NCBI GenBank assembly: GCA_965203805.1
Contig: OZ241917.1
Span: forward strand, 5,280,001 to 5,344,000
DNA length: 64,000 nt
Reading direction: 5' to 3'
From: Candidatus Latescibacterota bacterium
GTDB lineage: Bacteria; Latescibacterota; UBA2968; GCA-2709665
Part shown: positions 1 through 64,000 of the stretch, in pieces
Layout: every line of letters begins with the position of its first letter
Numbering within the stretch: the stretch's first letter is position 1
Position numbers and translations under genes: made by a program
The notes under the pieces: generated by a model
The model's input: only the letters and a program-made list of their open reading frames with translations
Database searches by the model: none
Told to the model about the DNA's origin: nothing

Positions 1-654
1 CAGCAGAATCCCGCCGATTACCGGCCAGAGGGGGCTTGGCGGGGGGTCCCATCCGCGTTTGGGCCGCGGCCCGAGCGCGAGGTGGATGGGCTTCTTCCCG
101 CGTGCGTTCGCCCGATTCGGGTCGGCGCCTCGATCCAGCAACTCTACGACCCCGTCCACGTGGTGGTTCTCCACGGCCACGTGGAGCGCCGTATCCCCGC
201 TCCTGTTTACCGAGTGGATCCCGGGCGGGGCGGCGTCAAGCAGTTCCCTCATCGCATCGATGTCCCGCCTGCCGGCGGCCTGGCAAAGGAGGATTCCCGA
301 CTCCGTCTCTCCCGAGTGCCTGGACCGCCACGCTTCCATCCCATCGGCAACTTCGGCATGCCCGTGGTGCCGGGCCATGTCGATCGCGGACACGCGCTCC
401 CGGTACGTTATCCGGGTCGGGCTGGCGCCGGCGTCCAGGAGCAGCTTGACCACCTCCAGGCGCCCCTCTCGCGCCGCAAGGTGTATGGCCTGATAGCCCT
501 GTGGACCGTCCCGACGCGCAAGCTCGGGTTCCTTCTCCAGGATGGACCGGACGCGGTCCGCGTCGCCTTCGCGCGCCGCCTTACAGATTCCCGCGACGCC
601 GGCGGATTCATCGTCCCGGGCCGGTCCATTCCTCCGCAGCGTTCTCTTTGCCAT
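1..654 (-). CDS. Ankyrin-repeat protein (3' end runs off window)
   Basis: Absent from the ORF track because it has no stop in the window. Manual translation from ATG 654: MAKRTLRR...QAIHLAAREGRLEVVKLLLDAGASP...GDTALHVAVENHHVDGVVELLDRGADPNRANARGKKPIHLA, which contains canonical ankyrin motifs. Confidence 0.9.
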   Translation of the reverse strand, partial: MAKRTLRRNGPARDDESAGVAGICKAAREGDADRVRSILEKEPELARRDGPQGYQAIHLAAREGRLEVVKLLLDAGASPTRITYRERVSAIDMARHHGHAEVADGMEAWRSRHSGETESGILLCQAAGRRDIDAMRELLDAAPPGIHSVNRSGDTALHVAVENHHVDGVVELLDRGADPNRANARGKKPIHLALGPRPKRGWDPPPSPLWPVIGGILL

Positions 655-719
655 ATCGGGTAATCCCTTGTGGAACCGCCATCGTCGCCGGCCTGGAGGT
701 CCGGTTTGCCAGGCGCCCT

Positions 720-3041
720 TCAGTGTCCGGTCAGATCTGCGGTCTCCACCAGTTTCCACGTCTTTCCGCCGTCCGCGGACATCATCAGCGCGCGGCGGCT
801 TCCCTGGTGGTCGTTCCGGTAGAACCAGTAGGTGGAAAAGTAGTCGTACGACAGAAAGAGCCTTCCTGTTCGGTCGATGGTGAGGCGGTGGTAGAAGACG
901 CTGTATTCCGAGAACGGAGGCACCACAAGGACCTGCGGCTCCTGCCAGGCATCGCCCGCGGGTCGACGCTGATGCGCGAGGGTCGCATAATTGCCGGCCG
1001 GGAAGTAGCTCGTGCCGTTCCACCAGAGCCTGAAGGCCGAATGCAGCGTGTCATCCGGATCGCAGACGAAGCCGATGTAGGTCTGGCGCGCATCCGGCCA
1101 GGCGGCTTCGGAAACGGTCCAGCCGGCGTGCGCGGTGTTCGGAGCCAGCGAGCGGGCATACGGGAAGGGGCGTCCGTGGGTTCCTGACAGGGCGTGCAGA
1201 CAGCCCCGGCTGTCCATGGTGATGCTGGGCGAATTGTGGATATCGTTCGCGGGCGGACCGTAGCCCACCAGCGCGGGCTCGCCCATTTCCCGGGTCTCCC
1301 GGTCGATGGTGGCGACGTAAGTGGGGACGCCCGGAACGTCCTCGTCCGGATCGGTGGCTTCGGCCCAGATGACGTGCACTTTCCCGTCCCTGGAGACCAC
1401 GGAAGCCGGGATGCCGGAATGTTGAGAGAGACCGATGCAGAGATCCGACACCAGAATCGGCTGGCCCATGGACAGCCCGCCGGACGTCTTTTCCGGCAGA
1501 AAGAGTTCCAGGTCGTTGACTTTACGCCAGAAATGGCGTACATCTTCACCGGTACGGGCATAGCGGAGGACGGGCGGCGGGCCGTCGCAGGCGTTGTGGC
1601 CGGTAAACCACTCGATATCAAACGTGAGCGGATGGTCTTCTTTGCCCGCAATCGCGCACGTGGAAAAGGTGAGGCCCTGATCCGCTGAATACAGCAAGTT
1701 GGGTTGACCATTGACATTGGCTACAAGATATAGTAGATTCCCGGAGTCAAAGGCGATCTTCGTGGACGCGGCGCCAAAAACCGCGTTCTCCACGCCCTGT
1801 ACGGAATTCCTGAAATCCGTCGCGGTCCAGGCGCCGTCGCGCAACGTGGCAAGTCCGGTTTCGGTCCGGACGAAGGGCCGGTTGTCCATGTCGAAATAGA
1901 TCTGGTTTTCCACGGGGAGATCGGGCGCGTAACCGAATTGCGCGTTCTCATGTTCGTAAGGTCTGAAAACCAGGGGCAGTTGGATGGGACGCCGGACAGG
2001 TGACGTTCCGGCCCTCAACGTCATCGTCGAATACGTGGAAACCTCGGGAAATCCCTCCGAAGTCGCCCGAAGCCTGCACTGGAGGACGTCGGTCGAAAGG
2101 GGCATGCTGTAGCGGGCGGCGACGCCGGCGCTTTCCATCGGGCCGAGGTCGACGGTGTCCGCGGACAGCCGGACGGGAAAGGTGCCGACCCCGTCGCATT
2201 CGGCATCCAGTCTCACCGTCTGCGGGCGGTTCGAACTGTTCCGGATCGTAAAGTCGATCGAGCCGGACTCCCCGGGGCGGACATACAGGTTCCTGTTGTA
2301 TGGCGTCAGAAGCCAGCGGCAGGGGTGGAGGGGAAAGAAAGAATCCCGGTGCGGGGTCCAATAGGACATATTCGCGTGCGGGTCGTCGTCGCTCCAGCGC
2401 GTGACCCCGTCGATGTGGATTACGGCTTGCTGCGCGGGCAGGTGGAGGCGCCAGGGCGCCGACCGGTGCGTTTCCGCGGCGAATGTCCCGGTGGCGCGCC
2501 CGTTCCGAACTGCCAGGGTATCTGCGAGCCTATCGACCTCGTCGAACACGGACACCGTCTGCACCGTGTCTGGCAGGTCTTCGATTTCAACCGTGAATGC
2601 GCCGGTGGGAGGCAGAAAACAGACGTCACCGGGACATTCCGGAGCCAGCAGGACGACGGGTTCCTGGTGCGCGGCGTCCTTGTGTCCGCGTGACGTCTCG
2701 ATGATGTAGTGCTTGCAGTTGGTCCGAAACGCCCAGACGATCTCCTCGCCGTACCTGTCATTGGAGATGGTGACGTTGAGCTTGTAGATCCCTTTGTGGT
2801 TGACATGCGTCGACAACCGTGTATGTTGAAGCGGTCCCGCGCTGTCGCCCGGCCCGGTATCGGGCAGGGTCACGTCCCGCAGAACCTTCCGGTCGGGCGA
2901 AACCAGAAGCGCGCGCAGGTCCGTGCGGCGGTTGTGGACGTTCCGGTCGCGTTTCTGAAGGTCAATGACAAGCTTACCGGGCTCGGCGAGAAAGTACGCG
3001 CCTCCCGCGCCGCCGATACCCCATCGAATCCTCGAGTCCAT
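720..3041 (-). CDS. BNR-4 repeat (sialidase-like beta-propeller) protein, putative carbohydrate-active enzyme
   Basis: 773 aa. Asp-box motifs YSADQGLTFS and MSADGGKTWK; NDIHNSPSITMDSRGCLH and YSVFYHRLTIDRTGRLFLSY are typical of BNR_4 proteins. Confidence 0.7.
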   Translation of the reverse strand: MDSRIRWGIGGAGGAYFLAEPGKLVIDLQKRDRNVHNRRTDLRALLVSPDRKVLRDVTLPDTGPGDSAGPLQHTRLSTHVNHKGIYKLNVTISNDRYGEEIVWAFRTNCKHYIIETSRGHKDAAHQEPVVLLAPECPGDVCFLPPTGAFTVEIEDLPDTVQTVSVFDEVDRLADTLAVRNGRATGTFAAETHRSAPWRLHLPAQQAVIHIDGVTRWSDDDPHANMSYWTPHRDSFFPLHPCRWLLTPYNRNLYVRPGESGSIDFTIRNSSNRPQTVRLDAECDGVGTFPVRLSADTVDLGPMESAGVAARYSMPLSTDVLQCRLRATSEGFPEVSTYSTMTLRAGTSPVRRPIQLPLVFRPYEHENAQFGYAPDLPVENQIYFDMDNRPFVRTETGLATLRDGAWTATDFRNSVQGVENAVFGAASTKIAFDSGNLLYLVANVNGQPNLLYSADQGLTFSTCAIAGKEDHPLTFDIEWFTGHNACDGPPPVLRYARTGEDVRHFWRKVNDLELFLPEKTSGGLSMGQPILVSDLCIGLSQHSGIPASVVSRDGKVHVIWAEATDPDEDVPGVPTYVATIDRETREMGEPALVGYGPPANDIHNSPSITMDSRGCLHALSGTHGRPFPYARSLAPNTAHAGWTVSEAAWPDARQTYIGFVCDPDDTLHSAFRLWWNGTSYFPAGNYATLAHQRRPAGDAWQEPQVLVVPPFSEYSVFYHRLTIDRTGRLFLSYDYFSTYWFYRNDHQGSRRALMMSADGGKTWKLVETADLTGH

Positions 3042-3411
3042 GGTCTTCGCCTCCGGATGGTCATCGATGCCAGGTATTGGTACAGGTATAGTGTTAGAAG
3101 TATAAGGTTGGGGGCCGTCAATTAAAACGAAAATAAGCCGGGGGCAGGTTCTGCGGATCTGCTATGCGTCGGCCGGCGCCCGGAGTGCTTCGCCCCGTCT
3201 GCTTTCAAACTCAACGTCGGATCTTTGGAACGAAGAAGCGAGTCGCGTAGTCGAAATGTATCGAAGGAACCACGCCTCGTCGTCGGTTCGTCTCCACAGG
3301 TCATAGATTCACAACCTTCACGTAACCGGTCCGTAACGTTGGATATATATATATACTTCATTGCTGATGGTTTTTGTCGCGGTTTGGTGCAGATACATTG
3401 AGGGGGACAAG

Positions 3412-4182
3412 ATGAAGTTCGTGCTGCATCGGTTTGAAGGATCCATCCTGTCGACTCTGGCCGCCCAGCGGAATAAACGCAAGCGCTTTCAACTGCTCCT
3501 TGCGGATCGGCGAACCGGCGTCCAGGTGGAAAAACGGGACAAGAACCCGGAGGCGGACCTGAAGCGGCGATATGGCCAGGTTCTCGGTCTTTCCTTCGCG
3601 CTTTCCGTCGCGTTGCATGCCGGATTTGCCGTTCTGTTTCCAACCCTGGACATTCAGGCCACAACTGGCAAACCGGATCAGATCGTGATTCAGGTCGAGG
3701 ATCTTCCCGAGACCAGGCAGATCACGCGCCCACCTCCGCCGCCCCGTCCGGCTATCCCGATTGAGACGGAAAGCGAAGACGTACCGGACGACGTGACCAT
3801 CGAGACGACCGATCTCGAATTGGAAGAAGTACCGGTGGATCTGCCGCCGCCTCCGACGGCAGAGAGTGAATCCATCCTCCTCGAAGAGGAGGAAATCCTG
3901 GAAGTCTGGAAGGTGGAGCAGAAGCCCAAGCTGATCAGGCGGGCGATCCCTTCATATCCGGATTTTGCGCTGCGTGCCGGCCTGCAGGGATCGGTGATGT
4001 TGAAAGTGCTTCTGGGCAAGGACGGGAAGGCGGAGTCGATCCAGGTGCTGAAAGGCGAGGAGATCTTCCGGAAATCGGCCATAGATGCCGTTGGCAAGTT
4101 CCTGTTCGAGCCGGCGCGCCAGAGCGATCGGCCCGTCAAGGTGTGGCTCGTGATTCCGATACACTTCAAGCTTGAGGAATGA
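3412..4182 (+). CDS. Energy transducer TonB family protein
   Basis: TM anchor (LSFALSVALHAGFAVLF), Pro/acidic linker and TonB_C domain (PSYPDFALRAGLQGSVMLKVLLGKDG...FEPARQSDRPVKVWLVIPIHFKL). RBS AGGGGG precedes ATG 3412. Confidence 0.9.
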   Translation: MKFVLHRFEGSILSTLAAQRNKRKRFQLLLADRRTGVQVEKRDKNPEADLKRRYGQVLGLSFALSVALHAGFAVLFPTLDIQATTGKPDQIVIQVEDLPETRQITRPPPPPRPAIPIETESEDVPDDVTIETTDLELEEVPVDLPPPPTAESESILLEEEEILEVWKVEQKPKLIRRAIPSYPDFALRAGLQGSVMLKVLLGKDGKAESIQVLKGEEIFRKSAIDAVGKFLFEPARQSDRPVKVWLVIPIHFKLEE

Positions 4183-4248
4183 GAGCGGCCCGTCAGGGGA
4201 TTCTCAATCACAACGGGTTCCGGAAAAACCGGAGCCCGTTGTGTGTAC
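4171..4248 (+). repeat. Direct repeat A1: tonB 3' end plus terminator (pairs with 5881-5958)
   Basis: 78-bp colinear match, about 10 mismatches by manual alignment. Confidence 0.9.
4211..4241 (+). terminator. Hairpin terminator downstream of tonB (second copy at 5921-5951)
   Basis: CAACGGGTTCCGG-AAAAA-CCGGAGCCCGTTG inverted repeat. Confidence 0.65.
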
Positions 4249-4298
4249 GTGGGTAGCGGTAAGACGTGAGACGGGAGATGAAAAACCTAAAACCGGTG

Positions 4299-4322
4299 AG
4301 ACGGTAGACGGTAGACGGTAGA
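4299..4322. repeat. Heptamer tandem repeat (AGACGGT)x3
   Basis: agacggt agacggt agacggt aga, preceded by related agacgtg/agacggg units at about 4262-4278. Confidence 0.8.
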
Positions 4323-4677
4323 TGATATCTTTGCCCGATAGGTTCTACGTTTATGCCTCCGGCACAAAATGAAACCGGACGCGGCAGGGGATCTCTACTA
4401 AACTCAATTGTCCGGTAATTTATGCTCTGATTGTTGACGTTCCTACCCCGCTACCACACAGCAGGGGCAGGCAAACTGAATCATGCTCCCCGTCATAAGG
4501 GCGAAACAGGGCACGAAGGCGTAATTTTTTTGTCATTGCAATATGGCGTAAAATCCGTTACATTCGATGATTGAGTGTGGCGTCCCGAGAATGACGTCTC
4601 CTTGCCATCCGTCTCTACGATAACGCGATCTTTCCAGCAGAGACAACCGACAGCTTAAACAGATGCAAACGTAACCC

Positions 4678-5814
4678 ATGGAGTCAGCCTTGTTTACCAG
4701 GATTCGCAGTCTGTTCGTTTTCTCGCTCGTCGCTGCCGTGAGCTGGGGCTGCGTTGCAGATAGTCTGCCCGAAAAGATCGAGATCGGCGTTGCACTCCCG
4801 CTGACCGGCCCGCAGATCTTATACGGCGCGCCGGCGTGGGAAGGCTTCCAGTTCGCACTTGAAGAAATCAACGGTTCATCGATACTCGGGGGCTCAAACA
4901 TCGAGTTCATCAGGGAGGATTCCCGAGGCACGGTCGATGCCGCCACGAAAGCGTTCAATAAACTTATCAAAGAGGACGGTGTGTCCGTCATCCTGGGTCC
5001 CGGTATTTCCACCGTGGCGAAGGAGGTGTTTCCGATCGCTCAACAGAGCGAGGTTCTGGCTTTAAGTTCGACATCGACCGCCGTCGGCCTGAGCGCGATC
5101 GGCGACTATATCTTCCGCACGGGCCTCAACGTCGGCACGCTCGCTCCAGGGGCCGTCAAGGGTACGAAGGAGAAACTGGGGTATCGAAAAGTGGCGATTA
5201 TGGTCGATTCGACCGACGTGTATTCCCTCAGCCTGGACGAGGAATTGCGCAACGCCCTTGCCGAGAACGAGGTCCAGATTCTGACAAGGGAGACTTTTGC
5301 AACGGGCGACACCTTGTTTGCCGACCAGCTGAGCAGAATAATGGCTTTGAAGCCGCAAGCCGTGTTTGTCTCGTGTCTGGCGGCGGAGATGATTCAAGTT
5401 CTGGTCAACGCCCATGAGGTTGGCGTCACTTCGATGATTCCTATGATCATACCTGAACTTTCCCTTGCCGAAGTCAAGAAAGCGGGCGACGCCGCCGAAG
5501 GCGCGATTTCCGTATTGAGTTGGGCAAGCAACGCGTCCACACCCGGGAACCAGGCCTTCGTTGAAAATTATATCGCCAGGTACGGCTACGAACCGCATCC
5601 ATGGGGCGCGATTTCTTACGTCTCGCTGGTTGTTCTCGCCAAAGCAATAGCGGAAACCGGATCGATGGACGCGAGTGAGATCAAACGCGCGATGATCAAT
5701 ACCCGGGAGGTCGATACGATTCTGGGGCGTTTCTCGTTCAATCCCGATGGCGACGCGGTTTACAATCCCATTGTGCTGAAGGTGCGGAACGGCGCCTTTG
5801 AAGTCTTCAAGTAA
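4678..5814 (+). CDS. ABC transporter substrate-binding protein, LivJ/LivK (branched-chain amino acid) family, probable lipoprotein
   Basis: Signal ending in SWGC; IGVALPLTG...G...ALEEIN motif; VILGP; C-terminal GRFSFNPDGD. No permease genes adjacent. Confidence 0.9.
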   Translation: MESALFTRIRSLFVFSLVAAVSWGCVADSLPEKIEIGVALPLTGPQILYGAPAWEGFQFALEEINGSSILGGSNIEFIREDSRGTVDAATKAFNKLIKEDGVSVILGPGISTVAKEVFPIAQQSEVLALSSTSTAVGLSAIGDYIFRTGLNVGTLAPGAVKGTKEKLGYRKVAIMVDSTDVYSLSLDEELRNALAENEVQILTRETFATGDTLFADQLSRIMALKPQAVFVSCLAAEMIQVLVNAHEVGVTSMIPMIIPELSLAEVKKAGDAAEGAISVLSWASNASTPGNQAFVENYIARYGYEPHPWGAISYVSLVVLAKAIAETGSMDASEIKRAMINTREVDTILGRFSFNPDGDAVYNPIVLKVRNGAFEVFK

Positions 5815-5880
5815 GCCAATCCATGGCCCCTGCTGAGATCGTGTAACGGGCGCGACACCGCCGCGCCCGGCCTTGCCCAT

Positions 5881-5958
5881 CTTCAGGAATGAGAGCGGCG
5901 CGTCAGCAGATTATCGAGCGCAACGGGCTCCGGAAAAACCGGAGCCCGTTGTTTGTAC
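5881..5958 (+). repeat. Direct repeat A2: diverged copy of tonB 3' end plus terminator
   Basis: cttcaggaatgagagcggcgcgtcag...caacgggctccggaaaaaccggagcccgttgtttgtac matches 4171-4248. Confidence 0.9.
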
Positions 5959-6104
5959 TGATCGTATTATCAAATGCGCTGCGATAAATTCGCGCCCAAC
6001 CTTTAAATTCCCCTATTTCCTTGCCCTCATATTTGGTTCGACACGAGACGCCTGGTCTTGCTCCCCCTCTCCTGCCGGGAGAGGTTTGCGCCGTCGCTGC
6101 AATT

Positions 6105-6189
6105 GTAGGGGCCTGCCTGCAGCGCCTGTCTGCGTGCTCCGTACAGGCAGGCAGTACGCTGCGCAGGCAGGCAACCCTTGTGGTTGCCC
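6105..6189 (+). repeat. GTAG-type REP interrupted by two nested CCTG...CAGG mini-palindromes
   Basis: Removing 6112-6171 restores GTAGGGGCAACCCTTGTGGTTGCCC. The inner element is at 6125-6151. Confidence 0.85.
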
Positions 6190-6257
6190 ACTGCAGTAAC
6201 GCGGGCATCGCCGATTGATTTCGCCGGTCCGTATCGCTTACCGGTTCTGGCTGATCG

Positions 6258-7343
6258 CTAACGGCTGACTGCTGAAAGCTGCTTTTCCAGGAACCCATAC
6301 GCGAGTTCCCGCTGTGCGTGGGCGAATCCATGTCCCTCTTCGTGAAGGACCTGGCGGTAGTTGGCCGCCGCGCCATATAGCGAAAAGACGCTGGACACGG
6401 CGTCGCCCATGCGCTCGAGGACGGGCCGTGCGAGTCGGGTTTCCTCCAGGCTGTACTGAAAGTCATTGAGCGCGGTGATGTGCATGATGGCGCGGGGCGC
6501 GGCCAGGGCAAGGGTTTCGTGGAGTTCGATCGGGAAGGGCTTGCCGGCCTGACAGTACGGCCTGAGAAAGGGGCGCCCCACCCACCAGCCTGTCCTCGCG
6601 TGATTGAAGGGGTTTTTGGAGAACCGCGCGGGCCAGTCGCCGCAACTCGCGACGCCGGCCGAGATGCGCGGCTCGAGTGCCATCGCGTGGATCGTGATGC
6701 CGCCCCCCTGAGAATGGCCGATGGATCCGACGCGTTGGGCATCGGCCTCCGGGATGGTTTCGAGCAGATCGATCGCCCGGCTCAGGTCCCACAGGTCTTT
6801 CCCGCGGACGGACCATTCCGGGAATTTTTCATAAAAGGGCGCGGTGTCGAAGTCGCGAAGCCCTTCGTATTTGCGTTCGTTGGCGCTCAAAAGGTCGTAC
6901 GCCAGGGTGATGAAGCCGCGCCTGACGAGGTGAAGCGCGTACGCGCGGTCCTGGCCCTTTTCGGTCCGGTCGTTCCCGATGACCTGTTCTCTCCCGAACG
7001 GCGTGGTGGGGTGGATGCAGAGCACGGCAGGGGCCCTGCCGTTCAATCCTTCCGGGATGAGCACGTCAGCGACAATGCGTTCGTCCGGCCCCACGTTGTA
7101 GGCGATGCTTCGCTTGACGTGGTCTCCCTGGCCCGTTTCCGACACAACCTCAACGTCGAGCGGACTGACCTCCGCAGGGCCTCGACCCAGGGTCTGGCGG
7201 AATATCAGCCGCAGCGCATCCGCTTTTGTTTCCCACGCTTCCACCGCTTCGATTGTTGCGATATGAGACGGCCCTCCGCCCATGGTGAGGCCGTCTCCGC
7301 CGCTTCGGATTTCCAGCAGATCGTCGAACGTGATGTCGGCCAT
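6258..7343 (-). CDS. Alpha/beta hydrolase (dienelactone hydrolase / acetyl esterase-like)
   Basis: PAVLCIH, GHSQGG nucleophile elbow, LAAPRA and EGHGF catalytic His. Confidence 0.85.
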   Translation of the reverse strand: MADITFDDLLEIRSGGDGLTMGGGPSHIATIEAVEAWETKADALRLIFRQTLGRGPAEVSPLDVEVVSETGQGDHVKRSIAYNVGPDERIVADVLIPEGLNGRAPAVLCIHPTTPFGREQVIGNDRTEKGQDRAYALHLVRRGFITLAYDLLSANERKYEGLRDFDTAPFYEKFPEWSVRGKDLWDLSRAIDLLETIPEADAQRVGSIGHSQGGGITIHAMALEPRISAGVASCGDWPARFSKNPFNHARTGWWVGRPFLRPYCQAGKPFPIELHETLALAAPRAIMHITALNDFQYSLEETRLARPVLERMGDAVSSVFSLYGAAANYRQVLHEEGHGFAHAQRELAYGFLEKQLSAVSR

Positions 7344-7536
7344 ATGCGACCCCCGATCAGATTGTCTAGATTGTCAGGATGACAGGCGACGTTCATCCTC
7401 GGCTCGTCTTCATGCGGCTGAACACCGCCTGTATTCTCGTCAAGATACAGAATTCCGGCAATATACACGGGTCTCTGGAACTGGCGCAACCGTGAAAAAG
7501 GCCTGGTGATATCAGTTTCCGGATGAATGGAATCCT

Positions 7537-7564
7537 GTAGGGGCGACCGGCCGGTCGTCCCTAC
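7537..7564. repeat. GTAG-type REP hairpin
   Basis: GTAGGGGCGACCGGCCGGTCGTCCCTAC palindrome. Confidence 0.8.
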
Positions 7565-7608
7565 GAATGCAATGGCGGTGAGACCCTCACCCCCGGCCGT
7601 GGAGAAGC

Positions 7609-7632
7609 AGCGATCAGCTCTCAGCCATCAGC
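7609..7632 (+). repeat. AGCnnTC heptamer repeat (related copies at 37985-38008 and 60967-60997)
   Basis: agcgatc agctctc agccatc agc. Confidence 0.7.
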
Positions 7633-8030
7633 TTGAAGCAGAGGCGAAAATCAACTTCAAATTCAAGATCCACATCTCCCCAAATTCCCTGCCTACGGGG
7701 TGTTCCTTTTGAAGCGACCAAAAGGAACCAAAAGTCGCCACTGGGCGTGGGGCCTGCCACAGGCACAGCGCGAACATACTCGCAGGATGCACATCATCCT
7801 CTGCCCTGACACCCGCGGAGGAACATCAAACCACGTTGCTGGACGGAACCGCGCGCTCTGCTCTGGTAGTCCTCTCGAAAAGCGATTTATACGTGCATAC
7901 ATTGGTTTCTTTTAAGCGAGGTGTAAATAGCTATCAACGATAGGCTTTCAGATTAATCAACATCACTTCACGTCGGTGACGTGGAGAGGGGTTTTTCCGT
8001 GTTAATCCGTTCTCCAAATTTGTTATATAT

Positions 8031-8155
8031 TGCCATCGCCGCCGTCAGGGCGGTACCGGTACGCGGGGATCCACCACCGATGCCTCCATCTCGATGAACA
8101 TACGAGGGTTGCATCTCCGCGGGTGATGGCAGGATTGACGGTAGGGGGTGAGGCG
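8031..8155 (+). promoter_or_regulatory. Structured 5' leader with uORFs upstream of ABC-F (putative attenuator)
   Basis: TGCCATCGCC (8031-8040) pairs with GGTGATGGCA (8122-8131); GCGGGGAT (8063-8070) pairs with ATCTCCGC (8113-8120). uORFs MPPSR* (8080-8097) and MNIRGLHLRG* (8094-8126). Confidence 0.5.
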
Positions 8156-9712
8156 GTGCTTCAGGTACATGGCTTACGCATTGCCTATGGGGCTGTTACC
8201 GTGCTGGACGGCATTTCGTTCAGCCTGCACGGCGGAGAGGCGGTAGCAGTGGTGGGCGCGAACGGCTGCGGCAAGACCACGCTGCTGAAGTGCCTTACGG
8301 GCGAGATCACGGATTACGATGGCGACGTCGCCCTGGGACGGTCGGTGACCTGGGCCTGCGTACCCCAGGAAAGCCCCGCGGAATTCGAGGGATCGGCGGC
8401 GGCGCGCGCGCTGTCATTCGACGCGGAACTTTCGCGGCTGCACGCCGGTATTCAGGCCGGGCGGCACGAATTCTATCAGGACTATTACGAGTCGGGGGGG
8501 TTCGAACGCGAGGACCGGGTCCGAGCCTTTGCCGCAAATTTCTGCGTGGACCTGGAATCGCGGTATGGGAGCATGTCCCGCGGGCAGCAGCGAAAGGTGG
8601 ACCTGGCGGGAGCGCTTGCGCTGGACGCGGACATGCTGTTGTTCGACGAGCCGCTTAACTACCTGGATATCAGGGGCATTACGGCATTCGAGGAGGCCAT
8701 CCGCCTTGTCAAACGACGGGGATGCGCGGTGCTGATCGTAAGCCACGATCGGGAGCTGATCGACAATGTGGCGGACCGGACGGTCTACCTTGAACGGGGG
8801 AGCATGTTCTCGGTCCAGGGCGGCTATTCGTCGGCGCTGGAGTACAAGGAGCGGGACTTTCAGGGCAGAATGGACCGGGCGCGGGCGCTCAGAAAGAAGA
8901 TTTTCCGTCTTCAGGAGGCCATGCGGAGGCGGATGTCGTGGGGGGTGAGCCGGGAGAACGAGACGAGGGACTCCTCGAGCCGTCGTCTGGCCGCAAAGGT
9001 GATGAAGGGCGCGAAGGTGATGGAACGGCGCCTCGAACGGCACACGGTTGACCTGGAAGCGGAGAAACCCTGGATCGAAAAGCAAATCAGGATGAATTTC
9101 CCAACCTACGTGGTAGACCGCAGGCTGGTGGGGCGGATGGAGTCGGCGGGCAAACAGTGGGATGGCAACACGGTACTGGAATCGCTGGACCTGGTTGTGG
9201 AGACAAGGGACCGGATCGCAGTCATGGGGCCGAACGGGGCGGGAAAGACAACGCTCCTGAACGTAATGGCGGGGAAACTGCCGCCGGATTCGGGCTCGGT
9301 ATACTTCAATAAAAACGTGAGGACGGGATATGTAACGCAGGGCCTGGACGGATTTTACGACCGGGAGATCTTCCTCGACAATTTCCGGGACGTCGATTGC
9401 GACGAAAGCGAGGTGCGCCAGTTCCTGGGGGCCGCAAAGCTGCGGGCCGAAAAGGTCGTTCGCCCAACCCATACTCTGAGTTACGGTGAGCGAATGCGCG
9501 GCGCCATTGTGAAGATGATCCTGAAGCGGATGGAGTTTCTGGTGCTCGACGAGCCCACGACGCACCTGGACGTCGAGTCCGTGGAGGTGCTGGAAAAGCT
9601 GCTGGAGCGCTTTCCCGGCGGTTTCGTCGTCGTCAGCCACGACCGTCGGTTGGTCACCCGCGTGGCGAATGAAATCTATATGCTGGAAAACGGAAAGCTG
9701 GAAATGCTGTAG
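8156..9712 (+). CDS. ABC-F ATPase, Lsa/CplR/VmlR-like putative ribosome-protection protein
   Basis: Two ABC domains (GANGCGKTT, GPNGAGKTT; LFDEPLNYLD, VLDEPTTHLD), no TM domains, and a long linker ...RMSWG...AAKVMKGAKVMERRL. Likely GTG start 8156 after GGGGTGAGG. Confidence 0.85.
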   Translation: MLQVHGLRIAYGAVTVLDGISFSLHGGEAVAVVGANGCGKTTLLKCLTGEITDYDGDVALGRSVTWACVPQESPAEFEGSAAARALSFDAELSRLHAGIQAGRHEFYQDYYESGGFEREDRVRAFAANFCVDLESRYGSMSRGQQRKVDLAGALALDADMLLFDEPLNYLDIRGITAFEEAIRLVKRRGCAVLIVSHDRELIDNVADRTVYLERGSMFSVQGGYSSALEYKERDFQGRMDRARALRKKIFRLQEAMRRRMSWGVSRENETRDSSSRRLAAKVMKGAKVMERRLERHTVDLEAEKPWIEKQIRMNFPTYVVDRRLVGRMESAGKQWDGNTVLESLDLVVETRDRIAVMGPNGAGKTTLLNVMAGKLPPDSGSVYFNKNVRTGYVTQGLDGFYDREIFLDNFRDVDCDESEVRQFLGAAKLRAEKVVRPTHTLSYGERMRGAIVKMILKRMEFLVLDEPTTHLDVESVEVLEKLLERFPGGFVVVSHDRRLVTRVANEIYMLENGKLEML

Positions 9713-9730
9713 TGACGGAGGCCGTGGATT

Positions 9731-10876
9731 TCAGGGAGAACCGGTTTCCCAGAAGTAGATCGGTTTGCCCGTGGCGTCGATATAGCCGGATCGTCTTTCT
9801 CCGACCACGGGAGCCACGCCGTCGTTGAAGGGCCAGACCCTGGTGAATTGGGGTTCGACGATGTAATCGCCCTGTTGATTGATATACCCCCATCTGCCGT
9901 CGACCATGACGGCGGCGATTCCTTCGGAGAAGTGCTCGACGTGGTCGAAGCGAGGCTGGACGACAAAAACGCCGGTCTTGTCGATGAAACCGAATTGATC
10001 CCCGATTCGGGCGCCGGCCAGGCCTTCGCGAAAGGCGTGCGCCTCATCGAATTTGAGCGGTATGACGACTTTTCCGGTTTTGTCGATGTATCCCTGCTTG
10101 TCGCCAATGCCCACGCGTCCAAGTCCCTCCGCGAATCCCATGGCCCTTTCGAATCGCGGTGGAATGACCATCTCGCCGGTCTTATCGATATAGCCGAATT
10201 TATCGTCTTTTTTTGCGGCGTACGGCGCTTTGAAGTCAAAGGGTGGGTTTGCCATGGACGGGGCTCCTTTCCGTACCGTTCTCGATAACGGCGATGAGTG
10301 CGTTGCGGACGTCAGGGCTTCTTCGTCAGGCGTAAACCGCATATCTGTGAATGTTTCTTCGAGTTGTTTGCGCACTTTCCGTTTGGCCCTCAGGATGCGC
10401 ATCGTGACGGCTTTGTAAGTAAGGCTGTGGATTGATTGCAGGTCGGCATATCGGACGTCGTCCAGGTAACGGGCTTTGAGCAGACTCGCGTCCAGTCCCG
10501 GCAGCTTGTCGATTGCCCGCATGGTTCTTTCAAACGTCTCATCATGAATCAGACGCGCCTCAGCGGACCGATCGCGGTCGGGTTCCGCGTTTGTAAGAGG
10601 TTGGATGTCGGGTCGTTTGCGCCGCAGCCGGTTCAGGCATTCGCGACGGGCAATTTGACGCAGCCACGCCTCGAAACTCTCCGGGTGTCTTAGAAGAGCG
10701 AGGTTCCGATACGCCTTGAGGAAGACGTCCTGAGCGATGTCCTGGGCATCGTCAGGATGGCGGGTCCAGAGCAGGACCTGGGCGTATATGGAACCGTAGT
10801 GCTTCCGGATGAGTGGTTCGAGCGACCGGGTATCGCCCGCAAGGATCTCGCGGATCAGTTGTGCGTCCTGGTTCAA
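9731..10876 (-). CDS. ECF sigma-70 factor fused to a C-terminal WG (KWG) repeat domain
   Basis: Sigma region 2 (DAQDIAQDVFLKAYRNL...FEAWLRQIARREC), region 4 (RILRAKRKVRKQLE), then five GYIDKTG..VI.P.F...F.EG repeats in the same frame. Confidence 0.85.
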   Translation of the reverse strand: MNQDAQLIREILAGDTRSLEPLIRKHYGSIYAQVLLWTRHPDDAQDIAQDVFLKAYRNLALLRHPESFEAWLRQIARRECLNRLRRKRPDIQPLTNAEPDRDRSAEARLIHDETFERTMRAIDKLPGLDASLLKARYLDDVRYADLQSIHSLTYKAVTMRILRAKRKVRKQLEETFTDMRFTPDEEALTSATHSSPLSRTVRKGAPSMANPPFDFKAPYAAKKDDKFGYIDKTGEMVIPPRFERAMGFAEGLGRVGIGDKQGYIDKTGKVVIPLKFDEAHAFREGLAGARIGDQFGFIDKTGVFVVQPRFDHVEHFSEGIAAVMVDGRWGYINQQGDYIVEPQFTRVWPFNDGVAPVVGERRSGYIDATGKPIYFWETGSP

Positions 10877-11041
10877 GGTGAATCCTTTTTAGATAAAGAC
10901 ACGCGAGCGATCTTTTTTCTTCTCTTTTTTCTTATGTAATATAATGAATCGACCGCGAAGAGATCAGGCAGTGCGCATTGAATCTGTCCACGCCACCGGA
11001 AACGACGTGAAGCGCATGCCCTCAATCCGTCCGGAGTCGAC

Positions 11042-12058
11042 TTGAAAGTCATCTATTCGCCGACCCACCGGCGCCACGCGCCGCGCTATCAGTTTATCGG
11101 AGGCGGGCTGAAGCCGTATCCCGAGGTCCCCGCGCGGGCGGAGGCGATTCTGCGCGCGATCGAAGTGGCCCATGACGTGCTGCCGCCGCGGGCGTTTTCG
11201 ATGGATGCCATTGGCGCGGTTCACGACCCGGGATATCTGCGCTTCCTGGAGCACGTCCACGCGGCGTGGGTGGATCGAGGTGGAGGGGGCGACACCGGGC
11301 TGATTCCCGACACGTTCGCCGCGCGCGCGTCGGCCCGCCTTCCGCGCGACGTCATACATCAGGCGGGTTACTATAGCTTCGAGACGCAGACGCCCATTGT
11401 GGCGCACACCTTCGAGGCGGCGCGCGACGCCGCGTTCTGCGCGCTGACCGGCGCCGCGATGCTGCTCGAGGGCGAGGCATCGGTCTACGCGCTCTGCCGT
11501 CCTCCGGGCCACCACGCGGCGGGCGAACTTTACGGCGGCTATTGCTATCTGAACCACGCGGCGATTGCGGCGAGACATCTCAGCGCCTCCGGACGGGCAG
11601 CCGTTCTGGATCTGGACTATCACCACGGGAACGGAACGCAGTCGATATTCTACGCGTCGGACGCGGTCCCGTTCGTTTCGATCCACGCGGCCCCGGACCA
11701 CGAGTATCCCTGGTTCAGCGGGTATGCGGACGAGGCGGGGGCGGGCGCCGGGAGAGGGTCGAATGTCAATTTCCCGCTTCCAATCGGCGCCGGCGATATG
11801 CGATACCTTGAGACCCTGGACCGGGCCCTGAACGAAGTGGAGGGATTCGCCCCCGCCTTTCTGGTGGTTTCGCTGGGCGTGGACGTCTGCCGGGACGACC
11901 CTATCGGCAAGTTCGACCTTCCGGTCCCTTCGTTTGAGGCGATCGGGCGTCGCCTTGCCCGGATGGACCTTCCGACGCTGTTGGTTCAGGAGGGCGGATA
12001 CGACCTGGAAACCATTGGCCCCTGTGTGCAGAATGTGCTTGATGGATTTGGGCGATAG
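11042..12058 (+). CDS. Histone deacetylase family / acetylpolyamine amidohydrolase
   Basis: CRPPGHHA, GGYCYLN, LDLDYHHGNGTQ and QEGGY motifs. Confidence 0.92.
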   Translation: MKVIYSPTHRRHAPRYQFIGGGLKPYPEVPARAEAILRAIEVAHDVLPPRAFSMDAIGAVHDPGYLRFLEHVHAAWVDRGGGGDTGLIPDTFAARASARLPRDVIHQAGYYSFETQTPIVAHTFEAARDAAFCALTGAAMLLEGEASVYALCRPPGHHAAGELYGGYCYLNHAAIAARHLSASGRAAVLDLDYHHGNGTQSIFYASDAVPFVSIHAAPDHEYPWFSGYADEAGAGAGRGSNVNFPLPIGAGDMRYLETLDRALNEVEGFAPAFLVVSLGVDVCRDDPIGKFDLPVPSFEAIGRRLARMDLPTLLVQEGGYDLETIGPCVQNVLDGFGR

Positions 12059-12145
12059 GCGTTAATTGTCGGTTCGGACACCCCGCACGAAAACAGGCGG
12101 TTTCGGCGCCAAAGCCCTGCTGGCGCCGGCGTTGGCCGGCGAAAG

Positions 12146-12901
12146 GTGGAAGCCATGATTCTCGCTGAAATGACATCACCGGAAGTCGACGCCCTCCCCC
12201 GCGACATCGTTGTGCTGATTCCGGTGGCCTCCTGCGAACAGCACAGCCTGCACCTGCCCGTGTTTACCGACAGCCTCATCGGCGGCGAGGTGGCCAGGCG
12301 CGTGCACGAACGATGTCCGGACGACATGCTGGCGCTGCCGGTGCAGTGGCTGGGGTACTCGCAGCATCACATCCGTTATCCGGGGACGGTGAGCGCCGTC
12401 TCCGAAACGCACCTGCTGCTGATGATGGACATCGTGGCGTCCATGGTCGGGCACGGGTTCCGGAAGATTCTGATTCAGAACAGCCACGGCGGCAACGGCG
12501 CGAATGTCTCTGTACTTTTGCAGCGGTTGATGGAAAGGTACCCCGACGGCGACGTGGAGTTTTATTCACGCTGGGCCTGGGCCTCCGGCGATACGCTTGA
12601 CGGAATTCGGCAGCTCGGCTCGGGCGGGTCCGGCCACGCGGGCGAGACGGAGACGTCCATGATCCTGGCGATCCGACCCGATCTCGTTCGCACGGACCGG
12701 CTGGACGCGGACGGCGAGCGGGACGGCATGCGGGTGCCGGGCGCGGCCTCGTACTACCGGTTCGATCAACGCACGAGACACGGGGGGGTTGGCGATCCGC
12801 GTCCCGCAAGCGCGGAGCACGGGGAGCAGATGCTGGATGCTTCCGCCGACGAAGTGGCGGAGCACGTGCGGCGGATTCGGGCCCTGAAGCCGTTCGGTTA
12901 G
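12146..12901 (+). CDS. Creatininase / creatinine amidohydrolase family protein
   Basis: EQHSLHLPVFTD, NSHGGN and GHAGETETS motifs. Confidence 0.9.
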   Translation: MEAMILAEMTSPEVDALPRDIVVLIPVASCEQHSLHLPVFTDSLIGGEVARRVHERCPDDMLALPVQWLGYSQHHIRYPGTVSAVSETHLLLMMDIVASMVGHGFRKILIQNSHGGNGANVSVLLQRLMERYPDGDVEFYSRWAWASGDTLDGIRQLGSGGSGHAGETETSMILAIRPDLVRTDRLDADGERDGMRVPGAASYYRFDQRTRHGGVGDPRPASAEHGEQMLDASADEVAEHVRRIRALKPFG

Positions 12902-12974
12902 CAGACCAGTGAATGAGTCGCTCTGCAGGTCACTGTCCGGGCAATTGCCTTTGCGTGTCAAAACCGACTGCATA

Positions 12975-13098
12975 GCCACAAAATGCACAAAAGGCACAGA
13001 AGAAAAGAAGATCACGGGCGTATTATGGAAGTCAGGCAACATGGAAATCCATTCGACAGTTCACGGAATTCGATTTCTCATTTTGTGCCTCTTGTGGC
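12975..13098. repeat. REP-like inverted pair (GCCACAAAA...CACAAAAGGCACA / TTTTGTGCCTCTTGTGGC)
   Basis: Arms at 12975-12998 and 13081-13098 are reverse complements. A related half-site lies at about 53836-53864. Confidence 0.6.
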
Positions 13099-13154
13099 AA
13101 TTGTGCACGATCAAGTGAAATCGGCAGGCTGAAACGATATCCGGAGGAGATTGC

Positions 13155-13946
13155 ATGCGCACAAATCGACTGAGTGAATTGTTGAAAGCGGACAAGCCGA
13201 GCGTCGGAACCCACGTGCACAGCCCGTGGCCGACGGTTATGGAACTGGTTGGGTTATCCGGCAAGTTCGACTACGTGGAATACGTCTCGGAATATGCGCC
13301 GTACGACCTGCATACGTTCGAGAACCTCGCCCGTGCGATCGAGCTTTACGATATGTCGTCCATGATCAAGGTGGAGCAGGAACCGAGATCGCACCTGGCT
13401 TCCCGGGCGATCGGCGCGGGCATACAGAACGTGCTGTTCGCCGACGTGCGGAACGTCTCCGATGCCCGCGAGTGCGTAAATGCGGTACGCGCCGAAACGC
13501 CGAAGACAGGCGGGCAGCACGGGGCGAGCATGCGCCGGACGATGGGGTTCGGGATGGCCGGGGGCCTGCCGGAGTTCGTGGATGCCATGGAGGACGTTGT
13601 CATTGCCATAATGATCGAGAAGGCGCCCGCCGTGGAGAATCTGGAGGCGCTGCTGTCCGTGGACGGCATCGATATGGTGCAATTCGGCCCCGGTGACTAT
13701 TCCATGAGTATCGGCCACCCGGGCGAGTACGGAAGCGAGCGAGTCAGGGAGGCGGAGAAGTTCGTCATCGAAACGTCGTTGAAGATGGGCGTCGCGCCGC
13801 GCGCGGAAATCAGCAGTCCGGAACAGGCGGAGCGTTATCTGGACATGGGGGTGAAACACTTCTGCATCGGTACGGACGTCAGCATCCTGATGGATTGGTT
13901 CCGCACTCAGGGAGAGGAAATGCGGCGGGTACTCGAAGGCGCATAA
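13155..13946 (+). CDS. HpcH/HpaI class II aldolase family protein
   Basis: IMIEKAPAVENLEALLSVDGIDMVQFGPGDYSMSIG motif. Confidence 0.88.
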   Translation: MRTNRLSELLKADKPSVGTHVHSPWPTVMELVGLSGKFDYVEYVSEYAPYDLHTFENLARAIELYDMSSMIKVEQEPRSHLASRAIGAGIQNVLFADVRNVSDARECVNAVRAETPKTGGQHGASMRRTMGFGMAGGLPEFVDAMEDVVIAIMIEKAPAVENLEALLSVDGIDMVQFGPGDYSMSIGHPGEYGSERVREAEKFVIETSLKMGVAPRAEISSPEQAERYLDMGVKHFCIGTDVSILMDWFRTQGEEMRRVLEGA

Positions 13947-14036
13947 CGTTCCGTGGCCGGCCGAAAAAAGACGGACGGCGCGGGTTCTGGCGGCCCGTGA
14001 GGAAGTTGCGGCGGGCCGAAGGGAGGCGATTTTCTG

Positions 14037-15092
14037 ATGGCAATGGAAGCAAACGATAATGGCCGGTGGGATCCTCACGGACTCTGGAACACGGAAAATC
14101 CCCGCATGCACGTGGGTACACAGCGGTTCGATACAACGGACGAACACCTGTCCTTCCTCGCGCGCCACGGCGTAAACAGCATGGCCGCGAACGATATCAC
14201 GTTCCACCGCGATCGGGGATGGGACGCCGGGGAACTTGCGGCGAAACGTGAAAAGTGCGCGCGTTACGGCGTGAACCTGGAGATGGTGGCGCTGCCCCTC
14301 CATCAGTTCAACGAAGACGGTGGTTCGGTACCCAACTACATGCTGGGCAACTGGAAAAAGGGAGAGAAGGAGATCGAACGGGTCTGCAGGATGGTGCGCG
14401 CCACGTCCGAAGCCGGCATTCCCGCCATCAAGTATTTTCTGTGCGAGATGGAAAACCAGCGGACGGAAAGCGTGCCGCTCGGGCGCGGCGGCGTACGGTA
14501 CTCCACGTGGGACCTCTCGAAGGCCGCCGCGGATACGCCGCGTTACGACAAACCCGTGACCGCCGAGGAAAACTGGAAGCGTGTCACTTTCTTCCTGGAG
14601 CGGGTGATCCCCGTCGCCGAAGAATGCAAAGTCCGCATGGCCTGCCATCCCTGCGACCCGTGGTTGCCGCCGGGGTACAAGGGCGTGGACCGCGTCCTGG
14701 GCGGCGCGGAGGGGTTCAAGCGGTTTATCGAGATTTGCCCCAGTCCCTATCACGGCCTGAATCTCTGTCTGGGCTGCATGGCCGAGAGCGTGGAGGACCC
14801 CGCCACGGAGGTGCCGGACATCATCCGGTATTTCGGAAAACGGAAGAAAATCCACCTGATCCACTATCGAAATATCTTCGGCGGGCGCAACAGGTTCCAG
14901 GAAGTCTGGCCCGATGAAGGCGACATGAATATGTACACGCTGATGCAGGCGTTGAAAGACGTGGGCTATCCGCACATGGTCGTGCCGGACCACGCTCCGG
15001 GCCACAGCGCGCCCGGGAGTTTCGAACAGGCCTTCGCCTTCCAGTTCGGCTACATCAAGGCGATGATGCAGGCGGTGCTCTCGGCTGATTGA
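14037..15092 (+). CDS. uxuA: Mannonate dehydratase (UxuA) family
   Basis: FLERVIPVAEECKVRMACHPCDP, HGLNLCLG, IHYRN, DEGDMNM, PDHAP and AFQFGYIKA motifs. Confidence 0.8.
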   Translation: MAMEANDNGRWDPHGLWNTENPRMHVGTQRFDTTDEHLSFLARHGVNSMAANDITFHRDRGWDAGELAAKREKCARYGVNLEMVALPLHQFNEDGGSVPNYMLGNWKKGEKEIERVCRMVRATSEAGIPAIKYFLCEMENQRTESVPLGRGGVRYSTWDLSKAAADTPRYDKPVTAEENWKRVTFFLERVIPVAEECKVRMACHPCDPWLPPGYKGVDRVLGGAEGFKRFIEICPSPYHGLNLCLGCMAESVEDPATEVPDIIRYFGKRKKIHLIHYRNIFGGRNRFQEVWPDEGDMNMYTLMQALKDVGYPHMVVPDHAPGHSAPGSFEQAFAFQFGYIKAMMQAVLSAD

Positions 15093-15105
15093 AATCGGAA
15101 GGATA
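15066..15105 (+). repeat. Direct repeat B1: uxuA 3' end (pairs with 16000-16039)
   Basis: atgcaggcggtgctctcggctgattgaaatcggaaggata vs atgcaggcaacgctctcggccgattgaaatcggaaggata, 36/40 identical. Confidence 0.9.
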
Positions 15106-15191
15106 ACAGCTTCTTGGACTCGTCCCGTCGATCCGGCGTCCGTAAGTCGATATTCTTTGGAGAGAACCCACGTATCCCTGGAGTCGTGACG

Positions 15192-15530
15192 ATGTTCGAT
15201 ACGAGCATATTCGACAGGGCGCTTAAGAAACGAAGAGAGAAGCAAAACCGCGAGAGACAGGAGTGTCTGCGTTCGGTTACGGATACTCTGAAGCGGATCC
15301 GTGGCGAATACGACATTTGTGAAGCATACGTTACGGGTTCGCTGTTGGTGGCGTATAGATGGAACAAAGCGTCCGACGTCGACGTGGCAGTCGGTGGGTG
15401 CTCCCGATCGGTCCTGGACGTGATGAAAGCGCTGGAAGACGCTACCGGCAGGACCGTGGACGTCATCGATCTGGAAATGCATCCATTTCCAGATTCGGTC
15501 AGGGACGGGGGTTTGAAAGTATATGGATGA
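15192..15530 (+). CDS. Minimal nucleotidyltransferase (MNT) antitoxin
   Basis: GS-x10-DVD motif (YVTGSLL...SDVDVAV) and VDVIDLE; overlaps the HEPN gene start. Confidence 0.85.
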   Translation: MFDTSIFDRALKKRREKQNRERQECLRSVTDTLKRIRGEYDICEAYVTGSLLVAYRWNKASDVDVAVGGCSRSVLDVMKALEDATGRTVDVIDLEMHPFPDSVRDGGLKVYG

Positions 15531-15984
15531 AACCGGGGTGGCCATCCTGAAAGCCGAAATCGATTCGCGTGAACGTGACATCAACGGTGTCTACCAGCGG
15601 ATCGAGAAGCGGCGGGAGACATTCCGCGAGACGGCGGAAGGCATGGACAGTATGGCCTATCAGATCCATAACCTCTATTCCGCTTTCGAGCAACTCTTTG
15701 AAACAGTCGTTCGATTCTTTGAGAACCGCCTTGAAGAGGAGCGGTATCACGTAGACCTCTTGCGCCGGATGCGGCTGGAAATCGATGGCATCAGGCCTGC
15801 CCTGGTTTCCGGAGAAGCTTTTAATCTGCTGGATCAATTGCGCAGGTTCCGGCACTTCTTCCGTCACGCATATACGGCCGAATTGAATCCACGGTTGCTG
15901 GAGGATCATCTCATCAACGCCGAACGCCTGCGACAGATCCATCGGCGGGATTTGGACAATTTCATAAGGCAGTTGACGGCGTAG
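15523..15984 (+). CDS. HEPN-domain RNase toxin (HepT-like)
   Basis: IHNLYSAFEQLF and RxxxxH motif LRRFRHFFRHAY. Confidence 0.85.
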   Translation: MDETGVAILKAEIDSRERDINGVYQRIEKRRETFRETAEGMDSMAYQIHNLYSAFEQLFETVVRFFENRLEEERYHVDLLRRMRLEIDGIRPALVSGEAFNLLDQLRRFRHFFRHAYTAELNPRLLEDHLINAERLRQIHRRDLDNFIRQLTA

Positions 15985-15999
15985 GCGTATTCGCGCTGC

Positions 16000-16039
16000 A
16001 TGCAGGCAACGCTCTCGGCCGATTGAAATCGGAAGGATA
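16000..16039 (+). repeat. Direct repeat B2: diverged copy of uxuA 3' end
   Basis: Matches 15066-15105. Confidence 0.9.
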
Positions 16040-16090
16040 TCGGGACATCGGGATTTCGGGAAGTGCAGGCGTGAAGTATCGGAGGGCGAG

Positions 16091-16882
16091 TTGAATCTGT
16101 TTTCACTCGAAGGACGTGTGGCTCTGGTCACGGGCGCGGGGAGGGGGATCGGGCAGGGCCTCGCGAAGGGCCTCGCGGCCCACGGCGCCAGGTGCGTATG
16201 TGCGGCCAGGACCCGTTCTCAACTGGACGAAACGGTGGCGGCCATACGGGCGGCGGGCGGCGACGCGCTGGCCGTCGAATTGGATATGGCGGATCTGGAC
16301 GCCGTCAGACAGGGGGTGGAAACGACCCTTGCTCAATACGGGCAACTCGACATTCTGGTGAACAATGCGGGGATGAATATCCGGGAGCCGCTGCAGGAGG
16401 TTGCTGAGGCGCATTACGACCGGATCATGGACGTGAATCTGAAGGGTCTCTTTTTCCTGTCCCGGATGGCCGCCGAAGACATGATCCCGCGCAAGCAGGG
16501 CAAGATCATCAATATCGGTTCCCTGACCACTGGAATCGCCCTGCACGGCGTGTCGGTCTATACGGCCACCAAGGGCGCCGTCGGTCAGTTGACGAAGGCG
16601 CAGGCCCTGGAACTCGGCCCGCACAATATCCAGGTGAACGCGATCTGCCCCGGGTTTATTCTCACGCCGCTGACGGAGAAGCTGTGGTCGGACGAGACGA
16701 TGCGGGCCTGGGGCGAGGGCCGCACACCCGCGGGGCGCCTGGGCAACCCGGAAGACCTGGTGGGAACGACCGTGTTCCTGGCATCCGCGGCTTCCGACTT
16801 CGTAACCGGCCAGCACATCTACGTGGACGGCGGATTCATGGCCGGCGAGAAATGGCCGTTGCCGCCGAAGGCGAGTCAATGA
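16091..16882 (+). CDS. SDR oxidoreductase (gluconate 5-dehydrogenase-like)
   Basis: TGAGRGIG, NNAG and YTATK catalytic motif. Confidence 0.92.
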   Translation: MNLFSLEGRVALVTGAGRGIGQGLAKGLAAHGARCVCAARTRSQLDETVAAIRAAGGDALAVELDMADLDAVRQGVETTLAQYGQLDILVNNAGMNIREPLQEVAEAHYDRIMDVNLKGLFFLSRMAAEDMIPRKQGKIINIGSLTTGIALHGVSVYTATKGAVGQLTKAQALELGPHNIQVNAICPGFILTPLTEKLWSDETMRAWGEGRTPAGRLGNPEDLVGTTVFLASAASDFVTGQHIYVDGGFMAGEKWPLPPKASQ

Positions 16883-17490
16883 GGCGCACGCCGAAGGATG
16901 CCGCCAGGATTGAACGACAGATCGCCTTCATCCGCGAGATTGACAAGCTGAAGCAGGTGCTTCGACAGACGTACCTGATCGACGGGAAGCGCCGGGAGAA
17001 CAGTGCGGAGCATTCGTGGCACCTGGCCGCGATGGCCGTACTGCTGTCGGAATACGCACGGGAAGAACTGGATCTCGCGCGAGTTGTGAAAATGCTGCTG
17101 CTTCACGACATTGTAGAGATCGACGCTGGCGATACTTTTGCCTACGACGAGGCGGCCCATGCGGACAAGGAGGAAAGGGAACGGCTGGCCGCTGAACGGA
17201 TTTTCAACCTGCTTCCATGCGATTTGGCCGATGAGGTGTTCGCGCTGTGGGAGGAATTCGAGGCGGGCGAGACACCCGAGGCGAAATTCGCGGAAGCGAT
17301 GGACCGGCTTCAGCCTATCCTGCTGAACTACGGATCGGGCGGGATCGCGTGGCGGGAGCACAATATCAGTTCGGAACAGGTGATTGCGCGGAATCGACAT
17401 ATCGAAGCGGGGGCGCCCGGCCTGTGGACGTACGTCCGGGGGCTGATCGACCGGGCCGAGGAAGCCGGTTACCTTGCCTCGAAGTCCTGA
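16879..17490 (+). CDS. HD-domain hydrolase (HD_3 / YfbR-like)
   Basis: RENSAEHSWH, LLHDIVEIDAGD and AMDRLQP motifs. ATG 16879 overlaps the SDR stop (ATGA). Confidence 0.9.
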   Translation: MRRTPKDAARIERQIAFIREIDKLKQVLRQTYLIDGKRRENSAEHSWHLAAMAVLLSEYAREELDLARVVKMLLLHDIVEIDAGDTFAYDEAAHADKEERERLAAERIFNLLPCDLADEVFALWEEFEAGETPEAKFAEAMDRLQPILLNYGSGGIAWREHNISSEQVIARNRHIEAGAPGLWTYVRGLIDRAEEAGYLASKS

Positions 17491-17560
17491 TCGCGCAGGA
17501 AAACAACGCCGGTTGATTTCGCGGGAACGGACGCGACAGTTCTGACAGGAGGTTCGGGAG

Positions 17561-18622
17561 ATGGCACAACAGCATGGGGAATCGATGTGGTTTTACGTGG
17601 GAGGGACCGGTATATCGGTCTACCGTCTGGACCTTTCCACCGGGGACCTGGAGCACCGGAGTACCGTCTCGGAGGTGAAGAATCCTTCATTCCAGGCCAT
17701 CCATCCGTCGAATCGGTACCTATACTCTGTCGCGGAAGTCGATGATGGCGGGGCGTTGCACGCGTTCGCGGTCGATCCGGCCACGGGTGCGTTGCGGTCG
17801 CTGAATCACCAGTCCTGTAAGGGCGCCGGACCGTGCCACGTAAGCGTAGACGCGACCGGACGTGTGGTCCTGGTGGCGAATTATTCCAGCGGCGGTGTGG
17901 CGGCGCTGCCCATTCTGGATGACGGCAGCCTCGGCGAGGCCACGTCCGTTTTTCAGCACGAGGGTTCCAGCGTAAATCCGGGCAGACAGCAGGGGCCGCA
18001 CGCGCATTCCATTACCATCGATCCGGGCAATCGATACGCCGTCTCGGCCGATCTCGGTATCGACAAAGCGCTGGTTTACCGCCTGGATGCGGAGAACCGG
18101 ACGATAACGCGGAACAATCCCCCGTCGGTGGACGTCCAGGCGGGCGCCGGGCCCAGGCACTTCGCGTTCCACCCGGACCGGAAGCACGCCTACCTTATTA
18201 ATGAGTTGGACAATACGGCCGTGGCGTACGGGTACGACGAAGACCGTGGGATCCTGGAGACGGTGCAGGTGATTTCCACGTTGCCGGCCGACTTCACCGA
18301 TACCAGCTATTGTGCGGACATCCACGTGTCGCCCGACGGGCGCTTTGTCTACGGCTCCAACCGGGGCCACGACAGCATCGTGATTTTTGAGGTCGACTCA
18401 GACACGGGTACGCTCTCTGTCGTGGACTACGAGTCCACCCGCGGCGAGTTCCCGCGGAACTTCGCCCTCGATCCCTCCGGACGGTTCCTGTTCGCCGCCA
18501 ATCAGAATACGGACAACATCGTCACCTATCGAATCGACAGACAGACGGGCAGGCTAACGGCCACCGGGCATCAGGTGGAAACGCAGCAGCCGGTCTGCAT
18601 CAACATGATCCCCGCCGCATAG
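17561..18622 (+). CDS. pgl: Lactonase family (6-phosphogluconolactonase, 7-bladed propeller)
   Basis: GPCHV, VANY, PHAH, GAGPRH, INEL, SNRGHDSI and PRNF motifs. Confidence 0.9.
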   Translation: MAQQHGESMWFYVGGTGISVYRLDLSTGDLEHRSTVSEVKNPSFQAIHPSNRYLYSVAEVDDGGALHAFAVDPATGALRSLNHQSCKGAGPCHVSVDATGRVVLVANYSSGGVAALPILDDGSLGEATSVFQHEGSSVNPGRQQGPHAHSITIDPGNRYAVSADLGIDKALVYRLDAENRTITRNNPPSVDVQAGAGPRHFAFHPDRKHAYLINELDNTAVAYGYDEDRGILETVQVISTLPADFTDTSYCADIHVSPDGRFVYGSNRGHDSIVIFEVDSDTGTLSVVDYESTRGEFPRNFALDPSGRFLFAANQNTDNIVTYRIDRQTGRLTATGHQVETQQPVCINMIPAA

Positions 18623-19069
18623 GGACGCCGCCACACCCGCAGCACGGATCGAAAGGTCGTAACGACGGAAGTGTTGTGCGGTAAATCCGCAGCGGTAAAC
18701 AGGAAGTACGACGATTTTCCTTCCTTTAGACAGGTTAAATGCACTACGAAACAGGTTGACTACGGCCCGCCGGTTCGATAGATTTTCAATAGAGAAAACG
18801 GACCCGTTTAAAAAGTGAATGTCGTGAATTCCCGCGATCTCAAGTACGGCTTGTGTACAGGAGGAAATGCCAGCCAGCGTAAATAATCCGAGATCCCCAG
18901 GTTACTATATCGCGGGCGTTACAGGCCGGTGCGAAAAAGTGAAACGGGTTGTCCCGGTATTGAAACCGATGCGCGAGCGCATGCCCGATTCGGCTGAAGA
19001 CGGCGCTAATACATACTTGCGCCGAACTTGAATAGCGAATGGCGGTACCACCAAAGGACGAGTGCTTCA

Positions 19070-19438
19070 ATGGATCGGGAGCCAATTTGGAGTGTCAGTG
19101 AACGCGCGTGGTTTACATGCATGTCCGTGGCGCTGTTTATTGTCGGCTTAGTTATCCGCTACCACGGCCCACATCAATTGGCGTTGGAATTTGACGCGCT
19201 GAAGGACATTACCGCCATTGGGTTATTTGCGGTTACAATGGCATTTTTTGCTATGGAAGGATGGGATATTATGGGACTTGCGACCGGTGTGATCAAAGTC
19301 TTGAGGGAGAAGCAACGCGACAGAGGACGAAAGGAACAAGACGAGAAGTTCAGGAAATGGTTGGAATCAGAGAAGAAAAAAGGGACGGTTTTTCAATCAC
19401 CGCCGCCCCTCCTGAACAACGGACAAGTTGACGAGTAG
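19070..19438 (+). CDS. Small hypothetical membrane protein (2 TM plus charged tail)
   Basis: RBS AAGGA, two hydrophobic segments, basic/acidic helix and PPP tail; GC lower than neighbours. Confidence 0.6.
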   Translation: MDREPIWSVSERAWFTCMSVALFIVGLVIRYHGPHQLALEFDALKDITAIGLFAVTMAFFAMEGWDIMGLATGVIKVLREKQRDRGRKEQDEKFRKWLESEKKKGTVFQSPPPLLNNGQVDE

Positions 19439-19863
19439 TCTTGACGTACTCAGCATTCAATGTCGTAGCTATTTGCCAGCCATGCCCGAATCAACGGTAC
19501 CCATTTTTCAGGCAGTTTGGGCATCCCGGAAATTTCGTCGGCTATAATTCTCGTTGATTTAACGATTCTAGTGCTGGATGTTCAACCTTTGTTGCGTTTC
19601 GTCGTGTTCGCACTTTGGAAGTGAGAAGAAGGACCCAATGCCGTCCGGACGGGGTTTGATCTTTCACGAACTTCACGAATAAGAACCTTACGAACCGATG
19701 CCTCACGCCCTGAAATCCCTCTCAAGGCTGAGGCATCATCTGTATATGCGGTAGTGTCGTTTACGGCACGACAGGAAAAACACCTGCAGTGTTGGACAGT
19801 CGAGTACTTGAGTCGATTCAGAGTCATCCACATTGACTGTTTTCTCAGGAGCAACCGCAGGCC

Positions 19864-21429
19864 ATGAACATCGGCATGCTGCTGACAAAGTCTGCACGCA
19901 CGTTTCCGGAGAATCTGGCGCTGGCTTACGGCTCCCGGCGATGGACCTACGCCGAATTCAACGGGCGCGTGAACCGGCTGGCGAACGCGTTCTTCAGGCT
20001 CGGGCTGCGCCCAGGCGGCCACGTCGCCATCCTCATGCAAAACCTCCCGGAAATGCTGGAATCCATGTTCGCGTGTTTCAAGGCAGGCGCCGCGGCCGTG
20101 CCGATCAACTTCCGCCTGCATCCCGACGAATTCGCGTTTATTATCGACCATTCAGAATCCGAACTGCTCATCATCTCCTCCGAATTCAACGCGCCGGTTT
20201 CGCGGATCAGGGACCGCCTGCCGCGGGTCCGGCACGTCGTCACCATTGCGGAGGCGCAGGATGGCATGCTGGACTACGAGACGACGATTCGCGCCGAACG
20301 CGACGCGTTCGGCGACATGGCCGTGGGACCGGACGACGTGGCATGGGTGTTCTACACTTCCGGTACCACGGATCAACCGAAAGGGGCATTGCTGACCCAC
20401 CGGAATCTGCTGGCGATGACCATGAACTTCTACGCGGACGTCTGCCAGGGCTTCGGGCCCGACGACGTGGCCCTGCACGCGGCGCCGCTTTCCCACGGCA
20501 GCGGCCTCTATGCGCTTCCGAACGTCGGCAAAGCGGCGGCCAACATTATTCCGGAAACCGTCACCTTCGATCCCGACCGGATCCTGGCGGCCATCGAAAC
20601 CTACCGGGTGACCAATATGTTCGCCGCGCCCACCATGGTGAAGCGCCTCGTGGAAAGCCCGGCATTGCACCGGTACGACCTCCGGTCGTTGAAGACCCTC
20701 AACTACGGCGGCGGCCCGACGCTGGCTGAAGACCTCCGGGCTGCGATCCGAAAACTCGGGCCCTGCCTCGTTCAGGTGTACGGCCTGGGCGAATCTCCGA
20801 TGACGATCACGTACCTGCCGCACCGCGACCACGTCCTGGACGGCACGGCACAGCAGATGAAGCGGCTCAGTTCCGCGGGGTTCGCACGTACTGACGTCGA
20901 AGTCAAGATTCTGGACGACCAGGGATACCAACTCACGGCGGGAAACATCGGCCAGATCGTCACGAGGTCGGACCTCGTCATGAAGGGGTACTGGCGCAAT
21001 CCCGACGCCACGGCGGCCACCCTGAAAGACGGTTGGCTGCACACGGGCGACGTGGGGTACATGGACGAGGAAGGCTACGTTTTCCTGTTGGATCGCTCGA
21101 AAGACCTGATCATCAGCGGCGGCGAGAATATCTACCCGCGCGAAATCGAAGAGGTGCTCATCCGGCATCCGGCCGTATCCGAGGTCGCGGTGATCGGTGT
21201 GCCCCACCCGGAGTGGGGCGAGGCGGTCAAGGCGGTTGTCGTCAAGGAGCCCGGGCGCGACGTGTCCGGCGAGGAGCTGATCGACTTCTGTAAAGGCCGG
21301 ATCGCCAGTTTCAAGAAACCGGAGTCCGTGGACTTCGTGGAGAAATTGCCCAAGAACAACTACGGCAAGGTTGTGAAGAACCTGATAAGGGCGCCGTATT
21401 GGGGCGGCAGGCAGAGCAAGGTGATCTGA
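19864..21429 (+). CDS. Long-chain acyl-CoA synthetase / AMP-binding enzyme
   Basis: YTSGTTDQPKG, YGLGE, LHTGD, DRSKDLIISGGENIYPREIE and LPKNNYGK motifs. Confidence 0.93.
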   Translation: MNIGMLLTKSARTFPENLALAYGSRRWTYAEFNGRVNRLANAFFRLGLRPGGHVAILMQNLPEMLESMFACFKAGAAAVPINFRLHPDEFAFIIDHSESELLIISSEFNAPVSRIRDRLPRVRHVVTIAEAQDGMLDYETTIRAERDAFGDMAVGPDDVAWVFYTSGTTDQPKGALLTHRNLLAMTMNFYADVCQGFGPDDVALHAAPLSHGSGLYALPNVGKAAANIIPETVTFDPDRILAAIETYRVTNMFAAPTMVKRLVESPALHRYDLRSLKTLNYGGGPTLAEDLRAAIRKLGPCLVQVYGLGESPMTITYLPHRDHVLDGTAQQMKRLSSAGFARTDVEVKILDDQGYQLTAGNIGQIVTRSDLVMKGYWRNPDATAATLKDGWLHTGDVGYMDEEGYVFLLDRSKDLIISGGENIYPREIEEVLIRHPAVSEVAVIGVPHPEWGEAVKAVVVKEPGRDVSGEELIDFCKGRIASFKKPESVDFVEKLPKNNYGKVVKNLIRAPYWGGRQSKVI

Positions 21430-21535
21430 CTGGCTGACCGCATACCCGTGGAACGCCATTCAGGTCACGCGACGTGAGGGCCGCTCGTTCTCCAACCGGC
21501 CGGTCGAACCGGGCCGGTCGTCGAGGCAACGTGCG

Positions 21536-22801
21536 ATGGTCAGGAAGCGAAGACTCGGACGCGGTGTGGCCATGGTGGGCGCGGGCATGTCGCCGTTCGG
21601 CATGTTTCGGGAGAGGGATTCCAGGGATCTCTTCGTCGACGCCTTTCGGGCCATGACGGCGTCCGTGGACAAAGGTCTGGATCCCGGCGATATCGACGCG
21701 CTTTACATTGGTAATTTCACCAACGATTTCTTTACGGGTCAATCCCACTGGGGCGCCATTCTCGTCGACGCGGTGGGCCTGGTCCCCCGGCCGGCAACGC
21801 GCACCGAGGGGGCGTGCGCATCCAGCGCGATCGCCTTCCGCGAGGGCGTATTTGCCATCGCGTCGGGATTTTACGACGTGGTCCTGGTGGGCGGCGTGGA
21901 GGACATGTCAAAACGCTCCACGGCCGACGTGGCGGAAGGCCTTGCATCGGCGGCGGTACCCTATGAACGAAAGTCCGGCTTTACGTTTCCGGGGGTGTTC
22001 GGCGCGATCGCGACGGCGTATTTCCACAGGTACGGCGCAACGCGCGAGCACCTGATGGACGTAACCATCAAGAGCCACGAGAATGCCCCGTTGAACCCGA
22101 AAGCGCAGTTCCGGGCGTCGGTCGCCGACATTATGGAATCGAAGGTGGAGCGCGCGAAAGCGAGCGGCGCGGCCTTGCCGGAATGGAAGGATGAAAAGGA
22201 CTTCCTGCGAGACCCTCGTGTCAACCCGCCGGTCGCCTGGCCGATGCACCTGTTCGATTGCTGCCCCATCAGCGACGGGGCCGGCTGTATCCTTCTGGTC
22301 GGTGAAGAGATGGCCAGGCGCTTTACGGACGACCCGCTATACGTGGTGGGCCTCGGCCAGGGCAGCGGCAGAGGGCTGCACGCGGCGCGGGACCTGACGA
22401 GCTTCGAGGCCACGCGCCAGGCCGCTGGGGAAGCCTATTCCATGGCGGATCTCGGGCCGGACGACATACAGTTCGCCGAGGTGCACGACTGCTTTTCCAT
22501 CGCGGAGATCCTCCACGTCGAAGACCTCGGCTTCTTCGGCCCCGGGGATGGATTCAGTGCTGTGGGCGAGGGCGCGACCCGGCTGAACGGGCCGAAGCCG
22601 ATCAACACCTCGGGCGGGCTGAAATGCAAGGGGCATCCCGTCGGAGCGACAGGCATCGCGCAGCTGATCGAAGTATGGGAGCAACTGAGACAACAGGCAG
22701 GCGACCGGCAGGTGCCGAACGGCGATCTTCGCCTGGGTGGGGCCCACAACCTGGGCGGCACCGGCGGCACGAGCACGTTTACGATCCTGGAGAGGCGGTA
22801 G
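21536..22801 (+). CDS. SCP2/archaeal-type thiolase
   Basis: EGACAS active Cys, CCPISDGA, EVHDCF, GGLKCKGHPVGATG and HNLGG motifs. Confidence 0.9.
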   Translation: MVRKRRLGRGVAMVGAGMSPFGMFRERDSRDLFVDAFRAMTASVDKGLDPGDIDALYIGNFTNDFFTGQSHWGAILVDAVGLVPRPATRTEGACASSAIAFREGVFAIASGFYDVVLVGGVEDMSKRSTADVAEGLASAAVPYERKSGFTFPGVFGAIATAYFHRYGATREHLMDVTIKSHENAPLNPKAQFRASVADIMESKVERAKASGAALPEWKDEKDFLRDPRVNPPVAWPMHLFDCCPISDGAGCILLVGEEMARRFTDDPLYVVGLGQGSGRGLHAARDLTSFEATRQAAGEAYSMADLGPDDIQFAEVHDCFSIAEILHVEDLGFFGPGDGFSAVGEGATRLNGPKPINTSGGLKCKGHPVGATGIAQLIEVWEQLRQQAGDRQVPNGDLRLGGAHNLGGTGGTSTFTILERR

Positions 22802-22804
22802 AAG

Positions 22805-23221
22805 TTGGGAAAGCGGCCCGTCAGCGATACCTGGTACGAACAATACCTCAGTGAGGAAACGCTGATGGGGTCGACATGCCCGCGATGCGGCGCGGTTTAC
22901 GTACCGCCTCGACCTCTGTGCGCGGAATGCCGGAACACGGAGATGCGGTGGACGCAAATGAACGGAACCGGCAAACTCGCCGCATTTACAAGCATATCCA
23001 TCGGACCGCCCGCCATGCAGGCCGAGGGCTACGACCGGGACAATCCGTATTGCACCGGTGTCGTCAAACTGGACGAGGGACCCCGAATCGTCGCCCGCAT
23101 CGAAGGCGTCGACGCGCGGAATCCGGATACCATCGAGATCGGCATGCTCGTAACCGCGATGTACCTGCACCGAGGCAGCGGTGGCGACCGCGCGACGCAA
23201 CTGGCCTTTCGACCACTGTGA
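22805..23221 (+). CDS. DUF35 Zn-ribbon/OB-fold thiolase partner
   Basis: CPRCG...PPRPLCAEC zinc ribbon plus OB fold, directly after the thiolase. Confidence 0.9.
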   Translation: MGKRPVSDTWYEQYLSEETLMGSTCPRCGAVYVPPRPLCAECRNTEMRWTQMNGTGKLAAFTSISIGPPAMQAEGYDRDNPYCTGVVKLDEGPRIVARIEGVDARNPDTIEIGMLVTAMYLHRGSGGDRATQLAFRPL

Positions 23222-23235
23222 AGGAGCGAACTCCA

Positions 23236-23916
23236 ATGTCAAAACGCGACGAGCGACAATTCGAGGCGAAAATCCGGGAAATCGCGAAGCCGCTGAACGG
23301 CCAGTACCCCAGACCCTGGATGACCGACCTTCGCGATCCGCTCCTGGCGGAAGTCTTCGTTGTCGGAAAGAACCAGAGGAACGGATATCCTACGGATGCC
23401 GTCTCGCACGAACGCCACGTTGCCGCGTTGTTCAACGAAGAACCCGGAGCGTGCCGGAGACTGTATTGCGAACTGACGGGTGGTAAACCCTCGCCGACTC
23501 GCAAGAACATCGATCGCTTGGTCGCCATGCTGAAGGACATCGGCGTTGACAGAGTCCTGGAGACAAACGTGATCTGCTACTCCACACCAATGAGTGTTGA
23601 CCTCCGACACGAGTTTCACATTGTCGGCGCCAGGCGCGGCGAAGAGATCTTTCGTTTCCTGCTGTCATCCATCCAGCCGAAGGTTTTGATCGTACACGGT
23701 GCAGGCGCCTCAAAGAAATTGAGGTCGATCTTGAATTGTGATCTGCCGGCTCCGTCGAACTGCACCGACGATGGTCTTGTGCTTTGTCGTTGTGGTGCAA
23801 TGCTGGTGATCGTAATTCGGTCCCTCGCGCCTCCGGAATACAACAGGTGGTCCAAATGGGCTCCTGCCCACCTTGCTCAGGTTGCCAATGCTGTTGCCGA
23901 TCACTTTAGCGGATGA
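23236..23916 (+). CDS. Hypothetical protein, uracil-DNA-glycosylase-like fold
   Basis: RBS AAGGAG; VFVVGKNQ, ETNVICYST, IQPKVLIVHGAGA and RSLAPP resemble UDG superfamily motifs. Confidence 0.5.
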   Translation: MSKRDERQFEAKIREIAKPLNGQYPRPWMTDLRDPLLAEVFVVGKNQRNGYPTDAVSHERHVAALFNEEPGACRRLYCELTGGKPSPTRKNIDRLVAMLKDIGVDRVLETNVICYSTPMSVDLRHEFHIVGARRGEEIFRFLLSSIQPKVLIVHGAGASKKLRSILNCDLPAPSNCTDDGLVLCRCGAMLVIVIRSLAPPEYNRWSKWAPAHLAQVANAVADHFSG

Positions 23917-24057
23917 AGCGACGTTTGACGCGGCGACGACTCGATCTCGTTTGGGCTCCTGAACGTCGTTCTCTTACTGATAGAGAAGAGCCGCATAGAG
24001 GCGTCATACGGGATTCGCGATAAGAAAGTGGAACCCGTTTTTTTTGGGATTTTTCGG

Positions 24058-24086
24058 TTGACAGGGATTTTGAATCCGGCTATTAT
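24058..24086 (+). promoter_or_regulatory. Sigma70 promoter with palindromic operator in the spacer
   Basis: TTGACA-17bp-TATTAT; the spacer contains GGATT-ttg-AATCC. Confidence 0.7.
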
Positions 24087-24113
24087 TTCCCGATATTTCA
24101 CAAGGGGGATACG

Positions 24114-24689
24114 ATGGCTGCGACACTGCCCGTTATAGACATGGAGTCTATGTCGGAATTGCTTTCGTCCATTGAGAACAACAAAATCGTCCTAACCGCA
24201 AAGGATGAGTCTCGTAACAAGAACCCTCGTCTCTGGCACATCGAAGAACGACTCCGAGACCATTTGTCAGGGTATGAAAGGCATGTCCGGGACGCGAGGA
24301 GCGCGTTGAGTCACCTTGTGGAGGTGATAGAGAATTGGATCAGTGCCTTGAAGCCGGTTCTGCACGGCCTTGAGTATTCGCCTGATGATTATATCGCAAT
24401 GTACAATCCCCGGGAGACAGAAAGACGAATTTCCGAGTTCAGAAAGAACGAAGAAGAACTTAAGACGATAAGAAGTGAATTTGAGGCTTCTCTTTGGACG
24501 TCGTTTCTAAATGGTCTTGATGATGGTGTCGACACTAAGTTAGTGGAGTTGGATGAAAGGCTATATGATCTCATTTCGCTCATTCAGGAAGTTCGCTGGC
24601 GAATGCTTAGCGCCCACGGGAAAAGCAAGGAGAGACCTGAAAAGACATATCAATCGGCCGAGGAGGCAATTGCTGATCTGTGGGGGTAG
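24114..24689 (+). CDS. Putative long helical antitoxin (unknown family)
   Basis: Lies upstream of and overlaps a RelE-like gene. C-terminal KTYQSAEEAIADL resembles RelB/DinJ-type neutralising tails. Homologous to 51261-51755. Confidence 0.6.
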   Translation: MAATLPVIDMESMSELLSSIENNKIVLTAKDESRNKNPRLWHIEERLRDHLSGYERHVRDARSALSHLVEVIENWISALKPVLHGLEYSPDDYIAMYNPRETERRISEFRKNEEELKTIRSEFEASLWTSFLNGLDDGVDTKLVELDERLYDLISLIQEVRWRMLSAHGKSKERPEKTYQSAEEAIADLWG

Positions 24690-24982
24690 GCGTGGACGGG
24701 ATCCAGTTGCCGCCGATAACTTCATTTGAATACAGCCAGTATTTCAGGAAAAACACAAAGCGATTGAGGTCGGAGATTGAAGAGGGTCTGAAGGCCCTAA
24801 TATGCGAATTGCAGAACGGATCACTGTCAAAGGGAAGAAAACTCAAGAAGGCGTATGGATGTTACGTTGCACGAATAAATCAGAATTACAGATTAGCATT
24901 CGTAGTTCACAATAACGGTGCGGTCGAGTTTATCTGCATCGACACGCATGATGAGGCATATCGGTATCTGAGAAGAAGATAG
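24680..24982 (+). CDS. RelE/ParE-superfamily toxin
   Basis: FEYSQYFRKNTKRL...CYVARINQNYRLAF...ICIDTHDEAY matches the RelE-fold pattern. Confidence 0.75.
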   Translation: MGVGVDGIQLPPITSFEYSQYFRKNTKRLRSEIEEGLKALICELQNGSLSKGRKLKKAYGCYVARINQNYRLAFVVHNNGAVEFICIDTHDEAYRYLRRR

Positions 24983-25033
24983 ATGCGATACCTTCTCGCC
25001 GTGTGCATGGTGAACCCCCAGGTTTATCCTTAG

Positions 25034-25061
25034 AGGGCATCGGACAATTCTCCGGTGCCCT
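25034..25061 (+). terminator. Hairpin after the TA pair
   Basis: AGGGCATCGGA-caattc-TCCGGTGCCCT. Confidence 0.5.
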
Positions 25062-25341
25062 TAAATCATGTTTGACTTGAAATCGCGTCGGCGCGAGTTG
25101 TCGTCTGACTTTGACGCCGTCAACCATTTACTTTCGTTATCCCGACTAAAGATGCGAAACAATTGCGGCGGCTGTGTTGCGTGGTTATATTCGTCTGGCT
25201 GGCCATGGCGGGCAGACGTCATACGTTTCTTTCAACTACGCGGCAGGTTGCGGTTCCGGGAGCGGAAGTCAGACCGGCTGACGCCTGCGTTCCAAAGGGA
25301 AGCGCGGATTCCGGTTCCGGCAAAAAAGGAGACCTACGGAT

Positions 25342-27195
25342 ATGAATCGGACACTCAAAGACCTGATGAACGAGAGCTTCGCGGAGCACGCGGATCGGAC
25401 CGCCGTGCGCGTTCTGAGGCAGTCCGATCAGCAGGTCGAACGGGGCTTGCGCTACGTTCCGATGACCTACGCGCAGCTCCGGGAACAGAGAGACAGGCTG
25501 GCGTCCGGGCTGGCCCGAGCCGGATATGCAAAGGGCGACCGCGTGGGGATACTGACGGACGGCGGCCTCGAATCGGTATTGATTTTCCTGGCGGCGGATA
25601 TGCTGGGGTTGTCTTCGGTGCCGCTGTGCAACAAGCTGCCTGACGATATTCTCAAGTATATGATCGAACATTCGGGCCTTGAGGTGCTGTTCCTGGACAG
25701 CAGGAGCCGGGAACAGGCGGACCGGGTTCTGCCAGGTCTGGCGAAATCCCCGAGACTGATCCTGACGGAGGGCCAGTCCGATGACATCCGGTCGTTTTTC
25801 GCCCTGGTTCAGGATGGCGGTCAGGCGCCTCCGCCCGACGTGGAAATCTACCCGGACGACGAGTCGAAGGTGGTCTACACCTCGGGTTCGTCGGGCCTGC
25901 CCAAGGGCGTGGTGCAGACCCATCGCAACCTGGTGGACAACGTCCGGTCGGTATGGGACGGGATATCCCGCCGCGAACAACCCGTTCTGTTCAAGTCCGC
26001 TCCGGACTACCATACCATGGGCATTCTGAACATCTACTTTCCCCTCTTCAAGGGCTGGACGCTGGACCTCGCGCGTTCGCCGGACCGGGTGCTGGTGGAC
26101 ATTCGATATTCCGAGCCGCACGGCTTCCTGACCGTGCCCCTGATTCTGGACAAGGTCTATGGAAACGTGCGCAAGGAAATCGACGCGGGAGGCGTCAAGG
26201 GCAAACTGGTTGAGCGCGCGGTACGGGCCAAACGAAACATCTCCAGGGGCGCGTCTTCGTTCTCGGACCGGGCCGTGTATGGACTGATCGGGAAGAAGGT
26301 GGTGGCGGCGATTAAGGAAAAGCTGTCCCAGCGCGTGGGCGGACGGCTGGAACTTCTGATCGTGGGCTCTGCCAAGGCGGATCCGGAGGCGCTGGATTTC
26401 TTCCAGGACGTCCTGGATATCACCTCGCTGGAAGGGTACGGCACCACCGAGTGCTGTCCCCTGATCGCGGTCAATACGCTGGACGCCCAGAAGACCGGTA
26501 CGGTGGGAAGGCCGCTGCAGGAGGTGAAGCTGGTGACCGAAGAGGGTGAGGAGGTCGGAGCCGGCGACCCCGAAACGCACACGTACCGGGACAGCGGCGG
26601 AAAAGATGGAGAACTCTGGGTGCACGGGTCCCACGTGATGCGCAAATATCTCAACGATCCCGATCGTACCGCGGAGACGCTGGTCAAAGACGACGCCGGC
26701 AAGACGTGGTATCGGACCGGCGATCTATTCAGCATCGACGGCGACGGGTACCTGACGTTTCGCGGGCGCCTGGGGCGGCAGTTCAAATTGAGCAACGGGG
26801 AGTTTGTGAATCCCGAGCTTCTCGAACGACTGTACGCCAGGGTGCCGTTGGTCGAACACGTGATCATCTACGGCGATCAGAGCGGTTCCTTTCCCATGCC
26901 GGTTGTCACGGTGAACGTCGAAGAGGCGCGGACGTTGTCCGATATCCAGGACCTTCCTGACGATGATGACGCGGTGCGCAGGCACTCGGGCGTGGCGGAT
27001 CGTCTGCGGGAACTCCTGCTGAACGAAGCGACCGCCGCCGGCCTGCCCGGACACGAGCGTCCCCAGAGGGTGCTGGTGCTGCCGGACGCGCTGAGCGAGG
27101 AGGCGGGTACGCTTACGCGGGGGTTGAAGAAGGTGGTTCCCGGGGCGATTCTGGAACAGTACCGGGACAGCGTGGAGGCGGCGTATTCCAGTTAG
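25342..27195 (+). CDS. Long-chain-fatty-acid--CoA ligase (FadD-like)
   Basis: YTSGSSGLPKG, EGYGTTE, WYRTGD and FKLSNGEFVNP motifs. Confidence 0.9.
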   Translation: MNRTLKDLMNESFAEHADRTAVRVLRQSDQQVERGLRYVPMTYAQLREQRDRLASGLARAGYAKGDRVGILTDGGLESVLIFLAADMLGLSSVPLCNKLPDDILKYMIEHSGLEVLFLDSRSREQADRVLPGLAKSPRLILTEGQSDDIRSFFALVQDGGQAPPPDVEIYPDDESKVVYTSGSSGLPKGVVQTHRNLVDNVRSVWDGISRREQPVLFKSAPDYHTMGILNIYFPLFKGWTLDLARSPDRVLVDIRYSEPHGFLTVPLILDKVYGNVRKEIDAGGVKGKLVERAVRAKRNISRGASSFSDRAVYGLIGKKVVAAIKEKLSQRVGGRLELLIVGSAKADPEALDFFQDVLDITSLEGYGTTECCPLIAVNTLDAQKTGTVGRPLQEVKLVTEEGEEVGAGDPETHTYRDSGGKDGELWVHGSHVMRKYLNDPDRTAETLVKDDAGKTWYRTGDLFSIDGDGYLTFRGRLGRQFKLSNGEFVNPELLERLYARVPLVEHVIIYGDQSGSFPMPVVTVNVEEARTLSDIQDLPDDDDAVRRHSGVADRLRELLLNEATAAGLPGHERPQRVLVLPDALSEEAGTLTRGLKKVVPGAILEQYRDSVEAAYSS

Positions 27196-27239
27196 GGAAC
27201 GCTTCCCGATACGTAAACTTCGAATAGAGGAGCATTCGA

Positions 27240-28283
27240 ATGCCGGTCTTCTCCGCGGAAGCGTTACGCAGGATAGGGCGGGACATCTATGAGCGCGCCG
27301 GCGCCACGTCCGAAGAAGCCGAGACCGTCGCGGGGCAGCTGGTGGCGTCCAGCCTGTCCGGCCACGACTCCCATGGCGTACTGCGCCTGCCGCAATACGT
27401 GGCGGGTGTGGCGTCCGGGCAGATTGTTCCCGGCGCCGTGGTCGAGGTGGAGCGGGAGACGCCCGCAACGGCCGTGTTGAATGGGAACTGGGGGTTCGGA
27501 CACGTGACGGCGGTGGCGGCAATGAACGTGGCCATTCGCAAGGCCCGCGAGGCCTCCGTGGGGCTGGTCACGGTTCACCGGTGCAACCACGTCGGCCGGC
27601 TTGGCGCTTTTTCGCCGCTGGCCGCCGAAGCGGGCATGATCGGCATGCTGGCGAACAACGGACACGGGGCCGATCTGGCGATGCCCCCGTCGGGCGGAAT
27701 CGGGCGGATCCTGCCCGCGAACTGTCTGGCGGTGGCGTGTCCGTCCGCGGGGGAATTTCCGATCGCCCTGGACTTTACCACCGCGGTGGCGGCAGGCGGC
27801 AAGGTTCGCGTGACGCTGGCGAAGGGAGAACGCATGCCCGACGGCTGGATGATCGACCATCGGGGTTATCCGACGAACGATCCGCGGGACTATATGACGG
27901 AGCCGAAAGGCGCGTTGCTGCCGTTCGGCGGGCCCGTGGCCCATAAGGGATACGGCCTGGCCTTCGTCATCGACATTCTCTCGGGCGCCCTGTCGCCGGC
28001 CGGTTGTTCCCGGGAGAATTCGAAGGAAACCGGCAATGCGCTTTTCGTGCAGGCGATCAATATCGAAGCGTTTCAGCCGCTGGATGCGTTCAAGGCTGAG
28101 GTCAAACGGTTCATCGACTACGTGAAGTCGGCCAAACCGGCGCCGGGGTCGGACGAAGTGCTGGTGCCCGGAGAGCGTTCGTGGCGCACCAGGAAAGAGC
28201 GTTCGGAGTCCGGCATCCCCGTCCAGGACGCGACGTGGGCGCAAATCGTGGAGACGGGCAGGAAAGTCGGCCTCAATCTGTAG
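27240..28283 (+). CDS. Ldh_2 family oxidoreductase (malate/L-lactate/sulfolactate dehydrogenase-like)
   Basis: GHDSHGVLRL, NHVGRLG, LLPFGG...HKGYGL and VLVPGE motifs. Confidence 0.9.
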   Translation: MPVFSAEALRRIGRDIYERAGATSEEAETVAGQLVASSLSGHDSHGVLRLPQYVAGVASGQIVPGAVVEVERETPATAVLNGNWGFGHVTAVAAMNVAIRKAREASVGLVTVHRCNHVGRLGAFSPLAAEAGMIGMLANNGHGADLAMPPSGGIGRILPANCLAVACPSAGEFPIALDFTTAVAAGGKVRVTLAKGERMPDGWMIDHRGYPTNDPRDYMTEPKGALLPFGGPVAHKGYGLAFVIDILSGALSPAGCSRENSKETGNALFVQAINIEAFQPLDAFKAEVKRFIDYVKSAKPAPGSDEVLVPGERSWRTRKERSESGIPVQDATWAQIVETGRKVGLNL

Positions 28284-28380
28284 CACCTGCTATCGATAGC
28301 AAAGACAGCAAAGTCGGATCCGCCAACCGGCAACGATCGTTCGACGGGCGCGATCACTTGATGGATACCTGAGGAGGTCG

Positions 28381-29721
28381 TTGGAAATGTCAGACGAAAT
28401 TCGATCCAGAGCCGAGGGCGCCCGGACCGCGGCATTGCAGTTGAGCAACGCGTCCGAGGGGGAACGGAACGCCGCGCTGGAGTCGATCGCGCGGGGCCTG
28501 GAAGCCAACGCGGGCGCGATTCTGGAGGCGAACCGGAGGGATCTGGAAGCCGCGGAGGCCCTGCTTGCCGAGGGCAGGCTGACGGGCGCGCTGGTGGGGC
28601 GGCTGAAGGTGGATGAGATCAAGCTGCGCAACGAAATCATCCGCGGGGTTCACAGCGTAAGAGCGCAGGGGGACCCCATTGGCCGGACGCTGGCGGCCAC
28701 GGAGATGGACCACGGGTTGAATGTGTATAAGGTCTCGGTACCCATCGGCGTCCTGGGGATCGTGTTCGAATCACGGCCTGACGCGCTCGTGCAGATCGCC
28801 ACGCTCTGTCTGAAGTCGGGCAATGCGGTACTGCTGAAGGGCGGCAGCGAGGCGTTCCATACCAATCGCGCACTGGCGAAGGTCCTCGTTGCGTCGACAC
28901 GCGGTTTGCCCGGCGTTCCGGACGGCTGGATGCACTTGATGGAGGCGCGTGAGGACGTGCAGGCCATGCTGGACCTGCACCATCTGATCGACCTCATCAT
29001 CCCCAGGGGCGGCAACGAGCTGGTCCAGCACATCATGCGGAATACCCGTATTCCGGTAATGGGGCATGCCGACGGCATCTGCCACGTGTACGTGCACGCG
29101 GCGGCGGACCTCGGGAAGGCGAGGCGGATCTGTCTGGATGCCAAGATCCAGTATCCCTCGGGGTGCAACGCGGTGGAGACGTTGCTGGTAGACAGGGAAA
29201 TCGCGGGAGAATTCCTGCCGGAAATGGTGGAAATATACCAGCGGAACGGCGTGGATGTACGTGGGGACGATCTCACGCGAACGCTGGCGGGAAACGCGCT
29301 GACCCGGGCGACGGAGGAGGACTGGGCAACGGAATATCTCGACCTGGCGATCTCGGTCAAAGTGGTGAACGGCGTTCATGAAGCGGTCGAACATATCAAC
29401 CGATACAGCAGCAACCACACCGATGCGATTGTCACGGAAGACGGGGCGGCGGCGTCCAGGTTCCTGCGCGAGGTGGATTCCGCGTCCACGCTGCACAACG
29501 CGTCGACCCGGTTTGCCGACGGGTTCCGCTACGGTCTGGGCGCCGAGGTGGGCATCAGCACCAACCGGCTGCACAGCCGGGGGCCCGTGGGCCTCGAGGG
29601 CCTCGTCATCTACAAATACATCATCGAGGGGACCGGGCAGATTGCGGGCGATTATCTTGGAGAAGACGCGAAGGCGTTCACCCATCGACCCCTCGCCGAA
29701 ACGTGGACTCCGGAAAGCTGA
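28381..29721 (+). CDS. proA: Gamma-glutamyl phosphate reductase
   Basis: PIGVLGIVFESRPD, KSGNAVLLKGGSEA, IIPRGG, CNAVETLL and NASTRFADGFRYGLGAEVGIST. Confidence 0.96.
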   Translation: MEMSDEIRSRAEGARTAALQLSNASEGERNAALESIARGLEANAGAILEANRRDLEAAEALLAEGRLTGALVGRLKVDEIKLRNEIIRGVHSVRAQGDPIGRTLAATEMDHGLNVYKVSVPIGVLGIVFESRPDALVQIATLCLKSGNAVLLKGGSEAFHTNRALAKVLVASTRGLPGVPDGWMHLMEAREDVQAMLDLHHLIDLIIPRGGNELVQHIMRNTRIPVMGHADGICHVYVHAAADLGKARRICLDAKIQYPSGCNAVETLLVDREIAGEFLPEMVEIYQRNGVDVRGDDLTRTLAGNALTRATEEDWATEYLDLAISVKVVNGVHEAVEHINRYSSNHTDAIVTEDGAAASRFLREVDSASTLHNASTRFADGFRYGLGAEVGISTNRLHSRGPVGLEGLVIYKYIIEGTGQIAGDYLGEDAKAFTHRPLAETWTPES

Positions 29722-29732
29722 GGTCTTTTGTG

Positions 29733-32618
29733 ATGAATAGTCTATTGCGGTTTCCGGTTCTGTATTGTCTCATCCTGCTCGGCGCGTGTTCGACAACGCA
29801 AAAGGCGGCCCCGCCTCAGGCGCCTGCGCCGCCGCCCGCGCCGAAGCTGCCGGTGGATCCGAACGTGACGCTTGGTACGCTGCAGAACGGCGTCCGGTAC
29901 ATAATACGTGAGAACAAACGCCCGGAAAACCGCGCCGAGTTGCGCCTCGTGGTGAACGCGGGTTCGATTCTGGAAGACGAGGATCAGCAGGGTCTGGCTC
30001 ATTTCGTGGAACACATGGCGTTCAACGGCACCCGGAATTTTCCCAAGCTGGACCTGGTGGATTATCTTGAATCGATCGGCATGCGTTTCGGCCCCGACCT
30101 GAATGCCTATACGAGCTTCGACGAGACCGTGTATATGCTCCAGGCGCCCACGGACAGCGCACGGGTTGTCACGCAGGCGTTCCGGATTTTGGAGGACTGG
30201 GCTTCCGGCGTGCTCTTCGAAGCCGAGGAGATTGAAAAGGAGAGAGGGGTGGTGATCGAGGAATGGCGGCTGGGCCGGGGCGCCGGCGCCCGGTTGCGAG
30301 ACAAGCAGTTTCCGATCCTGCTCAAGGGCTCCCGGTACGCGGAAAGGCTGCCCATAGGAAGGAAGGCGGTGCTGGACACGTTCAGACATGAGGCGGCGAA
30401 GCGTTTTTATCGGGACTGGTACCGGCCGGACCTGATGGCCGTCATCGCGGTGGGTGATTTCGAGACGGAATGGATCGAGGGATTGATTCGGGAACACTTC
30501 GGGCGGATTCCCGCGGCGGGCGAACCCAGAGCCCGGACCTTGCACCCGGTTCCGGGGCACGACGAAACGCTGTTCGCAATCGCCACCGATCCGGAGGCAA
30601 CGCGCACGAATGTGTCCATCTATTACAAGCATCCCGTTCGCGAGCAGGATTCGGCAGAGGCCTATCGACAGAACATCGTCGAGTCTCTGTACAACCGGAT
30701 GCTGAACGCAAGGCTGCGTGAACTGACAAAAAAGCCCGACGCGCCTTTTCTGTTCGCGTACTCCAACCAGGGACGCTTTATCAGGACGAGCGAGTTTTAC
30801 GTGCAGGGCGCCGTCGTGAGGGAGGGCGGGCTCCTGCGCGGGCTGGAAGCCGTGCTCACGGAGGCCGCAAGGGTGCGCCTGCACGGGTTCACGCAGTCCG
30901 AACTGGACCGTGAAAAGACCGAGGCGCTCAGGGGAATGGAGCGTGCAAACGCGGAGCGGGACAAAGTTCGGTCCCGCAGGTTTGCGTCGGAATATATCCG
31001 TCATTTCCTGACGGGTGAGCCTATTCCCGGAATCGAGCACGAATACAGGATGTTCCAGGAAATGGTACCAGGGATTCAGCTGGCGGAGGTGAACCGCCTC
31101 GCCGGCGAGTGGATTACCGGGGATAATCGGGTGGTTCTGATCGACGGACCGGAGAAGCAGGGCGTGACGATGCCCACTCGAGACGAATTGGCGGCGGTGA
31201 TCGACAATGTGGACCGGAAGCAGATCGAGCCCTACGAAGACGCGGCGTCGGCCCGACCCCTGGTAGAGACGCCGCCGACGCCCGGCGAAATCGTCGCGGA
31301 GAAACAGATCGCAGAACTGGACGTGACGGAGTGGACGCTATCCAATGGCGTCCGCGTTGTGCTGAAGCCAACTGATTTCAAGAACGACGAGGTGCTGTTT
31401 TCGGCATTCAGCCCCGGCGGCCTCGGGCTGGTTTCGGACCGGGACTATCTCGCGGCCGTAACCGCATCGGCTGTCGTCCAGGAAGGCGGTCTGGGATCCT
31501 TTGACGCGATCGGTCTGGAAAAGAAGCTGGCCGGAAAAGTCGTAGGCGTATCGCCCTGGATCCAGGGACTTCGCGAAGGGGTCAGGGGCAGCGCGTCGTT
31601 GAAAGACCTGGAGACGATGTTCCAGCTGGTCTACCTGACGTTCACGGCGCCTCGCAAGGATCCCAGCGCGTTTCTGGCCTACGTTCAGCGCATCCGCGGA
31701 TCGCTGGAAAACCGCAGCGCCAGCCCGGCGACAGCCTTCGGCGATACGATTCAGGTCACCATGTCGCAGTATCACCATCGGGCGCGGGTGTGGTCCGAAG
31801 CGCTGCTTGAGGAAATGGACCTCGAGCGTTCGATCGAGATTTACAGAGACCGGTTTGCAGACGCGAGCGATTTCGTGTTCTTTTTTGTGGGAAACCTCGA
31901 TCTGGATGGCATCCGCCCGTTGGTAAAGACTTATCTGGGCGGATTGCCCGCGACCCGGCGAAACGAGACCTGGCGCGACGTGGGTTTGCGGCCTCCCCGG
32001 GGCGTTGTCGAAAAAACCATCCACAGGGGCCTCGAGCCCAAGAGCAGCAACCGGATCGTCTTCACCGGGCCCTTCGAATGGAGCCGCAGGAACCGTTACA
32101 ACCTGGGGTCCGCAATCGACGTACTCCGAATCAAGCTTCGCGAGGTCCTTCGGGAGGACATGGGAGGAACCTACGGCGTGGGTGTGGGCGTGTCCACGAC
32201 CCACTATCCCGAGCAGCGGTACCGTATCCGGATCAGCTTCGGCTGCGCGCCCGACAGCGTCGAGCAACTCACCCGGGCGGTTTTCGCCCAGATCGACAGC
32301 CTCAAACAGTTCGGCGCGGCGGACACCTATATCGAAAAAGTTCAGGAGGGGGACCGCCGCAGTCGGGAAGCTTCCTTGAAGGAGAACGGATTCTGGCTGA
32401 GATCCCTGTCGTTCAGCTATTGGAATGGTCTGGATCCCGTTGATATTCTGGCGTATGACGATCTGGTGGACGGACTCACGTCAGACACTGTCCGGGATGC
32501 GGCGCGGAAACATTTCAATATGGAGAACTATGCGCGTTTCGTGCTCTATCCGGAAGCGGCGACGGGCGAACCCGAAGGCGGTTCCGGCGCTCCTCCGGAT
32601 GCGTCGCGGGGGTTCTGA
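29733..32618 (+). CDS. M16 zinc metallopeptidase (PqqL-like), lipoprotein
   Basis: Lipobox LGAC; inverted zinc motif AHFVEHMAFNG; NAYTSFDETVY; four M16 domains. Confidence 0.93.
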   Translation: MNSLLRFPVLYCLILLGACSTTQKAAPPQAPAPPPAPKLPVDPNVTLGTLQNGVRYIIRENKRPENRAELRLVVNAGSILEDEDQQGLAHFVEHMAFNGTRNFPKLDLVDYLESIGMRFGPDLNAYTSFDETVYMLQAPTDSARVVTQAFRILEDWASGVLFEAEEIEKERGVVIEEWRLGRGAGARLRDKQFPILLKGSRYAERLPIGRKAVLDTFRHEAAKRFYRDWYRPDLMAVIAVGDFETEWIEGLIREHFGRIPAAGEPRARTLHPVPGHDETLFAIATDPEATRTNVSIYYKHPVREQDSAEAYRQNIVESLYNRMLNARLRELTKKPDAPFLFAYSNQGRFIRTSEFYVQGAVVREGGLLRGLEAVLTEAARVRLHGFTQSELDREKTEALRGMERANAERDKVRSRRFASEYIRHFLTGEPIPGIEHEYRMFQEMVPGIQLAEVNRLAGEWITGDNRVVLIDGPEKQGVTMPTRDELAAVIDNVDRKQIEPYEDAASARPLVETPPTPGEIVAEKQIAELDVTEWTLSNGVRVVLKPTDFKNDEVLFSAFSPGGLGLVSDRDYLAAVTASAVVQEGGLGSFDAIGLEKKLAGKVVGVSPWIQGLREGVRGSASLKDLETMFQLVYLTFTAPRKDPSAFLAYVQRIRGSLENRSASPATAFGDTIQVTMSQYHHRARVWSEALLEEMDLERSIEIYRDRFADASDFVFFFVGNLDLDGIRPLVKTYLGGLPATRRNETWRDVGLRPPRGVVEKTIHRGLEPKSSNRIVFTGPFEWSRRNRYNLGSAIDVLRIKLREVLREDMGGTYGVGVGVSTTHYPEQRYRIRISFGCAPDSVEQLTRAVFAQIDSLKQFGAADTYIEKVQEGDRRSREASLKENGFWLRSLSFSYWNGLDPVDILAYDDLVDGLTSDTVRDAARKHFNMENYARFVLYPEAATGEPEGGSGAPPDASRGF

Positions 32619-32773
32619 TTGCTCCCGGCGAAGCGCAGTTCCTCGGGCGTCCGTCCAACGACCGGAGATCGCGCGGCAATTGCGCGCAGTGATGAACAGC
32701 AGAGTCCCGGCGTGTCCAGATGCCGGGACTCGTCTTTGATGTGAGACTGGTAAACCTGACTGAGGAGCCATCG

Positions 32774-33808
32774 ATGCAGAGATTCGAACGGGCGGCGGAC
32801 GTCAGGACCGGCGTGGTCGGATACGGAGCGGCCTTCGATATGGGACGGCGCCACCTGTCGGATATGCGCAAGGCCGGCATGACGCCGTGCGCGGTCGCGG
32901 AGACGGATCCGAAGCGGCTCGCCGCCGCCGGCAGGGATTTTCCGGGAATCGAACGGTATCGCACCGTCGGTGAGATGTTGCGAGAATCGGACGTGAACCT
33001 CGTGGTGCTGATCACGCCGCACAACACGCATGCGAGGCTGGCACTGGAGTGCCTGCGGGCGGGGCGCCACGTGATCAGCGAGAAACCGTTTGCCATTACG
33101 ACGGAAGAATGCGACGCTATGATTCGCGAGGCCGGGTTGCGGGGCCTGCTGGTCACTGCGTACCATAACCGGCACTGGGACGGGTGCGTTCTGGAAGCGC
33201 TGAAGCATCTTTACGAGGAGAAGGCGATCGGCGAGATCTATCGCATCGACGCGCGTATCGGCGGATACGCGCACCCGGGGGACTGGTGGCGGAGCAGCCG
33301 GTCCATTTCCGGGGGCGTCATGTACGACTGGGGAGTGCATTTTCTGGAGTACGCCCTCCAGCTCGTGCCTTCGGACGTCGTCGAGGTCGCCGGGTATGCA
33401 AAGACCGGATTCTGGGCGGACCGGACCCCGTGGAAGGACGATACGAACGAAGACGTGGCGTGCGCGGTGGTCAGGTTCGACAACGGCGCCTGGCTGAGTC
33501 TCACGGTATCGTCGCTGGAGTCGAATCCCAGGCCCGGGCAACTGGAGATCTCGGGTACGAAAGGCAGTTACGTCTTTGACGGGCGCACGTACGAGATGAT
33601 CCGGCAAGAGGGAGATGAGAAAGTGGTGACGAAGGGCGCAAACATGCCCAGCAGGTGGGAAGCCTATTATGAGAACGTCGCCGGGCACCTGACGGCGGGT
33701 GATGATTTGATCATTACCCCGGAATGGGCCAGGCGGCCGATCCACATACTGGACCTTGCGGTGAAGAGCGCGAAGCAGAAACGGGCGATCAAAGCGAAGT
33801 ACGGATGA
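32774..33808 (+). CDS. Gfo/Idh/MocA oxidoreductase
   Basis: GVVGYG, ISEKP, YHNRHWD and GGVMYDWGVH motifs. RBS GAGGAG. Confidence 0.9.
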   Translation: MQRFERAADVRTGVVGYGAAFDMGRRHLSDMRKAGMTPCAVAETDPKRLAAAGRDFPGIERYRTVGEMLRESDVNLVVLITPHNTHARLALECLRAGRHVISEKPFAITTEECDAMIREAGLRGLLVTAYHNRHWDGCVLEALKHLYEEKAIGEIYRIDARIGGYAHPGDWWRSSRSISGGVMYDWGVHFLEYALQLVPSDVVEVAGYAKTGFWADRTPWKDDTNEDVACAVVRFDNGAWLSLTVSSLESNPRPGQLEISGTKGSYVFDGRTYEMIRQEGDEKVVTKGANMPSRWEAYYENVAGHLTAGDDLIITPEWARRPIHILDLAVKSAKQKRAIKAKYG

Positions 33809-33818
33809 AGGGATTGAC

Positions 33819-35138
33819 ATGAAGAAGGACACACGGAATTCGCACTGCACCGTGCCGTCGTTGCATCCGCCCCCGGACGTGTCCAGAATGCAGGGTTACG
33901 CGTCCCGGCTGAGCGCGGCGCCGGACGATAACATCGCGTTTCGGATGACCACGTTCGCCAGAACCTACGACGTGGAATTCAGGCGCGTGGGCAAAACCGC
34001 CGCACGGATCGGTGAGTTGAAGGGGCTGCGCGGGAGGACGCAGGCCTGTCCGGAAAGGGCCTGGGAGAACGGTTGCGACTGGGAGTCTGACTTTTTCTGG
34101 ATTGTGCCGGAAGAGACGCGTTCCTGGATCTATACGGCGGAATTCACGGACGAAAAGGGCATCAGTTGTCACGTTCCGTTCGTCGTCAAACCCTATTTTC
34201 ACAGGAAGGGCGACGTGGCGGTGCTGGCTTCCACCAATACGTGGAACGCTTATAACGGATGGGGCGGCCGGTCGGCCTACAGCGAGCCACAACCCAGGAT
34301 GCTGAGCCTGGATCGCCCGATGCCCACCGCATCGCCCGAAGGCGAGGGCCGAAGCCACCTCCTGCGGGCCGAGACGTGGATTCTGGACTGGATGGAGGAA
34401 AGCGGTTACGCGGTGGACGTCTATTCGGACGTCGATCTGCACCGGGGATGGGACTGGCTGGCCGACTACGGGGCCCTCGTGATCAATACGCACAGCGAGT
34501 ACTGGTCGGAGCCGATGCGCGATCATCTCGATGCTTACCTGGCCGCGGGCGGCAACCTGCTTTACCTGTCCGGAAACGGCGTCTACTGGAAGGTGACCTG
34601 GGATTCGACCTGCCGCCTCATGGAATGCCGCAAAGACGGCAAACCTCACTACCAGAATGGCGAAGAGGGCGGGCTGTGGCGAAACCTGGGGCGGCCCGAA
34701 CACTCGGTGCTGGGGGTGGGCTACGTGCGTCCGGGATATATGACGTTCTCGCCGTATCGGGTCGAAACGGCCTCGCACTGGGCATTTGACGGCCTTGGAC
34801 TGAAGGACGGGGATCTGATTGGAGAAAACGGCGTTAACGGCGGCGGCGCAAGCGGATGGGAGGCGGACCAGGTGCGGGATGAATGGTCGCCGGAAGATGT
34901 CCAGGTCCTGGCGAGGGGGATCAACCCCCTGGACTTCATGCCGGCCGGAGAGTCGGCGGTCTATCCGGACGAAGCGTACGATTGGGATGGATCGGGTGGC
35001 GCCCATATGACCTGCTACGATCATCCCGGCGGTGGCGGGGTCTTCTCGGTCGGGTCGATCGCGTTTGGAGGCAGTCTGATCGTGGACCCGTTCCTGCAGG
35101 GGACCGTGAGAAACGTGCTGAACCGGTTTCTTCGCTGA
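33819..35138 (+). CDS. N,N-dimethylformamidase large(beta)-subunit-like domain protein
   Basis: STNTWNAYNGWGG, LSLDRP, HSEYWS, YLSGNGVYWKV, GWEAD and VFSVGSIAF motifs. Confidence 0.75.
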   Translation: MKKDTRNSHCTVPSLHPPPDVSRMQGYASRLSAAPDDNIAFRMTTFARTYDVEFRRVGKTAARIGELKGLRGRTQACPERAWENGCDWESDFFWIVPEETRSWIYTAEFTDEKGISCHVPFVVKPYFHRKGDVAVLASTNTWNAYNGWGGRSAYSEPQPRMLSLDRPMPTASPEGEGRSHLLRAETWILDWMEESGYAVDVYSDVDLHRGWDWLADYGALVINTHSEYWSEPMRDHLDAYLAAGGNLLYLSGNGVYWKVTWDSTCRLMECRKDGKPHYQNGEEGGLWRNLGRPEHSVLGVGYVRPGYMTFSPYRVETASHWAFDGLGLKDGDLIGENGVNGGGASGWEADQVRDEWSPEDVQVLARGINPLDFMPAGESAVYPDEAYDWDGSGGAHMTCYDHPGGGGVFSVGSIAFGGSLIVDPFLQGTVRNVLNRFLR

Positions 35139-35171
35139 TGAATCGAGGACCAATCAACTACCGAGGTACAG

Positions 35172-36044
35172 ATGACCGCACGTTACGATCTGCATTTGCA
35201 CACGTACTGGAGCTACGATGCCCTGGCGCGGCCGGAGAGCCATTTCAAGCGGGCCCGCAGGTCCGGGGTCGATTGCTTCGCCGTGACGGACCACCACGTG
35301 CTGGATTCTCTGCCTGAGGTGCTGGAGATCGCTCAGGGCTATCCGGAGATTCGCGTCGTACCCTCGGCCGAGCTGACGATGACCACGTCGATCGGATCGG
35401 TGGACCTGCTGTGTTACGGCTTTCCCGCGGACCTGCCCGCGGCGATGGTACAGGTACTCGAGGCGTATCACGACTGGCAGCGGGCGTACGGATCGGCGAT
35501 TTCGGCCGGCCTGCAGGCGCTGGGATTGGATTTTTCGGATGCGGATCGGCTGGAACTGCTGAAGTCGTACAGGCCGTTGAAGACGATCGAGCTGCAGGGA
35601 AACACGCACGTCAAGGGCGGCGTGATCCAGCAGTACTGCGTGGATCGCGGGTTCATCGCCCGGGTCGGGGACTACGCCGATCTGATGTCGCGAGCGAGCG
35701 CGGCGAGGCGGTTCCCGCCGTATCCCAACGTAAAGGATGTGATGCCTGCGGTTAAGGAGGCCGGCGCACGGGTGGCGATCGCGCATCCATTCGGCTATTT
35801 CAAAGAAGACAGCGTGGAACGGATGGATGCGTTGCGCGTGGAATGTTCGCTGGACGGCATCGAATGCGCCCATCCGGGCGTGCCGCCCGAATTCACGGCG
35901 AAGTACCGGGAGTACTGCGAGCGCCACGGACTGTTCTCAACCGGCGGGTCCGATTGTCATACGGATGAGGACGTGGAGACGGGATTCGCCGGGCACGGCG
36001 GCCCCGACGAATGGCTGGACGAGTTTCTGGAACGGCTGGACTGA
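35172..36044 (+). CDS. PHP-domain phosphoesterase
   Basis: DLHLHT, VTDHH, IAHP and TGGSDCH motifs. Confidence 0.9.
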   Translation: MTARYDLHLHTYWSYDALARPESHFKRARRSGVDCFAVTDHHVLDSLPEVLEIAQGYPEIRVVPSAELTMTTSIGSVDLLCYGFPADLPAAMVQVLEAYHDWQRAYGSAISAGLQALGLDFSDADRLELLKSYRPLKTIELQGNTHVKGGVIQQYCVDRGFIARVGDYADLMSRASAARRFPPYPNVKDVMPAVKEAGARVAIAHPFGYFKEDSVERMDALRVECSLDGIECAHPGVPPEFTAKYREYCERHGLFSTGGSDCHTDEDVETGFAGHGGPDEWLDEFLERLD

Positions 36045-36067
36045 CGAGCGGCGTTCTTCCCTGGGAA

Positions 36068-36152
36068 CGAGGGCACCTGCCTGCGCAGTGCCCTGCCTGC
36101 CTGTGCGTGTGGCACGCACGCAGACAGGCGCTGCAGGCAGGTCCTGCCCTCG
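36068..36152. repeat. REP-like hairpin interrupted by nested CCTG...CAGG elements
   Basis: Host CGAGGGCA|TCCTGCCCTCG with insert 36076-36141, nearly identical to the insert at 38228-38293. Confidence 0.85.
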
Positions 36153-36313
36153 AATACGCGTGACCCCAGGGGACATTTCATCTATTGGGAACGAAAGCGG
36201 CACAGAGCGGAACTCAAAGGCTTTTGGGTGGCCTTCTCGCGCTCTCCGTCTTCCGGATTTTTGTCAGCGAAAAAACAAAGGAAATCAGACGTGTTTCCAC
36301 GAATGTTGATACC

Positions 36314-37945
36314 ATGAAAGCCTCGGATCTATTCGTAAAAGCCCTCGAGGCCGAGGGCGTGGAGTTCATCTTCGCCATCCCCGGCGAGGAGAATCTGGAC
36401 CTGCTCGAGTCGTTGCGCCACTCCAGCATCAGGGTCATTCTTACCCGCCACGAACAGGCTGCGGGTTTCATGGCCGCGACGTACGGCCGCCTCACAGGAA
36501 AGACCGGGGTGTGCATGTCCACGCTGGGGCCCGGGGCGACGAATTTCGTCACCGCGGCGGCGTACGCGCAGCTCGGCGGCATGCCGCTGTTGATGATCAC
36601 AGGTCAGAAACCCATCAAGTCGAGCAAACAAGGCCATTTCCAGATCGTGGACGTGGTTGAGATGATGCGCCCTCTGACGAAATACACGACCCGAATCGTC
36701 AGCGGCGCAATCATCCCGCCGCGTGTGCGGGAGGCGTTCCGGGTGGCGGAGGAGGAAAGGCCGGGCGCCGTGCACCTGGAGTTGCCGGAAGACATCGCCG
36801 CGGAAGAGGCGGAGGCCCACCTCTTTCCCCGGGACCGGGTGCGGCGGCCCGTGGCGGAGGACAAGGCGGTTGCGCGAGCCGTTTCCATGATCCAGGAAGC
36901 CCGCCGGCCGTTGCTCCTTGTGGGGGCCGGCGCCAACCGCAAGCGCACGTCGAATATGCTCGTCCGTTTCATCGACAAGACGGGCATCCCCTGGTTCAAT
37001 ACGCAAATGGGCAAGGGTGTGGTGGATGAGCGACATCCGCTGTATCTGGGAAACGCGGCGCTGTCTTCGGGCGACGCCATCCATTGCGCCATCGAAAGGG
37101 CCGATCTGATCATCAACGTGGGCCACGACGTGGTTGAGAAGCCGCCTTTCCTGATGCGGGAGAGAGGCCTGCAGGTTATCCACGTCAACTTTTCTTCCGC
37201 AGAGGTGGACCCGGTCTATTTCCCGCAACTCGAGGTGATCGGCGACATCGGCAACAGCCTGTGGCAGATCTGGCGGAAGATCGAGCCCCAGTCCCACTGG
37301 TCGTTCGGCTACTTCATCCGGGTCAAGGCGTGGGCCGACGGGAAGCTGGCCGCCGGGGACGACGACGACCGTTTTCCGGTCCTTCCTCAGCGGCTTGTGG
37401 CCGACGTCCGGCGCGTGCTGCCCGACGACGGCCTGATCGCCCTCGACAACGGAGTATACAAGATCTGGTTCGCGCTCAATTACCGCGCCCACCAGCCGAA
37501 TACCGTGCTGCTGGACAACGCCCTGGCGACCATGGGCGCCGGTCTGCCTTCCGCCATGGCGGCCAGTCTGCTCCACCCGGACCGCGACGTGGTGGCGGTC
37601 TGCGGCGACGGGGGTTTCATGATGAACTCCCAGGAACTGGAAACCGCCGTACGATTGGGGCTGAATCTTGTCACGCTGGTGTTGCGCGATAACGGCTACG
37701 GCATGATCAAATGGAAGCAGGCCGATATGGGGCTGGCTGATTTCGGGCTGGATTACGGGAATCCCGATTTCGTGCGCTACGCCGAGAGCTACGGCGCCGG
37801 GGGACACCGGCTGGAACGGACCGACGAACTGGCAGGTTTGCTGAAGGGATGCCTCGACGCCGGTGGGGTGCACCTGATCGAGGTCCCGGTAGACTACTCC
37901 GAAAATCACAAATTGCTGGACGGACAACTGGTCTGTCCGCTATAG
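36314..37945 (+). CDS. Acetolactate synthase large subunit-like TPP enzyme
   Basis: PGEENL, RHEQAAGFMA, GPGATN and TPP motif GDGGFMMNSQELET...DNGYGMI. Confidence 0.92.
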   Translation: MKASDLFVKALEAEGVEFIFAIPGEENLDLLESLRHSSIRVILTRHEQAAGFMAATYGRLTGKTGVCMSTLGPGATNFVTAAAYAQLGGMPLLMITGQKPIKSSKQGHFQIVDVVEMMRPLTKYTTRIVSGAIIPPRVREAFRVAEEERPGAVHLELPEDIAAEEAEAHLFPRDRVRRPVAEDKAVARAVSMIQEARRPLLLVGAGANRKRTSNMLVRFIDKTGIPWFNTQMGKGVVDERHPLYLGNAALSSGDAIHCAIERADLIINVGHDVVEKPPFLMRERGLQVIHVNFSSAEVDPVYFPQLEVIGDIGNSLWQIWRKIEPQSHWSFGYFIRVKAWADGKLAAGDDDDRFPVLPQRLVADVRRVLPDDGLIALDNGVYKIWFALNYRAHQPNTVLLDNALATMGAGLPSAMAASLLHPDRDVVAVCGDGGFMMNSQELETAVRLGLNLVTLVLRDNGYGMIKWKQADMGLADFGLDYGNPDFVRYAESYGAGGHRLERTDELAGLLKGCLDAGGVHLIEVPVDYSENHKLLDGQLVCPL

Positions 37946-37949
37946 AAAA

Positions 37950-38520
37950 AAACACCTCGCCCGGCCTCGAAAAGCAGCAAAAACAGCTGTCAGCGCTCAG
38001 CCATCAGCTTGAATCAAAAGCCCAATCAGTTGACGTCTGCGCAGACCTCTCCCCCCGGCCTGCCTGCGCCTGCCTGTCCCGTTGGAACGGCAGACAGGCC
38101 GAGACCTGCTCGGCAGGCAGGCCCCCTCTCCCGCGGGGAGAGGGGGAGCAAACCAGGAAAGCCATCCGCGCACGAAGACACAAAGGGAAACCGAAAACGG
38201 CCGAAGAGAGGGCGACCACAAGGGTCGCCTGCCTGCGCAGCGTACTGCCTGCCTGTGCGTGTGGCACGCACGCAGACAGGCGCTGCAGGCAGGCCCCTAC
38301 TTTGGAAAAATGGGCGCGAGGTTTGGGGATGGCAGAGTGGTGCGATCACTCCCCCCTTGAGGGGGAGTCGCAGAAGCCGAGCCGATCCCTGAGCATGCGG
38401 TGCCCTGAGCATGCCTGCATTGAGCTTGTCGAAATGTCGAAGGGTTGTCGAACGGCCGGCGACGGCTGATGCGGTGGGGGGATCGCAGCGCTCTTTTGAT
38501 AGCTGGCAGCCTGAGAAAAC
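37950..38520. repeat. Dense cluster of REP-like and nested mini-elements
   Basis: Heptamers 37985-38008; CCTCTCCC...GGGAGAGGGG hairpin with nested insert 38059-38121; GTAG REP with nested insert 38210-38300; ACTCCCCCCTTGAGGGGGAGT element 38341-38487 carrying triple-nested CCCTGAGC...TCGAAGGG. Confidence 0.85.
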
Positions 38521-38659
38521 ATGAACGCATTTTGCGTAGAAGTCTTACTGTAGGTCCAAACCCCGCCTTTCATAATGGTCTTGACCAGCACCGTGAGATT
38601 CGATCATATTGGAATTTCGTCACCGTACCTGCCCTGCTGTATTCCGCGGGAGGTCTCCA

Positions 38660-39235
38660 ATGACCATAGTCACCAGCCGCTCGCCTATCACCGCCGAGGA
38701 GTTGTTCGAGTTACCGGACGACGGCGGTCGATGTGAACTCGTTAATGGAGAGATCATTCGAATGACGCCAACCGGAGCGGAACACGGGGTCGTCACTGCT
38801 CTCATCGGACATCTCATTCAGGAGTTTGTGACCGCTCACGCCCTCGGTCTCTGCTGCGGTTCCGAGACCGGGTTCATCCTCCAGCGGGACCCCGACGTCG
38901 TTCGCGCCCCGGACGCCGCCTTCGTCGCAAGCGGCCGTATTCCGGAAACCGGCGTCCCCGTAGGCTACTGGCCATTCGCCCCCGATCTCGCCGTCGAAGT
39001 GGTCTCGCCATCAGATCGCCTCGCCGACGTCCATGCCAAGATTGTCGATTACCTCGCCGCCGGAACCCGCCTGGTCTGGTTGGTGGAGCCAGAAACCCGG
39101 ATGGTCCACGTCTACCGTTCGGCCCGGCAGGTTGACGTGCTGGGAACGGACGACGCCCTCGACGGCGGTGATGTGCTCCCCGGGTTCCGAACGCCCGTCC
39201 AACATCTCTTTCCCCCGGATCGCCCATCGCGATGA
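38660..39235 (+). CDS. Uma2 (DUF820) PD-(D/E)XK family endonuclease
   Basis: ELVNGEII, RAPDAAFV, APDLAVEVVSPSD, YLAAGTRLVWLVEP and VLPGF motifs. RBS GGAGG. Confidence 0.93.
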   Translation: MTIVTSRSPITAEELFELPDDGGRCELVNGEIIRMTPTGAEHGVVTALIGHLIQEFVTAHALGLCCGSETGFILQRDPDVVRAPDAAFVASGRIPETGVPVGYWPFAPDLAVEVVSPSDRLADVHAKIVDYLAAGTRLVWLVEPETRMVHVYRSARQVDVLGTDDALDGGDVLPGFRTPVQHLFPPDRPSR

Positions 39236-39248
39236 ACTTTGAATTTGC
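39105..39248 (+). repeat. Direct repeat C1: uma2 3' end plus first 17 nt of zorA (pairs with 42069-42212)
   Basis: 144-bp gap-free alignment (offset 2964), about 25 mismatches, ending in identical ATGAACTTTGAATTTGC. Confidence 0.92.
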
Positions 39249-39253
39249 ACCAC

Positions 39254-39613
39254 TCATCGTTTTTTTGTACGGCCCTTATTGTAAATCTCACCGCGATGAT
39301 CCATATCGACCGCGTGAACTTTGCCGCCAATCCTCTTGTAGAAAATTCTGTAATTTCCAGTTTCGATCCTGAACATTGGATCTTTCTTAGGCCTCCCTCG
39401 AATTTTTATTGAGCCTCGCCTGTTTTGGGGGTTTCTAAGCGCTTCGAGCCTCTCGACGGCCGACTTCCTCAACTTTGCTTGGACGCTGTTCTCAAGAAAC
39501 TTTAAAACCTGGTTCTCAATTATGAGATCTTGCAACTCCGGATCAGCCGGCGTTGGCTCCTGAGGAGGGCCTGAAGCCCTTCTTGACCTCTGCCGCCGGC
39601 GACCTTCACTCAA
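39254..39613 (-). CDS. RelE/ParE family toxin
   Basis: MFRIETGNYRIFYKR...VDMDHRGEIY RelE motif; overlaps the upstream antitoxin. Confidence 0.85.
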   Translation of the reverse strand: MSEGRRRQRSRRASGPPQEPTPADPELQDLIIENQVLKFLENSVQAKLRKSAVERLEALRNPQNRRGSIKIRGRPKKDPMFRIETGNYRIFYKRIGGKVHAVDMDHRGEIYNKGRTKKR

Positions 39614-39816
39614 GTTCCACCCCTCTTTATCCTTTCCAGTTCTCTCCTGGTCTCCTCGACTGATAACGTCCTGCTCTTGCCAGTACGCATATCCTCGTCG
39701 ATCTGCAATGACCGAGCCAGAAAGGGGTCTTCGGTCGTCTCTTCAACCACTTCTTCAGGGCGCTCGCCCCAAAAAATGCGGTCGATCAGTATCCTGGCGC
39801 CACTTATGACACCCAT
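39610..39816 (-). CDS. Putative antitoxin (possibly the C-terminal part of a longer disrupted gene)
   Basis: Acidic protein with DEDMRTGKSRTLSVEE tail. RBS GAGGGG precedes ATG 39816. Confidence 0.65.
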   Translation of the reverse strand: MGVISGARILIDRIFWGERPEEVVEETTEDPFLARSLQIDEDMRTGKSRTLSVEETRRELERIKRGGT

Positions 39817-40038
39817 ATCAGTCCCCTCGCTGCGAAAAGGTCCAAAGACCAGTACCACCCGATCCTGAGATACGCCTTGCTTCTTCAGAAGCCGCCGGGC
39901 TTTTTCGATCGGGTTTTAGGCTCTTACTCGACCACCTCATCCACGCCTTCCGTACACGCCGGACAACATCTCCAGAGCATCATTCAAGACCATGACCTCC
40001 TGTTTCATCTGATGGAACCGTTTCAATAGATCGTCCAA

Positions 40039-40067
40039 AATTTACCACAAGTAAAACGAAATGACAA
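40039..40067 (-). promoter_or_regulatory. Sigma70 promoter for the minus-strand TA pair
   Basis: TTGTCA-17bp-TAAATT with extended TG. Confidence 0.55.
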
Positions 40068-41069
40068 TCTTTATTGTTGACACATGCCGGAGAACTCAGG
40101 CGAAATATATCTGCAAGGTCCGTTCCTGGTAAATCAGATGAAACGCGGTTGCTATCGTCTCCTTCTCCCGTCTACTACTCGTTTACCCGTACTGTTTTCC
40201 TGAGGAAGCCGTCGGGCAGACGAAGGATTTCGTTCGGCATGGGATGAACCTGAGCGTTCGTCATTCGTCCCCGCCCTGCAGGACTGCCTTCTGAAGCACA
40301 TGCGGCAGACGGCACAGCCCCCTTTCCCGGCCTCCCGATTCCCCGATGAATCCCCTATCTGACGCAACCTCGTGTCTAATTTGATAAAAGACCGGAGTTC
40401 ATCAAGAAATCAGCAATAACATCTCATTTGTCAGTATTATTTCAACGAAATCTTATTATATTGGCACGTAGACGCAATTTGCGACACAGGTTTCAATGCG
40501 GCGTTCCGGCGCCATCCTACCTCGCGTGGCGCCGTATTGGGCGGCATGGTTCTTCTACTACTGATGTTTATGATCGCCGAAATGCGGCCACTTCAGGATC
40601 GGTTTAATGGGGCTAGTCCGGTCACCCTTTGTTGAAATCCAGAATACCAGCCGGTATGATCTGTCGCCGGAGAAGCAAGACTTGCAGCAGCAGAAGACCC
40701 TACCCGGTGAATGACGTTAAAATGTGTCCTGCCATTCCATCACTGTATCGGGTGAGCGTGATTGTGATTTTCCCTTGCCCTCTAATCCAACCGTCCTGCC
40801 GTGTCTAAGACAAGGCTGTGCTATTTTCTCGCACCTGTGCGACCCCTGGACTTCTGGCGGCAATTTGGCAGGGAGGGCATGGCCAATGCGTTCGCCAACT
40901 TCTCTGGGGTCGCTACTTTATCGGAGCCAACTACCGCCTGCGACATCGCGCGAACGCAGGACTGGCAACATACACTCAGCGACACATTTGAAAAACCTAC
41001 TTTGGGTAACACATACCCGTGTCTATTGTGTCCGAACATAAACTCGACAATGAATGGGGGGAGATTACG

Positions 41070-42026
41070 ATGACGGAGTTGTCAGGACTCGGGCACATTA
41101 AAAAGGCCAATCTCCGTGCGGCTTGGCCTAATGAAAGCGAAGATTTCACGCCTTGGCTTGCGGACAACATTTCCGAACTCGGCGAGGTCCTTGGAATGGA
41201 GCTGGAAATACAATCTCGAGAGGCGAGAGTCGGAGCGTTTTCGCTGGATTTATTGGCTCATGAGCCGGGAACAAATCGTACGGTCATGATCGAAAATCAG
41301 TTGCAGCGGACTGACCATGATCACCTGGGAAAGCTCCTGACTTATGCGGGGGGCTGCGATGCCCAAGTCATAGTATGGGTCGCGAAAGAATTCAGAGACG
41401 AACACCGGCAGGCTATCGACTGGCTGAACGAACGTACCGACGAAGAAACGGAGTTTTATGGCATCGTTGTTGAGGTATGGACTATTGACGATTCTCGCCC
41501 TGCTCCTTACTTCAATTTGATTGCAACTCCAAACGAGTGGCAGCGCGAAGCTAATGAAACGATACGTTTGGTCAATACTTCGGATAGGAATTTGCGTTAT
41601 AAGTCATTCTTCCAAAGGCTTATCGATATACTCAGAGGGCAAGGGTTTACGAACGCCTCCAAGGCGCAGCCTCAGAGTTGGTACATGTTTGCGGCGGGGT
41701 ACGGAGAACGCGCTCAATATGCTGCCTGCTTCGGTCAGGGAGGAACGGTCAGGGTTGAAGTCTACATCAACTCTAACGATCGGGAATGGAACAAGAGTCT
41801 GTATGATCAGCTTTTGAACAAAAAAGATCCAATTGAATCGGATCTTAAAAATACTCTCGGTTGGGAGCGTTTGGATCACAGGCAAGCCTGTCGCATCAGC
41901 TTAACGCGTCAAGGTAGTATTGACGACGACGATAAGGCCTTGGAAGAGATTACAGACTGGTTAATTTCCAATCTCTTGGAGCTTAAACGAGTATTTGGAC
42001 CACACCTTGACAAATTGGCGAGATGA
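41070..42026 (+). CDS. NucS-like PD-(D/E)XK nuclease fused to DUF4268
   Basis: FTPWL, LDLLA...MIENQL...DHDHLGKLLTYA N-terminal domain; PQSWY...LGWERLD...CRI DUF4268-type C-terminal domain. Confidence 0.85.
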   Translation: MTELSGLGHIKKANLRAAWPNESEDFTPWLADNISELGEVLGMELEIQSREARVGAFSLDLLAHEPGTNRTVMIENQLQRTDHDHLGKLLTYAGGCDAQVIVWVAKEFRDEHRQAIDWLNERTDEETEFYGIVVEVWTIDDSRPAPYFNLIATPNEWQREANETIRLVNTSDRNLRYKSFFQRLIDILRGQGFTNASKAQPQSWYMFAAGYGERAQYAACFGQGGTVRVEVYINSNDREWNKSLYDQLLNKKDPIESDLKNTLGWERLDHRQACRISLTRQGSIDDDDKALEEITDWLISNLLELKRVFGPHLDKLAR

Positions 42027-42068
42027 CCGCGCCTCACACAAGAGAAAGTGCCAAAACGGTGGCACGGT

Positions 42069-42199
42069 TCCACGTCTAACGTTCGGTCCCGCAGGGAAAC
42101 GTGCTGGGAACGGATGACGCCCTTGAAGGCGGCGACGTACTGCCCGGCTTCCGCACTCGCGTCCAACATCTATTTTACCGGGATCGAATATCGAGATGA
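42069..42199 (+). pseudogene. Remnant uma2 3' fragment (direct repeat C2) abutting the zorA start
   Basis: Encodes ...NVLGTDDALEGGDVLPGFRTRVQHLF... with TAC>TAA near its start. Its TGA overlaps the zorA ATG. Confidence 0.85.
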
Positions 42200-43902
42200 A
42201 CTTTGAATTTGCTCTTTCGCCCGACTTCGTCAATTTCTACTGCATCGGTATTGGCGTCTTCTTGGTTGCCGCACTCGGGTGGCTATTTCGCCAGGTTGGT
42301 CCCCTTTGGTCGAAACTAGGCCGAGCAAATAGAGACCTTGAGAATCTGAATGGACAGGATGGATTTGCCCACGGATTCGAACGCTATCGTCGCATAGTCG
42401 AAGAGAACTTTGGACTGGCGTGGACGGAATTCGAGGAGACGCTGATTCTCCCCTCACCGGAGTCCGGTGATCCGATTCGCAACACCAGCGAAGTTTCCCG
42501 GTACCTGAACGACGCGACGATTGTCTTCCCGAAGATATCTTCCGGTTTCTACCAGGCGGTCCCAAACCTGCTGACCGGTTTTGGCATCCTCGGCACGTTT
42601 GTTGGTCTTGCCGCCGGCGTAGGTGCAGCCAGTTCCGGTCTGTCTTCCAGCGTACCCGCTGAAATTACGGCGGCACTTCAGCAACTCTTGGGTGGGGCAT
42701 CTCTAGCGTTCTCAACATCGATTGCCGGGATCGCTGCTTCCATAATATTTCTAATTGTGGAACGCGCTGCCACGCGCAAGCTCCATAAAGCGCTGGTCGA
42801 TTGGGTCGGAGCCATAGAGTCACGCATGGAGCGAGTGACGCCGGAAGGTGTCGCACTGCAACAACTCGAGCAGGCGAGACGTACGACGACGCAACTCGAA
42901 CGATTTAACACCGAGTTGATTTTCTCTCTTGAGAAGGCGCTCGATGAGAAGATAGCCGGTCGCATGGCGCCGTTGCTCGAGCAATTGGTAGAAGCCGTCG
43001 AGCAACTTCGCGCGGACCGGTCGACTGACAGCGGTCGTATGATCAACGATGCGCTCGACAGGTTCACGGCAGCTATGCAAGAGGGGGCGGGATCGCAGTT
43101 CGAGGAGATGGGGTCTATCGTTGCAGATCTGAACCGTACCCTCCAGGACTCGGCCGCCGGAATGGCTCAGTCGCAGCAGGACGTCCGCACGGCGCTAGAT
43201 TCGGTCCTTACAGCAGTAAGGACCTCGATGGATGAAAACGCAAGCGCTATGAATAAGACGTTGCAAGAATCGCTGGGTGACATCACACGCGCCGTCACGG
43301 CCGCTTCTGAACAAATGGCAGAACGTATGACCACATCCAGCGCGACGGCTGCGGCTGAAATGTCGGATACCATCGGGTCCGTAACTCGATACCTTCAGTC
43401 CGCAGCGGAGACTCTCGATCTGTCCACACAGCGAAGTGAACAGGTCCTGAGCGGCATGACGGCGTTCGTCGAAGAGCTCAATGAACTGCGCGGTACCATA
43501 GAATCGACGCACCGGCATATAGAGTCCGCGGCGGGACCCGTGGTAAACGCCGCCCGCGAGATCCGCGAAGCGAGCGACAGGACGGCCGAGACGTTGTCGA
43601 CGACGAGCAACTTGGTCGGTCGCGTCGACGAGATTGTGAATGCGCTCAGGCAGCACCAGGAGTCGATAGCAAGTGCCTGGACGCGATACCAGGAGCGATT
43701 CGAAGACATCGACGAGTCACTTGCAGCGGTTTTCCGACAGATTGACGAAGGGCTGTCGGGGTATTGCGAGCAAGTAAAGGAGTTCGCAAACGAACTTGAC
43801 AAGACGACGTCCGGGACCATCAGAGATCTGGCTGGGGCAACGGCAGAACTCAGCGAGTCCATTGAGGACCTGATCCCGCGTCTTCCGGGATCGTCGCAAT
43901 GA
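42196..43902 (+). CDS. zorA: Zorya protein ZorA (MotA-like TM domain plus long helical tail)
   Basis: VPNLLTGFGILGTFVGL...AFSTSIAG MotA-type helices and a tail of about 370 aa; first gene of a four-gene operon. Confidence 0.92.
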   Translation: MNFEFALSPDFVNFYCIGIGVFLVAALGWLFRQVGPLWSKLGRANRDLENLNGQDGFAHGFERYRRIVEENFGLAWTEFEETLILPSPESGDPIRNTSEVSRYLNDATIVFPKISSGFYQAVPNLLTGFGILGTFVGLAAGVGAASSGLSSSVPAEITAALQQLLGGASLAFSTSIAGIAASIIFLIVERAATRKLHKALVDWVGAIESRMERVTPEGVALQQLEQARRTTTQLERFNTELIFSLEKALDEKIAGRMAPLLEQLVEAVEQLRADRSTDSGRMINDALDRFTAAMQEGAGSQFEEMGSIVADLNRTLQDSAAGMAQSQQDVRTALDSVLTAVRTSMDENASAMNKTLQESLGDITRAVTAASEQMAERMTTSSATAAAEMSDTIGSVTRYLQSAAETLDLSTQRSEQVLSGMTAFVEELNELRGTIESTHRHIESAAGPVVNAAREIREASDRTAETLSTTSNLVGRVDEIVNALRQHQESIASAWTRYQERFEDIDESLAAVFRQIDEGLSGYCEQVKEFANELDKTTSGTIRDLAGATAELSESIEDLIPRLPGSSQ

Positions 43903-44780
43903 CGAGCGGCCATAGACCAACGGGGGACGCGGGTTCCGAAGGACAGAGCTATCTCGCAAGCGTAAGCGACCTTGTGTCCGCACTCATTTTTGTATTTATC
44001 ATCATGCTGGCCGTGTTCGCGTTCCAACTCGCAAACGTAATCGAGGATCAGGCTAAGGTCACGGAGGAATTGACCGCTTCGGACGAAACTCGCAATCGAA
44101 TGCTCCAGGACATCAAGAGCCGGCTTGAGGAATCCGGAATGCGGGTCCAGGTACTGGCTGATCAGGGTATCCTGCGGCTTTCAGATAACGCGATCAACTT
44201 CCCGTCCGGTAGTGAGATTCCGGTTCCGGAACACCACGTAAACGTTGGACGGCTCGCCCAAGCTATTGCCGAGGTGGTACCTTGTTATGTCGCTCCCACA
44301 GAGTCCGTCTCGCCAGCCCTGGGTGATGGCGACAGTATTGACGTGGAGCACGGCGACGACTCACCCGTTTACTGCCAGCCTAAGGCCGATCCTACTGGCT
44401 ATCCATGTAGAGATCGGGAGTATCCCTGGCTACTCGAGACTCTGCTGATAGAGGGCCACACTGACGACGTTCCGGTCGCGGCTGGCAACCGCTTCCGAGA
44501 TAATCTTGAGTTGGCGTCGATGCGGGCGGCAACAGTCCATCGCATGATCGCCGTGTGCGAACCTGGATTGGAAGGCCTTCTGAATACGGACGAGTATCCC
44601 ATTTTGAGCACAAGCGGGTACGGCTACGCGCGGCCCGTTACCCTCGACCCGGAGCGGGCTCGTGACAACCGCCGCATTGACCTGAGATTTCTGCTCGAAC
44701 CTCCGGCGGGTGCGCTGCACCAGAAGGAACCGGAGGTCCAGACCGACGTCCGCGAAAGGTATGATGAGGAATCACCGTGA
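43899..44780 (+). CDS. zorB: Zorya protein ZorB (MotB/OmpA-like)
   Basis: SVSDLVSALIFVFII with conserved Asp; IEGHTD, NLELASMRA and NRRIDLRF motifs. Confidence 0.92.
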   Translation: MTSGHRPTGDAGSEGQSYLASVSDLVSALIFVFIIMLAVFAFQLANVIEDQAKVTEELTASDETRNRMLQDIKSRLEESGMRVQVLADQGILRLSDNAINFPSGSEIPVPEHHVNVGRLAQAIAEVVPCYVAPTESVSPALGDGDSIDVEHGDDSPVYCQPKADPTGYPCRDREYPWLLETLLIEGHTDDVPVAAGNRFRDNLELASMRAATVHRMIAVCEPGLEGLLNTDEYPILSTSGYGYARPVTLDPERARDNRRIDLRFLLEPPAGALHQKEPEVQTDVRERYDEESP

Positions 44781-46564
44781 AGACGCCCTCCCTAAAGGAG
44801 TCGCTGGAGCGCTGGACCTGCCCACGAAAGCTGCCACATCCCTTCGATCCGCAGAAAACGCGAAAGGCAGCCGCAGAAGCAGCGGCGGTGCTTGGCGACG
44901 TCGAGTCGAGGAAACCATCGAATTACGACTTGGCGACCCTGCATTTGCGAATCACGGAATCATGGCGCCAATCCCGAACTCTTTCGGAGATTAAGCCCCG
45001 GGATTTGCGCCGACTGCCCTGGGTTCTGTTTTACCCGCCAAAACAAAAGCGTACCGCTTGGCTGGGTGCCGAACCACGCGTCCTTGAGGCATACCGTCGC
45101 TGGTTGATCGACCGTCCCCGGACTCGCCCCGTGCTGGCGTTGCTGCACGAGTTTCTGCGGGTATACCCGGTCGGACTTCGGACCTTTGGCGATCTGAGAA
45201 AAATATTGTATGGGTCCGTCAATGACGGGTCATCGCCGCCTCCGTCTTTACAGAAATGGCGAAAACGGTGCCTCGATTGGGAACTTCTCAGGATGGGTGG
45301 CGATCGGTCGTTCGTGCAAAACCTTGTCTCCGCCTCCGATGCCATTGACGACATCCTCTGCCGTGCGGGGCTCAACGGCGGACTCGCGCAATGCGGGTTC
45401 CTGAATTCGGGCATCCGGGCCTACCTCCGGCACGCAGAATCCCTTTTGATCCAGAATCGCCTCAACGCCGCAGATCTCGACCGGTTGCTCACTCTGCTCG
45501 AATTCGAGGGCAAACTGCGATTCGACGACACGGCCATGCGTACCGAAGTCGCTACAGCTTTGCTCAGACCCTTTATCGAGAGTCAACCAGATCCTGCGAC
45601 GCGAGAACGCATGCAACCGTTTTTCTTGCGCCATTACCGCGACCCTCGCCTGGGGTCAGGAAGACACAAGTGGTCAGGCATTCCCGACGAGATCCGCCGG
45701 GTCGTGATCCGTTGGCTCGTGGAACGCGCCCTCGAACAGTTCTTCTTGCTCGTCAAGGAAACGGCGCTCGACCGGCACTGGCGCTACCGGGAAGCATTCT
45801 GGCGGGCCTTTCACGAACACGATCTGATCGATGACATCTGGTTCATTTTGGGTCGGAATGCGAAAGAAATGCTCCGGAAGAGGAATACGAAGAACGACGA
45901 GACTGAAACGACCGCCGAACTTCTAGGCGCTCAGGGCGACCAGTCGGTTCTTCTCCTGCGCATGTCCGGCGTGACGATTGCCGAATGGAGCCATAACGGT
46001 AGTTGCAGAATATGGCTTGATGGCAATGGGAACGCCCCTAATTTGTATCAAGGTAAAGCCTATTTCGGTGACGATCTGAGGAGCGGTTCGGATTTCTCTC
46101 AACCCCATGTCCGCAGTCAGGTTGGCCTCTGGCAGGACAAAATAGCACAATGGTTGCGTGACAATACCGGCGTGGAGATTGCTCATTCCGAGTATTTCCC
46201 GGACCGATTGCGAAAACGCGAGACCAATCGCTACCTGAATGCCACAACGTCGACCCGGAGTTCACGAAGTCAGCCCGCAGCAGCAAGCCGCAGTGGCCGC
46301 CAGCCACAAACCAATCGAAAACAATCAACCGCAGCAGCGCTTAGTGAGTTGCAAAGGGTTCGAGCCGCTGTCAGGGCCTCCCACAAGAGCCGAGTGAATC
46401 TACGTGCATTCATGAAGCCGACGTCACCAGCCTGGGCCGCTTACGTGGAGGACCACGGGGTGCCGGGCTATGGGACGCGGTGGAGAACGGTGCTCCGTCA
46501 ACTTAACTCGACGATCGAACGTCTGAATGAACGTCCAGGAATTTCCAGCAACTGGTCGACATGA
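44777..46564 (+). CDS. zorC: Zorya protein ZorC (EH-signature domain)
   Basis: DPR...W, FF...HW..R..FW, IAEWSHNGSCRIW and H...WQ motifs; located between zorB and the SNF2 helicase. Confidence 0.88.
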   Translation: MKTPSLKESLERWTCPRKLPHPFDPQKTRKAAAEAAAVLGDVESRKPSNYDLATLHLRITESWRQSRTLSEIKPRDLRRLPWVLFYPPKQKRTAWLGAEPRVLEAYRRWLIDRPRTRPVLALLHEFLRVYPVGLRTFGDLRKILYGSVNDGSSPPPSLQKWRKRCLDWELLRMGGDRSFVQNLVSASDAIDDILCRAGLNGGLAQCGFLNSGIRAYLRHAESLLIQNRLNAADLDRLLTLLEFEGKLRFDDTAMRTEVATALLRPFIESQPDPATRERMQPFFLRHYRDPRLGSGRHKWSGIPDEIRRVVIRWLVERALEQFFLLVKETALDRHWRYREAFWRAFHEHDLIDDIWFILGRNAKEMLRKRNTKNDETETTAELLGAQGDQSVLLLRMSGVTIAEWSHNGSCRIWLDGNGNAPNLYQGKAYFGDDLRSGSDFSQPHVRSQVGLWQDKIAQWLRDNTGVEIAHSEYFPDRLRKRETNRYLNATTSTRSSRSQPAAASRSGRQPQTNRKQSTAAALSELQRVRAAVRASHKSRVNLRAFMKPTSPAWAAYVEDHGVPGYGTRWRTVLRQLNSTIERLNERPGISSNWST

Positions 46565-46684
46565 GCCGTACCAAAATACCGTTGTTCCGTTCGATCCCGC
46601 GACTGGAAAACCGGCCGATATAATTCAGAAGATCCCTGGTTTGGACCGGGGCGGCGCATATCCCGGAACCGTGGAGCATATTCC

Positions 46685-49642
46685 ATGCCGAACCACTTTG
46701 TGAATGAGCCGACGCCGTCCGGCCTGATTGTAAAGATGGCAGGCGATCCTCCGTTTCCCGTAACGGAGTGGACCGCACATGCAGACGCAATCCCGGGTGC
46801 CGGAGCCCTGATTAGATTGCGCGACGACGGCGGTGCGTCAGAATGCGACAACGGTACGGCGCTCTGCGTCTCCTGGAAAACAGTCGCCGGACTGACGTCA
46901 GACGAATTGCGGTACACCGGTCTTCCCGATGCTGCACCCTTTGCGCTCGAGGTGTCGGCGAACGGCGCCATTCACGATCCTGATTTCGAAATCCGCTGCG
47001 GCTACGTTCGGCTCGGTCGCCGCGTCCTCGGGGTTCAGCGCGATGGCGCCTGGCTTCGTGTCGGCGGTGACGAATTTGTGCTGCTGGATCCGCTGTACTC
47101 CATCGCCGACGCCATTGACCGTTTCAATCGGGCCGACAAGAAGGATCTCGAAGCCCGAATGCTCCGGTGGGGACGGGTCGCGGAGATGCTGCCTGACGAC
47201 ACCGTTGTCAGCGACGAAAACCTGAGGTCGTTAAGAATCTCCGTGGCGTCAAGCTTTGAACTCGATCCGTTCGTGAACGACGACGGCGAACCCGACTTCG
47301 ACCCGGTCGTCGGCCGGCGCGAAACCCGTGTCAACGAGGCGGGGGAGGAGGAACAGGTGTTCGCTGGTGCTTTACCGCTCGCTCGTCAGAAGGAGTTTGC
47401 GAGGAGATTTCGCGGCCTTTCTGGGGTGAAGCAACGGTACCTCGCCGGGGGCGGCAGCTACGTTGTTCTGACACCGGAGGTCGAGCGGGCTCTGGACGTG
47501 GTACGGCGCGCTCAGGACGGGAGTGCCGACGAGCGCCGCGATTTCCTGCGTAACGTCAGCGGGTACCTTCGAGGCGCATTCGATGAAGATGACAGCGACG
47601 AGGTTGAACTCGACAGCGTCTTCAGCGACGACGGTCTGAGTGAACGGGTAAGGGGCGTCGGCATCTGGGTCGACAAGGTGCTCCCCTGGATAAAACTGGC
47701 TAAGGAGCCCTGGTTGCCGCCCGACGAATTGGGGATTCTTATCGACGGAAGGCGCGTGGTTATTCCGCCAGAAGCGCTTGATGGTGTCTGCGATCGGCTT
47801 GAGAAAGCGATCGAGTGCGGCAAATCGACCGTTGGGATCGTGATCGATAATAAGCCCTTTGAAATCCCCGCGAACAAGGCCACGCTAAGTACCCTTGAAG
47901 AATTGGTCTCTCGGTCAAACCAGAAGCCGAAACGCAAGCAAACAGACAGCGTTAAACCGGTCGAACCCGCAGACTCCAGTCAGGTTCTGGAGGTCATCGA
48001 TAACCTTGATGAAATCCAGTTCCGCCGTGAACGCAGGCCCTGCAGGCCCGGCATCCTGGCCGCCGATCCCGCCTTGCAGACCGAGCTTCTACCGCACCAG
48101 CAGATAGCTCTCTCGTGGCTGCACGGTCACTGGGAAGCCGGAAACTGGGGCGCCCTGCTCGCTGACGATATGGGCCTCGGAAAGACGTTTGAAGCGCTGG
48201 CTTTTCTCTCGAGTCTGAAAGCTTACTCCGAAACTGGGGGCTTGCCGCACCTGCCTGTCCTTGTCGTCGCCCCGACCGGTTTGCTCCGGAACTGGATGGA
48301 CGAACACGATAAGCATCTTTCAGGTGCCGGACTCGGACATGCCGTCGAAGCGTATGGCATTGGTTTGCGGGATCTCAAAAAGGGCGCGTTCGGACGGGGC
48401 GACGAGCTCGCTGGTGGACAACCGATGCTGAACCTCCATCCCCTGAAGACCGCCGACTGGGTGCTCACCACCTATGAAACCCTGCGTGACTATCAACATA
48501 GCTTCGGCCGTGTACACTGGCGCGCGGGCGTCTTCGATGAAGCTCAAAAGATCAAGAATCCCGGTGCACGCCTCACCGATGCGGCGCTGGCCATGAACAT
48601 CGATTTCACGTTGTTGTTGACCGGTACCCCCGTCGAAAATCGACCAGGAGACATTTGGCCGATGGTCGACCGTGTTGAGCCGGGGATGTTCGGGACCCTG
48701 AAGGAATTCAGCCAGCGGTACGAAGCGGTCGGCGAAGACGGCGCCGCGGCGCTCGCGGAGTTGCATCAAAGGCTGACGGCCGAGTCCGAGGCGCCGGCGT
48801 TAATGCTGCGGCGGCTGAAGGAGGAACACATCCCGGAACTTCCGGAAAAGGAAGTGCACAGGCGCGTCGTGGAGATGCCGAAAGAGCAGGCCGAAGCGTA
48901 CGCGGAGATTGTGATGAAAGGCGAATCTGACAGAAACATGCTCCAGACGCTCCATCAACTTCGAAGCGTCTCGCTACACCCGGCGGCGCCGGGCAAGTTC
49001 GACACCGACAAGTACATCCTGGCGTCTGCGCGGCTGTCCGAGGCGTTCCGGATTCTGGATCGGATCGAAGACCTCGGCCAGAAAGCGCTGCTCTTCGTGG
49101 AGACGCGCTGGATGCAGGACTTCCTCGTGGGGGCGCTGAGACGACGTTTTTCATTGTCCGAGGACGTGCTTGTCATCAACGGGACGGTGGCCGGCAGAAG
49201 CCGTAAAGCGCGAGTCGATACGTTTCAGGAACGGAAAGGGTTCGACGTAATGATCTTGTCGCCGCGTGCCGGCGGAGTCGGCCTCACGTTGACGGCAGCA
49301 AACCATGTCATTCATCTCTCCCGATGGTGGAACCCGGCCGTCGAAGATCAGTGTACTGACCGGACTTTTCGTATTGGCCAGCGGCGGACGGTGCACGTGT
49401 ACCTTCCTATCGCTCGTCACCCGGACTTTGGAGACTTCAGCTTCGACATCAAACTCGACAGCCTGATCGAAAACAAACGGGAGATGAACCGTCGGGTGCT
49501 CGCACCTACAGCGGCGACAAAAGGGGACGTAGGCGAACTCTATCGAACCACCATAACGGAAGCACGTCGCGGCGATGCTGAGACTGATATGCAGGACGAT
49601 CAGGTTGACGTCGATTTAACGGAGCCTGAGGCCTTAGAATGA
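46685..49642 (+). CDS. zorD: Zorya type I protein ZorD, SNF2 helicase portion (ends before the nuclease domain)
   Basis: LLADDMGLGKT, DEAQKIKNP, LTGTPVEN, GGVGLTLTAANHVIH and WWNPAVEDQCTDRTFRIGQ. Confidence 0.92.
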   Translation: MPNHFVNEPTPSGLIVKMAGDPPFPVTEWTAHADAIPGAGALIRLRDDGGASECDNGTALCVSWKTVAGLTSDELRYTGLPDAAPFALEVSANGAIHDPDFEIRCGYVRLGRRVLGVQRDGAWLRVGGDEFVLLDPLYSIADAIDRFNRADKKDLEARMLRWGRVAEMLPDDTVVSDENLRSLRISVASSFELDPFVNDDGEPDFDPVVGRRETRVNEAGEEEQVFAGALPLARQKEFARRFRGLSGVKQRYLAGGGSYVVLTPEVERALDVVRRAQDGSADERRDFLRNVSGYLRGAFDEDDSDEVELDSVFSDDGLSERVRGVGIWVDKVLPWIKLAKEPWLPPDELGILIDGRRVVIPPEALDGVCDRLEKAIECGKSTVGIVIDNKPFEIPANKATLSTLEELVSRSNQKPKRKQTDSVKPVEPADSSQVLEVIDNLDEIQFRRERRPCRPGILAADPALQTELLPHQQIALSWLHGHWEAGNWGALLADDMGLGKTFEALAFLSSLKAYSETGGLPHLPVLVVAPTGLLRNWMDEHDKHLSGAGLGHAVEAYGIGLRDLKKGAFGRGDELAGGQPMLNLHPLKTADWVLTTYETLRDYQHSFGRVHWRAGVFDEAQKIKNPGARLTDAALAMNIDFTLLLTGTPVENRPGDIWPMVDRVEPGMFGTLKEFSQRYEAVGEDGAAALAELHQRLTAESEAPALMLRRLKEEHIPELPEKEVHRRVVEMPKEQAEAYAEIVMKGESDRNMLQTLHQLRSVSLHPAAPGKFDTDKYILASARLSEAFRILDRIEDLGQKALLFVETRWMQDFLVGALRRRFSLSEDVLVINGTVAGRSRKARVDTFQERKGFDVMILSPRAGGVGLTLTAANHVIHLSRWWNPAVEDQCTDRTFRIGQRRTVHVYLPIARHPDFGDFSFDIKLDSLIENKREMNRRVLAPTAATKGDVGELYRTTITEARRGDAETDMQDDQVDVDLTEPEALE

Positions 49643-49915
49643 TGGGTAATCAAGAAACTCTCTAAAGCCGGCTGCGTTACCCGCAAAAAGCCGCGGAGTG
49701 GCGACGCTGGAGCTGATGGTCTGGCGCTATCACGCAGTCGTGACGAACCACACACGGTTATTTTGCAGTGTAAGCACATGCAGCCAGAGGCCAAGTGCGG
49801 TCGAAGCGCGTTCCAGGAAGTGTTGAATTCACTACCCGCGTACGAAGACGTAATTCGCGGCGAAGCACGTCTGATGGTCGTGACAAACGGCGCCGGCTTC
49901 ACAGCGAAGCGATAA
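49643..49915 (+). pseudogene. zorD: Disconnected Mrr-type nuclease domain of ZorD
   Basis: In frame after TGA 49640-49642: WVIKKLSKAG...SGDAGADGL...VILQCKH...LMVVTNGAGFTAKR*, a GD.GAD...QxK Mrr motif. Confidence 0.88.
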
Positions 49916-49931
49916 AGCCCAGGACATAGAA

Positions 49932-50570
49932 ATGAAAATTGCTATTTGTCTGAGCATTTTGATATTTGGCGGACCTCCTATTAGTGCTTTAGCTTTTGAA
50001 TCTGCTATTTATCCAGGAGAAAGTGCATATCTCGGTCCTGGGTCACGCCCATTTAAAGGTGGGAAAATGGTGCTTCGATACGCTCCTTTTTCATTGAGTA
50101 GTGTCGCAGACACCATCCACATTCCACCTGAGACTACTCTTAAATTTAATAGAGTTCGTTTCCGAACTGTTGTTCCAGGTCTTTTTCTTGTTCAAACATC
50201 TGGTACTCTGGGCGGCGAAGTATTGGGGAAAGTATTTTATGCCGGAAGACAATACGAATCACAGAAAGACACCCTTAATTTCGCAAAAGGCGACACTATT
50301 GAATATCTTCAATACACTGGTGAGGCTTGGAAATTTTTGCGTTTAAAAGGTGTGGTGTCATATGTAAAACACATAACCCCATGGGGAGACGTAAGATTTA
50401 AAGAATTACGCAGACTTCAATTTGAATTGTGGTTTGAATTAGTAGATTCGGAAAATAATGTTCGCGGGTGGTATGAAGTAACGGACGAATTCTATAAACC
50501 GTGGCCATATCCGGACAGTACCGCATGGCCAGAAACAGAATGGTTGGAGCCAAATCCATTTGAATTTTAA
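49932..50570 (+). CDS. AT-rich hypothetical protein with signal peptide
   Basis: RBS AGGA; MKIAICLSILIFGGPPISALA signal; markedly lower GC than the flanks. Confidence 0.7.
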   Translation: MKIAICLSILIFGGPPISALAFESAIYPGESAYLGPGSRPFKGGKMVLRYAPFSLSSVADTIHIPPETTLKFNRVRFRTVVPGLFLVQTSGTLGGEVLGKVFYAGRQYESQKDTLNFAKGDTIEYLQYTGEAWKFLRLKGVVSYVKHITPWGDVRFKELRRLQFELWFELVDSENNVRGWYEVTDEFYKPWPYPDSTAWPETEWLEPNPFEF

Positions 50571-50652
50571 GCAGAGGTTCCGTATGACCTGGGTAGATGA
50601 CCGACATAAGACGCATTGACCGAAACCGCACTCCGGGTTCCCTATCGAAGGG

Positions 50653-50934
50653 ATGAAACTCATGCACAAGATCAACCTCCACGAAGCAAAGGACTGTCTC
50701 GCGTCACTCGTTAGAAAAGTGGCTGATGGCGAGGAAGTGATTATTACCGACGAAAGCGGTCTGGCATTTAAACTCGTCCTTTTGGGACAGGCACCCGGTT
50801 CACAGGACGACATTCGAGGGAAGTTCTTCGATCCCGAAGGCTTGTGGGAACATGCGAAACCAATAACCTTTGAAGATATCGCTGAAGTGCGAAACGAAAT
50901 GTGGCGGAAGTTCGATCAGATGGATCAAGCATGA
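50653..50934 (+). CDS. Phd/YefM-family antitoxin
   Basis: INLHEAKDCLASLVRKVADGEEVIIT motif. Confidence 0.85.
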   Translation: MKLMHKINLHEAKDCLASLVRKVADGEEVIITDESGLAFKLVLLGQAPGSQDDIRGKFFDPEGLWEHAKPITFEDIAEVRNEMWRKFDQMDQA

Positions 50935-51068
50935 CGTCTCTGGTACTGGATACCCATTCAATACTCTGGTTCCTGGCGCGTTCATCAGATACAAAAGACT
51001 CAAACGGAAATCAAAATACGACTTCCAATGAACTTCCAGTAAAATCAGATATCCCCCTTTGCTACTGA
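50931..51068 (+). pseudogene. Truncated VapC (PIN) toxin
   Basis: ATGA-coupled to the antitoxin. MTSLVLDTHSILWFL is a PIN N-terminus, followed by unrelated sequence and a stop after 45 aa. Confidence 0.8.
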
Positions 51069-51260
51069 CCCGATCAGCCGAGGGGTTTGTTGTTGGGGGA
51101 TGTTATGATAAACTGCATGTTCTCGTTGATGTTTCTGCCGTTTGGTAGTATTACATGTGAACCTGAAGTGCAAGTTGGTTGTAACCGACTCTTCCGATTG
51201 ACTGATCGTTCGTACCTTGTTATCCTCCAAATGGTCACTTCACTCGGAAGGGTGTAGAAT

Positions 51261-51755
51261 ATGGCGAGTGCCACTCTTAATTTTCCGACAGCCGGAAAAG
51301 TTGAGCAGGTGATGCGGCCGTATCAAACGACCTCTGGTGTTGGATCGGAAAGCCCTCATTCAACGGAGGAGAAGATCCAACGCCAAATCGGTATCAATGA
51401 ACTTCGGAAAGAAACAGACATTTGGCGGCGGTTTTATCAGGAGCGGTGCATGGAGGTGAAGGAAGAGCCGTCCATAATTGACACCTACTTTAGTGACCGG
51501 GATTTAGCAATAGGCGGAACTGAGGAGTTTATAAGAGTAACGAAGGCTTGTATTTCCAACTATCGAAGACTTGATAGGGTGGGGGGTATCAACGCAGAAG
51601 ATGATGTCGAGAGTATCGTTTCTTCTTTGAGCGACCTCGTGGCTGTTTGTGAGGAGTTCCTCTGGCGCGTTGGAGTTTATGATGCACTACAGGAACCGAG
51701 AACCGGCAAGGTATGTAAGTCTGCCGACGAGTTTATCCAGGAATTGGCGTTTTAG
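51261..51755 (+). CDS. Orphan homologue of the long helical antitoxin at 24114-24689
   Basis: LSDLVAVCEEFLWRV...KVCKSADEFIQEL aligns with LYDLISLIQEVRWRM...KTYQSAEEAIADL. Confidence 0.6.
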   Translation: MASATLNFPTAGKVEQVMRPYQTTSGVGSESPHSTEEKIQRQIGINELRKETDIWRRFYQERCMEVKEEPSIIDTYFSDRDLAIGGTEEFIRVTKACISNYRRLDRVGGINAEDDVESIVSSLSDLVAVCEEFLWRVGVYDALQEPRTGKVCKSADEFIQELAF

Positions 51756-51940
51756 ATGTGTTGAAGCTTTTGGTAAATAGGCCCAGACTGCTATTGATCG
51801 CCCATATGCGGCCGAAGGGGATCGGCCTAATGCCGCCACTGCAAGATCGCCGTAATCAGGCCACCGGACGTTGTTGGCAAAACTCCATGCCCACGGGTTT
51901 TAAAAATCACCTGCATAACCGGTCTGAATACCTGACGTTG

Positions 51941-51976
51941 TAAACGCCCAGGGGGTGAAATCCTCCTGGGCGTTTA
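51941..51976. terminator. Strong hairpin (start of repeat D1)
   Basis: TAAACGCCCAGG-GGGTGAAATCCT-CCTGGGCGTTTA. Confidence 0.55.
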
Positions 51977-52266
51977 TACATAAAGCTTGTGGGAACTGCC
52001 GAAGCCGATTACGTCTGCAGGCATTGACGTGGAGGGGAACGAACCCAGCCGCCAGAACTCACGAACCATTAACCTCAATCCGAAAAAAACATCAACGGGT
52101 CGCTGCGACGAAACCTTCCGAAACGGGCCGAAAAGGTCGTCCGAAAGGACATTTTTTCCGTTCACGTCCAGTGACCTGACGTATCATAGAAATCAGCAGT
52201 TAAATCGCCTTTATTCACTTGCACATATTCGAATTAGCGTTCCCGAATAATGACGAATCAATGTTA
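51946..52266 (+). repeat. Direct repeat D1 (pairs with 53690-54061); contains the 77-bp core at 52190-52266
   Basis: Shared blocks gcccagggggtgaaatcctcctgg, gcttgtgggaactg.cgaagccgattac, ggacatt.tttccgttcacgtccagtgacctga and the core. Confidence 0.9.
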
Positions 52267-52600
52267 AAACACGTTCAAATACATCTGGCTTGAGTTTCTC
52301 CGTCCTCCTATTCGTTGCAAACAGCTTTTCAACATCTCTCATTCTAACCAGCGTTGCATTCTCATAATAGACAATCGAAGGTTCTTTTATGCGAGAGTGG
52401 TCTCCCCTCTTCAAAACAGTCGTCGAATCTTGCCAACGCTTCCGATACGTGATCACATTTACCAAAATCACCCTGTCATCCAACCCGACAGGTTCGCAAA
52501 GGACAATGTTAAGGTGACCTCCACTCTTCGATCCATCTGGCAAAATCGCAGTATCTCCAGGCCCTACAGGCCCAACAACCGCTCCCTGTACCCCGTGCAT
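52211..52600 (-). CDS. Putative PemK/MazF-like toxin paired with the Panacea antitoxin (C-terminus encoded by the repeat)
   Basis: HLNIVL...VILVNVIT...DSTTVLKRGDH..I..PSIVYYENA pattern; downstream of and overlapping the Panacea gene. Confidence 0.6.
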   Translation of the reverse strand: MHGVQGAVVGPVGPGDTAILPDGSKSGGHLNIVLCEPVGLDDRVILVNVITYRKRWQDSTTVLKRGDHSRIKEPSIVYYENATLVRMRDVEKLFATNRRTEKLKPDVFERVLTLIRHYSGTLIRICASE

Positions 52601-53115
52601 CGAATGTCCTCAAGAATTATCTCGATATCCTCCGGACAGTAATCCACAGCCTTCAAAATGTCTCCAAGATTGATAGGCACCCTACCCTTCTTTACTTCCG
52701 TATACTCAGGAAATTCATGCGTATAATCCTTCAATTCTTGAAATGACCAACTCCCAAACTTCCCGAAGAGTCCATCCATGATCTCCCTATCCGACCGAGA
52801 AAGACGACCGAAATACGGCGGCTCTCCAGATAAAGAGACACCATTTCCATGGGTCACAAAATAAGAATCCCACTCCCTTTCTCTCTTCTTCCCATTTATC
52901 AAATCTAACGTATTGCTCAGTATAGGCCCATTCGCCATCGAAAAATAGTTGTCATAGGTAACAGCATAACCGCGCTGACGAAGTGACTCCCGATCCAACA
53001 TGTACAAAAACTTCATAAGCCTGAACTTATCCCAAACACCCCCTGCTAAATTGAGATAATACGCTGTAGCCTGAACCGTTCTGTCTAAACGAAATCTCGG
53101 CGGCGTCCAGTTCAT
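52564..53115 (-). CDS. Panacea (DUF4065/SocA-like) antitoxin
   Basis: LMKFLYMLDRE...YFSMANGPI...LSRSDREI...FG...ELKDYTH motifs. RBS AGGAG. Confidence 0.88.
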   Translation of the reverse strand: MNWTPPRFRLDRTVQATAYYLNLAGGVWDKFRLMKFLYMLDRESLRQRGYAVTYDNYFSMANGPILSNTLDLINGKKREREWDSYFVTHGNGVSLSGEPPYFGRLSRSDREIMDGLFGKFGSWSFQELKDYTHEFPEYTEVKKGRVPINLGDILKAVDYCPEDIEIILEDIRCTGYRERLLGL

Positions 53116-53689
53116 GGATCCTCTCCTGTTGGTAGGATCGCTGAGGGGATGGAATGCTTTGAGGATACGTTTTGGGCTCTTGGCTGGAGCCTGGTCTCAA
53201 TGAACCTGGTGACGTTTTCGTAGATTACAACTTCAAGCTCCGGTGGCTTTTCGGGTTCTTCTTTTGCCGGGGGCTTTTGCGGTTTTGTACTGTATGACCT
53301 ATTGAGACGTTCTGACCTCCAGAAAAAGAAGAAATAATCCTCGCCTTTTGTCAACTACAAATATACAATTCAACTGTTCACGTTTTCGCAGCACATTCAC
53401 TGCCGTCCAAGAACCGTGGGATTCACAGAGATGAGGTTCGAAGAGCGGGTTAAATTGGCGGTCTTGTACGGGTCCTACCCGGATAACGAAAACCAGGTTG
53501 CCATCGGTTCGTGATTGTTTTAACGCATGTCATTCTGAGTGTAGTCGAAGCATCTCCCGCCGCGTCCGTCCGGTGCTGCAGGCGGACGTGCTGCCTCTCA
53601 AGATTCGACAAGCGAAAATCGCACGGGGACGATCCGATGCAGCAGTAGATCCATCGTCGGCCTGGGGGGCACCCTTCGACAGGCTAAGG

Positions 53690-54061
53690 GCCCAGGGGGT
53701 GAAATCCTCCTGGACCTTTTTTCATTAGGCTTGTGGGAACTGACGAAGCCGATTACCTTTGGAAACATTGATGAAATGCAAAACGAAATGGGGCGTGAGT
53801 TAGCCTCAATGTGAAAAAAGAACACCGAAAAATTGGCCACAAAAAGCACAAACGGGACAAAAAGCATCCGTGCAAAGCGGCGCGTGTCATAACGAGGACC
53901 TTGCAGTTCTTTCCTCACCGGACCGAATAGGACGTCAGGATGGACATTCTTTCCGTTCACGTCCAGTGACCTGAAGGTTCATTGAAATCAGCAGTTTAAT
54001 CGCCTTTATTCACTTGCATATATTCGAATTAACGTCCCGGAAAATTGACGAATCAAGGTTA
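53690..54061 (+). repeat. Direct repeat D2; 77-bp core at 53985-54061
   Basis: Matches 51946-52266, with a REP-like insertion in the middle. Confidence 0.9.
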
Positions 54062-54169
54062 GATGCGGCAATAGCCAGGGAAGCAACGCATGTTCCCGCA
54101 GTTTGAAGTCATGAGATGCGCCGTTTCTGTGCCATTTAGCCACGTAAATCCAACCGGAGGAGTCCACAA

Positions 54170-56041
54170 ATGAAACCGTTCTCTGAAGATTTGCTCGCGA
54201 AGTTGGCGGATGCAACGGTGGCGCCGCCTGAGACGCGGCCGAGGGTCCTGCTGGGCGCTGAGGAGGTTGACAAGGCCCGGGAACGGGCGAGGGCGACTCC
54301 GGGGTTTGTCGACAGTCTTGCGGAGGCGGCGAGAGAAGCGTCCGCCAGTGAAGATCTTTTCGGCGCCGAGCCGGAGCTTCCGTATTTCTGCCAGACGCCG
54401 CTGCGGTCCCTGGCGAATGCCGCTTTCATCCTGGAGGACGAGACGTTCGCGGCCAGGGCGCTCGAGGGCGTGGAAGTGATGTTCTCGTTTCCGCCGGAGG
54501 AGTGGGTGGCGCGGCCGCACCGGCCCATGCGATGCGATCACGCCATGCTGAACGTGGCGTCGGCGATCGGTATTTCGACGGATCTCTGCGCGTCGGCCTG
54601 GCCGGACGATGCGGCAACCTCGATTTCAGAACGGATCAACGCGTACACGGTCTCACGGTTTCTGGAGACGTGGGAAAAACAGGACGCGCACTGGTCCAGT
54701 CCGGACTACCACTGGAACTGGAAAATCATGTGCTGCGGGGAAATGGGTACGGCGGCCCTCGCGTGCGCCGAAGAGATCTCCAACCTGGACGCGGTCCTGC
54801 CGGCCGCGCTGGCGGGATGTCTGGATATCCTGGATTTCGTGCCGCCTGAAGGCGACTGGGCGGAGGGGCCCGGATACTGGCTGGGCACCCTGGGACACGG
54901 CGTCAAGTTCGGCGTGGGACTGAAGCGGGCCACGGGCGGCGCGGTGGACCTGTTCGAGCATCCGGCGTTACGCATAACGGGCGACTACATTGTACACGTC
55001 ACCGAACCGGACGGTCAGGTTTACAACTTCAATGACAATGGAATCTCCCTCGGCGCGAGTCTGGATACCCTGCTGCTGCTGGCCAGGCTGCGGCGACGCG
55101 GTGACTGGGCCAGAACCGCGCGCGCAAGCGACCACGCAACCGTGGAACGCTTGATCTGGGACGATCCGTCGCTGGCAGACGCGATTCCGGAAGCAACTTC
55201 GCGAAGTTACCCGACGACCGGCGTGGTGACCATGCGCAGCGGGTGGGATGAACAGGCAACGTTCGTCGGATTGAAGTCCGGTTCGAGCGCGGTCGGCCAT
55301 TCGCAGCTGGACGCGAACTCATTCGTCGTCTCCTCGCGCGGAGAACGGCTGCTGATTGACGAGGGGATCTGGCCCTACGGCCACGACCTTGGGTTTTTTG
55401 ACAGCGCCGGGGGGAAGCGGTGGAATTTCGACGGGAACGGGACGATCGGTCACAATACGCTGATGGTGGACGGCGAGGGTCAGCGCTATGGGGCCGGCTA
55501 TCCGGGCAGGATCGTCTCTTTCGATGCGGGCGGGGAGGTAGACGTGGCCGTTGGCGACGCAACGGAGGCATACGGTGGGAAATTGACGCGTTATCTGCGC
55601 ACGCTTGCTTTTCTGAAACCGGACGTGGTCCTGGTCTACGACCGGGTCTCGTCGGAGGAACCCCGCGTCCTCGAGTGGCTGTTTCATCACCGGGCGGAGG
55701 TGTCCGGCGACGAGCGGCTGACCGAGTTCCGGCAGAACGGCGTGACGCTGTCTCTCTCCAGAGTGATTCCCGAACATATGGAATGCTGGCGGATGAGCGA
55801 CATAAAGCGGACGAGTACCTATACCGAGTCCAACCAGCACCGACCGAAACGGGTCAGCGTCGAATATCGGGGTTTCGGGCCGTTTCATCCGTGCCGGGAA
55901 ATCGAGGTGTTGTGGGCGATTCACGCAGGGGACGCTTGCGATCGGCCGGAGGTCGAGGCGTCGGCGGGGGATGATGGCGCGGTGACGGCCCGCGCGGTGT
56001 TTCGTGACGGGAACGAGCGAATCGTGACGCTCCCGAAATAA
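54170..56041 (+). CDS. Heparinase II/III-like protein (alpha/alpha toroid plus Hepar_II_III domain)
   Basis: WNW, GDWAEGPGYW, NFND, MRSGW, GHSQLDANSF and HNTLMVDG motifs. RBS GGAGG. Confidence 0.85.
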   Translation: MKPFSEDLLAKLADATVAPPETRPRVLLGAEEVDKARERARATPGFVDSLAEAAREASASEDLFGAEPELPYFCQTPLRSLANAAFILEDETFAARALEGVEVMFSFPPEEWVARPHRPMRCDHAMLNVASAIGISTDLCASAWPDDAATSISERINAYTVSRFLETWEKQDAHWSSPDYHWNWKIMCCGEMGTAALACAEEISNLDAVLPAALAGCLDILDFVPPEGDWAEGPGYWLGTLGHGVKFGVGLKRATGGAVDLFEHPALRITGDYIVHVTEPDGQVYNFNDNGISLGASLDTLLLLARLRRRGDWARTARASDHATVERLIWDDPSLADAIPEATSRSYPTTGVVTMRSGWDEQATFVGLKSGSSAVGHSQLDANSFVVSSRGERLLIDEGIWPYGHDLGFFDSAGGKRWNFDGNGTIGHNTLMVDGEGQRYGAGYPGRIVSFDAGGEVDVAVGDATEAYGGKLTRYLRTLAFLKPDVVLVYDRVSSEEPRVLEWLFHHRAEVSGDERLTEFRQNGVTLSLSRVIPEHMECWRMSDIKRTSTYTESNQHRPKRVSVEYRGFGPFHPCREIEVLWAIHAGDACDRPEVEASAGDDGAVTARAVFRDGNERIVTLPK

Positions 56042-56056
56042 GGCGCCGTGCCGCGT

Positions 56057-58333
56057 TCAGTTCGACGGCGGCGCCTTGCTCTCCGACATTTGTACCGGTT
56101 CATCGCGAGCGGCGCTTCGTTGCGCGCGAATCTTCCGGATCAGCCAACCGTATTGCTGCAGGACGGGATCGTCCTCTCGTTTCGCCTTCGTCAATTCGAG
56201 GTATTTCGCGAGGTACCTCGCCCCCCTTTCCGTCAGGCCAACGTGGATAAGCCCTACGTAGGCGCCGGCCGAAAGCCCGGAGTCCGCAAGCCTGCGAAGT
56301 TCCAGCTTTGCATCGGCCAGCCTGCCCTGTGCGAGATATACCTCACGCAAAAGCAGTCGTCCCAACGCAAACTCCGGCTTTACCCTCAGGCTGCGCTTGA
56401 AAGCCATTCCTGCCTGCTTCCAGTCTTTGCGGCGGTAGGCCTCGACGCCGTCGATGACGTATTTGTCCGGTAGCGCGGGATCTGTGCGGATATCCGCCTT
56501 CCACCGATCGAGCAGGTCCTGCACGTTCGCGCTGGTGCGCCGGTACACGACAACACGGGGATGGTCGAATCCCGTGACCGTGGGTTCGGCGTCGGCTTCG
56601 GAATAGGTGAATCCGAGGATTTCGGGGGAGATCTTGAACTGCGCGACACGTTCGAAACCCAGGGTCTGTTCGGCCAGGCGGCGGTAGTAGGTGTGGGCGA
56701 TCGGGAATCGCCGCTGCACGTTCTTGAAAGGCAGCGACCGGTTTTCCTCGATCAGGACAATCCAGTCGACGCCGGCCAGCCGGTTTTCAATGAATTCGAC
56801 GTGCGCCTCGTAGGGCAGGTTGCCGTCGGCGGACAGAAACCAGGCGGCCTCGTCGAGCCTCCGCTTGTACCGGTCCGCCGGCGCCATCCAGGCCGTCGGG
56901 TAGCCGCCCCGTTCGGTCAGCACGCCAGCCCCTTCGGGGATATTCCGCTTGATCCATCCGGCCGCCTCGAACCGGCTGCTGGAACGGTAGACGCGCGCTG
57001 TCGCGATGCCGTACGCGGCCGTGGGAATCGCCACCAGCGCCACGGGCAGAGCGTAAACCCAGAACTGTTTCCAGCGCCGGCGCATCCAATCGACTGCCTC
57101 CATGCAGGCCCATGCGCCCATTACCGCCATAAGGGGTTGCATCGGTACGGTATACCGAAGGGGTTTGGTGTGGAGCCCGGCCACCATGTAGAAGTACGGC
57201 CCGAGCCAGGCCAGCAGAACCCACCATCCGCTCTGCCGCTTCCACAAGGCCAGCGCAACCCCGCACAGGGCCGCAATTTCCAGGGGCGTTCCCAGCGCGT
57301 ACCGGAACAGGTGGGTGACGAAGAACAGATAAGGCGTGGTGGCGTAATCGTAGAGCGCCCAGATGCGGACCGTCTCGCCTTTCGCGATCTTCAGGCTGGG
57401 CAGGAAGTTCCGCATGTCTTTCGAACTGAAGAACTCGCCGGGCTTGAGCAGCAGGGGTTCGCAGGCCACCGCGACCGCAACCACGACCGCGGCGCAAAGC
57501 AGCGTTCGCGGCGTGAACGCCCGTTTCAGACGGTCCCGGACCAATATGGCCCCGGCCGCCATCCAACGCGACCTCCGTTTCCGTTTCCCGCGTTGATCTT
57601 CTCCGGTCTCCACCGGTGTTTGCGCAGGCCATAGGTGCGCCAGCAGAAAGGGCAGGCACAGCATGCCCGCCATCAGCCGTGTGCCGGCCGCCATGCCGCA
57701 GACCAGCCCGCACACCAGGTAGGGGCGGGTACGGTCGGACGGCAGTTTCAGGATAAGGTAGACAGCGAGGGTCGTCCAGAACGCGAGGGACACGTCCACG
57801 GTATAGTAGTGGCACTGCTGGATATGCCCGGCGCAAAACGCCAGAAAAGCCGCGCCAAGCAAGCCCGTCCGGATGCCCGCAAGATGGCGGCCGATGGCGA
57901 ATACGACCCACACCGTCAGGACGCCCAGAGTCGCGGAGATTCCGCGACCCATGAGGTGGGTGAATCTCATCGACTGATTGTCGTCCTTGACGAACGGTTG
58001 GATTCCAACGACGAAGCCGGCGCCGTTGGCGAGGGTCCACAGGACGTATGCAGGGCCCTTGGCATAGGCCGTAACGGCCCTCGTCACTTCCACGCCCACC
58101 AGGCCGGCGCTTTCCACAACCGTGCGTTCATCGGGATGGAAGGCATGAAACCTGCCGGTTTCCGGATCGGTCCCCCAGCCTATTCCATAGAACCGGAGCG
58201 CTGCCGAGGCAACCAGGATGAAGATCAGGAGCCCGTACGCGCCCCGATTTTCTCTGATCGTGGAAATAGCGTCGATATCAGCCTCTAACCTTGATTCGTC
58301 ATTATTCCGGGACGTTAATTCGAATATGTGCAA
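56057..58333 (-). CDS. GT-C glycosyltransferase (family 39 / ArnT-PMT-like) with C-terminal TPR; start uncertain
   Basis: LRFYGIGWG...FHPDE, multiple TM helices, HYYTVD and RYTVP; TPR-like tail. The nominal TTG start lies inside the 77-bp repeat. Confidence 0.85.
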   Translation of the reverse strand: MHIFELTSRNNDESRLEADIDAISTIRENRGAYGLLIFILVASAALRFYGIGWGTDPETGRFHAFHPDERTVVESAGLVGVEVTRAVTAYAKGPAYVLWTLANGAGFVVGIQPFVKDDNQSMRFTHLMGRGISATLGVLTVWVVFAIGRHLAGIRTGLLGAAFLAFCAGHIQQCHYYTVDVSLAFWTTLAVYLILKLPSDRTRPYLVCGLVCGMAAGTRLMAGMLCLPFLLAHLWPAQTPVETGEDQRGKRKRRSRWMAAGAILVRDRLKRAFTPRTLLCAAVVVAVAVACEPLLLKPGEFFSSKDMRNFLPSLKIAKGETVRIWALYDYATTPYLFFVTHLFRYALGTPLEIAALCGVALALWKRQSGWWVLLAWLGPYFYMVAGLHTKPLRYTVPMQPLMAVMGAWACMEAVDWMRRRWKQFWVYALPVALVAIPTAAYGIATARVYRSSSRFEAAGWIKRNIPEGAGVLTERGGYPTAWMAPADRYKRRLDEAAWFLSADGNLPYEAHVEFIENRLAGVDWIVLIEENRSLPFKNVQRRFPIAHTYYRRLAEQTLGFERVAQFKISPEILGFTYSEADAEPTVTGFDHPRVVVYRRTSANVQDLLDRWKADIRTDPALPDKYVIDGVEAYRRKDWKQAGMAFKRSLRVKPEFALGRLLLREVYLAQGRLADAKLELRRLADSGLSAGAYVGLIHVGLTERGARYLAKYLELTKAKREDDPVLQQYGWLIRKIRAQRSAARDEPVQMSESKAPPSN

Positions 58334-58362
58334 GTGAATAAAGGTGATTTAACTGCTGATTT
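58286..58362 (-). repeat. Third copy of the 77-bp core element, inverted
   Basis: Reverse complement differs from 52190-52266 and from 53985-54061 at about 5 positions each. Confidence 0.92.
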
Positions 58363-58380
58363 TGTCGCATTAAGGCTAAC

Positions 58381-59124
58381 CTATCGATATCTGCGAAAGA
58401 TTTCAATCATTCCGAAGATCGCGATGACGAAGTCGCGAACTCTGATTTTCGATCCCGCCGCGTCCCGCCATTCCGAAAGGGGGACTTCGTACACGATGTC
58501 CCGCACCTGCGGTCGCTGCGTACCCGTTCTGGCTCGCATCAGCCTGGCGATGATTTCGACGTCGAAGATCCATCGGGTGGCGAAGGGTTCCCGAAACAGC
58601 GCGGGCAGCCCCGCCGTTGCCCGGAACAGTTTCGCTCCGCATTGCGTGTCATAAATGTCCACGCGAAGAAACAGGGAGGCGGCAATCGCGAACAGTCTGC
58701 TCAGGGAGTGCCTCAACCGGTTGCGCCTGATTGCCCTTCCCAGAAGGCGCACCCGCGCGCCGAAGGCCATCTCGATTTCCGGCCTGCCGTCCAGGACGCC
58801 GCGGAACTCCCGGATGGCTGCCAGCGGCGTGGCGAGGTCCGCATCCCAGAATCCGACGTAGTCGGGATCGGATTCGAACGCCTTAAGGAATCCCTGCCGT
58901 ACAGCCTCGCCCTTGCCGGAGTTCTCCGCGAGGGTATGTACGTCAAATGAACCGGTGTCCGAGGCCCGCAAAGCAGAAAGCACCTCGGCCGTGGCGTCGG
59001 TGCTGCCGTCGTCGACGAACAGGAACCTGATGCCGGGCGTCCTTCTGACGAATCCACGAAACGTCTCAACGGGAAGGCGGCCCGCTTCGTTATAACACGG
59101 GACGACGATAATCGTATCCGACAT
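58381..59124 (-). CDS. GT2 glycosyltransferase (polyprenyl/dolichyl-phosphate glycosyltransferase-like)
   Basis: VVPCYNEA, VDDGSTD, NSGKGEAVRQG, WDADLATP, DTQCGAKLF and FDVEI motifs. Confidence 0.92.
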   Translation of the reverse strand: MSDTIIVVPCYNEAGRLPVETFRGFVRRTPGIRFLFVDDGSTDATAEVLSALRASDTGSFDVHTLAENSGKGEAVRQGFLKAFESDPDYVGFWDADLATPLAAIREFRGVLDGRPEIEMAFGARVRLLGRAIRRNRLRHSLSRLFAIAASLFLRVDIYDTQCGAKLFRATAGLPALFREPFATRWIFDVEIIARLMRARTGTQRPQVRDIVYEVPLSEWRDAAGSKIRVRDFVIAIFGMIEIFRRYR

Positions 59125-59588
59125 AGGATTAAAACCGTGACCTACTTCACGCACCGACGAGAATGACAACGAACTCATACGAAGAAACGAAGACGCAGAG
59201 AAGACGAGAGAACGAGAAGACGAGAGAACGACGAAAAAACCGTGAACATAAGACGGCGGACATCAGGCAACAATGCAGGAAAAGGCAAACAGAGTGACTG
59301 CCAGGATCGGCAAATGGTGGTATTTGGGCCCCTGTTGCGGAGCTGTCTGAGAGAAATTGAAGGGTTTCGGAAGGCGGTCGCGTTCAGCTGGTGAGGTGAT
59401 GAATGTGCGGTAGATTTCGAGGAATATAGCGTATGCCCTTACGCATGTCAACGCAATCGCCGGGCCCGACAGCCGACCGGCAGCGGGGCGCACACGCGCT
59501 TTATGCGAGGGAGTTTCGGACCGCCCGACGTTGTATCGACGGGTTCCGGCGGGACCCCGCCGAATGGCTTCGAGACAACCTGCCGTGC

Positions 59589-59617
59589 TTGACAAAGGAA
59601 TGTACAGGCCGTAGATT
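59589..59617 (+). promoter_or_regulatory. Sigma70 promoter upstream of larA
   Basis: TTGACA-17bp-TAGATT. Confidence 0.6.
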
Positions 59618-59676
59618 TCGCTGGCAATGGGAGGTGTCGGGCAGTGGACGAGGATCCGCCGAAATCGGAGATCTTC

Positions 59677-60960
59677 ATGCTCAGTGATGAACATCGGGTC
59701 GAGGTTGCGTTCGGGCGCGGCAGCGTGAGCGTCAACGCGGACCCCGACCTGGCGGAATGGGAGGTGATTCGCCCGACCTTCGAGGAGGCGATCCCGGACC
59801 CGAAACCCCGTTTTCGGGAAGCGGTCGAGAATCCGGTCGCCTCCGATCCCCTCGGCGAACTGGTCTCGCCGGGGGACAGCGTGGTCATCGTCACGTCCGA
59901 CGGTACCCGCCCCGTGCCCAACCGGCAGTTGATTCCCTGGATTCTGGAAGCCCTGCCGGCGCCCGGGGAACAGGTCACGGTGTTGCTGGGAAACGGCACG
60001 CATCGGGCGAATACGGATGCGGAAATCGCGGGAATGTTCGGAAGCGCTGTCGCCGGCCGGATAAGGATCCGGAACCATGACGCGTACGACCGATCGAATA
60101 ACGTGCACCTGGGCAGGTCCGCGTGCGGAACGGACGTATGGCTGGACAAAGCGTACGTGGAGGCGGACAAGCGGATCGTGTTGGGATTCATAGAACCCCA
60201 TTTCTTCGCCGGTTTTTCGGGCGGTCCGAAGGGCGTGGCGCCGGGAGTGGCGGGCGTCGAAACGATCTATCGGCTGCATCGGTCCGACCTGATCGCGAAT
60301 CCGATGAGTACATGGGGGGTGCTCGACGGGAACCCCCTGCAACGGGAGGTCCGAGAAGCCGTTGCGCTCTGTCCGCCGGACTTCCTGGTCAACGTAACGC
60401 TGAACGACAAAAAGGCGATATCGGGGTTCTATGCGGGGAATTACCTGGAAGCCCATCGACGGGGGTGCGACGCCGCCAGGGCGGCCTCGATGGCGCCGGT
60501 CGACGGGCCGTTCCACGTCGCGCTGACGTCGAACAGCGGGTACCCGCTGGACCAGAACCTCTATCAGGCCGTCAAGGGCATGTCGGCAGCCGCCCGCATC
60601 GTGGAAGACGGCGGGACCGTGCTCGTTGCCAGCGAGTGCAGCGACGGCGTACCGGATCACGGCAACTTCGCCGAATTGATGCGGGCCGGACAGGGGCCCC
60701 GGGACGTCCTGAAGGCGGTGCACGACCGGGAGCCCATTCCGGACCAGTGGCAGGCACAGACCCTGGCTGCCATTCTCGAACGCGTTGAAGTGGGCGTTTA
60801 TTCAAGTATGGATCGGGCCGATATCGAGGCGTGCAAGCTGGCCGCCGTGGAAGACCTGGATGCGACCCTTCGGGAAGAGATCCGGGCGGCCGGCAGCCGC
60901 GCGCGGGTGGCGGTGCTGCCGGACGGCCCGTTGACCATTCCATACCTGTCGGATCAATAA
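59677..60960 (+). CDS. larA: Nickel-pincer-dependent lactate racemase (LarA) family 2-hydroxyacid racemase/epimerase
   Basis: DGTRP, GTHR, NHD, EPHFFAGFSGGPK and GYPLDQNLYQAVKG motifs. Confidence 0.9.
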   Translation: MLSDEHRVEVAFGRGSVSVNADPDLAEWEVIRPTFEEAIPDPKPRFREAVENPVASDPLGELVSPGDSVVIVTSDGTRPVPNRQLIPWILEALPAPGEQVTVLLGNGTHRANTDAEIAGMFGSAVAGRIRIRNHDAYDRSNNVHLGRSACGTDVWLDKAYVEADKRIVLGFIEPHFFAGFSGGPKGVAPGVAGVETIYRLHRSDLIANPMSTWGVLDGNPLQREVREAVALCPPDFLVNVTLNDKKAISGFYAGNYLEAHRRGCDAARAASMAPVDGPFHVALTSNSGYPLDQNLYQAVKGMSAAARIVEDGGTVLVASECSDGVPDHGNFAELMRAGQGPRDVLKAVHDREPIPDQWQAQTLAAILERVEVGVYSSMDRADIEACKLAAVEDLDATLREEIRAAGSRARVAVLPDGPLTIPYLSDQ

Positions 60961-60966
60961 ACCCGA

Positions 60967-60997
60967 AGCTGTCAGCAATCAGCTATCAGCCGTCAGC
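60967..60997 (+). repeat. AGCnnTC heptamer repeat x4
   Basis: agctgtc agcaatc agctatc agccgtc agc. Confidence 0.75.
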
Positions 60998-61159
60998 CAG
61001 AATCAAAGACAGACAGCAAATGGCGATCGGCGAGTCTACCGCGAAACCGTGAGGTTGGCCTCGCAGGAACAACTTTCGCCGGCTCGGTTTAGAGGTTGGG
61101 GCTTTGTCCTGCACATCCTGTCCATGTAAGTCCTGTTTTGTGATCTGGAGAGGTCAAAC

Positions 61160-63697
61160 ATGCCGGAAAATGTGGCAGTCGGGTTGCAGGTGGTCGAATC
61201 CGCCGGGGTCGAACGTTGTCATTGGCCGGTGACGCGGGGGGTCCCGTTTCCGAGCGGCGCCGTTCGGAATCCGGCCCGGTTGGGCGTGAAAGACGCGGAC
61301 GGCCGCCCGGTGTCCGCGCAGTTCCGCGTGTTGAGTCGCTGGCCGGACGAGAGTCTGAAGTGGGTCCTCGTGGACTTTCAGGCGGATGTGCCGCCGGGTG
61401 GCAGCTCGTCCTATACTGTCTGTGAGAGCGGTGAACGGGCTGACCCCGGAGAGGACGTCCGTGTTCGGGAGGACGACGAGAGACTGGTCGTGTGTACGGG
61501 TCCCCTCCGTTTCGCCGTGAACCGCAGGCGGTTTTCCCTGGTGGAGTCGGTGGCGTTGGGCAGGACGGACGCGGACGGCGGGTTTACGCAGGAGGCGGAA
61601 GTCGCAAGTCCCGGCGGGGACGCCTGGGTGCGAATCAGCGAGTCGTTTCTGGACGACGAAGGGAAGCGGTACATTTACGGGATGGGCGGCGACTGCCTGG
61701 CGTCGCTCGCGGAGACCTCATACGACGTGAGCATCGAGGAAGCAGGCCCGCTCCGGGCCGTGATCCGGTGTGAAGGCGCATTCGAGGCGGACGTGCCGAT
61801 GCACCATTATTCGGGGTACCGGCCGTTTCGTTTCGTGACCCGAATCTACGCGTATGCCGGCCGTTCCGAGATACGTGTGCTGCACACCGTGGTTGCGGCG
61901 TGCAACCCGAGGGAGACGGAAGTGGAGGAGATCGGGCTGCGCGTTCCGGCCTCGCTCTCCGGCGCCGTGAATTACCGCGTTGCCGCAAGCCGGGAGATCG
62001 CGGGCGGGGCGGCCGCCGGTGAATCGCTGTTGCTCTCCCAGCGGCTTCACAATCACTTTCGCCTGGAGCGGCGTGAGGGCGGGCGCATTGGAACGCTTGC
62101 CGAAGGGGACCGCACCGAGGGCTGGGTCACCTGCGAAGACGGCCGGGTCGGCCTTGGCGTCGGCCTGCGCTACATGCCCGAGGAATTCCCGAAAGCGCTG
62201 GGCGTATCCGGCGTCGGCGACGGCATCGACGTGTACTGCTGGAAGGATCCCGACGGGAAACGCCTTTCGCTCAAACGGTATTCGGAGGCCGTGGCGTGGG
62301 ATGAAGGCGAGGGGGTTTACGCGGATGGCACCGGTACGTCCAAGACGACGGAGTTCTTTGTCTGTTTCTACCGGGCATCGGAAAGCGACGGCGTTCCCGA
62401 TCGTTTGAGAGGATGGCTCGATCCGCCGCACGTATCGGCAGATCCGGTCTCCATGGCGGCAGGCGGAGCGACGGGGGGTTTTCAACCCCTTGACGAGGGA
62501 CGTTTCCCGAAATCCGAGCGGATGATGTCGGCCTTCCTCGAGTGGCTGCAGCGGAATATCGAACTGGGCGCCTGGTACGGCTTTTTTGACTGGGGCGATG
62601 CGCTGGTGGCCTGGGACCAGGGTACCGACGACTGGCGGTTTTACGGTCGCTGGGGGTGGTGCAACAGCGAGTGGGATCCGCGCCACGGGGTCTGGATCCA
62701 GTACATGCGGACGGGCGAGCCGCGGCATTTTCTGCTCGGCGAAGCCATGACCCGGCATTCGGTGGACGTGGATACCTGCCACTACCACCCGTTCAGACCC
62801 TATATGGTGGGCGGCTGTTTCCGCCATAGCGTGGACCACTTCGGAGATGAGAGTTGCGCATCCCATACGTTTCTTGACGGCTGGATGGACTATTACTACC
62901 TGACGGGCGACCTGCGAACGCTGGAGGTGATCCGCGAGGCGGGCGAGTTTCTGTCGCGATACCAGTGGACGGAAGACCCTGCGTTCAGCTTCAGCCTGCG
63001 CAGCATATCGAACGCGCTGCGCGGCCTGCTTTACGTGTACGAGGTTACTGGCGAGGCGCGTTTCAAGTCACGGGCGCTCGAGGTGTATGACGCGATTGCG
63101 CGGGGCCAGAACGACGATGGAAGCTGGCACAAACGGTTTCAGATTTCCACCGCCGACCGGCTGCCCGACCAGCGGCCGTACGGCATGGCCACCGAGGGCA
63201 CCACGCTGGCCGTGGAGATGGGCACGGCCTCACCGTTTACCGAGGCCGAGTTTCGCAAGCTGAGGGGGGACGCGAAGTCGGTTCACAGGGTCCTGCCGGT
63301 TTCGGAGCAGAAGGGCTATCAGACCCATTACCTCCTGGTTGGCCTGGAATTGCTGCACCGGCTCACCGGAAGGGAAGACGTCGAGGAGGTCTACCGCCGT
63401 GCCGTGGACTGGTTCTGTGGCTATCCCGGCGCTTTGAACGCGGAAAAAGCCATCCAGGAGCGGTACGGAGGCGTCCTGTGCCGGCACCTGGGCTATGCGT
63501 ACCGGCTGACGGGGAACGTGAAATACCTGGAGATCGGTCAGGCGGTGCTGCAGGTCCTGATAGAAAGCCAGGACTGGGGAGACGATCCGAAACGCCGGGG
63601 GGCGGTCGAAATGAGTCCGATGCACATCAGTCTGTTGTTTTTCGGCGTTCCCTGCCTTCTCGGCGCGCTTGCGGACGCGGACCTGGGCGAAGAATAA
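61160..63697 (+). CDS. PcRGLX/YetA-like (exo-rhamnogalacturonan lyase-like) protein
   Basis: N-terminal PVTRGVPFPSG...WPDESLKW; WYGFFDWGD...WCNSE...EAMTRHSVDVD core. Confidence 0.7.
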   Translation: MPENVAVGLQVVESAGVERCHWPVTRGVPFPSGAVRNPARLGVKDADGRPVSAQFRVLSRWPDESLKWVLVDFQADVPPGGSSSYTVCESGERADPGEDVRVREDDERLVVCTGPLRFAVNRRRFSLVESVALGRTDADGGFTQEAEVASPGGDAWVRISESFLDDEGKRYIYGMGGDCLASLAETSYDVSIEEAGPLRAVIRCEGAFEADVPMHHYSGYRPFRFVTRIYAYAGRSEIRVLHTVVAACNPRETEVEEIGLRVPASLSGAVNYRVAASREIAGGAAAGESLLLSQRLHNHFRLERREGGRIGTLAEGDRTEGWVTCEDGRVGLGVGLRYMPEEFPKALGVSGVGDGIDVYCWKDPDGKRLSLKRYSEAVAWDEGEGVYADGTGTSKTTEFFVCFYRASESDGVPDRLRGWLDPPHVSADPVSMAAGGATGGFQPLDEGRFPKSERMMSAFLEWLQRNIELGAWYGFFDWGDALVAWDQGTDDWRFYGRWGWCNSEWDPRHGVWIQYMRTGEPRHFLLGEAMTRHSVDVDTCHYHPFRPYMVGGCFRHSVDHFGDESCASHTFLDGWMDYYYLTGDLRTLEVIREAGEFLSRYQWTEDPAFSFSLRSISNALRGLLYVYEVTGEARFKSRALEVYDAIARGQNDDGSWHKRFQISTADRLPDQRPYGMATEGTTLAVEMGTASPFTEAEFRKLRGDAKSVHRVLPVSEQKGYQTHYLLVGLELLHRLTGREDVEEVYRRAVDWFCGYPGALNAEKAIQERYGGVLCRHLGYAYRLTGNVKYLEIGQAVLQVLIESQDWGDDPKRRGAVEMSPMHISLLFFGVPCLLGALADADLGEE

Positions 63698-63720
63698 CGC
63701 TATTGCCGGGATCAGTAAAT

Positions 63721-63748
63721 AGTGGCCGGTGGCCGGTGGTCAGTGATC
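63721..63748 (+). repeat. RGTGRYC heptamer repeat x4
   Basis: agtggcc ggtggcc ggtggtc agtgatc. Confidence 0.65.
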
Positions 63749-63884
63749 AGGAAGAGCAGTCGCTCGCTTCCATTTATTCTCAGGATCGGCAAACAGTCGA
63801 CACCCACAGACCCCACGAAAGAAGAGTGGGAGGATGTAAACTACAGGGTACTCCCCGTAATAACTATTTCTGGAGGTTGGAAAG

Positions 63885-64000
63885 ATGGCAGGAAGCGGGT
63901 GTGTGCGGGTCGGCATTCTGGGCCAGGGACGCAGCGGTCGGGATATTCACGCGGAGTGGCTGGCCCGGTCCCCTGCGAAATACCGGATTGCGGCCGTGTC
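63885..64000 (+). CDS. Gfo/Idh/MocA oxidoreductase (5' part; runs off window)
   Basis: RBS GGAGG; MAGSGCVRVGILGQGRSGRDIH Rossmann start. Confidence 0.8.
   Translation, partial: MAGSGCVRVGILGQGRSGRDIHAEWLARSPAKYRIAAV

Follow-up and report, generated by a model that had tools for sequence, protein, structure and literature searches.

Insertion with long target duplication was described for restriction-modification (RM) genes by Nobusato et al. (2000), whose work Furuta et al. (2010; PMC2853133) carried further. In the latter paper, such insertions are characterized by repeats of more than 30 bp, an insert of less than 20 kb, the absence of a mobility gene and a single copy of the repeat at the related empty site, and further by the absence of the repeat elsewhere in the genome and the presence of restriction and modification genes in the insert. 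Imperfect repeats are found there too (e.g., 44/46 and 60/65), and repeat-mediated amplification is proposed, as it was in a preliminary description of the DNA studied here. Homology-facilitated illegitimate recombination is treated by de Vries and Wackernagel (2002), Prudhomme et al. (2002) and Meier and Wackernagel (2003), as cited in PMC5361080, and also in PMC3240628. At Rhs/CDI/T6SS loci, orphan 3' ends and arrays of immunity genes are described by Kirchberger et al. (2017; PMC5361080) under 'sequential displacement'. The microcin H47 island of E. coli, according to Azpiroz et al. (2011; PMC3191183), has extensive imperfect direct repeats and no recombinase of its own, and its excision and integration were demonstrated experimentally and are independent of homologous recombination. 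Finally, in a 2017 study (PMC5635113), accessory genes are located at fixed sites between core genes, with no mobility genes and with recombinant flanks.

In the 64,000-nt stretch of DNA analysed here (the window), which belongs to a chromosome of roughly 5.9 Mb from a Latescibacterota-like bacterium, four accessory blocks each lie between imperfect direct copies of adjoining sequence. All four repeat pairs of the preliminary description were recovered at the positions given there, well above chance: self-BLAST of the window yielded seven direct pairs at most 8 kb apart at E ≤ 1e-3 (E from 9e-8 to 1e-43), while such pairs were absent from all 30 block-shuffled windows. The repeats are 78, 40-47, 144 and about 320-375 bp long in cases 1 to 4, respectively, and the inserts (0.9-2.8 kb) are all below 20 kb. 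Two further statements of that description hold, namely that the four repeats have no common sequence (the families do not cross-match in the self-BLAST) and that the blocks contain no recombinase or transposase, no such family being detected with Pfam in 50 + 13 ORFs or in the 127 frames scanned out of 178 that run from stop to stop over 45 aa or more in the accessory and intergenic regions. The gene calls also agree with the earlier ones (Pfam, PADLOC), the MNT and RelE/ParE matches being below the Pfam cut-offs. The window has no tRNA or tmRNA gene and no Rfam match at the gathering score.

Several familiar kinds of element do not fit these findings. The repeats are direct and 40-375 bp long, and no transposase was found in the ORFs and frames scanned, unlike a transposon or IS with its terminal inverted repeats, short target-site duplication and transposase; they are copies of the flanks, with no integrase in that scan and no Rfam match, unlike an integron cassette array with IntI, attI and attC; and, unlike what an integrase-borne element or CIME would show, the window has in that scan neither a tyrosine nor a serine recombinase, it has no tRNA or tmRNA gene, and the repeats share no sequence. 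The window also holds an insert of 1.1 kb (about 18690-19690), found in none of the relatives, that lacks any repeat.

Cases 1 and 2 can be compared with five syntenic relatives (L001-L005; Latescibacterota/"Gemmatimonadota" MAGs). In case 1, the left anchor is a tonB-like gene (3361-4182, + strand; Pfam TonB_C, 3.2e-17) with orthologues in all five. Copy A (4171-4248, +) consists of the last 9 nt of tonB with the stop codon, a spacer and a terminator hairpin (-39.1 kcal/mol, z -4.3), and copy B (5881-5958, +), downstream of LivK, consists of a relic of the tonB end with the terminator; the two are identical at 68 of 78 positions. The LivK block (4533-5839, +) comprises a promoter-like region and a gene for a periplasmic binding protein (4678-5814; Pfam Peripla_BP_6, 2e-55). 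It is common to both clades, with 91-93% nucleotide identity to L003-L005, and its divergence at 4-fold sites is 0.10-0.14 in all pairs, as against 0.24 (within clade 1) to 0.35 (between clades) for the neighbouring genes. By this measure, the divergence of LivK is a third of that of the genes around it, and LivK is young.

The repeat structure of case 1 recurs in L001, an independent assembly, where the two copies compare very differently with those of the window. Copy B is identical at 77 of 78 positions, with 83% and 92% in the flanking segments, while copy A is identical at only 61 of 78. In L001, copy A keeps a clade-2-like spacer and copy B differs in type (58/78 identical to A). Clade-1-specific states are present in both copies, which lie at the same distance from clade 2 (56-62%). 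The downstream copy appears to be of a foreign type. In L003-L005, LivK occupies the same intergenic region with one terminator copy only. A partial MITE-like element (4249-4400, no strand assigned) with 7-nt repeat arrays and a central hairpin adjoins copy A, and its family has three copies in L004 and further copies in L005 and L001. By abutting copy A, this element masks the direction of events in case 1.

In case 2, the left anchor is a uxuA-like dehydratase gene (14037-15092, +; Pfam UxuA, 1.3e-37; 93-95% amino acid identity to relatives). The core of the repeat (15066-15105 and 16000-16039) is identical at 36 of 40 positions, and its extended form at 41 of 47 with one gap. Copy A (15060-15105, +) covers the last 27-33 nt of the gene, the stop codon and 13 nt beyond with an RBS-like GGAAGGA, a junction type also found in L001; copy B (15993-16039, +) is a relic of the uxuA end, present in the window only and 62 nt upstream of the start of an SDR gene (16091-16882, +; Pfam adh_short) that carries a recombinant tract. 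Between them lies an MNT-HEPN toxin-antitoxin pair (MNT 15114-15530, Polbeta 3.4e-4, below cut-off; HEPN 15523-15984, HepT-like_2 8.7e-26; both +). MNT, with or without HEPN, is found at the same uxuA/SDR site in L001, L004 and L005 and is absent from L002 and L003. No second repeat copy is detectable in the three relatives that carry it, where 233, 34 and 66 of 300 shuffles, respectively, reach the observed score. MNT of the window differs from that of L001 at 14 of 51 4-fold sites, about equal to the genome average of 0.24. The repeat, in contrast, is window-only and 10-13% diverged, and is therefore younger than its cassette. Both copies carry the clade-1 ending, and the 62-nt spacer after copy B is like the 61-nt spacer at the empty sites. 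Copy B, the downstream one, could be the resident copy, or it could stem from a donor with an empty site.

In case 3, the stop codon of uma2 (38609-39235, +; Pfam Uma2, 2.4e-35; PADLOC candidate PDC-S03) overlaps the ATG of zorA. Copy A (39105-39248, +) contains the last 131 nt of uma2 and the first 17 nt of zorA, while copy B (42069-42212, +) is a decaying 3' relic of uma2 that runs into the real zorA start at 42196; they are identical at 119 of 144 positions. The block between them encodes a RelE/ParE-like toxin with a small upstream ORF (39254-39613 and 39610-39858, -; ParE_toxin 9.5e-4, below cut-off) and a DUF4268 protein (41019-42026, +; Pfam DUF4268, 8e-23; PADLOC candidate PDC-S11, 2.4e-109), and is followed by a Type I Zorya system, zorABCD (42196-49912, +; PADLOC ZorA1/B1/C1/D1). 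zorD is interrupted by an in-frame TGA (49640-49642), beyond which the frame matches the Mrr-like end of ZorD. The uma2 relic has an internal stop and changes at residues that are invariant in 20 homologues; it matches copy A at 32 of 42 residues and any of 120 database homologues at 30 or fewer of 42. A comparison of the copies by codon position placed 14 of the 25 differences at third positions, which exceeds 1/3 (p = 0.016) but is indistinguishable from the 50% expected under decay of one copy (p = 0.35). In a central run, chosen post hoc, all 11 differences are at third positions. Homologues of uma2 share contigs with homologues of zorA. On a contig of 49,448 nt, the closest ZorA (97%) is accompanied by a Uma2 of only about 84% identity, and the closest Uma2 (97%) is on a different contig; therefore, the uma2/zorA junction is a recombination boundary.

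Case 4 is of another kind. Copy b (51946-52266, +) is made up of a hairpin, an antitoxin-end relic, MITE-like pieces and a 77-nt element, the last of which supplies the final 18 codons of a toxin ORF. Copy c (53690-54061, +) lies directly upstream of a heparinase-like gene (54170). The two are identical at 264 of 375 gapped positions, with sub-blocks of 151 nt at 85% and of 82-87 nt at 84-85%. The Panacea block (52211-53354, -) consists of the toxin-like ORF (52211-52600; 208 homologues at E ≤ 1e-3), a SocA/Panacea antitoxin (52564-53115; Pfam SocA_Panacea, 1.3e-17) and another ORF (53112-53354). Parts of the repeat also occur elsewhere. A third, unlinked copy (d) of the 82-nt element, overlooked in the preliminary description, lies inverted at 58281-58362 (-), upstream of a PMT glycosyltransferase gene, and is 92.7% identical to copy c and 93.5% to copy b. 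An intact, source-like antitoxin-end module (50838-50912, +) inside a Phd-like ORF (50653-50934) is 79% identical to 53727-53801 and 61% to 51983-52057. Other parts match MITE-flanking sequence in L004. Case 4 is a separate, composite structure amid a junkyard of toxin-antitoxin genes, and at its centre is a discrete 77-82-nt element, of which there is a copy elsewhere too. Copies c and d of this element end at the same sharp point, and it is the sole att-like candidate among the repeats. The claim of four independent cases of one route was therefore too strong, case 4 being partly built of dispersed elements.

A fifth pair, also overlooked previously, flanks a TPP-enzyme gene (36067-36144 and 38218-38296; 72/79 identical). 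It is formed by a GC-rich, palindromic, REP-like element, D6 (36067-36144, no strand assigned; hairpin -49 kcal/mol, z -3.2), which has a third, inverted copy at 6105-6192 and a partial match in L005.

The relatives allow the view of the repeats as marks of gene acquisition to be assessed. A single copy of the repeated stretch is found in relatives without the block, i.e., in L002 for LivK and in L002 and L003 for MNT-HEPN, so that the refuting observation named in the preliminary description, two copies in cassette-free relatives, was not made. To this extent, and with respect to the lack of mobility genes, its reading of gene acquisition that leaves flank repeats is partly supported. The same blocks, however, are present at the same sites with no duplication in other relatives (LivK in L003-L005; MNT in L001, L004 and L005), and in case 2 the repeat arose after its cassette; acquisition therefore need not leave a duplication. 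The proposed exchange of related alleles is heavy in this lineage. Over nucleotides ~110-500, the SDR gene of the window has 94-98% identity to L003 as against 75-89% to L001; tonB has 95-97% identity to L003 over its first 240 nt; and the AMP-ligase gene of L001 is 92% identical to L003. As such mosaic tracts show, recombination between lineages is pervasive, and the clade-2-like spacer in the resident copy of L001, with a downstream copy of the other type, is in line with it.

The repeats look like scars that arose later, when allele recombined against allele in a lineage with strong recombination. Tentatively, with a probability of roughly 0.45, cases 1-3 are taken to be scars of the long-target-duplication type, produced by host recombination via homology-facilitated illegitimate recombination. 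In these cases, a block of 0.9-2.8 kb lies between diverged copies of 40-144 bp that span the stop codon of the upstream gene. The recombination machinery of the host would act on DNA of a related lineage, the alleles of the same locus differing in whether they have the block. The incoming DNA would pair by homology at one end and would at the other be joined illegitimately before the start of the homology, and both the incoming and the resident flank copies would thereby persist, a dedicated recombinase being unnecessary. We infer both the one-sided step and the identity of the resident copy. The different histories of the case 1 copies between the window and L001 (77/78 for B, 61/78 for A) support such a scar, and together with the mosaic tracts they are compatible with homology-facilitated illegitimate recombination. 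Further support comes from the single-copy empty sites of cases 1 and 2, the lack of recombinase and transposase families in the ORFs and frames scanned, the low divergence of LivK, the empty-site-like spacer and the younger repeat of case 2, and the third-position excess and uma2/zorA boundary of case 3. In products of this process, the illegitimate join usually has a few bases of microhomology, and in experiments recipient DNA is usually deleted rather than left as a duplicate. At the present junctions, no microhomology is visible beyond the ends of the repeats. The conservation of copy B at 77 of 78 positions is unexplained by a recombination scar, and a further point against it is that the closest known relative of each gene-anchored relic is its own partner copy.

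The latter point is what duplication in situ predicts for cases 1-3. Here, a single entry of the block, through a staggered double-strand break or through template switching during replication, would leave the recipient flank copied on both sides, with the copies diverging afterwards, which is literally the model of Furuta et al. (PMC2853133). This origin is considered unlikely. It accommodates the divergence of 10/78 in case 1, which is close to the 4-fold divergence of LivK and is expected if the repeat formed at its arrival, and the uma2 relic, with its internal stop and changed invariant residues, is like a decaying local copy. In case 2, however, the cassette is older than its repeat, and none of the three cassette-bearing relatives has the repeat. 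The apparent rates of the two case 1 copies between the window and L001 are very unequal, the clade-2-like spacer of L001 is in copy A and not in copy B, and LivK entered the same intergenic region in L003-L005 with no duplication.

An intact gene followed by a relic 3' end is also the classic look of integration into the 3' end of a gene. The repeats might accordingly be attachment sites used by an integrase acting in trans, or remnants of decayed CIME-like or MccH47-like elements, with the blocks as non-autonomous passengers; this is distinctly improbable. The same sites are used by several lineages, copies c and d of case 4 share their sharp end and d, which precedes a different core gene, resembles an unoccupied site, an IS110-family transposase is present in L005, and the MccH47 island (PMC3191183) moves with no recombinase of its own. 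Against this, the four families of repeats are unrelated in sequence and vary in length between 40 and ~370 bp, the window contains no tRNA gene and, in the 63 ORFs and the 127 of 178 frames scanned, no integrase, transposase or fragment of one, and relatives hold the same cassettes with no repeats.

The near-identity of copy B between two genomes, with sides at 83-92%, gave rise to a bolder and very doubtful idea, namely that the blocks are recombinase-free 'homing cassettes', each including, as a part of itself, a copy of the preceding gene's 3' end and terminator. If so, RecA of the host would use the repeat arm for excision as a circle and for re-insertion behind the same gene in related cells, and defence and toxin-antitoxin cargo would spread site-specifically with no element-encoded enzyme.

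Dispersed repeats that flank blocks by chance (REP-like palindromes, MITEs or promoter-like elements), with no insertion duplication, already explain D6 and part of case 4. D6, the 82-nt element and the antitoxin-end module each have three copies in the window (one of D6 being inverted), parts of case 4 match MITE-flanking sequence in L004, and the MITE family extends across L001, L004, L005 and the window. A repeat pair around the IS110 gene of L005, in REP-rich DNA, is in line with this. As a general account they are highly unlikely, because in cases 1-3 the repeats take in coding 3' ends that belong to particular genes, each repeat occurs exactly twice in the window and at no other place in seven related loci, and the empty sites show one copy. 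Of the dispersed families named as a refutation in the preliminary description, third copies are seen for the case 4 elements, and none for cases 1-3 in the window and the seven related loci. An assembly artefact, in which two co-assembled strains with and without a block were threaded into one contig, is extremely improbable even though the source is probably metagenome-derived and the difference of 10-17% between copies is of the size seen from strains up to species, for the window lies within a contig of 5,865,457 nt, the joining of a cassette end to a second flank allele requires junction-spanning reads, and the case 1 structure is reproduced in the independent L001 assembly (5.4-Mb contig).

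Compared with the known systems, the blocks resemble the microcin H47 island in being small, with imperfect direct repeats and no recombinase of their own. As at the Rhs/CDI/T6SS loci, an incoming module anchored upstream would displace the old 3' end downstream as a relic; those loci, however, encode polymorphic toxins in which the 5' part is constant and the 3' part varies, whereas the anchors here are ordinary genes (tonB, uxuA-like and uma2), and the relics, of 12-131 nt, come with no orphan immunity gene. Accessory genes at fixed core-gene sites, with no mobility genes and with recombinant flanks, are shared with the system of PMC5635113; the double homologous crossovers described there leave no flank duplication, and the repeats here are proposed to be imperfect, one-sided outcomes. 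The one-sided anchor and illegitimate join of homology-facilitated illegitimate recombination fit the finding of a foreign block behind an upstream gene that is intact, but junction microhomology is not seen here, and this process is a proposed one. With insertion by long target duplication, the present cases share repeats of variable length above 30 bp, inserts below 20 kb with no mobility gene in the ORFs and frames scanned, and a single aligned copy at the empty site in case 1 (L002) and case 2 (L002, L003). The repeats of cases 1-3 have only two copies each in the window and the seven related loci, while those of case 4 have further copies at 58281-58362 and 50838-50912; the MITE-like element beside copy A of case 1 bears on the absence of mobile elements. 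In contrast to the set of Furuta et al. (2010), the cargo is LivK, MNT-HEPN, RelE/ParE-like with DUF4268 and the Panacea toxin-antitoxin genes, with no RM genes, the repeats are more diverged (83-90%), and in relatives the same cargo is found at this site with no repeat. The mechanism is not new, this kind of scar having been described already, and the blocks work like the long-target-duplication class but outside its RM set.

The window has a G+C content of 59%, with patches of lower G+C at 39–42 kb and 50–54 kb, and its gene map, built from open reading frames (ORFs) with high third-position G+C together with Pfam and PADLOC, agrees with the gene names of the preliminary description; the Pfam matches for MNT and RelE/ParE fall below the Pfam cut-offs. 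Four accessory blocks are each bracketed by diverged direct repeats. In case 1, tonB (3361–4182) is followed by a gene for a LivK-type binding protein (4678–5814). In case 2, MNT (15114–15530) and HEPN (15523–15984) genes stand between a uxuA-like gene (14037–15092) and an SDR gene (16091–16882). Case 3 begins with uma2 (38609–39235) and a minus-strand RelE/ParE-like pair (39254–39858), followed by about 1.1 kb in which no gene is recognisable, a DUF4268 gene (41019–42026) and a type I Zorya operon (42196–49642). In case 4, a minus-strand Panacea antitoxin block (52211–53354) lies upstream of a heparinase-like gene (54170). A further patch of 47% G+C (24114–24982) contains a weak ParE/YoeB-like toxin ORF and a 191-aa ORF of no assigned family; the window shows no repeat flanking this patch, and the relatives' loci stop short of it.

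The four repeat pairs were recovered where they had been described, with identities of 68/78, 36/40 (41/47 gapped), 119/144 and, for case 4, 264/375 gapped, the last comprising blocks of 151 nt and 82–87 nt at 84–85% identity. Self-BLAST of the window returned seven direct pairs at most 8 kb apart at E ≤ 1e-3, and none of 30 block-shuffled windows contained any such pair. The repeat boundaries are sharp, and no junction microhomology was seen at the repeat ends. Either copy of the case-1 repeat has a strong terminator hairpin (z = -4.3 and -4.6), the case-4 repeat begins with a hairpin, and the repeats of cases 2 and 3 are unstructured. The blocks had been said to lack a recombinase or transposase, and indeed no such family was found in 50 + 13 ORFs or in 127/178 open frames ≥ 45 aa long in the accessory regions. 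Neither a tRNA gene nor an Rfam match at the gathering score was found in the window.

The data are best fitted by recombination at one locus between alleles with and without the block. One crossover would be homologous and the other illegitimate, so that both flank copies would survive.

Relatives were obtained from one genome_contigs scan with a deacetylase-family protein (11042–12058) as the query. Five of the seven loci found (L001–L005) span the full 21 kb with conserved gene order, and come from MAGs labelled Latescibacterota or Gemmatimonadota. By nucleotide identity and four-fold sites, the window pairs with L001 (clade 1; 0.24 differences per four-fold site), and L002–L005 make up the other clade (clade 2; 0.35 to the window, 0.21–0.26 among themselves). 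The start of tonB (3361–3600) and a tract (nt ~110–500; 16150–16600) of the SDR gene, which lies directly behind the downstream repeat copy of case 2, are 94–98% identical to L003, and the AMP-ligase gene of L001 (17110–18672) shares 92% identity with L003 against 83% with the window. These are recombinant tracts between the clades. The sigma-70/WG-repeat gene (window 9731–10876) is missing in L002 (9929–10001) and present in the other four of the five syntenic relatives.

Repeat-flanked blocks in the relatives' 21-kb loci are limited to the LivK case in L001 and one insert in L005 (3900–6350), in which an IS110-family transposase gene (4875–5987, minus strand) and a MITE copy lie between direct repeats of ~190 nt (3997–4182 and 6063–6247). 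These repeats are 87% identical to each other and lie in intergenic DNA of which L003 and L004 have a single copy; a relative-rate test on this REP-rich DNA gave 67% and 72% identity of the two repeat copies to the orthologous stretch in L004. An insert of ~1.1 kb and low G+C is present only in the window (~18690–19690, between the lactonase and AMP-ligase genes; ORF 19028–19438, no family), where it interrupts a terminator hairpin found whole in L001; self-BLAST of the window detected no flank repeat at this insert.

For case 2, the anticipated empty sites exist in L002 and L003, which have uxuA, a 61-nt spacer and SDR; in the window the distance from copy B, the downstream repeat copy, to the SDR start is 62 nt, as in the empty-site spacing. 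The same site holds MNT and HEPN in L005, MNT and a HEPN remnant in L001, and MNT only in L004. No significant degenerate relic of the uxuA end was found behind these cassettes, the score being matched by 233, 34 and 66 of 300 shuffles in L001, L004 and L005, respectively. Between the window and L001, MNT differs at 14 of 51 four-fold sites, approximately the genome average, and the cassette is therefore older than the split of the two. The repeat, in comparison with L001–L005, is found in the window only and its copies are 10–13% diverged; it is therefore younger than the cassette. Next to SDR, a 174-aa minus-strand ORF (16876–17400) shows 0–7 differences at 64–78 four-fold sites, with DNA 86–88% identical to that of the relatives, and the real reading frame here is probably a different one.

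In case 3 the uma2 stop codon overlaps the zorA ATG, and the repeat extends 17 nt into zorA. The uma2 coding parts of copies A (upstream) and B (downstream) have 25 differences (4, 7 and 14 by codon position), affecting 12 codons synonymously and 10 non-synonymously; the share of third positions exceeds 1/3 (p = 0.016) but does not exceed the 1/2 that a decaying local copy would give (p = 0.35). In the relic, copy B of the uma2 3' end, there is an internal stop, and residues that are invariant in 20 homologues are altered. Among the 120 homologues listed, no Uma2 allele is nearer to relic B than copy A is (best 30/42 versus 32/42). Duplication of the target in situ stays a serious rival to recombination between alleles, because every relic has its own partner copy as its nearest relative.

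Twelve contig sizes, seven of them ≤ 52,333 nt, are common to the Uma2 and ZorA match lists (120 + 120 listed), and this recurrence indicates that uma2 and zorA are usually linked. A ZorA relative of 97% identity is on a 49,448-nt contig together with a ~84% identical Uma2 (P0010; contigs matched by size), and the best 120 DUF4268 homologues listed include none on that contig. These results give indirect support to an empty uma2–zorA site and to a recombination boundary at the junction. The closest Uma2 among the matches listed (P0001, 97%, on a 41,685-nt contig) has its tail in the +1 frame relative to that of the window's uma2 and continues across the region of the zorA start, so that its gene would be frameshifted in a C-run with the same junction sequence behind. 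At the other end of the operon, zorD has an in-frame TGA (49640–49642), after which the frame stays open for 90 further codons (to 49912). As these codons give matches both to Mrr_cat (1.6e-7) and to the C-terminal nuclease region of a ZorD profile (positions 961–1037 of 1071), the stop codon severs the nuclease domain.

The view that the repeats are not dispersed families held for cases 1–3 in the window and the seven loci, but had to be given up in part for case 4. A fifth direct pair (36067–36144 and 38218–38296, 72/79) flanks a TPP-enzyme gene; its element is a GC-rich REP-like palindrome with a third, inverted copy at 6105–6192. A partial REP-like match occurs at the equivalent site in L005. 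Likewise, a 77–82-nt part of the case-4 repeat recurs inverted at 58281–58362 (copy d, 93%), upstream of a PMT glycosyltransferase gene. The case-4 repeat also includes a relic of an antitoxin 3' end, of which an intact-looking version lies in a Phd-like ORF (50838–50912; three copies in total), and stretches of it match DNA adjoining MITE copies in L004. Because of these extra copies and MITE-adjoining matches, both the fifth pair and the case-4 repeat belong, at least in part, to dispersed families. Members of the MITE-like family itself (~200–260 nt) carry a central hairpin and, at their ends, inverted arrays of 7-nt repeats; copies lie in the window (4249–4400), L004 (6380–6620, 11860–12100 and 19180–19440), L005 (4330–4470) and L001 (3060–3190). 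The Phd-like antitoxin ORF and a following 55-aa ORF, whose start resembles a PIN/VapC N-terminus by eye with no Pfam match, appear to be a truncated toxin-antitoxin pair (50653–51068).

The 82-nt element (53985–54066 and 58281–58362) lies ~50–105 nt upstream of the heparinase-like and PMT glycosyltransferase core genes in like orientation, and could be a common promoter or leader, or an attachment site. A toxin-like ORF on the minus strand (52211–52600) terminates inside repeat copy b (51946–52266); its family has 208 matches at E ≤ 1e-3, most local alignments stopping near residue 111–117. The idea that its last 17 residues are foreign was weakened by a multiple alignment, in which a serine, a threonine and an L-x-R-I-C stretch align with homologues, and the 82-nt element may be either a 3' end of the toxin or an element of intergenic origin that became fused to the ORF. 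Copies c (53690–54061) and d have an identical sharp end, for which reason two independent relics fit less well than a discrete element or att-like site. Action of a recombinase in trans is an improbable source of the repeats overall and is most plausible for case 4.

For case 1, the single-copy empty site that had been looked for is found in L002, which has tonB, one spacer-terminator copy and the esterase gene without LivK. In L003–L005 a gap of 19 nt separates the tonB stop from the start of LivK, with the sole terminator copy 3' of LivK, and L001 carries copies A and B. Mis-assembly of two strains, earlier named as a possible source of the two-copy structures, is unlikely for case 1, because this independent genome reproduces it.

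LivK itself is 94–96% identical in every pair (window, L001, L003–L005) against 80–90% for its neighbours. Its four-fold divergence is 0.10–0.14 in all genome pairs, compared with 0.24–0.35 for neighbouring genes, and its coalescence is therefore far more recent than that of the genomes. The pattern suggests a gene-specific sweep or a recent transfer across both clades. The four clade-1 copies of the repeat do not behave as orthologous pairs: the two B copies are identical at 77/78 positions, the two A copies at 61/78, A and B at 68/78 in the window and at 58/78 in L001, and each is 56–62% identical to L002. The spacer of L001 copy A is clade-2-like, and both B copies and the window's copy A have another spacer type. 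Copy B is 98.7% identical between the window (5881–5958) and L001 (4711–4788), against 83% and 92% for the adjoining non-coding segments, an excess that could reflect constraint or very recent conversion. A uniform block of high identity from LivK to B was not upheld, the segments varying between window and L001 (91%, 82%, 95%, 83%, 98.7% and 92%). The MITE-like element lies directly 3' of the terminator in both genomes, and in the window it abuts copy A; the right flank of copy A was discarded as a 'native' marker against L002, being the end of this MITE family.

Together, the cases indicate a turnover of small accessory, toxin-antitoxin and candidate defence blocks that involves no mobile-element machinery, in a phylum that is uncultured and little studied. 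These blocks occupy fixed sites behind ordinary genes, with allele exchange between lineages frequent enough for mosaic tracts of a few hundred bases. Long flank repeats are useful markers of sites where block-bearing and block-free alleles met, and could permit loss or amplification of the blocks. Amplification through repeats is among the proposals of Furuta et al. 2010 (PMC2853133). Displaced 3' ends and orphan genes are explained by homology-facilitated illegitimate recombination in an account by Kirchberger et al. 2017 (PMC5361080), a recombinase-less island with imperfect direct repeats figures in Azpiroz et al. 2011 (PMC3191183), and mobile-element-free hotspots with recombining flanks in Oliveira et al. 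2017 (PMC5635113). The mechanism itself is not new, and the present cases add examples beyond restriction-modification genes to a class known since 2000.
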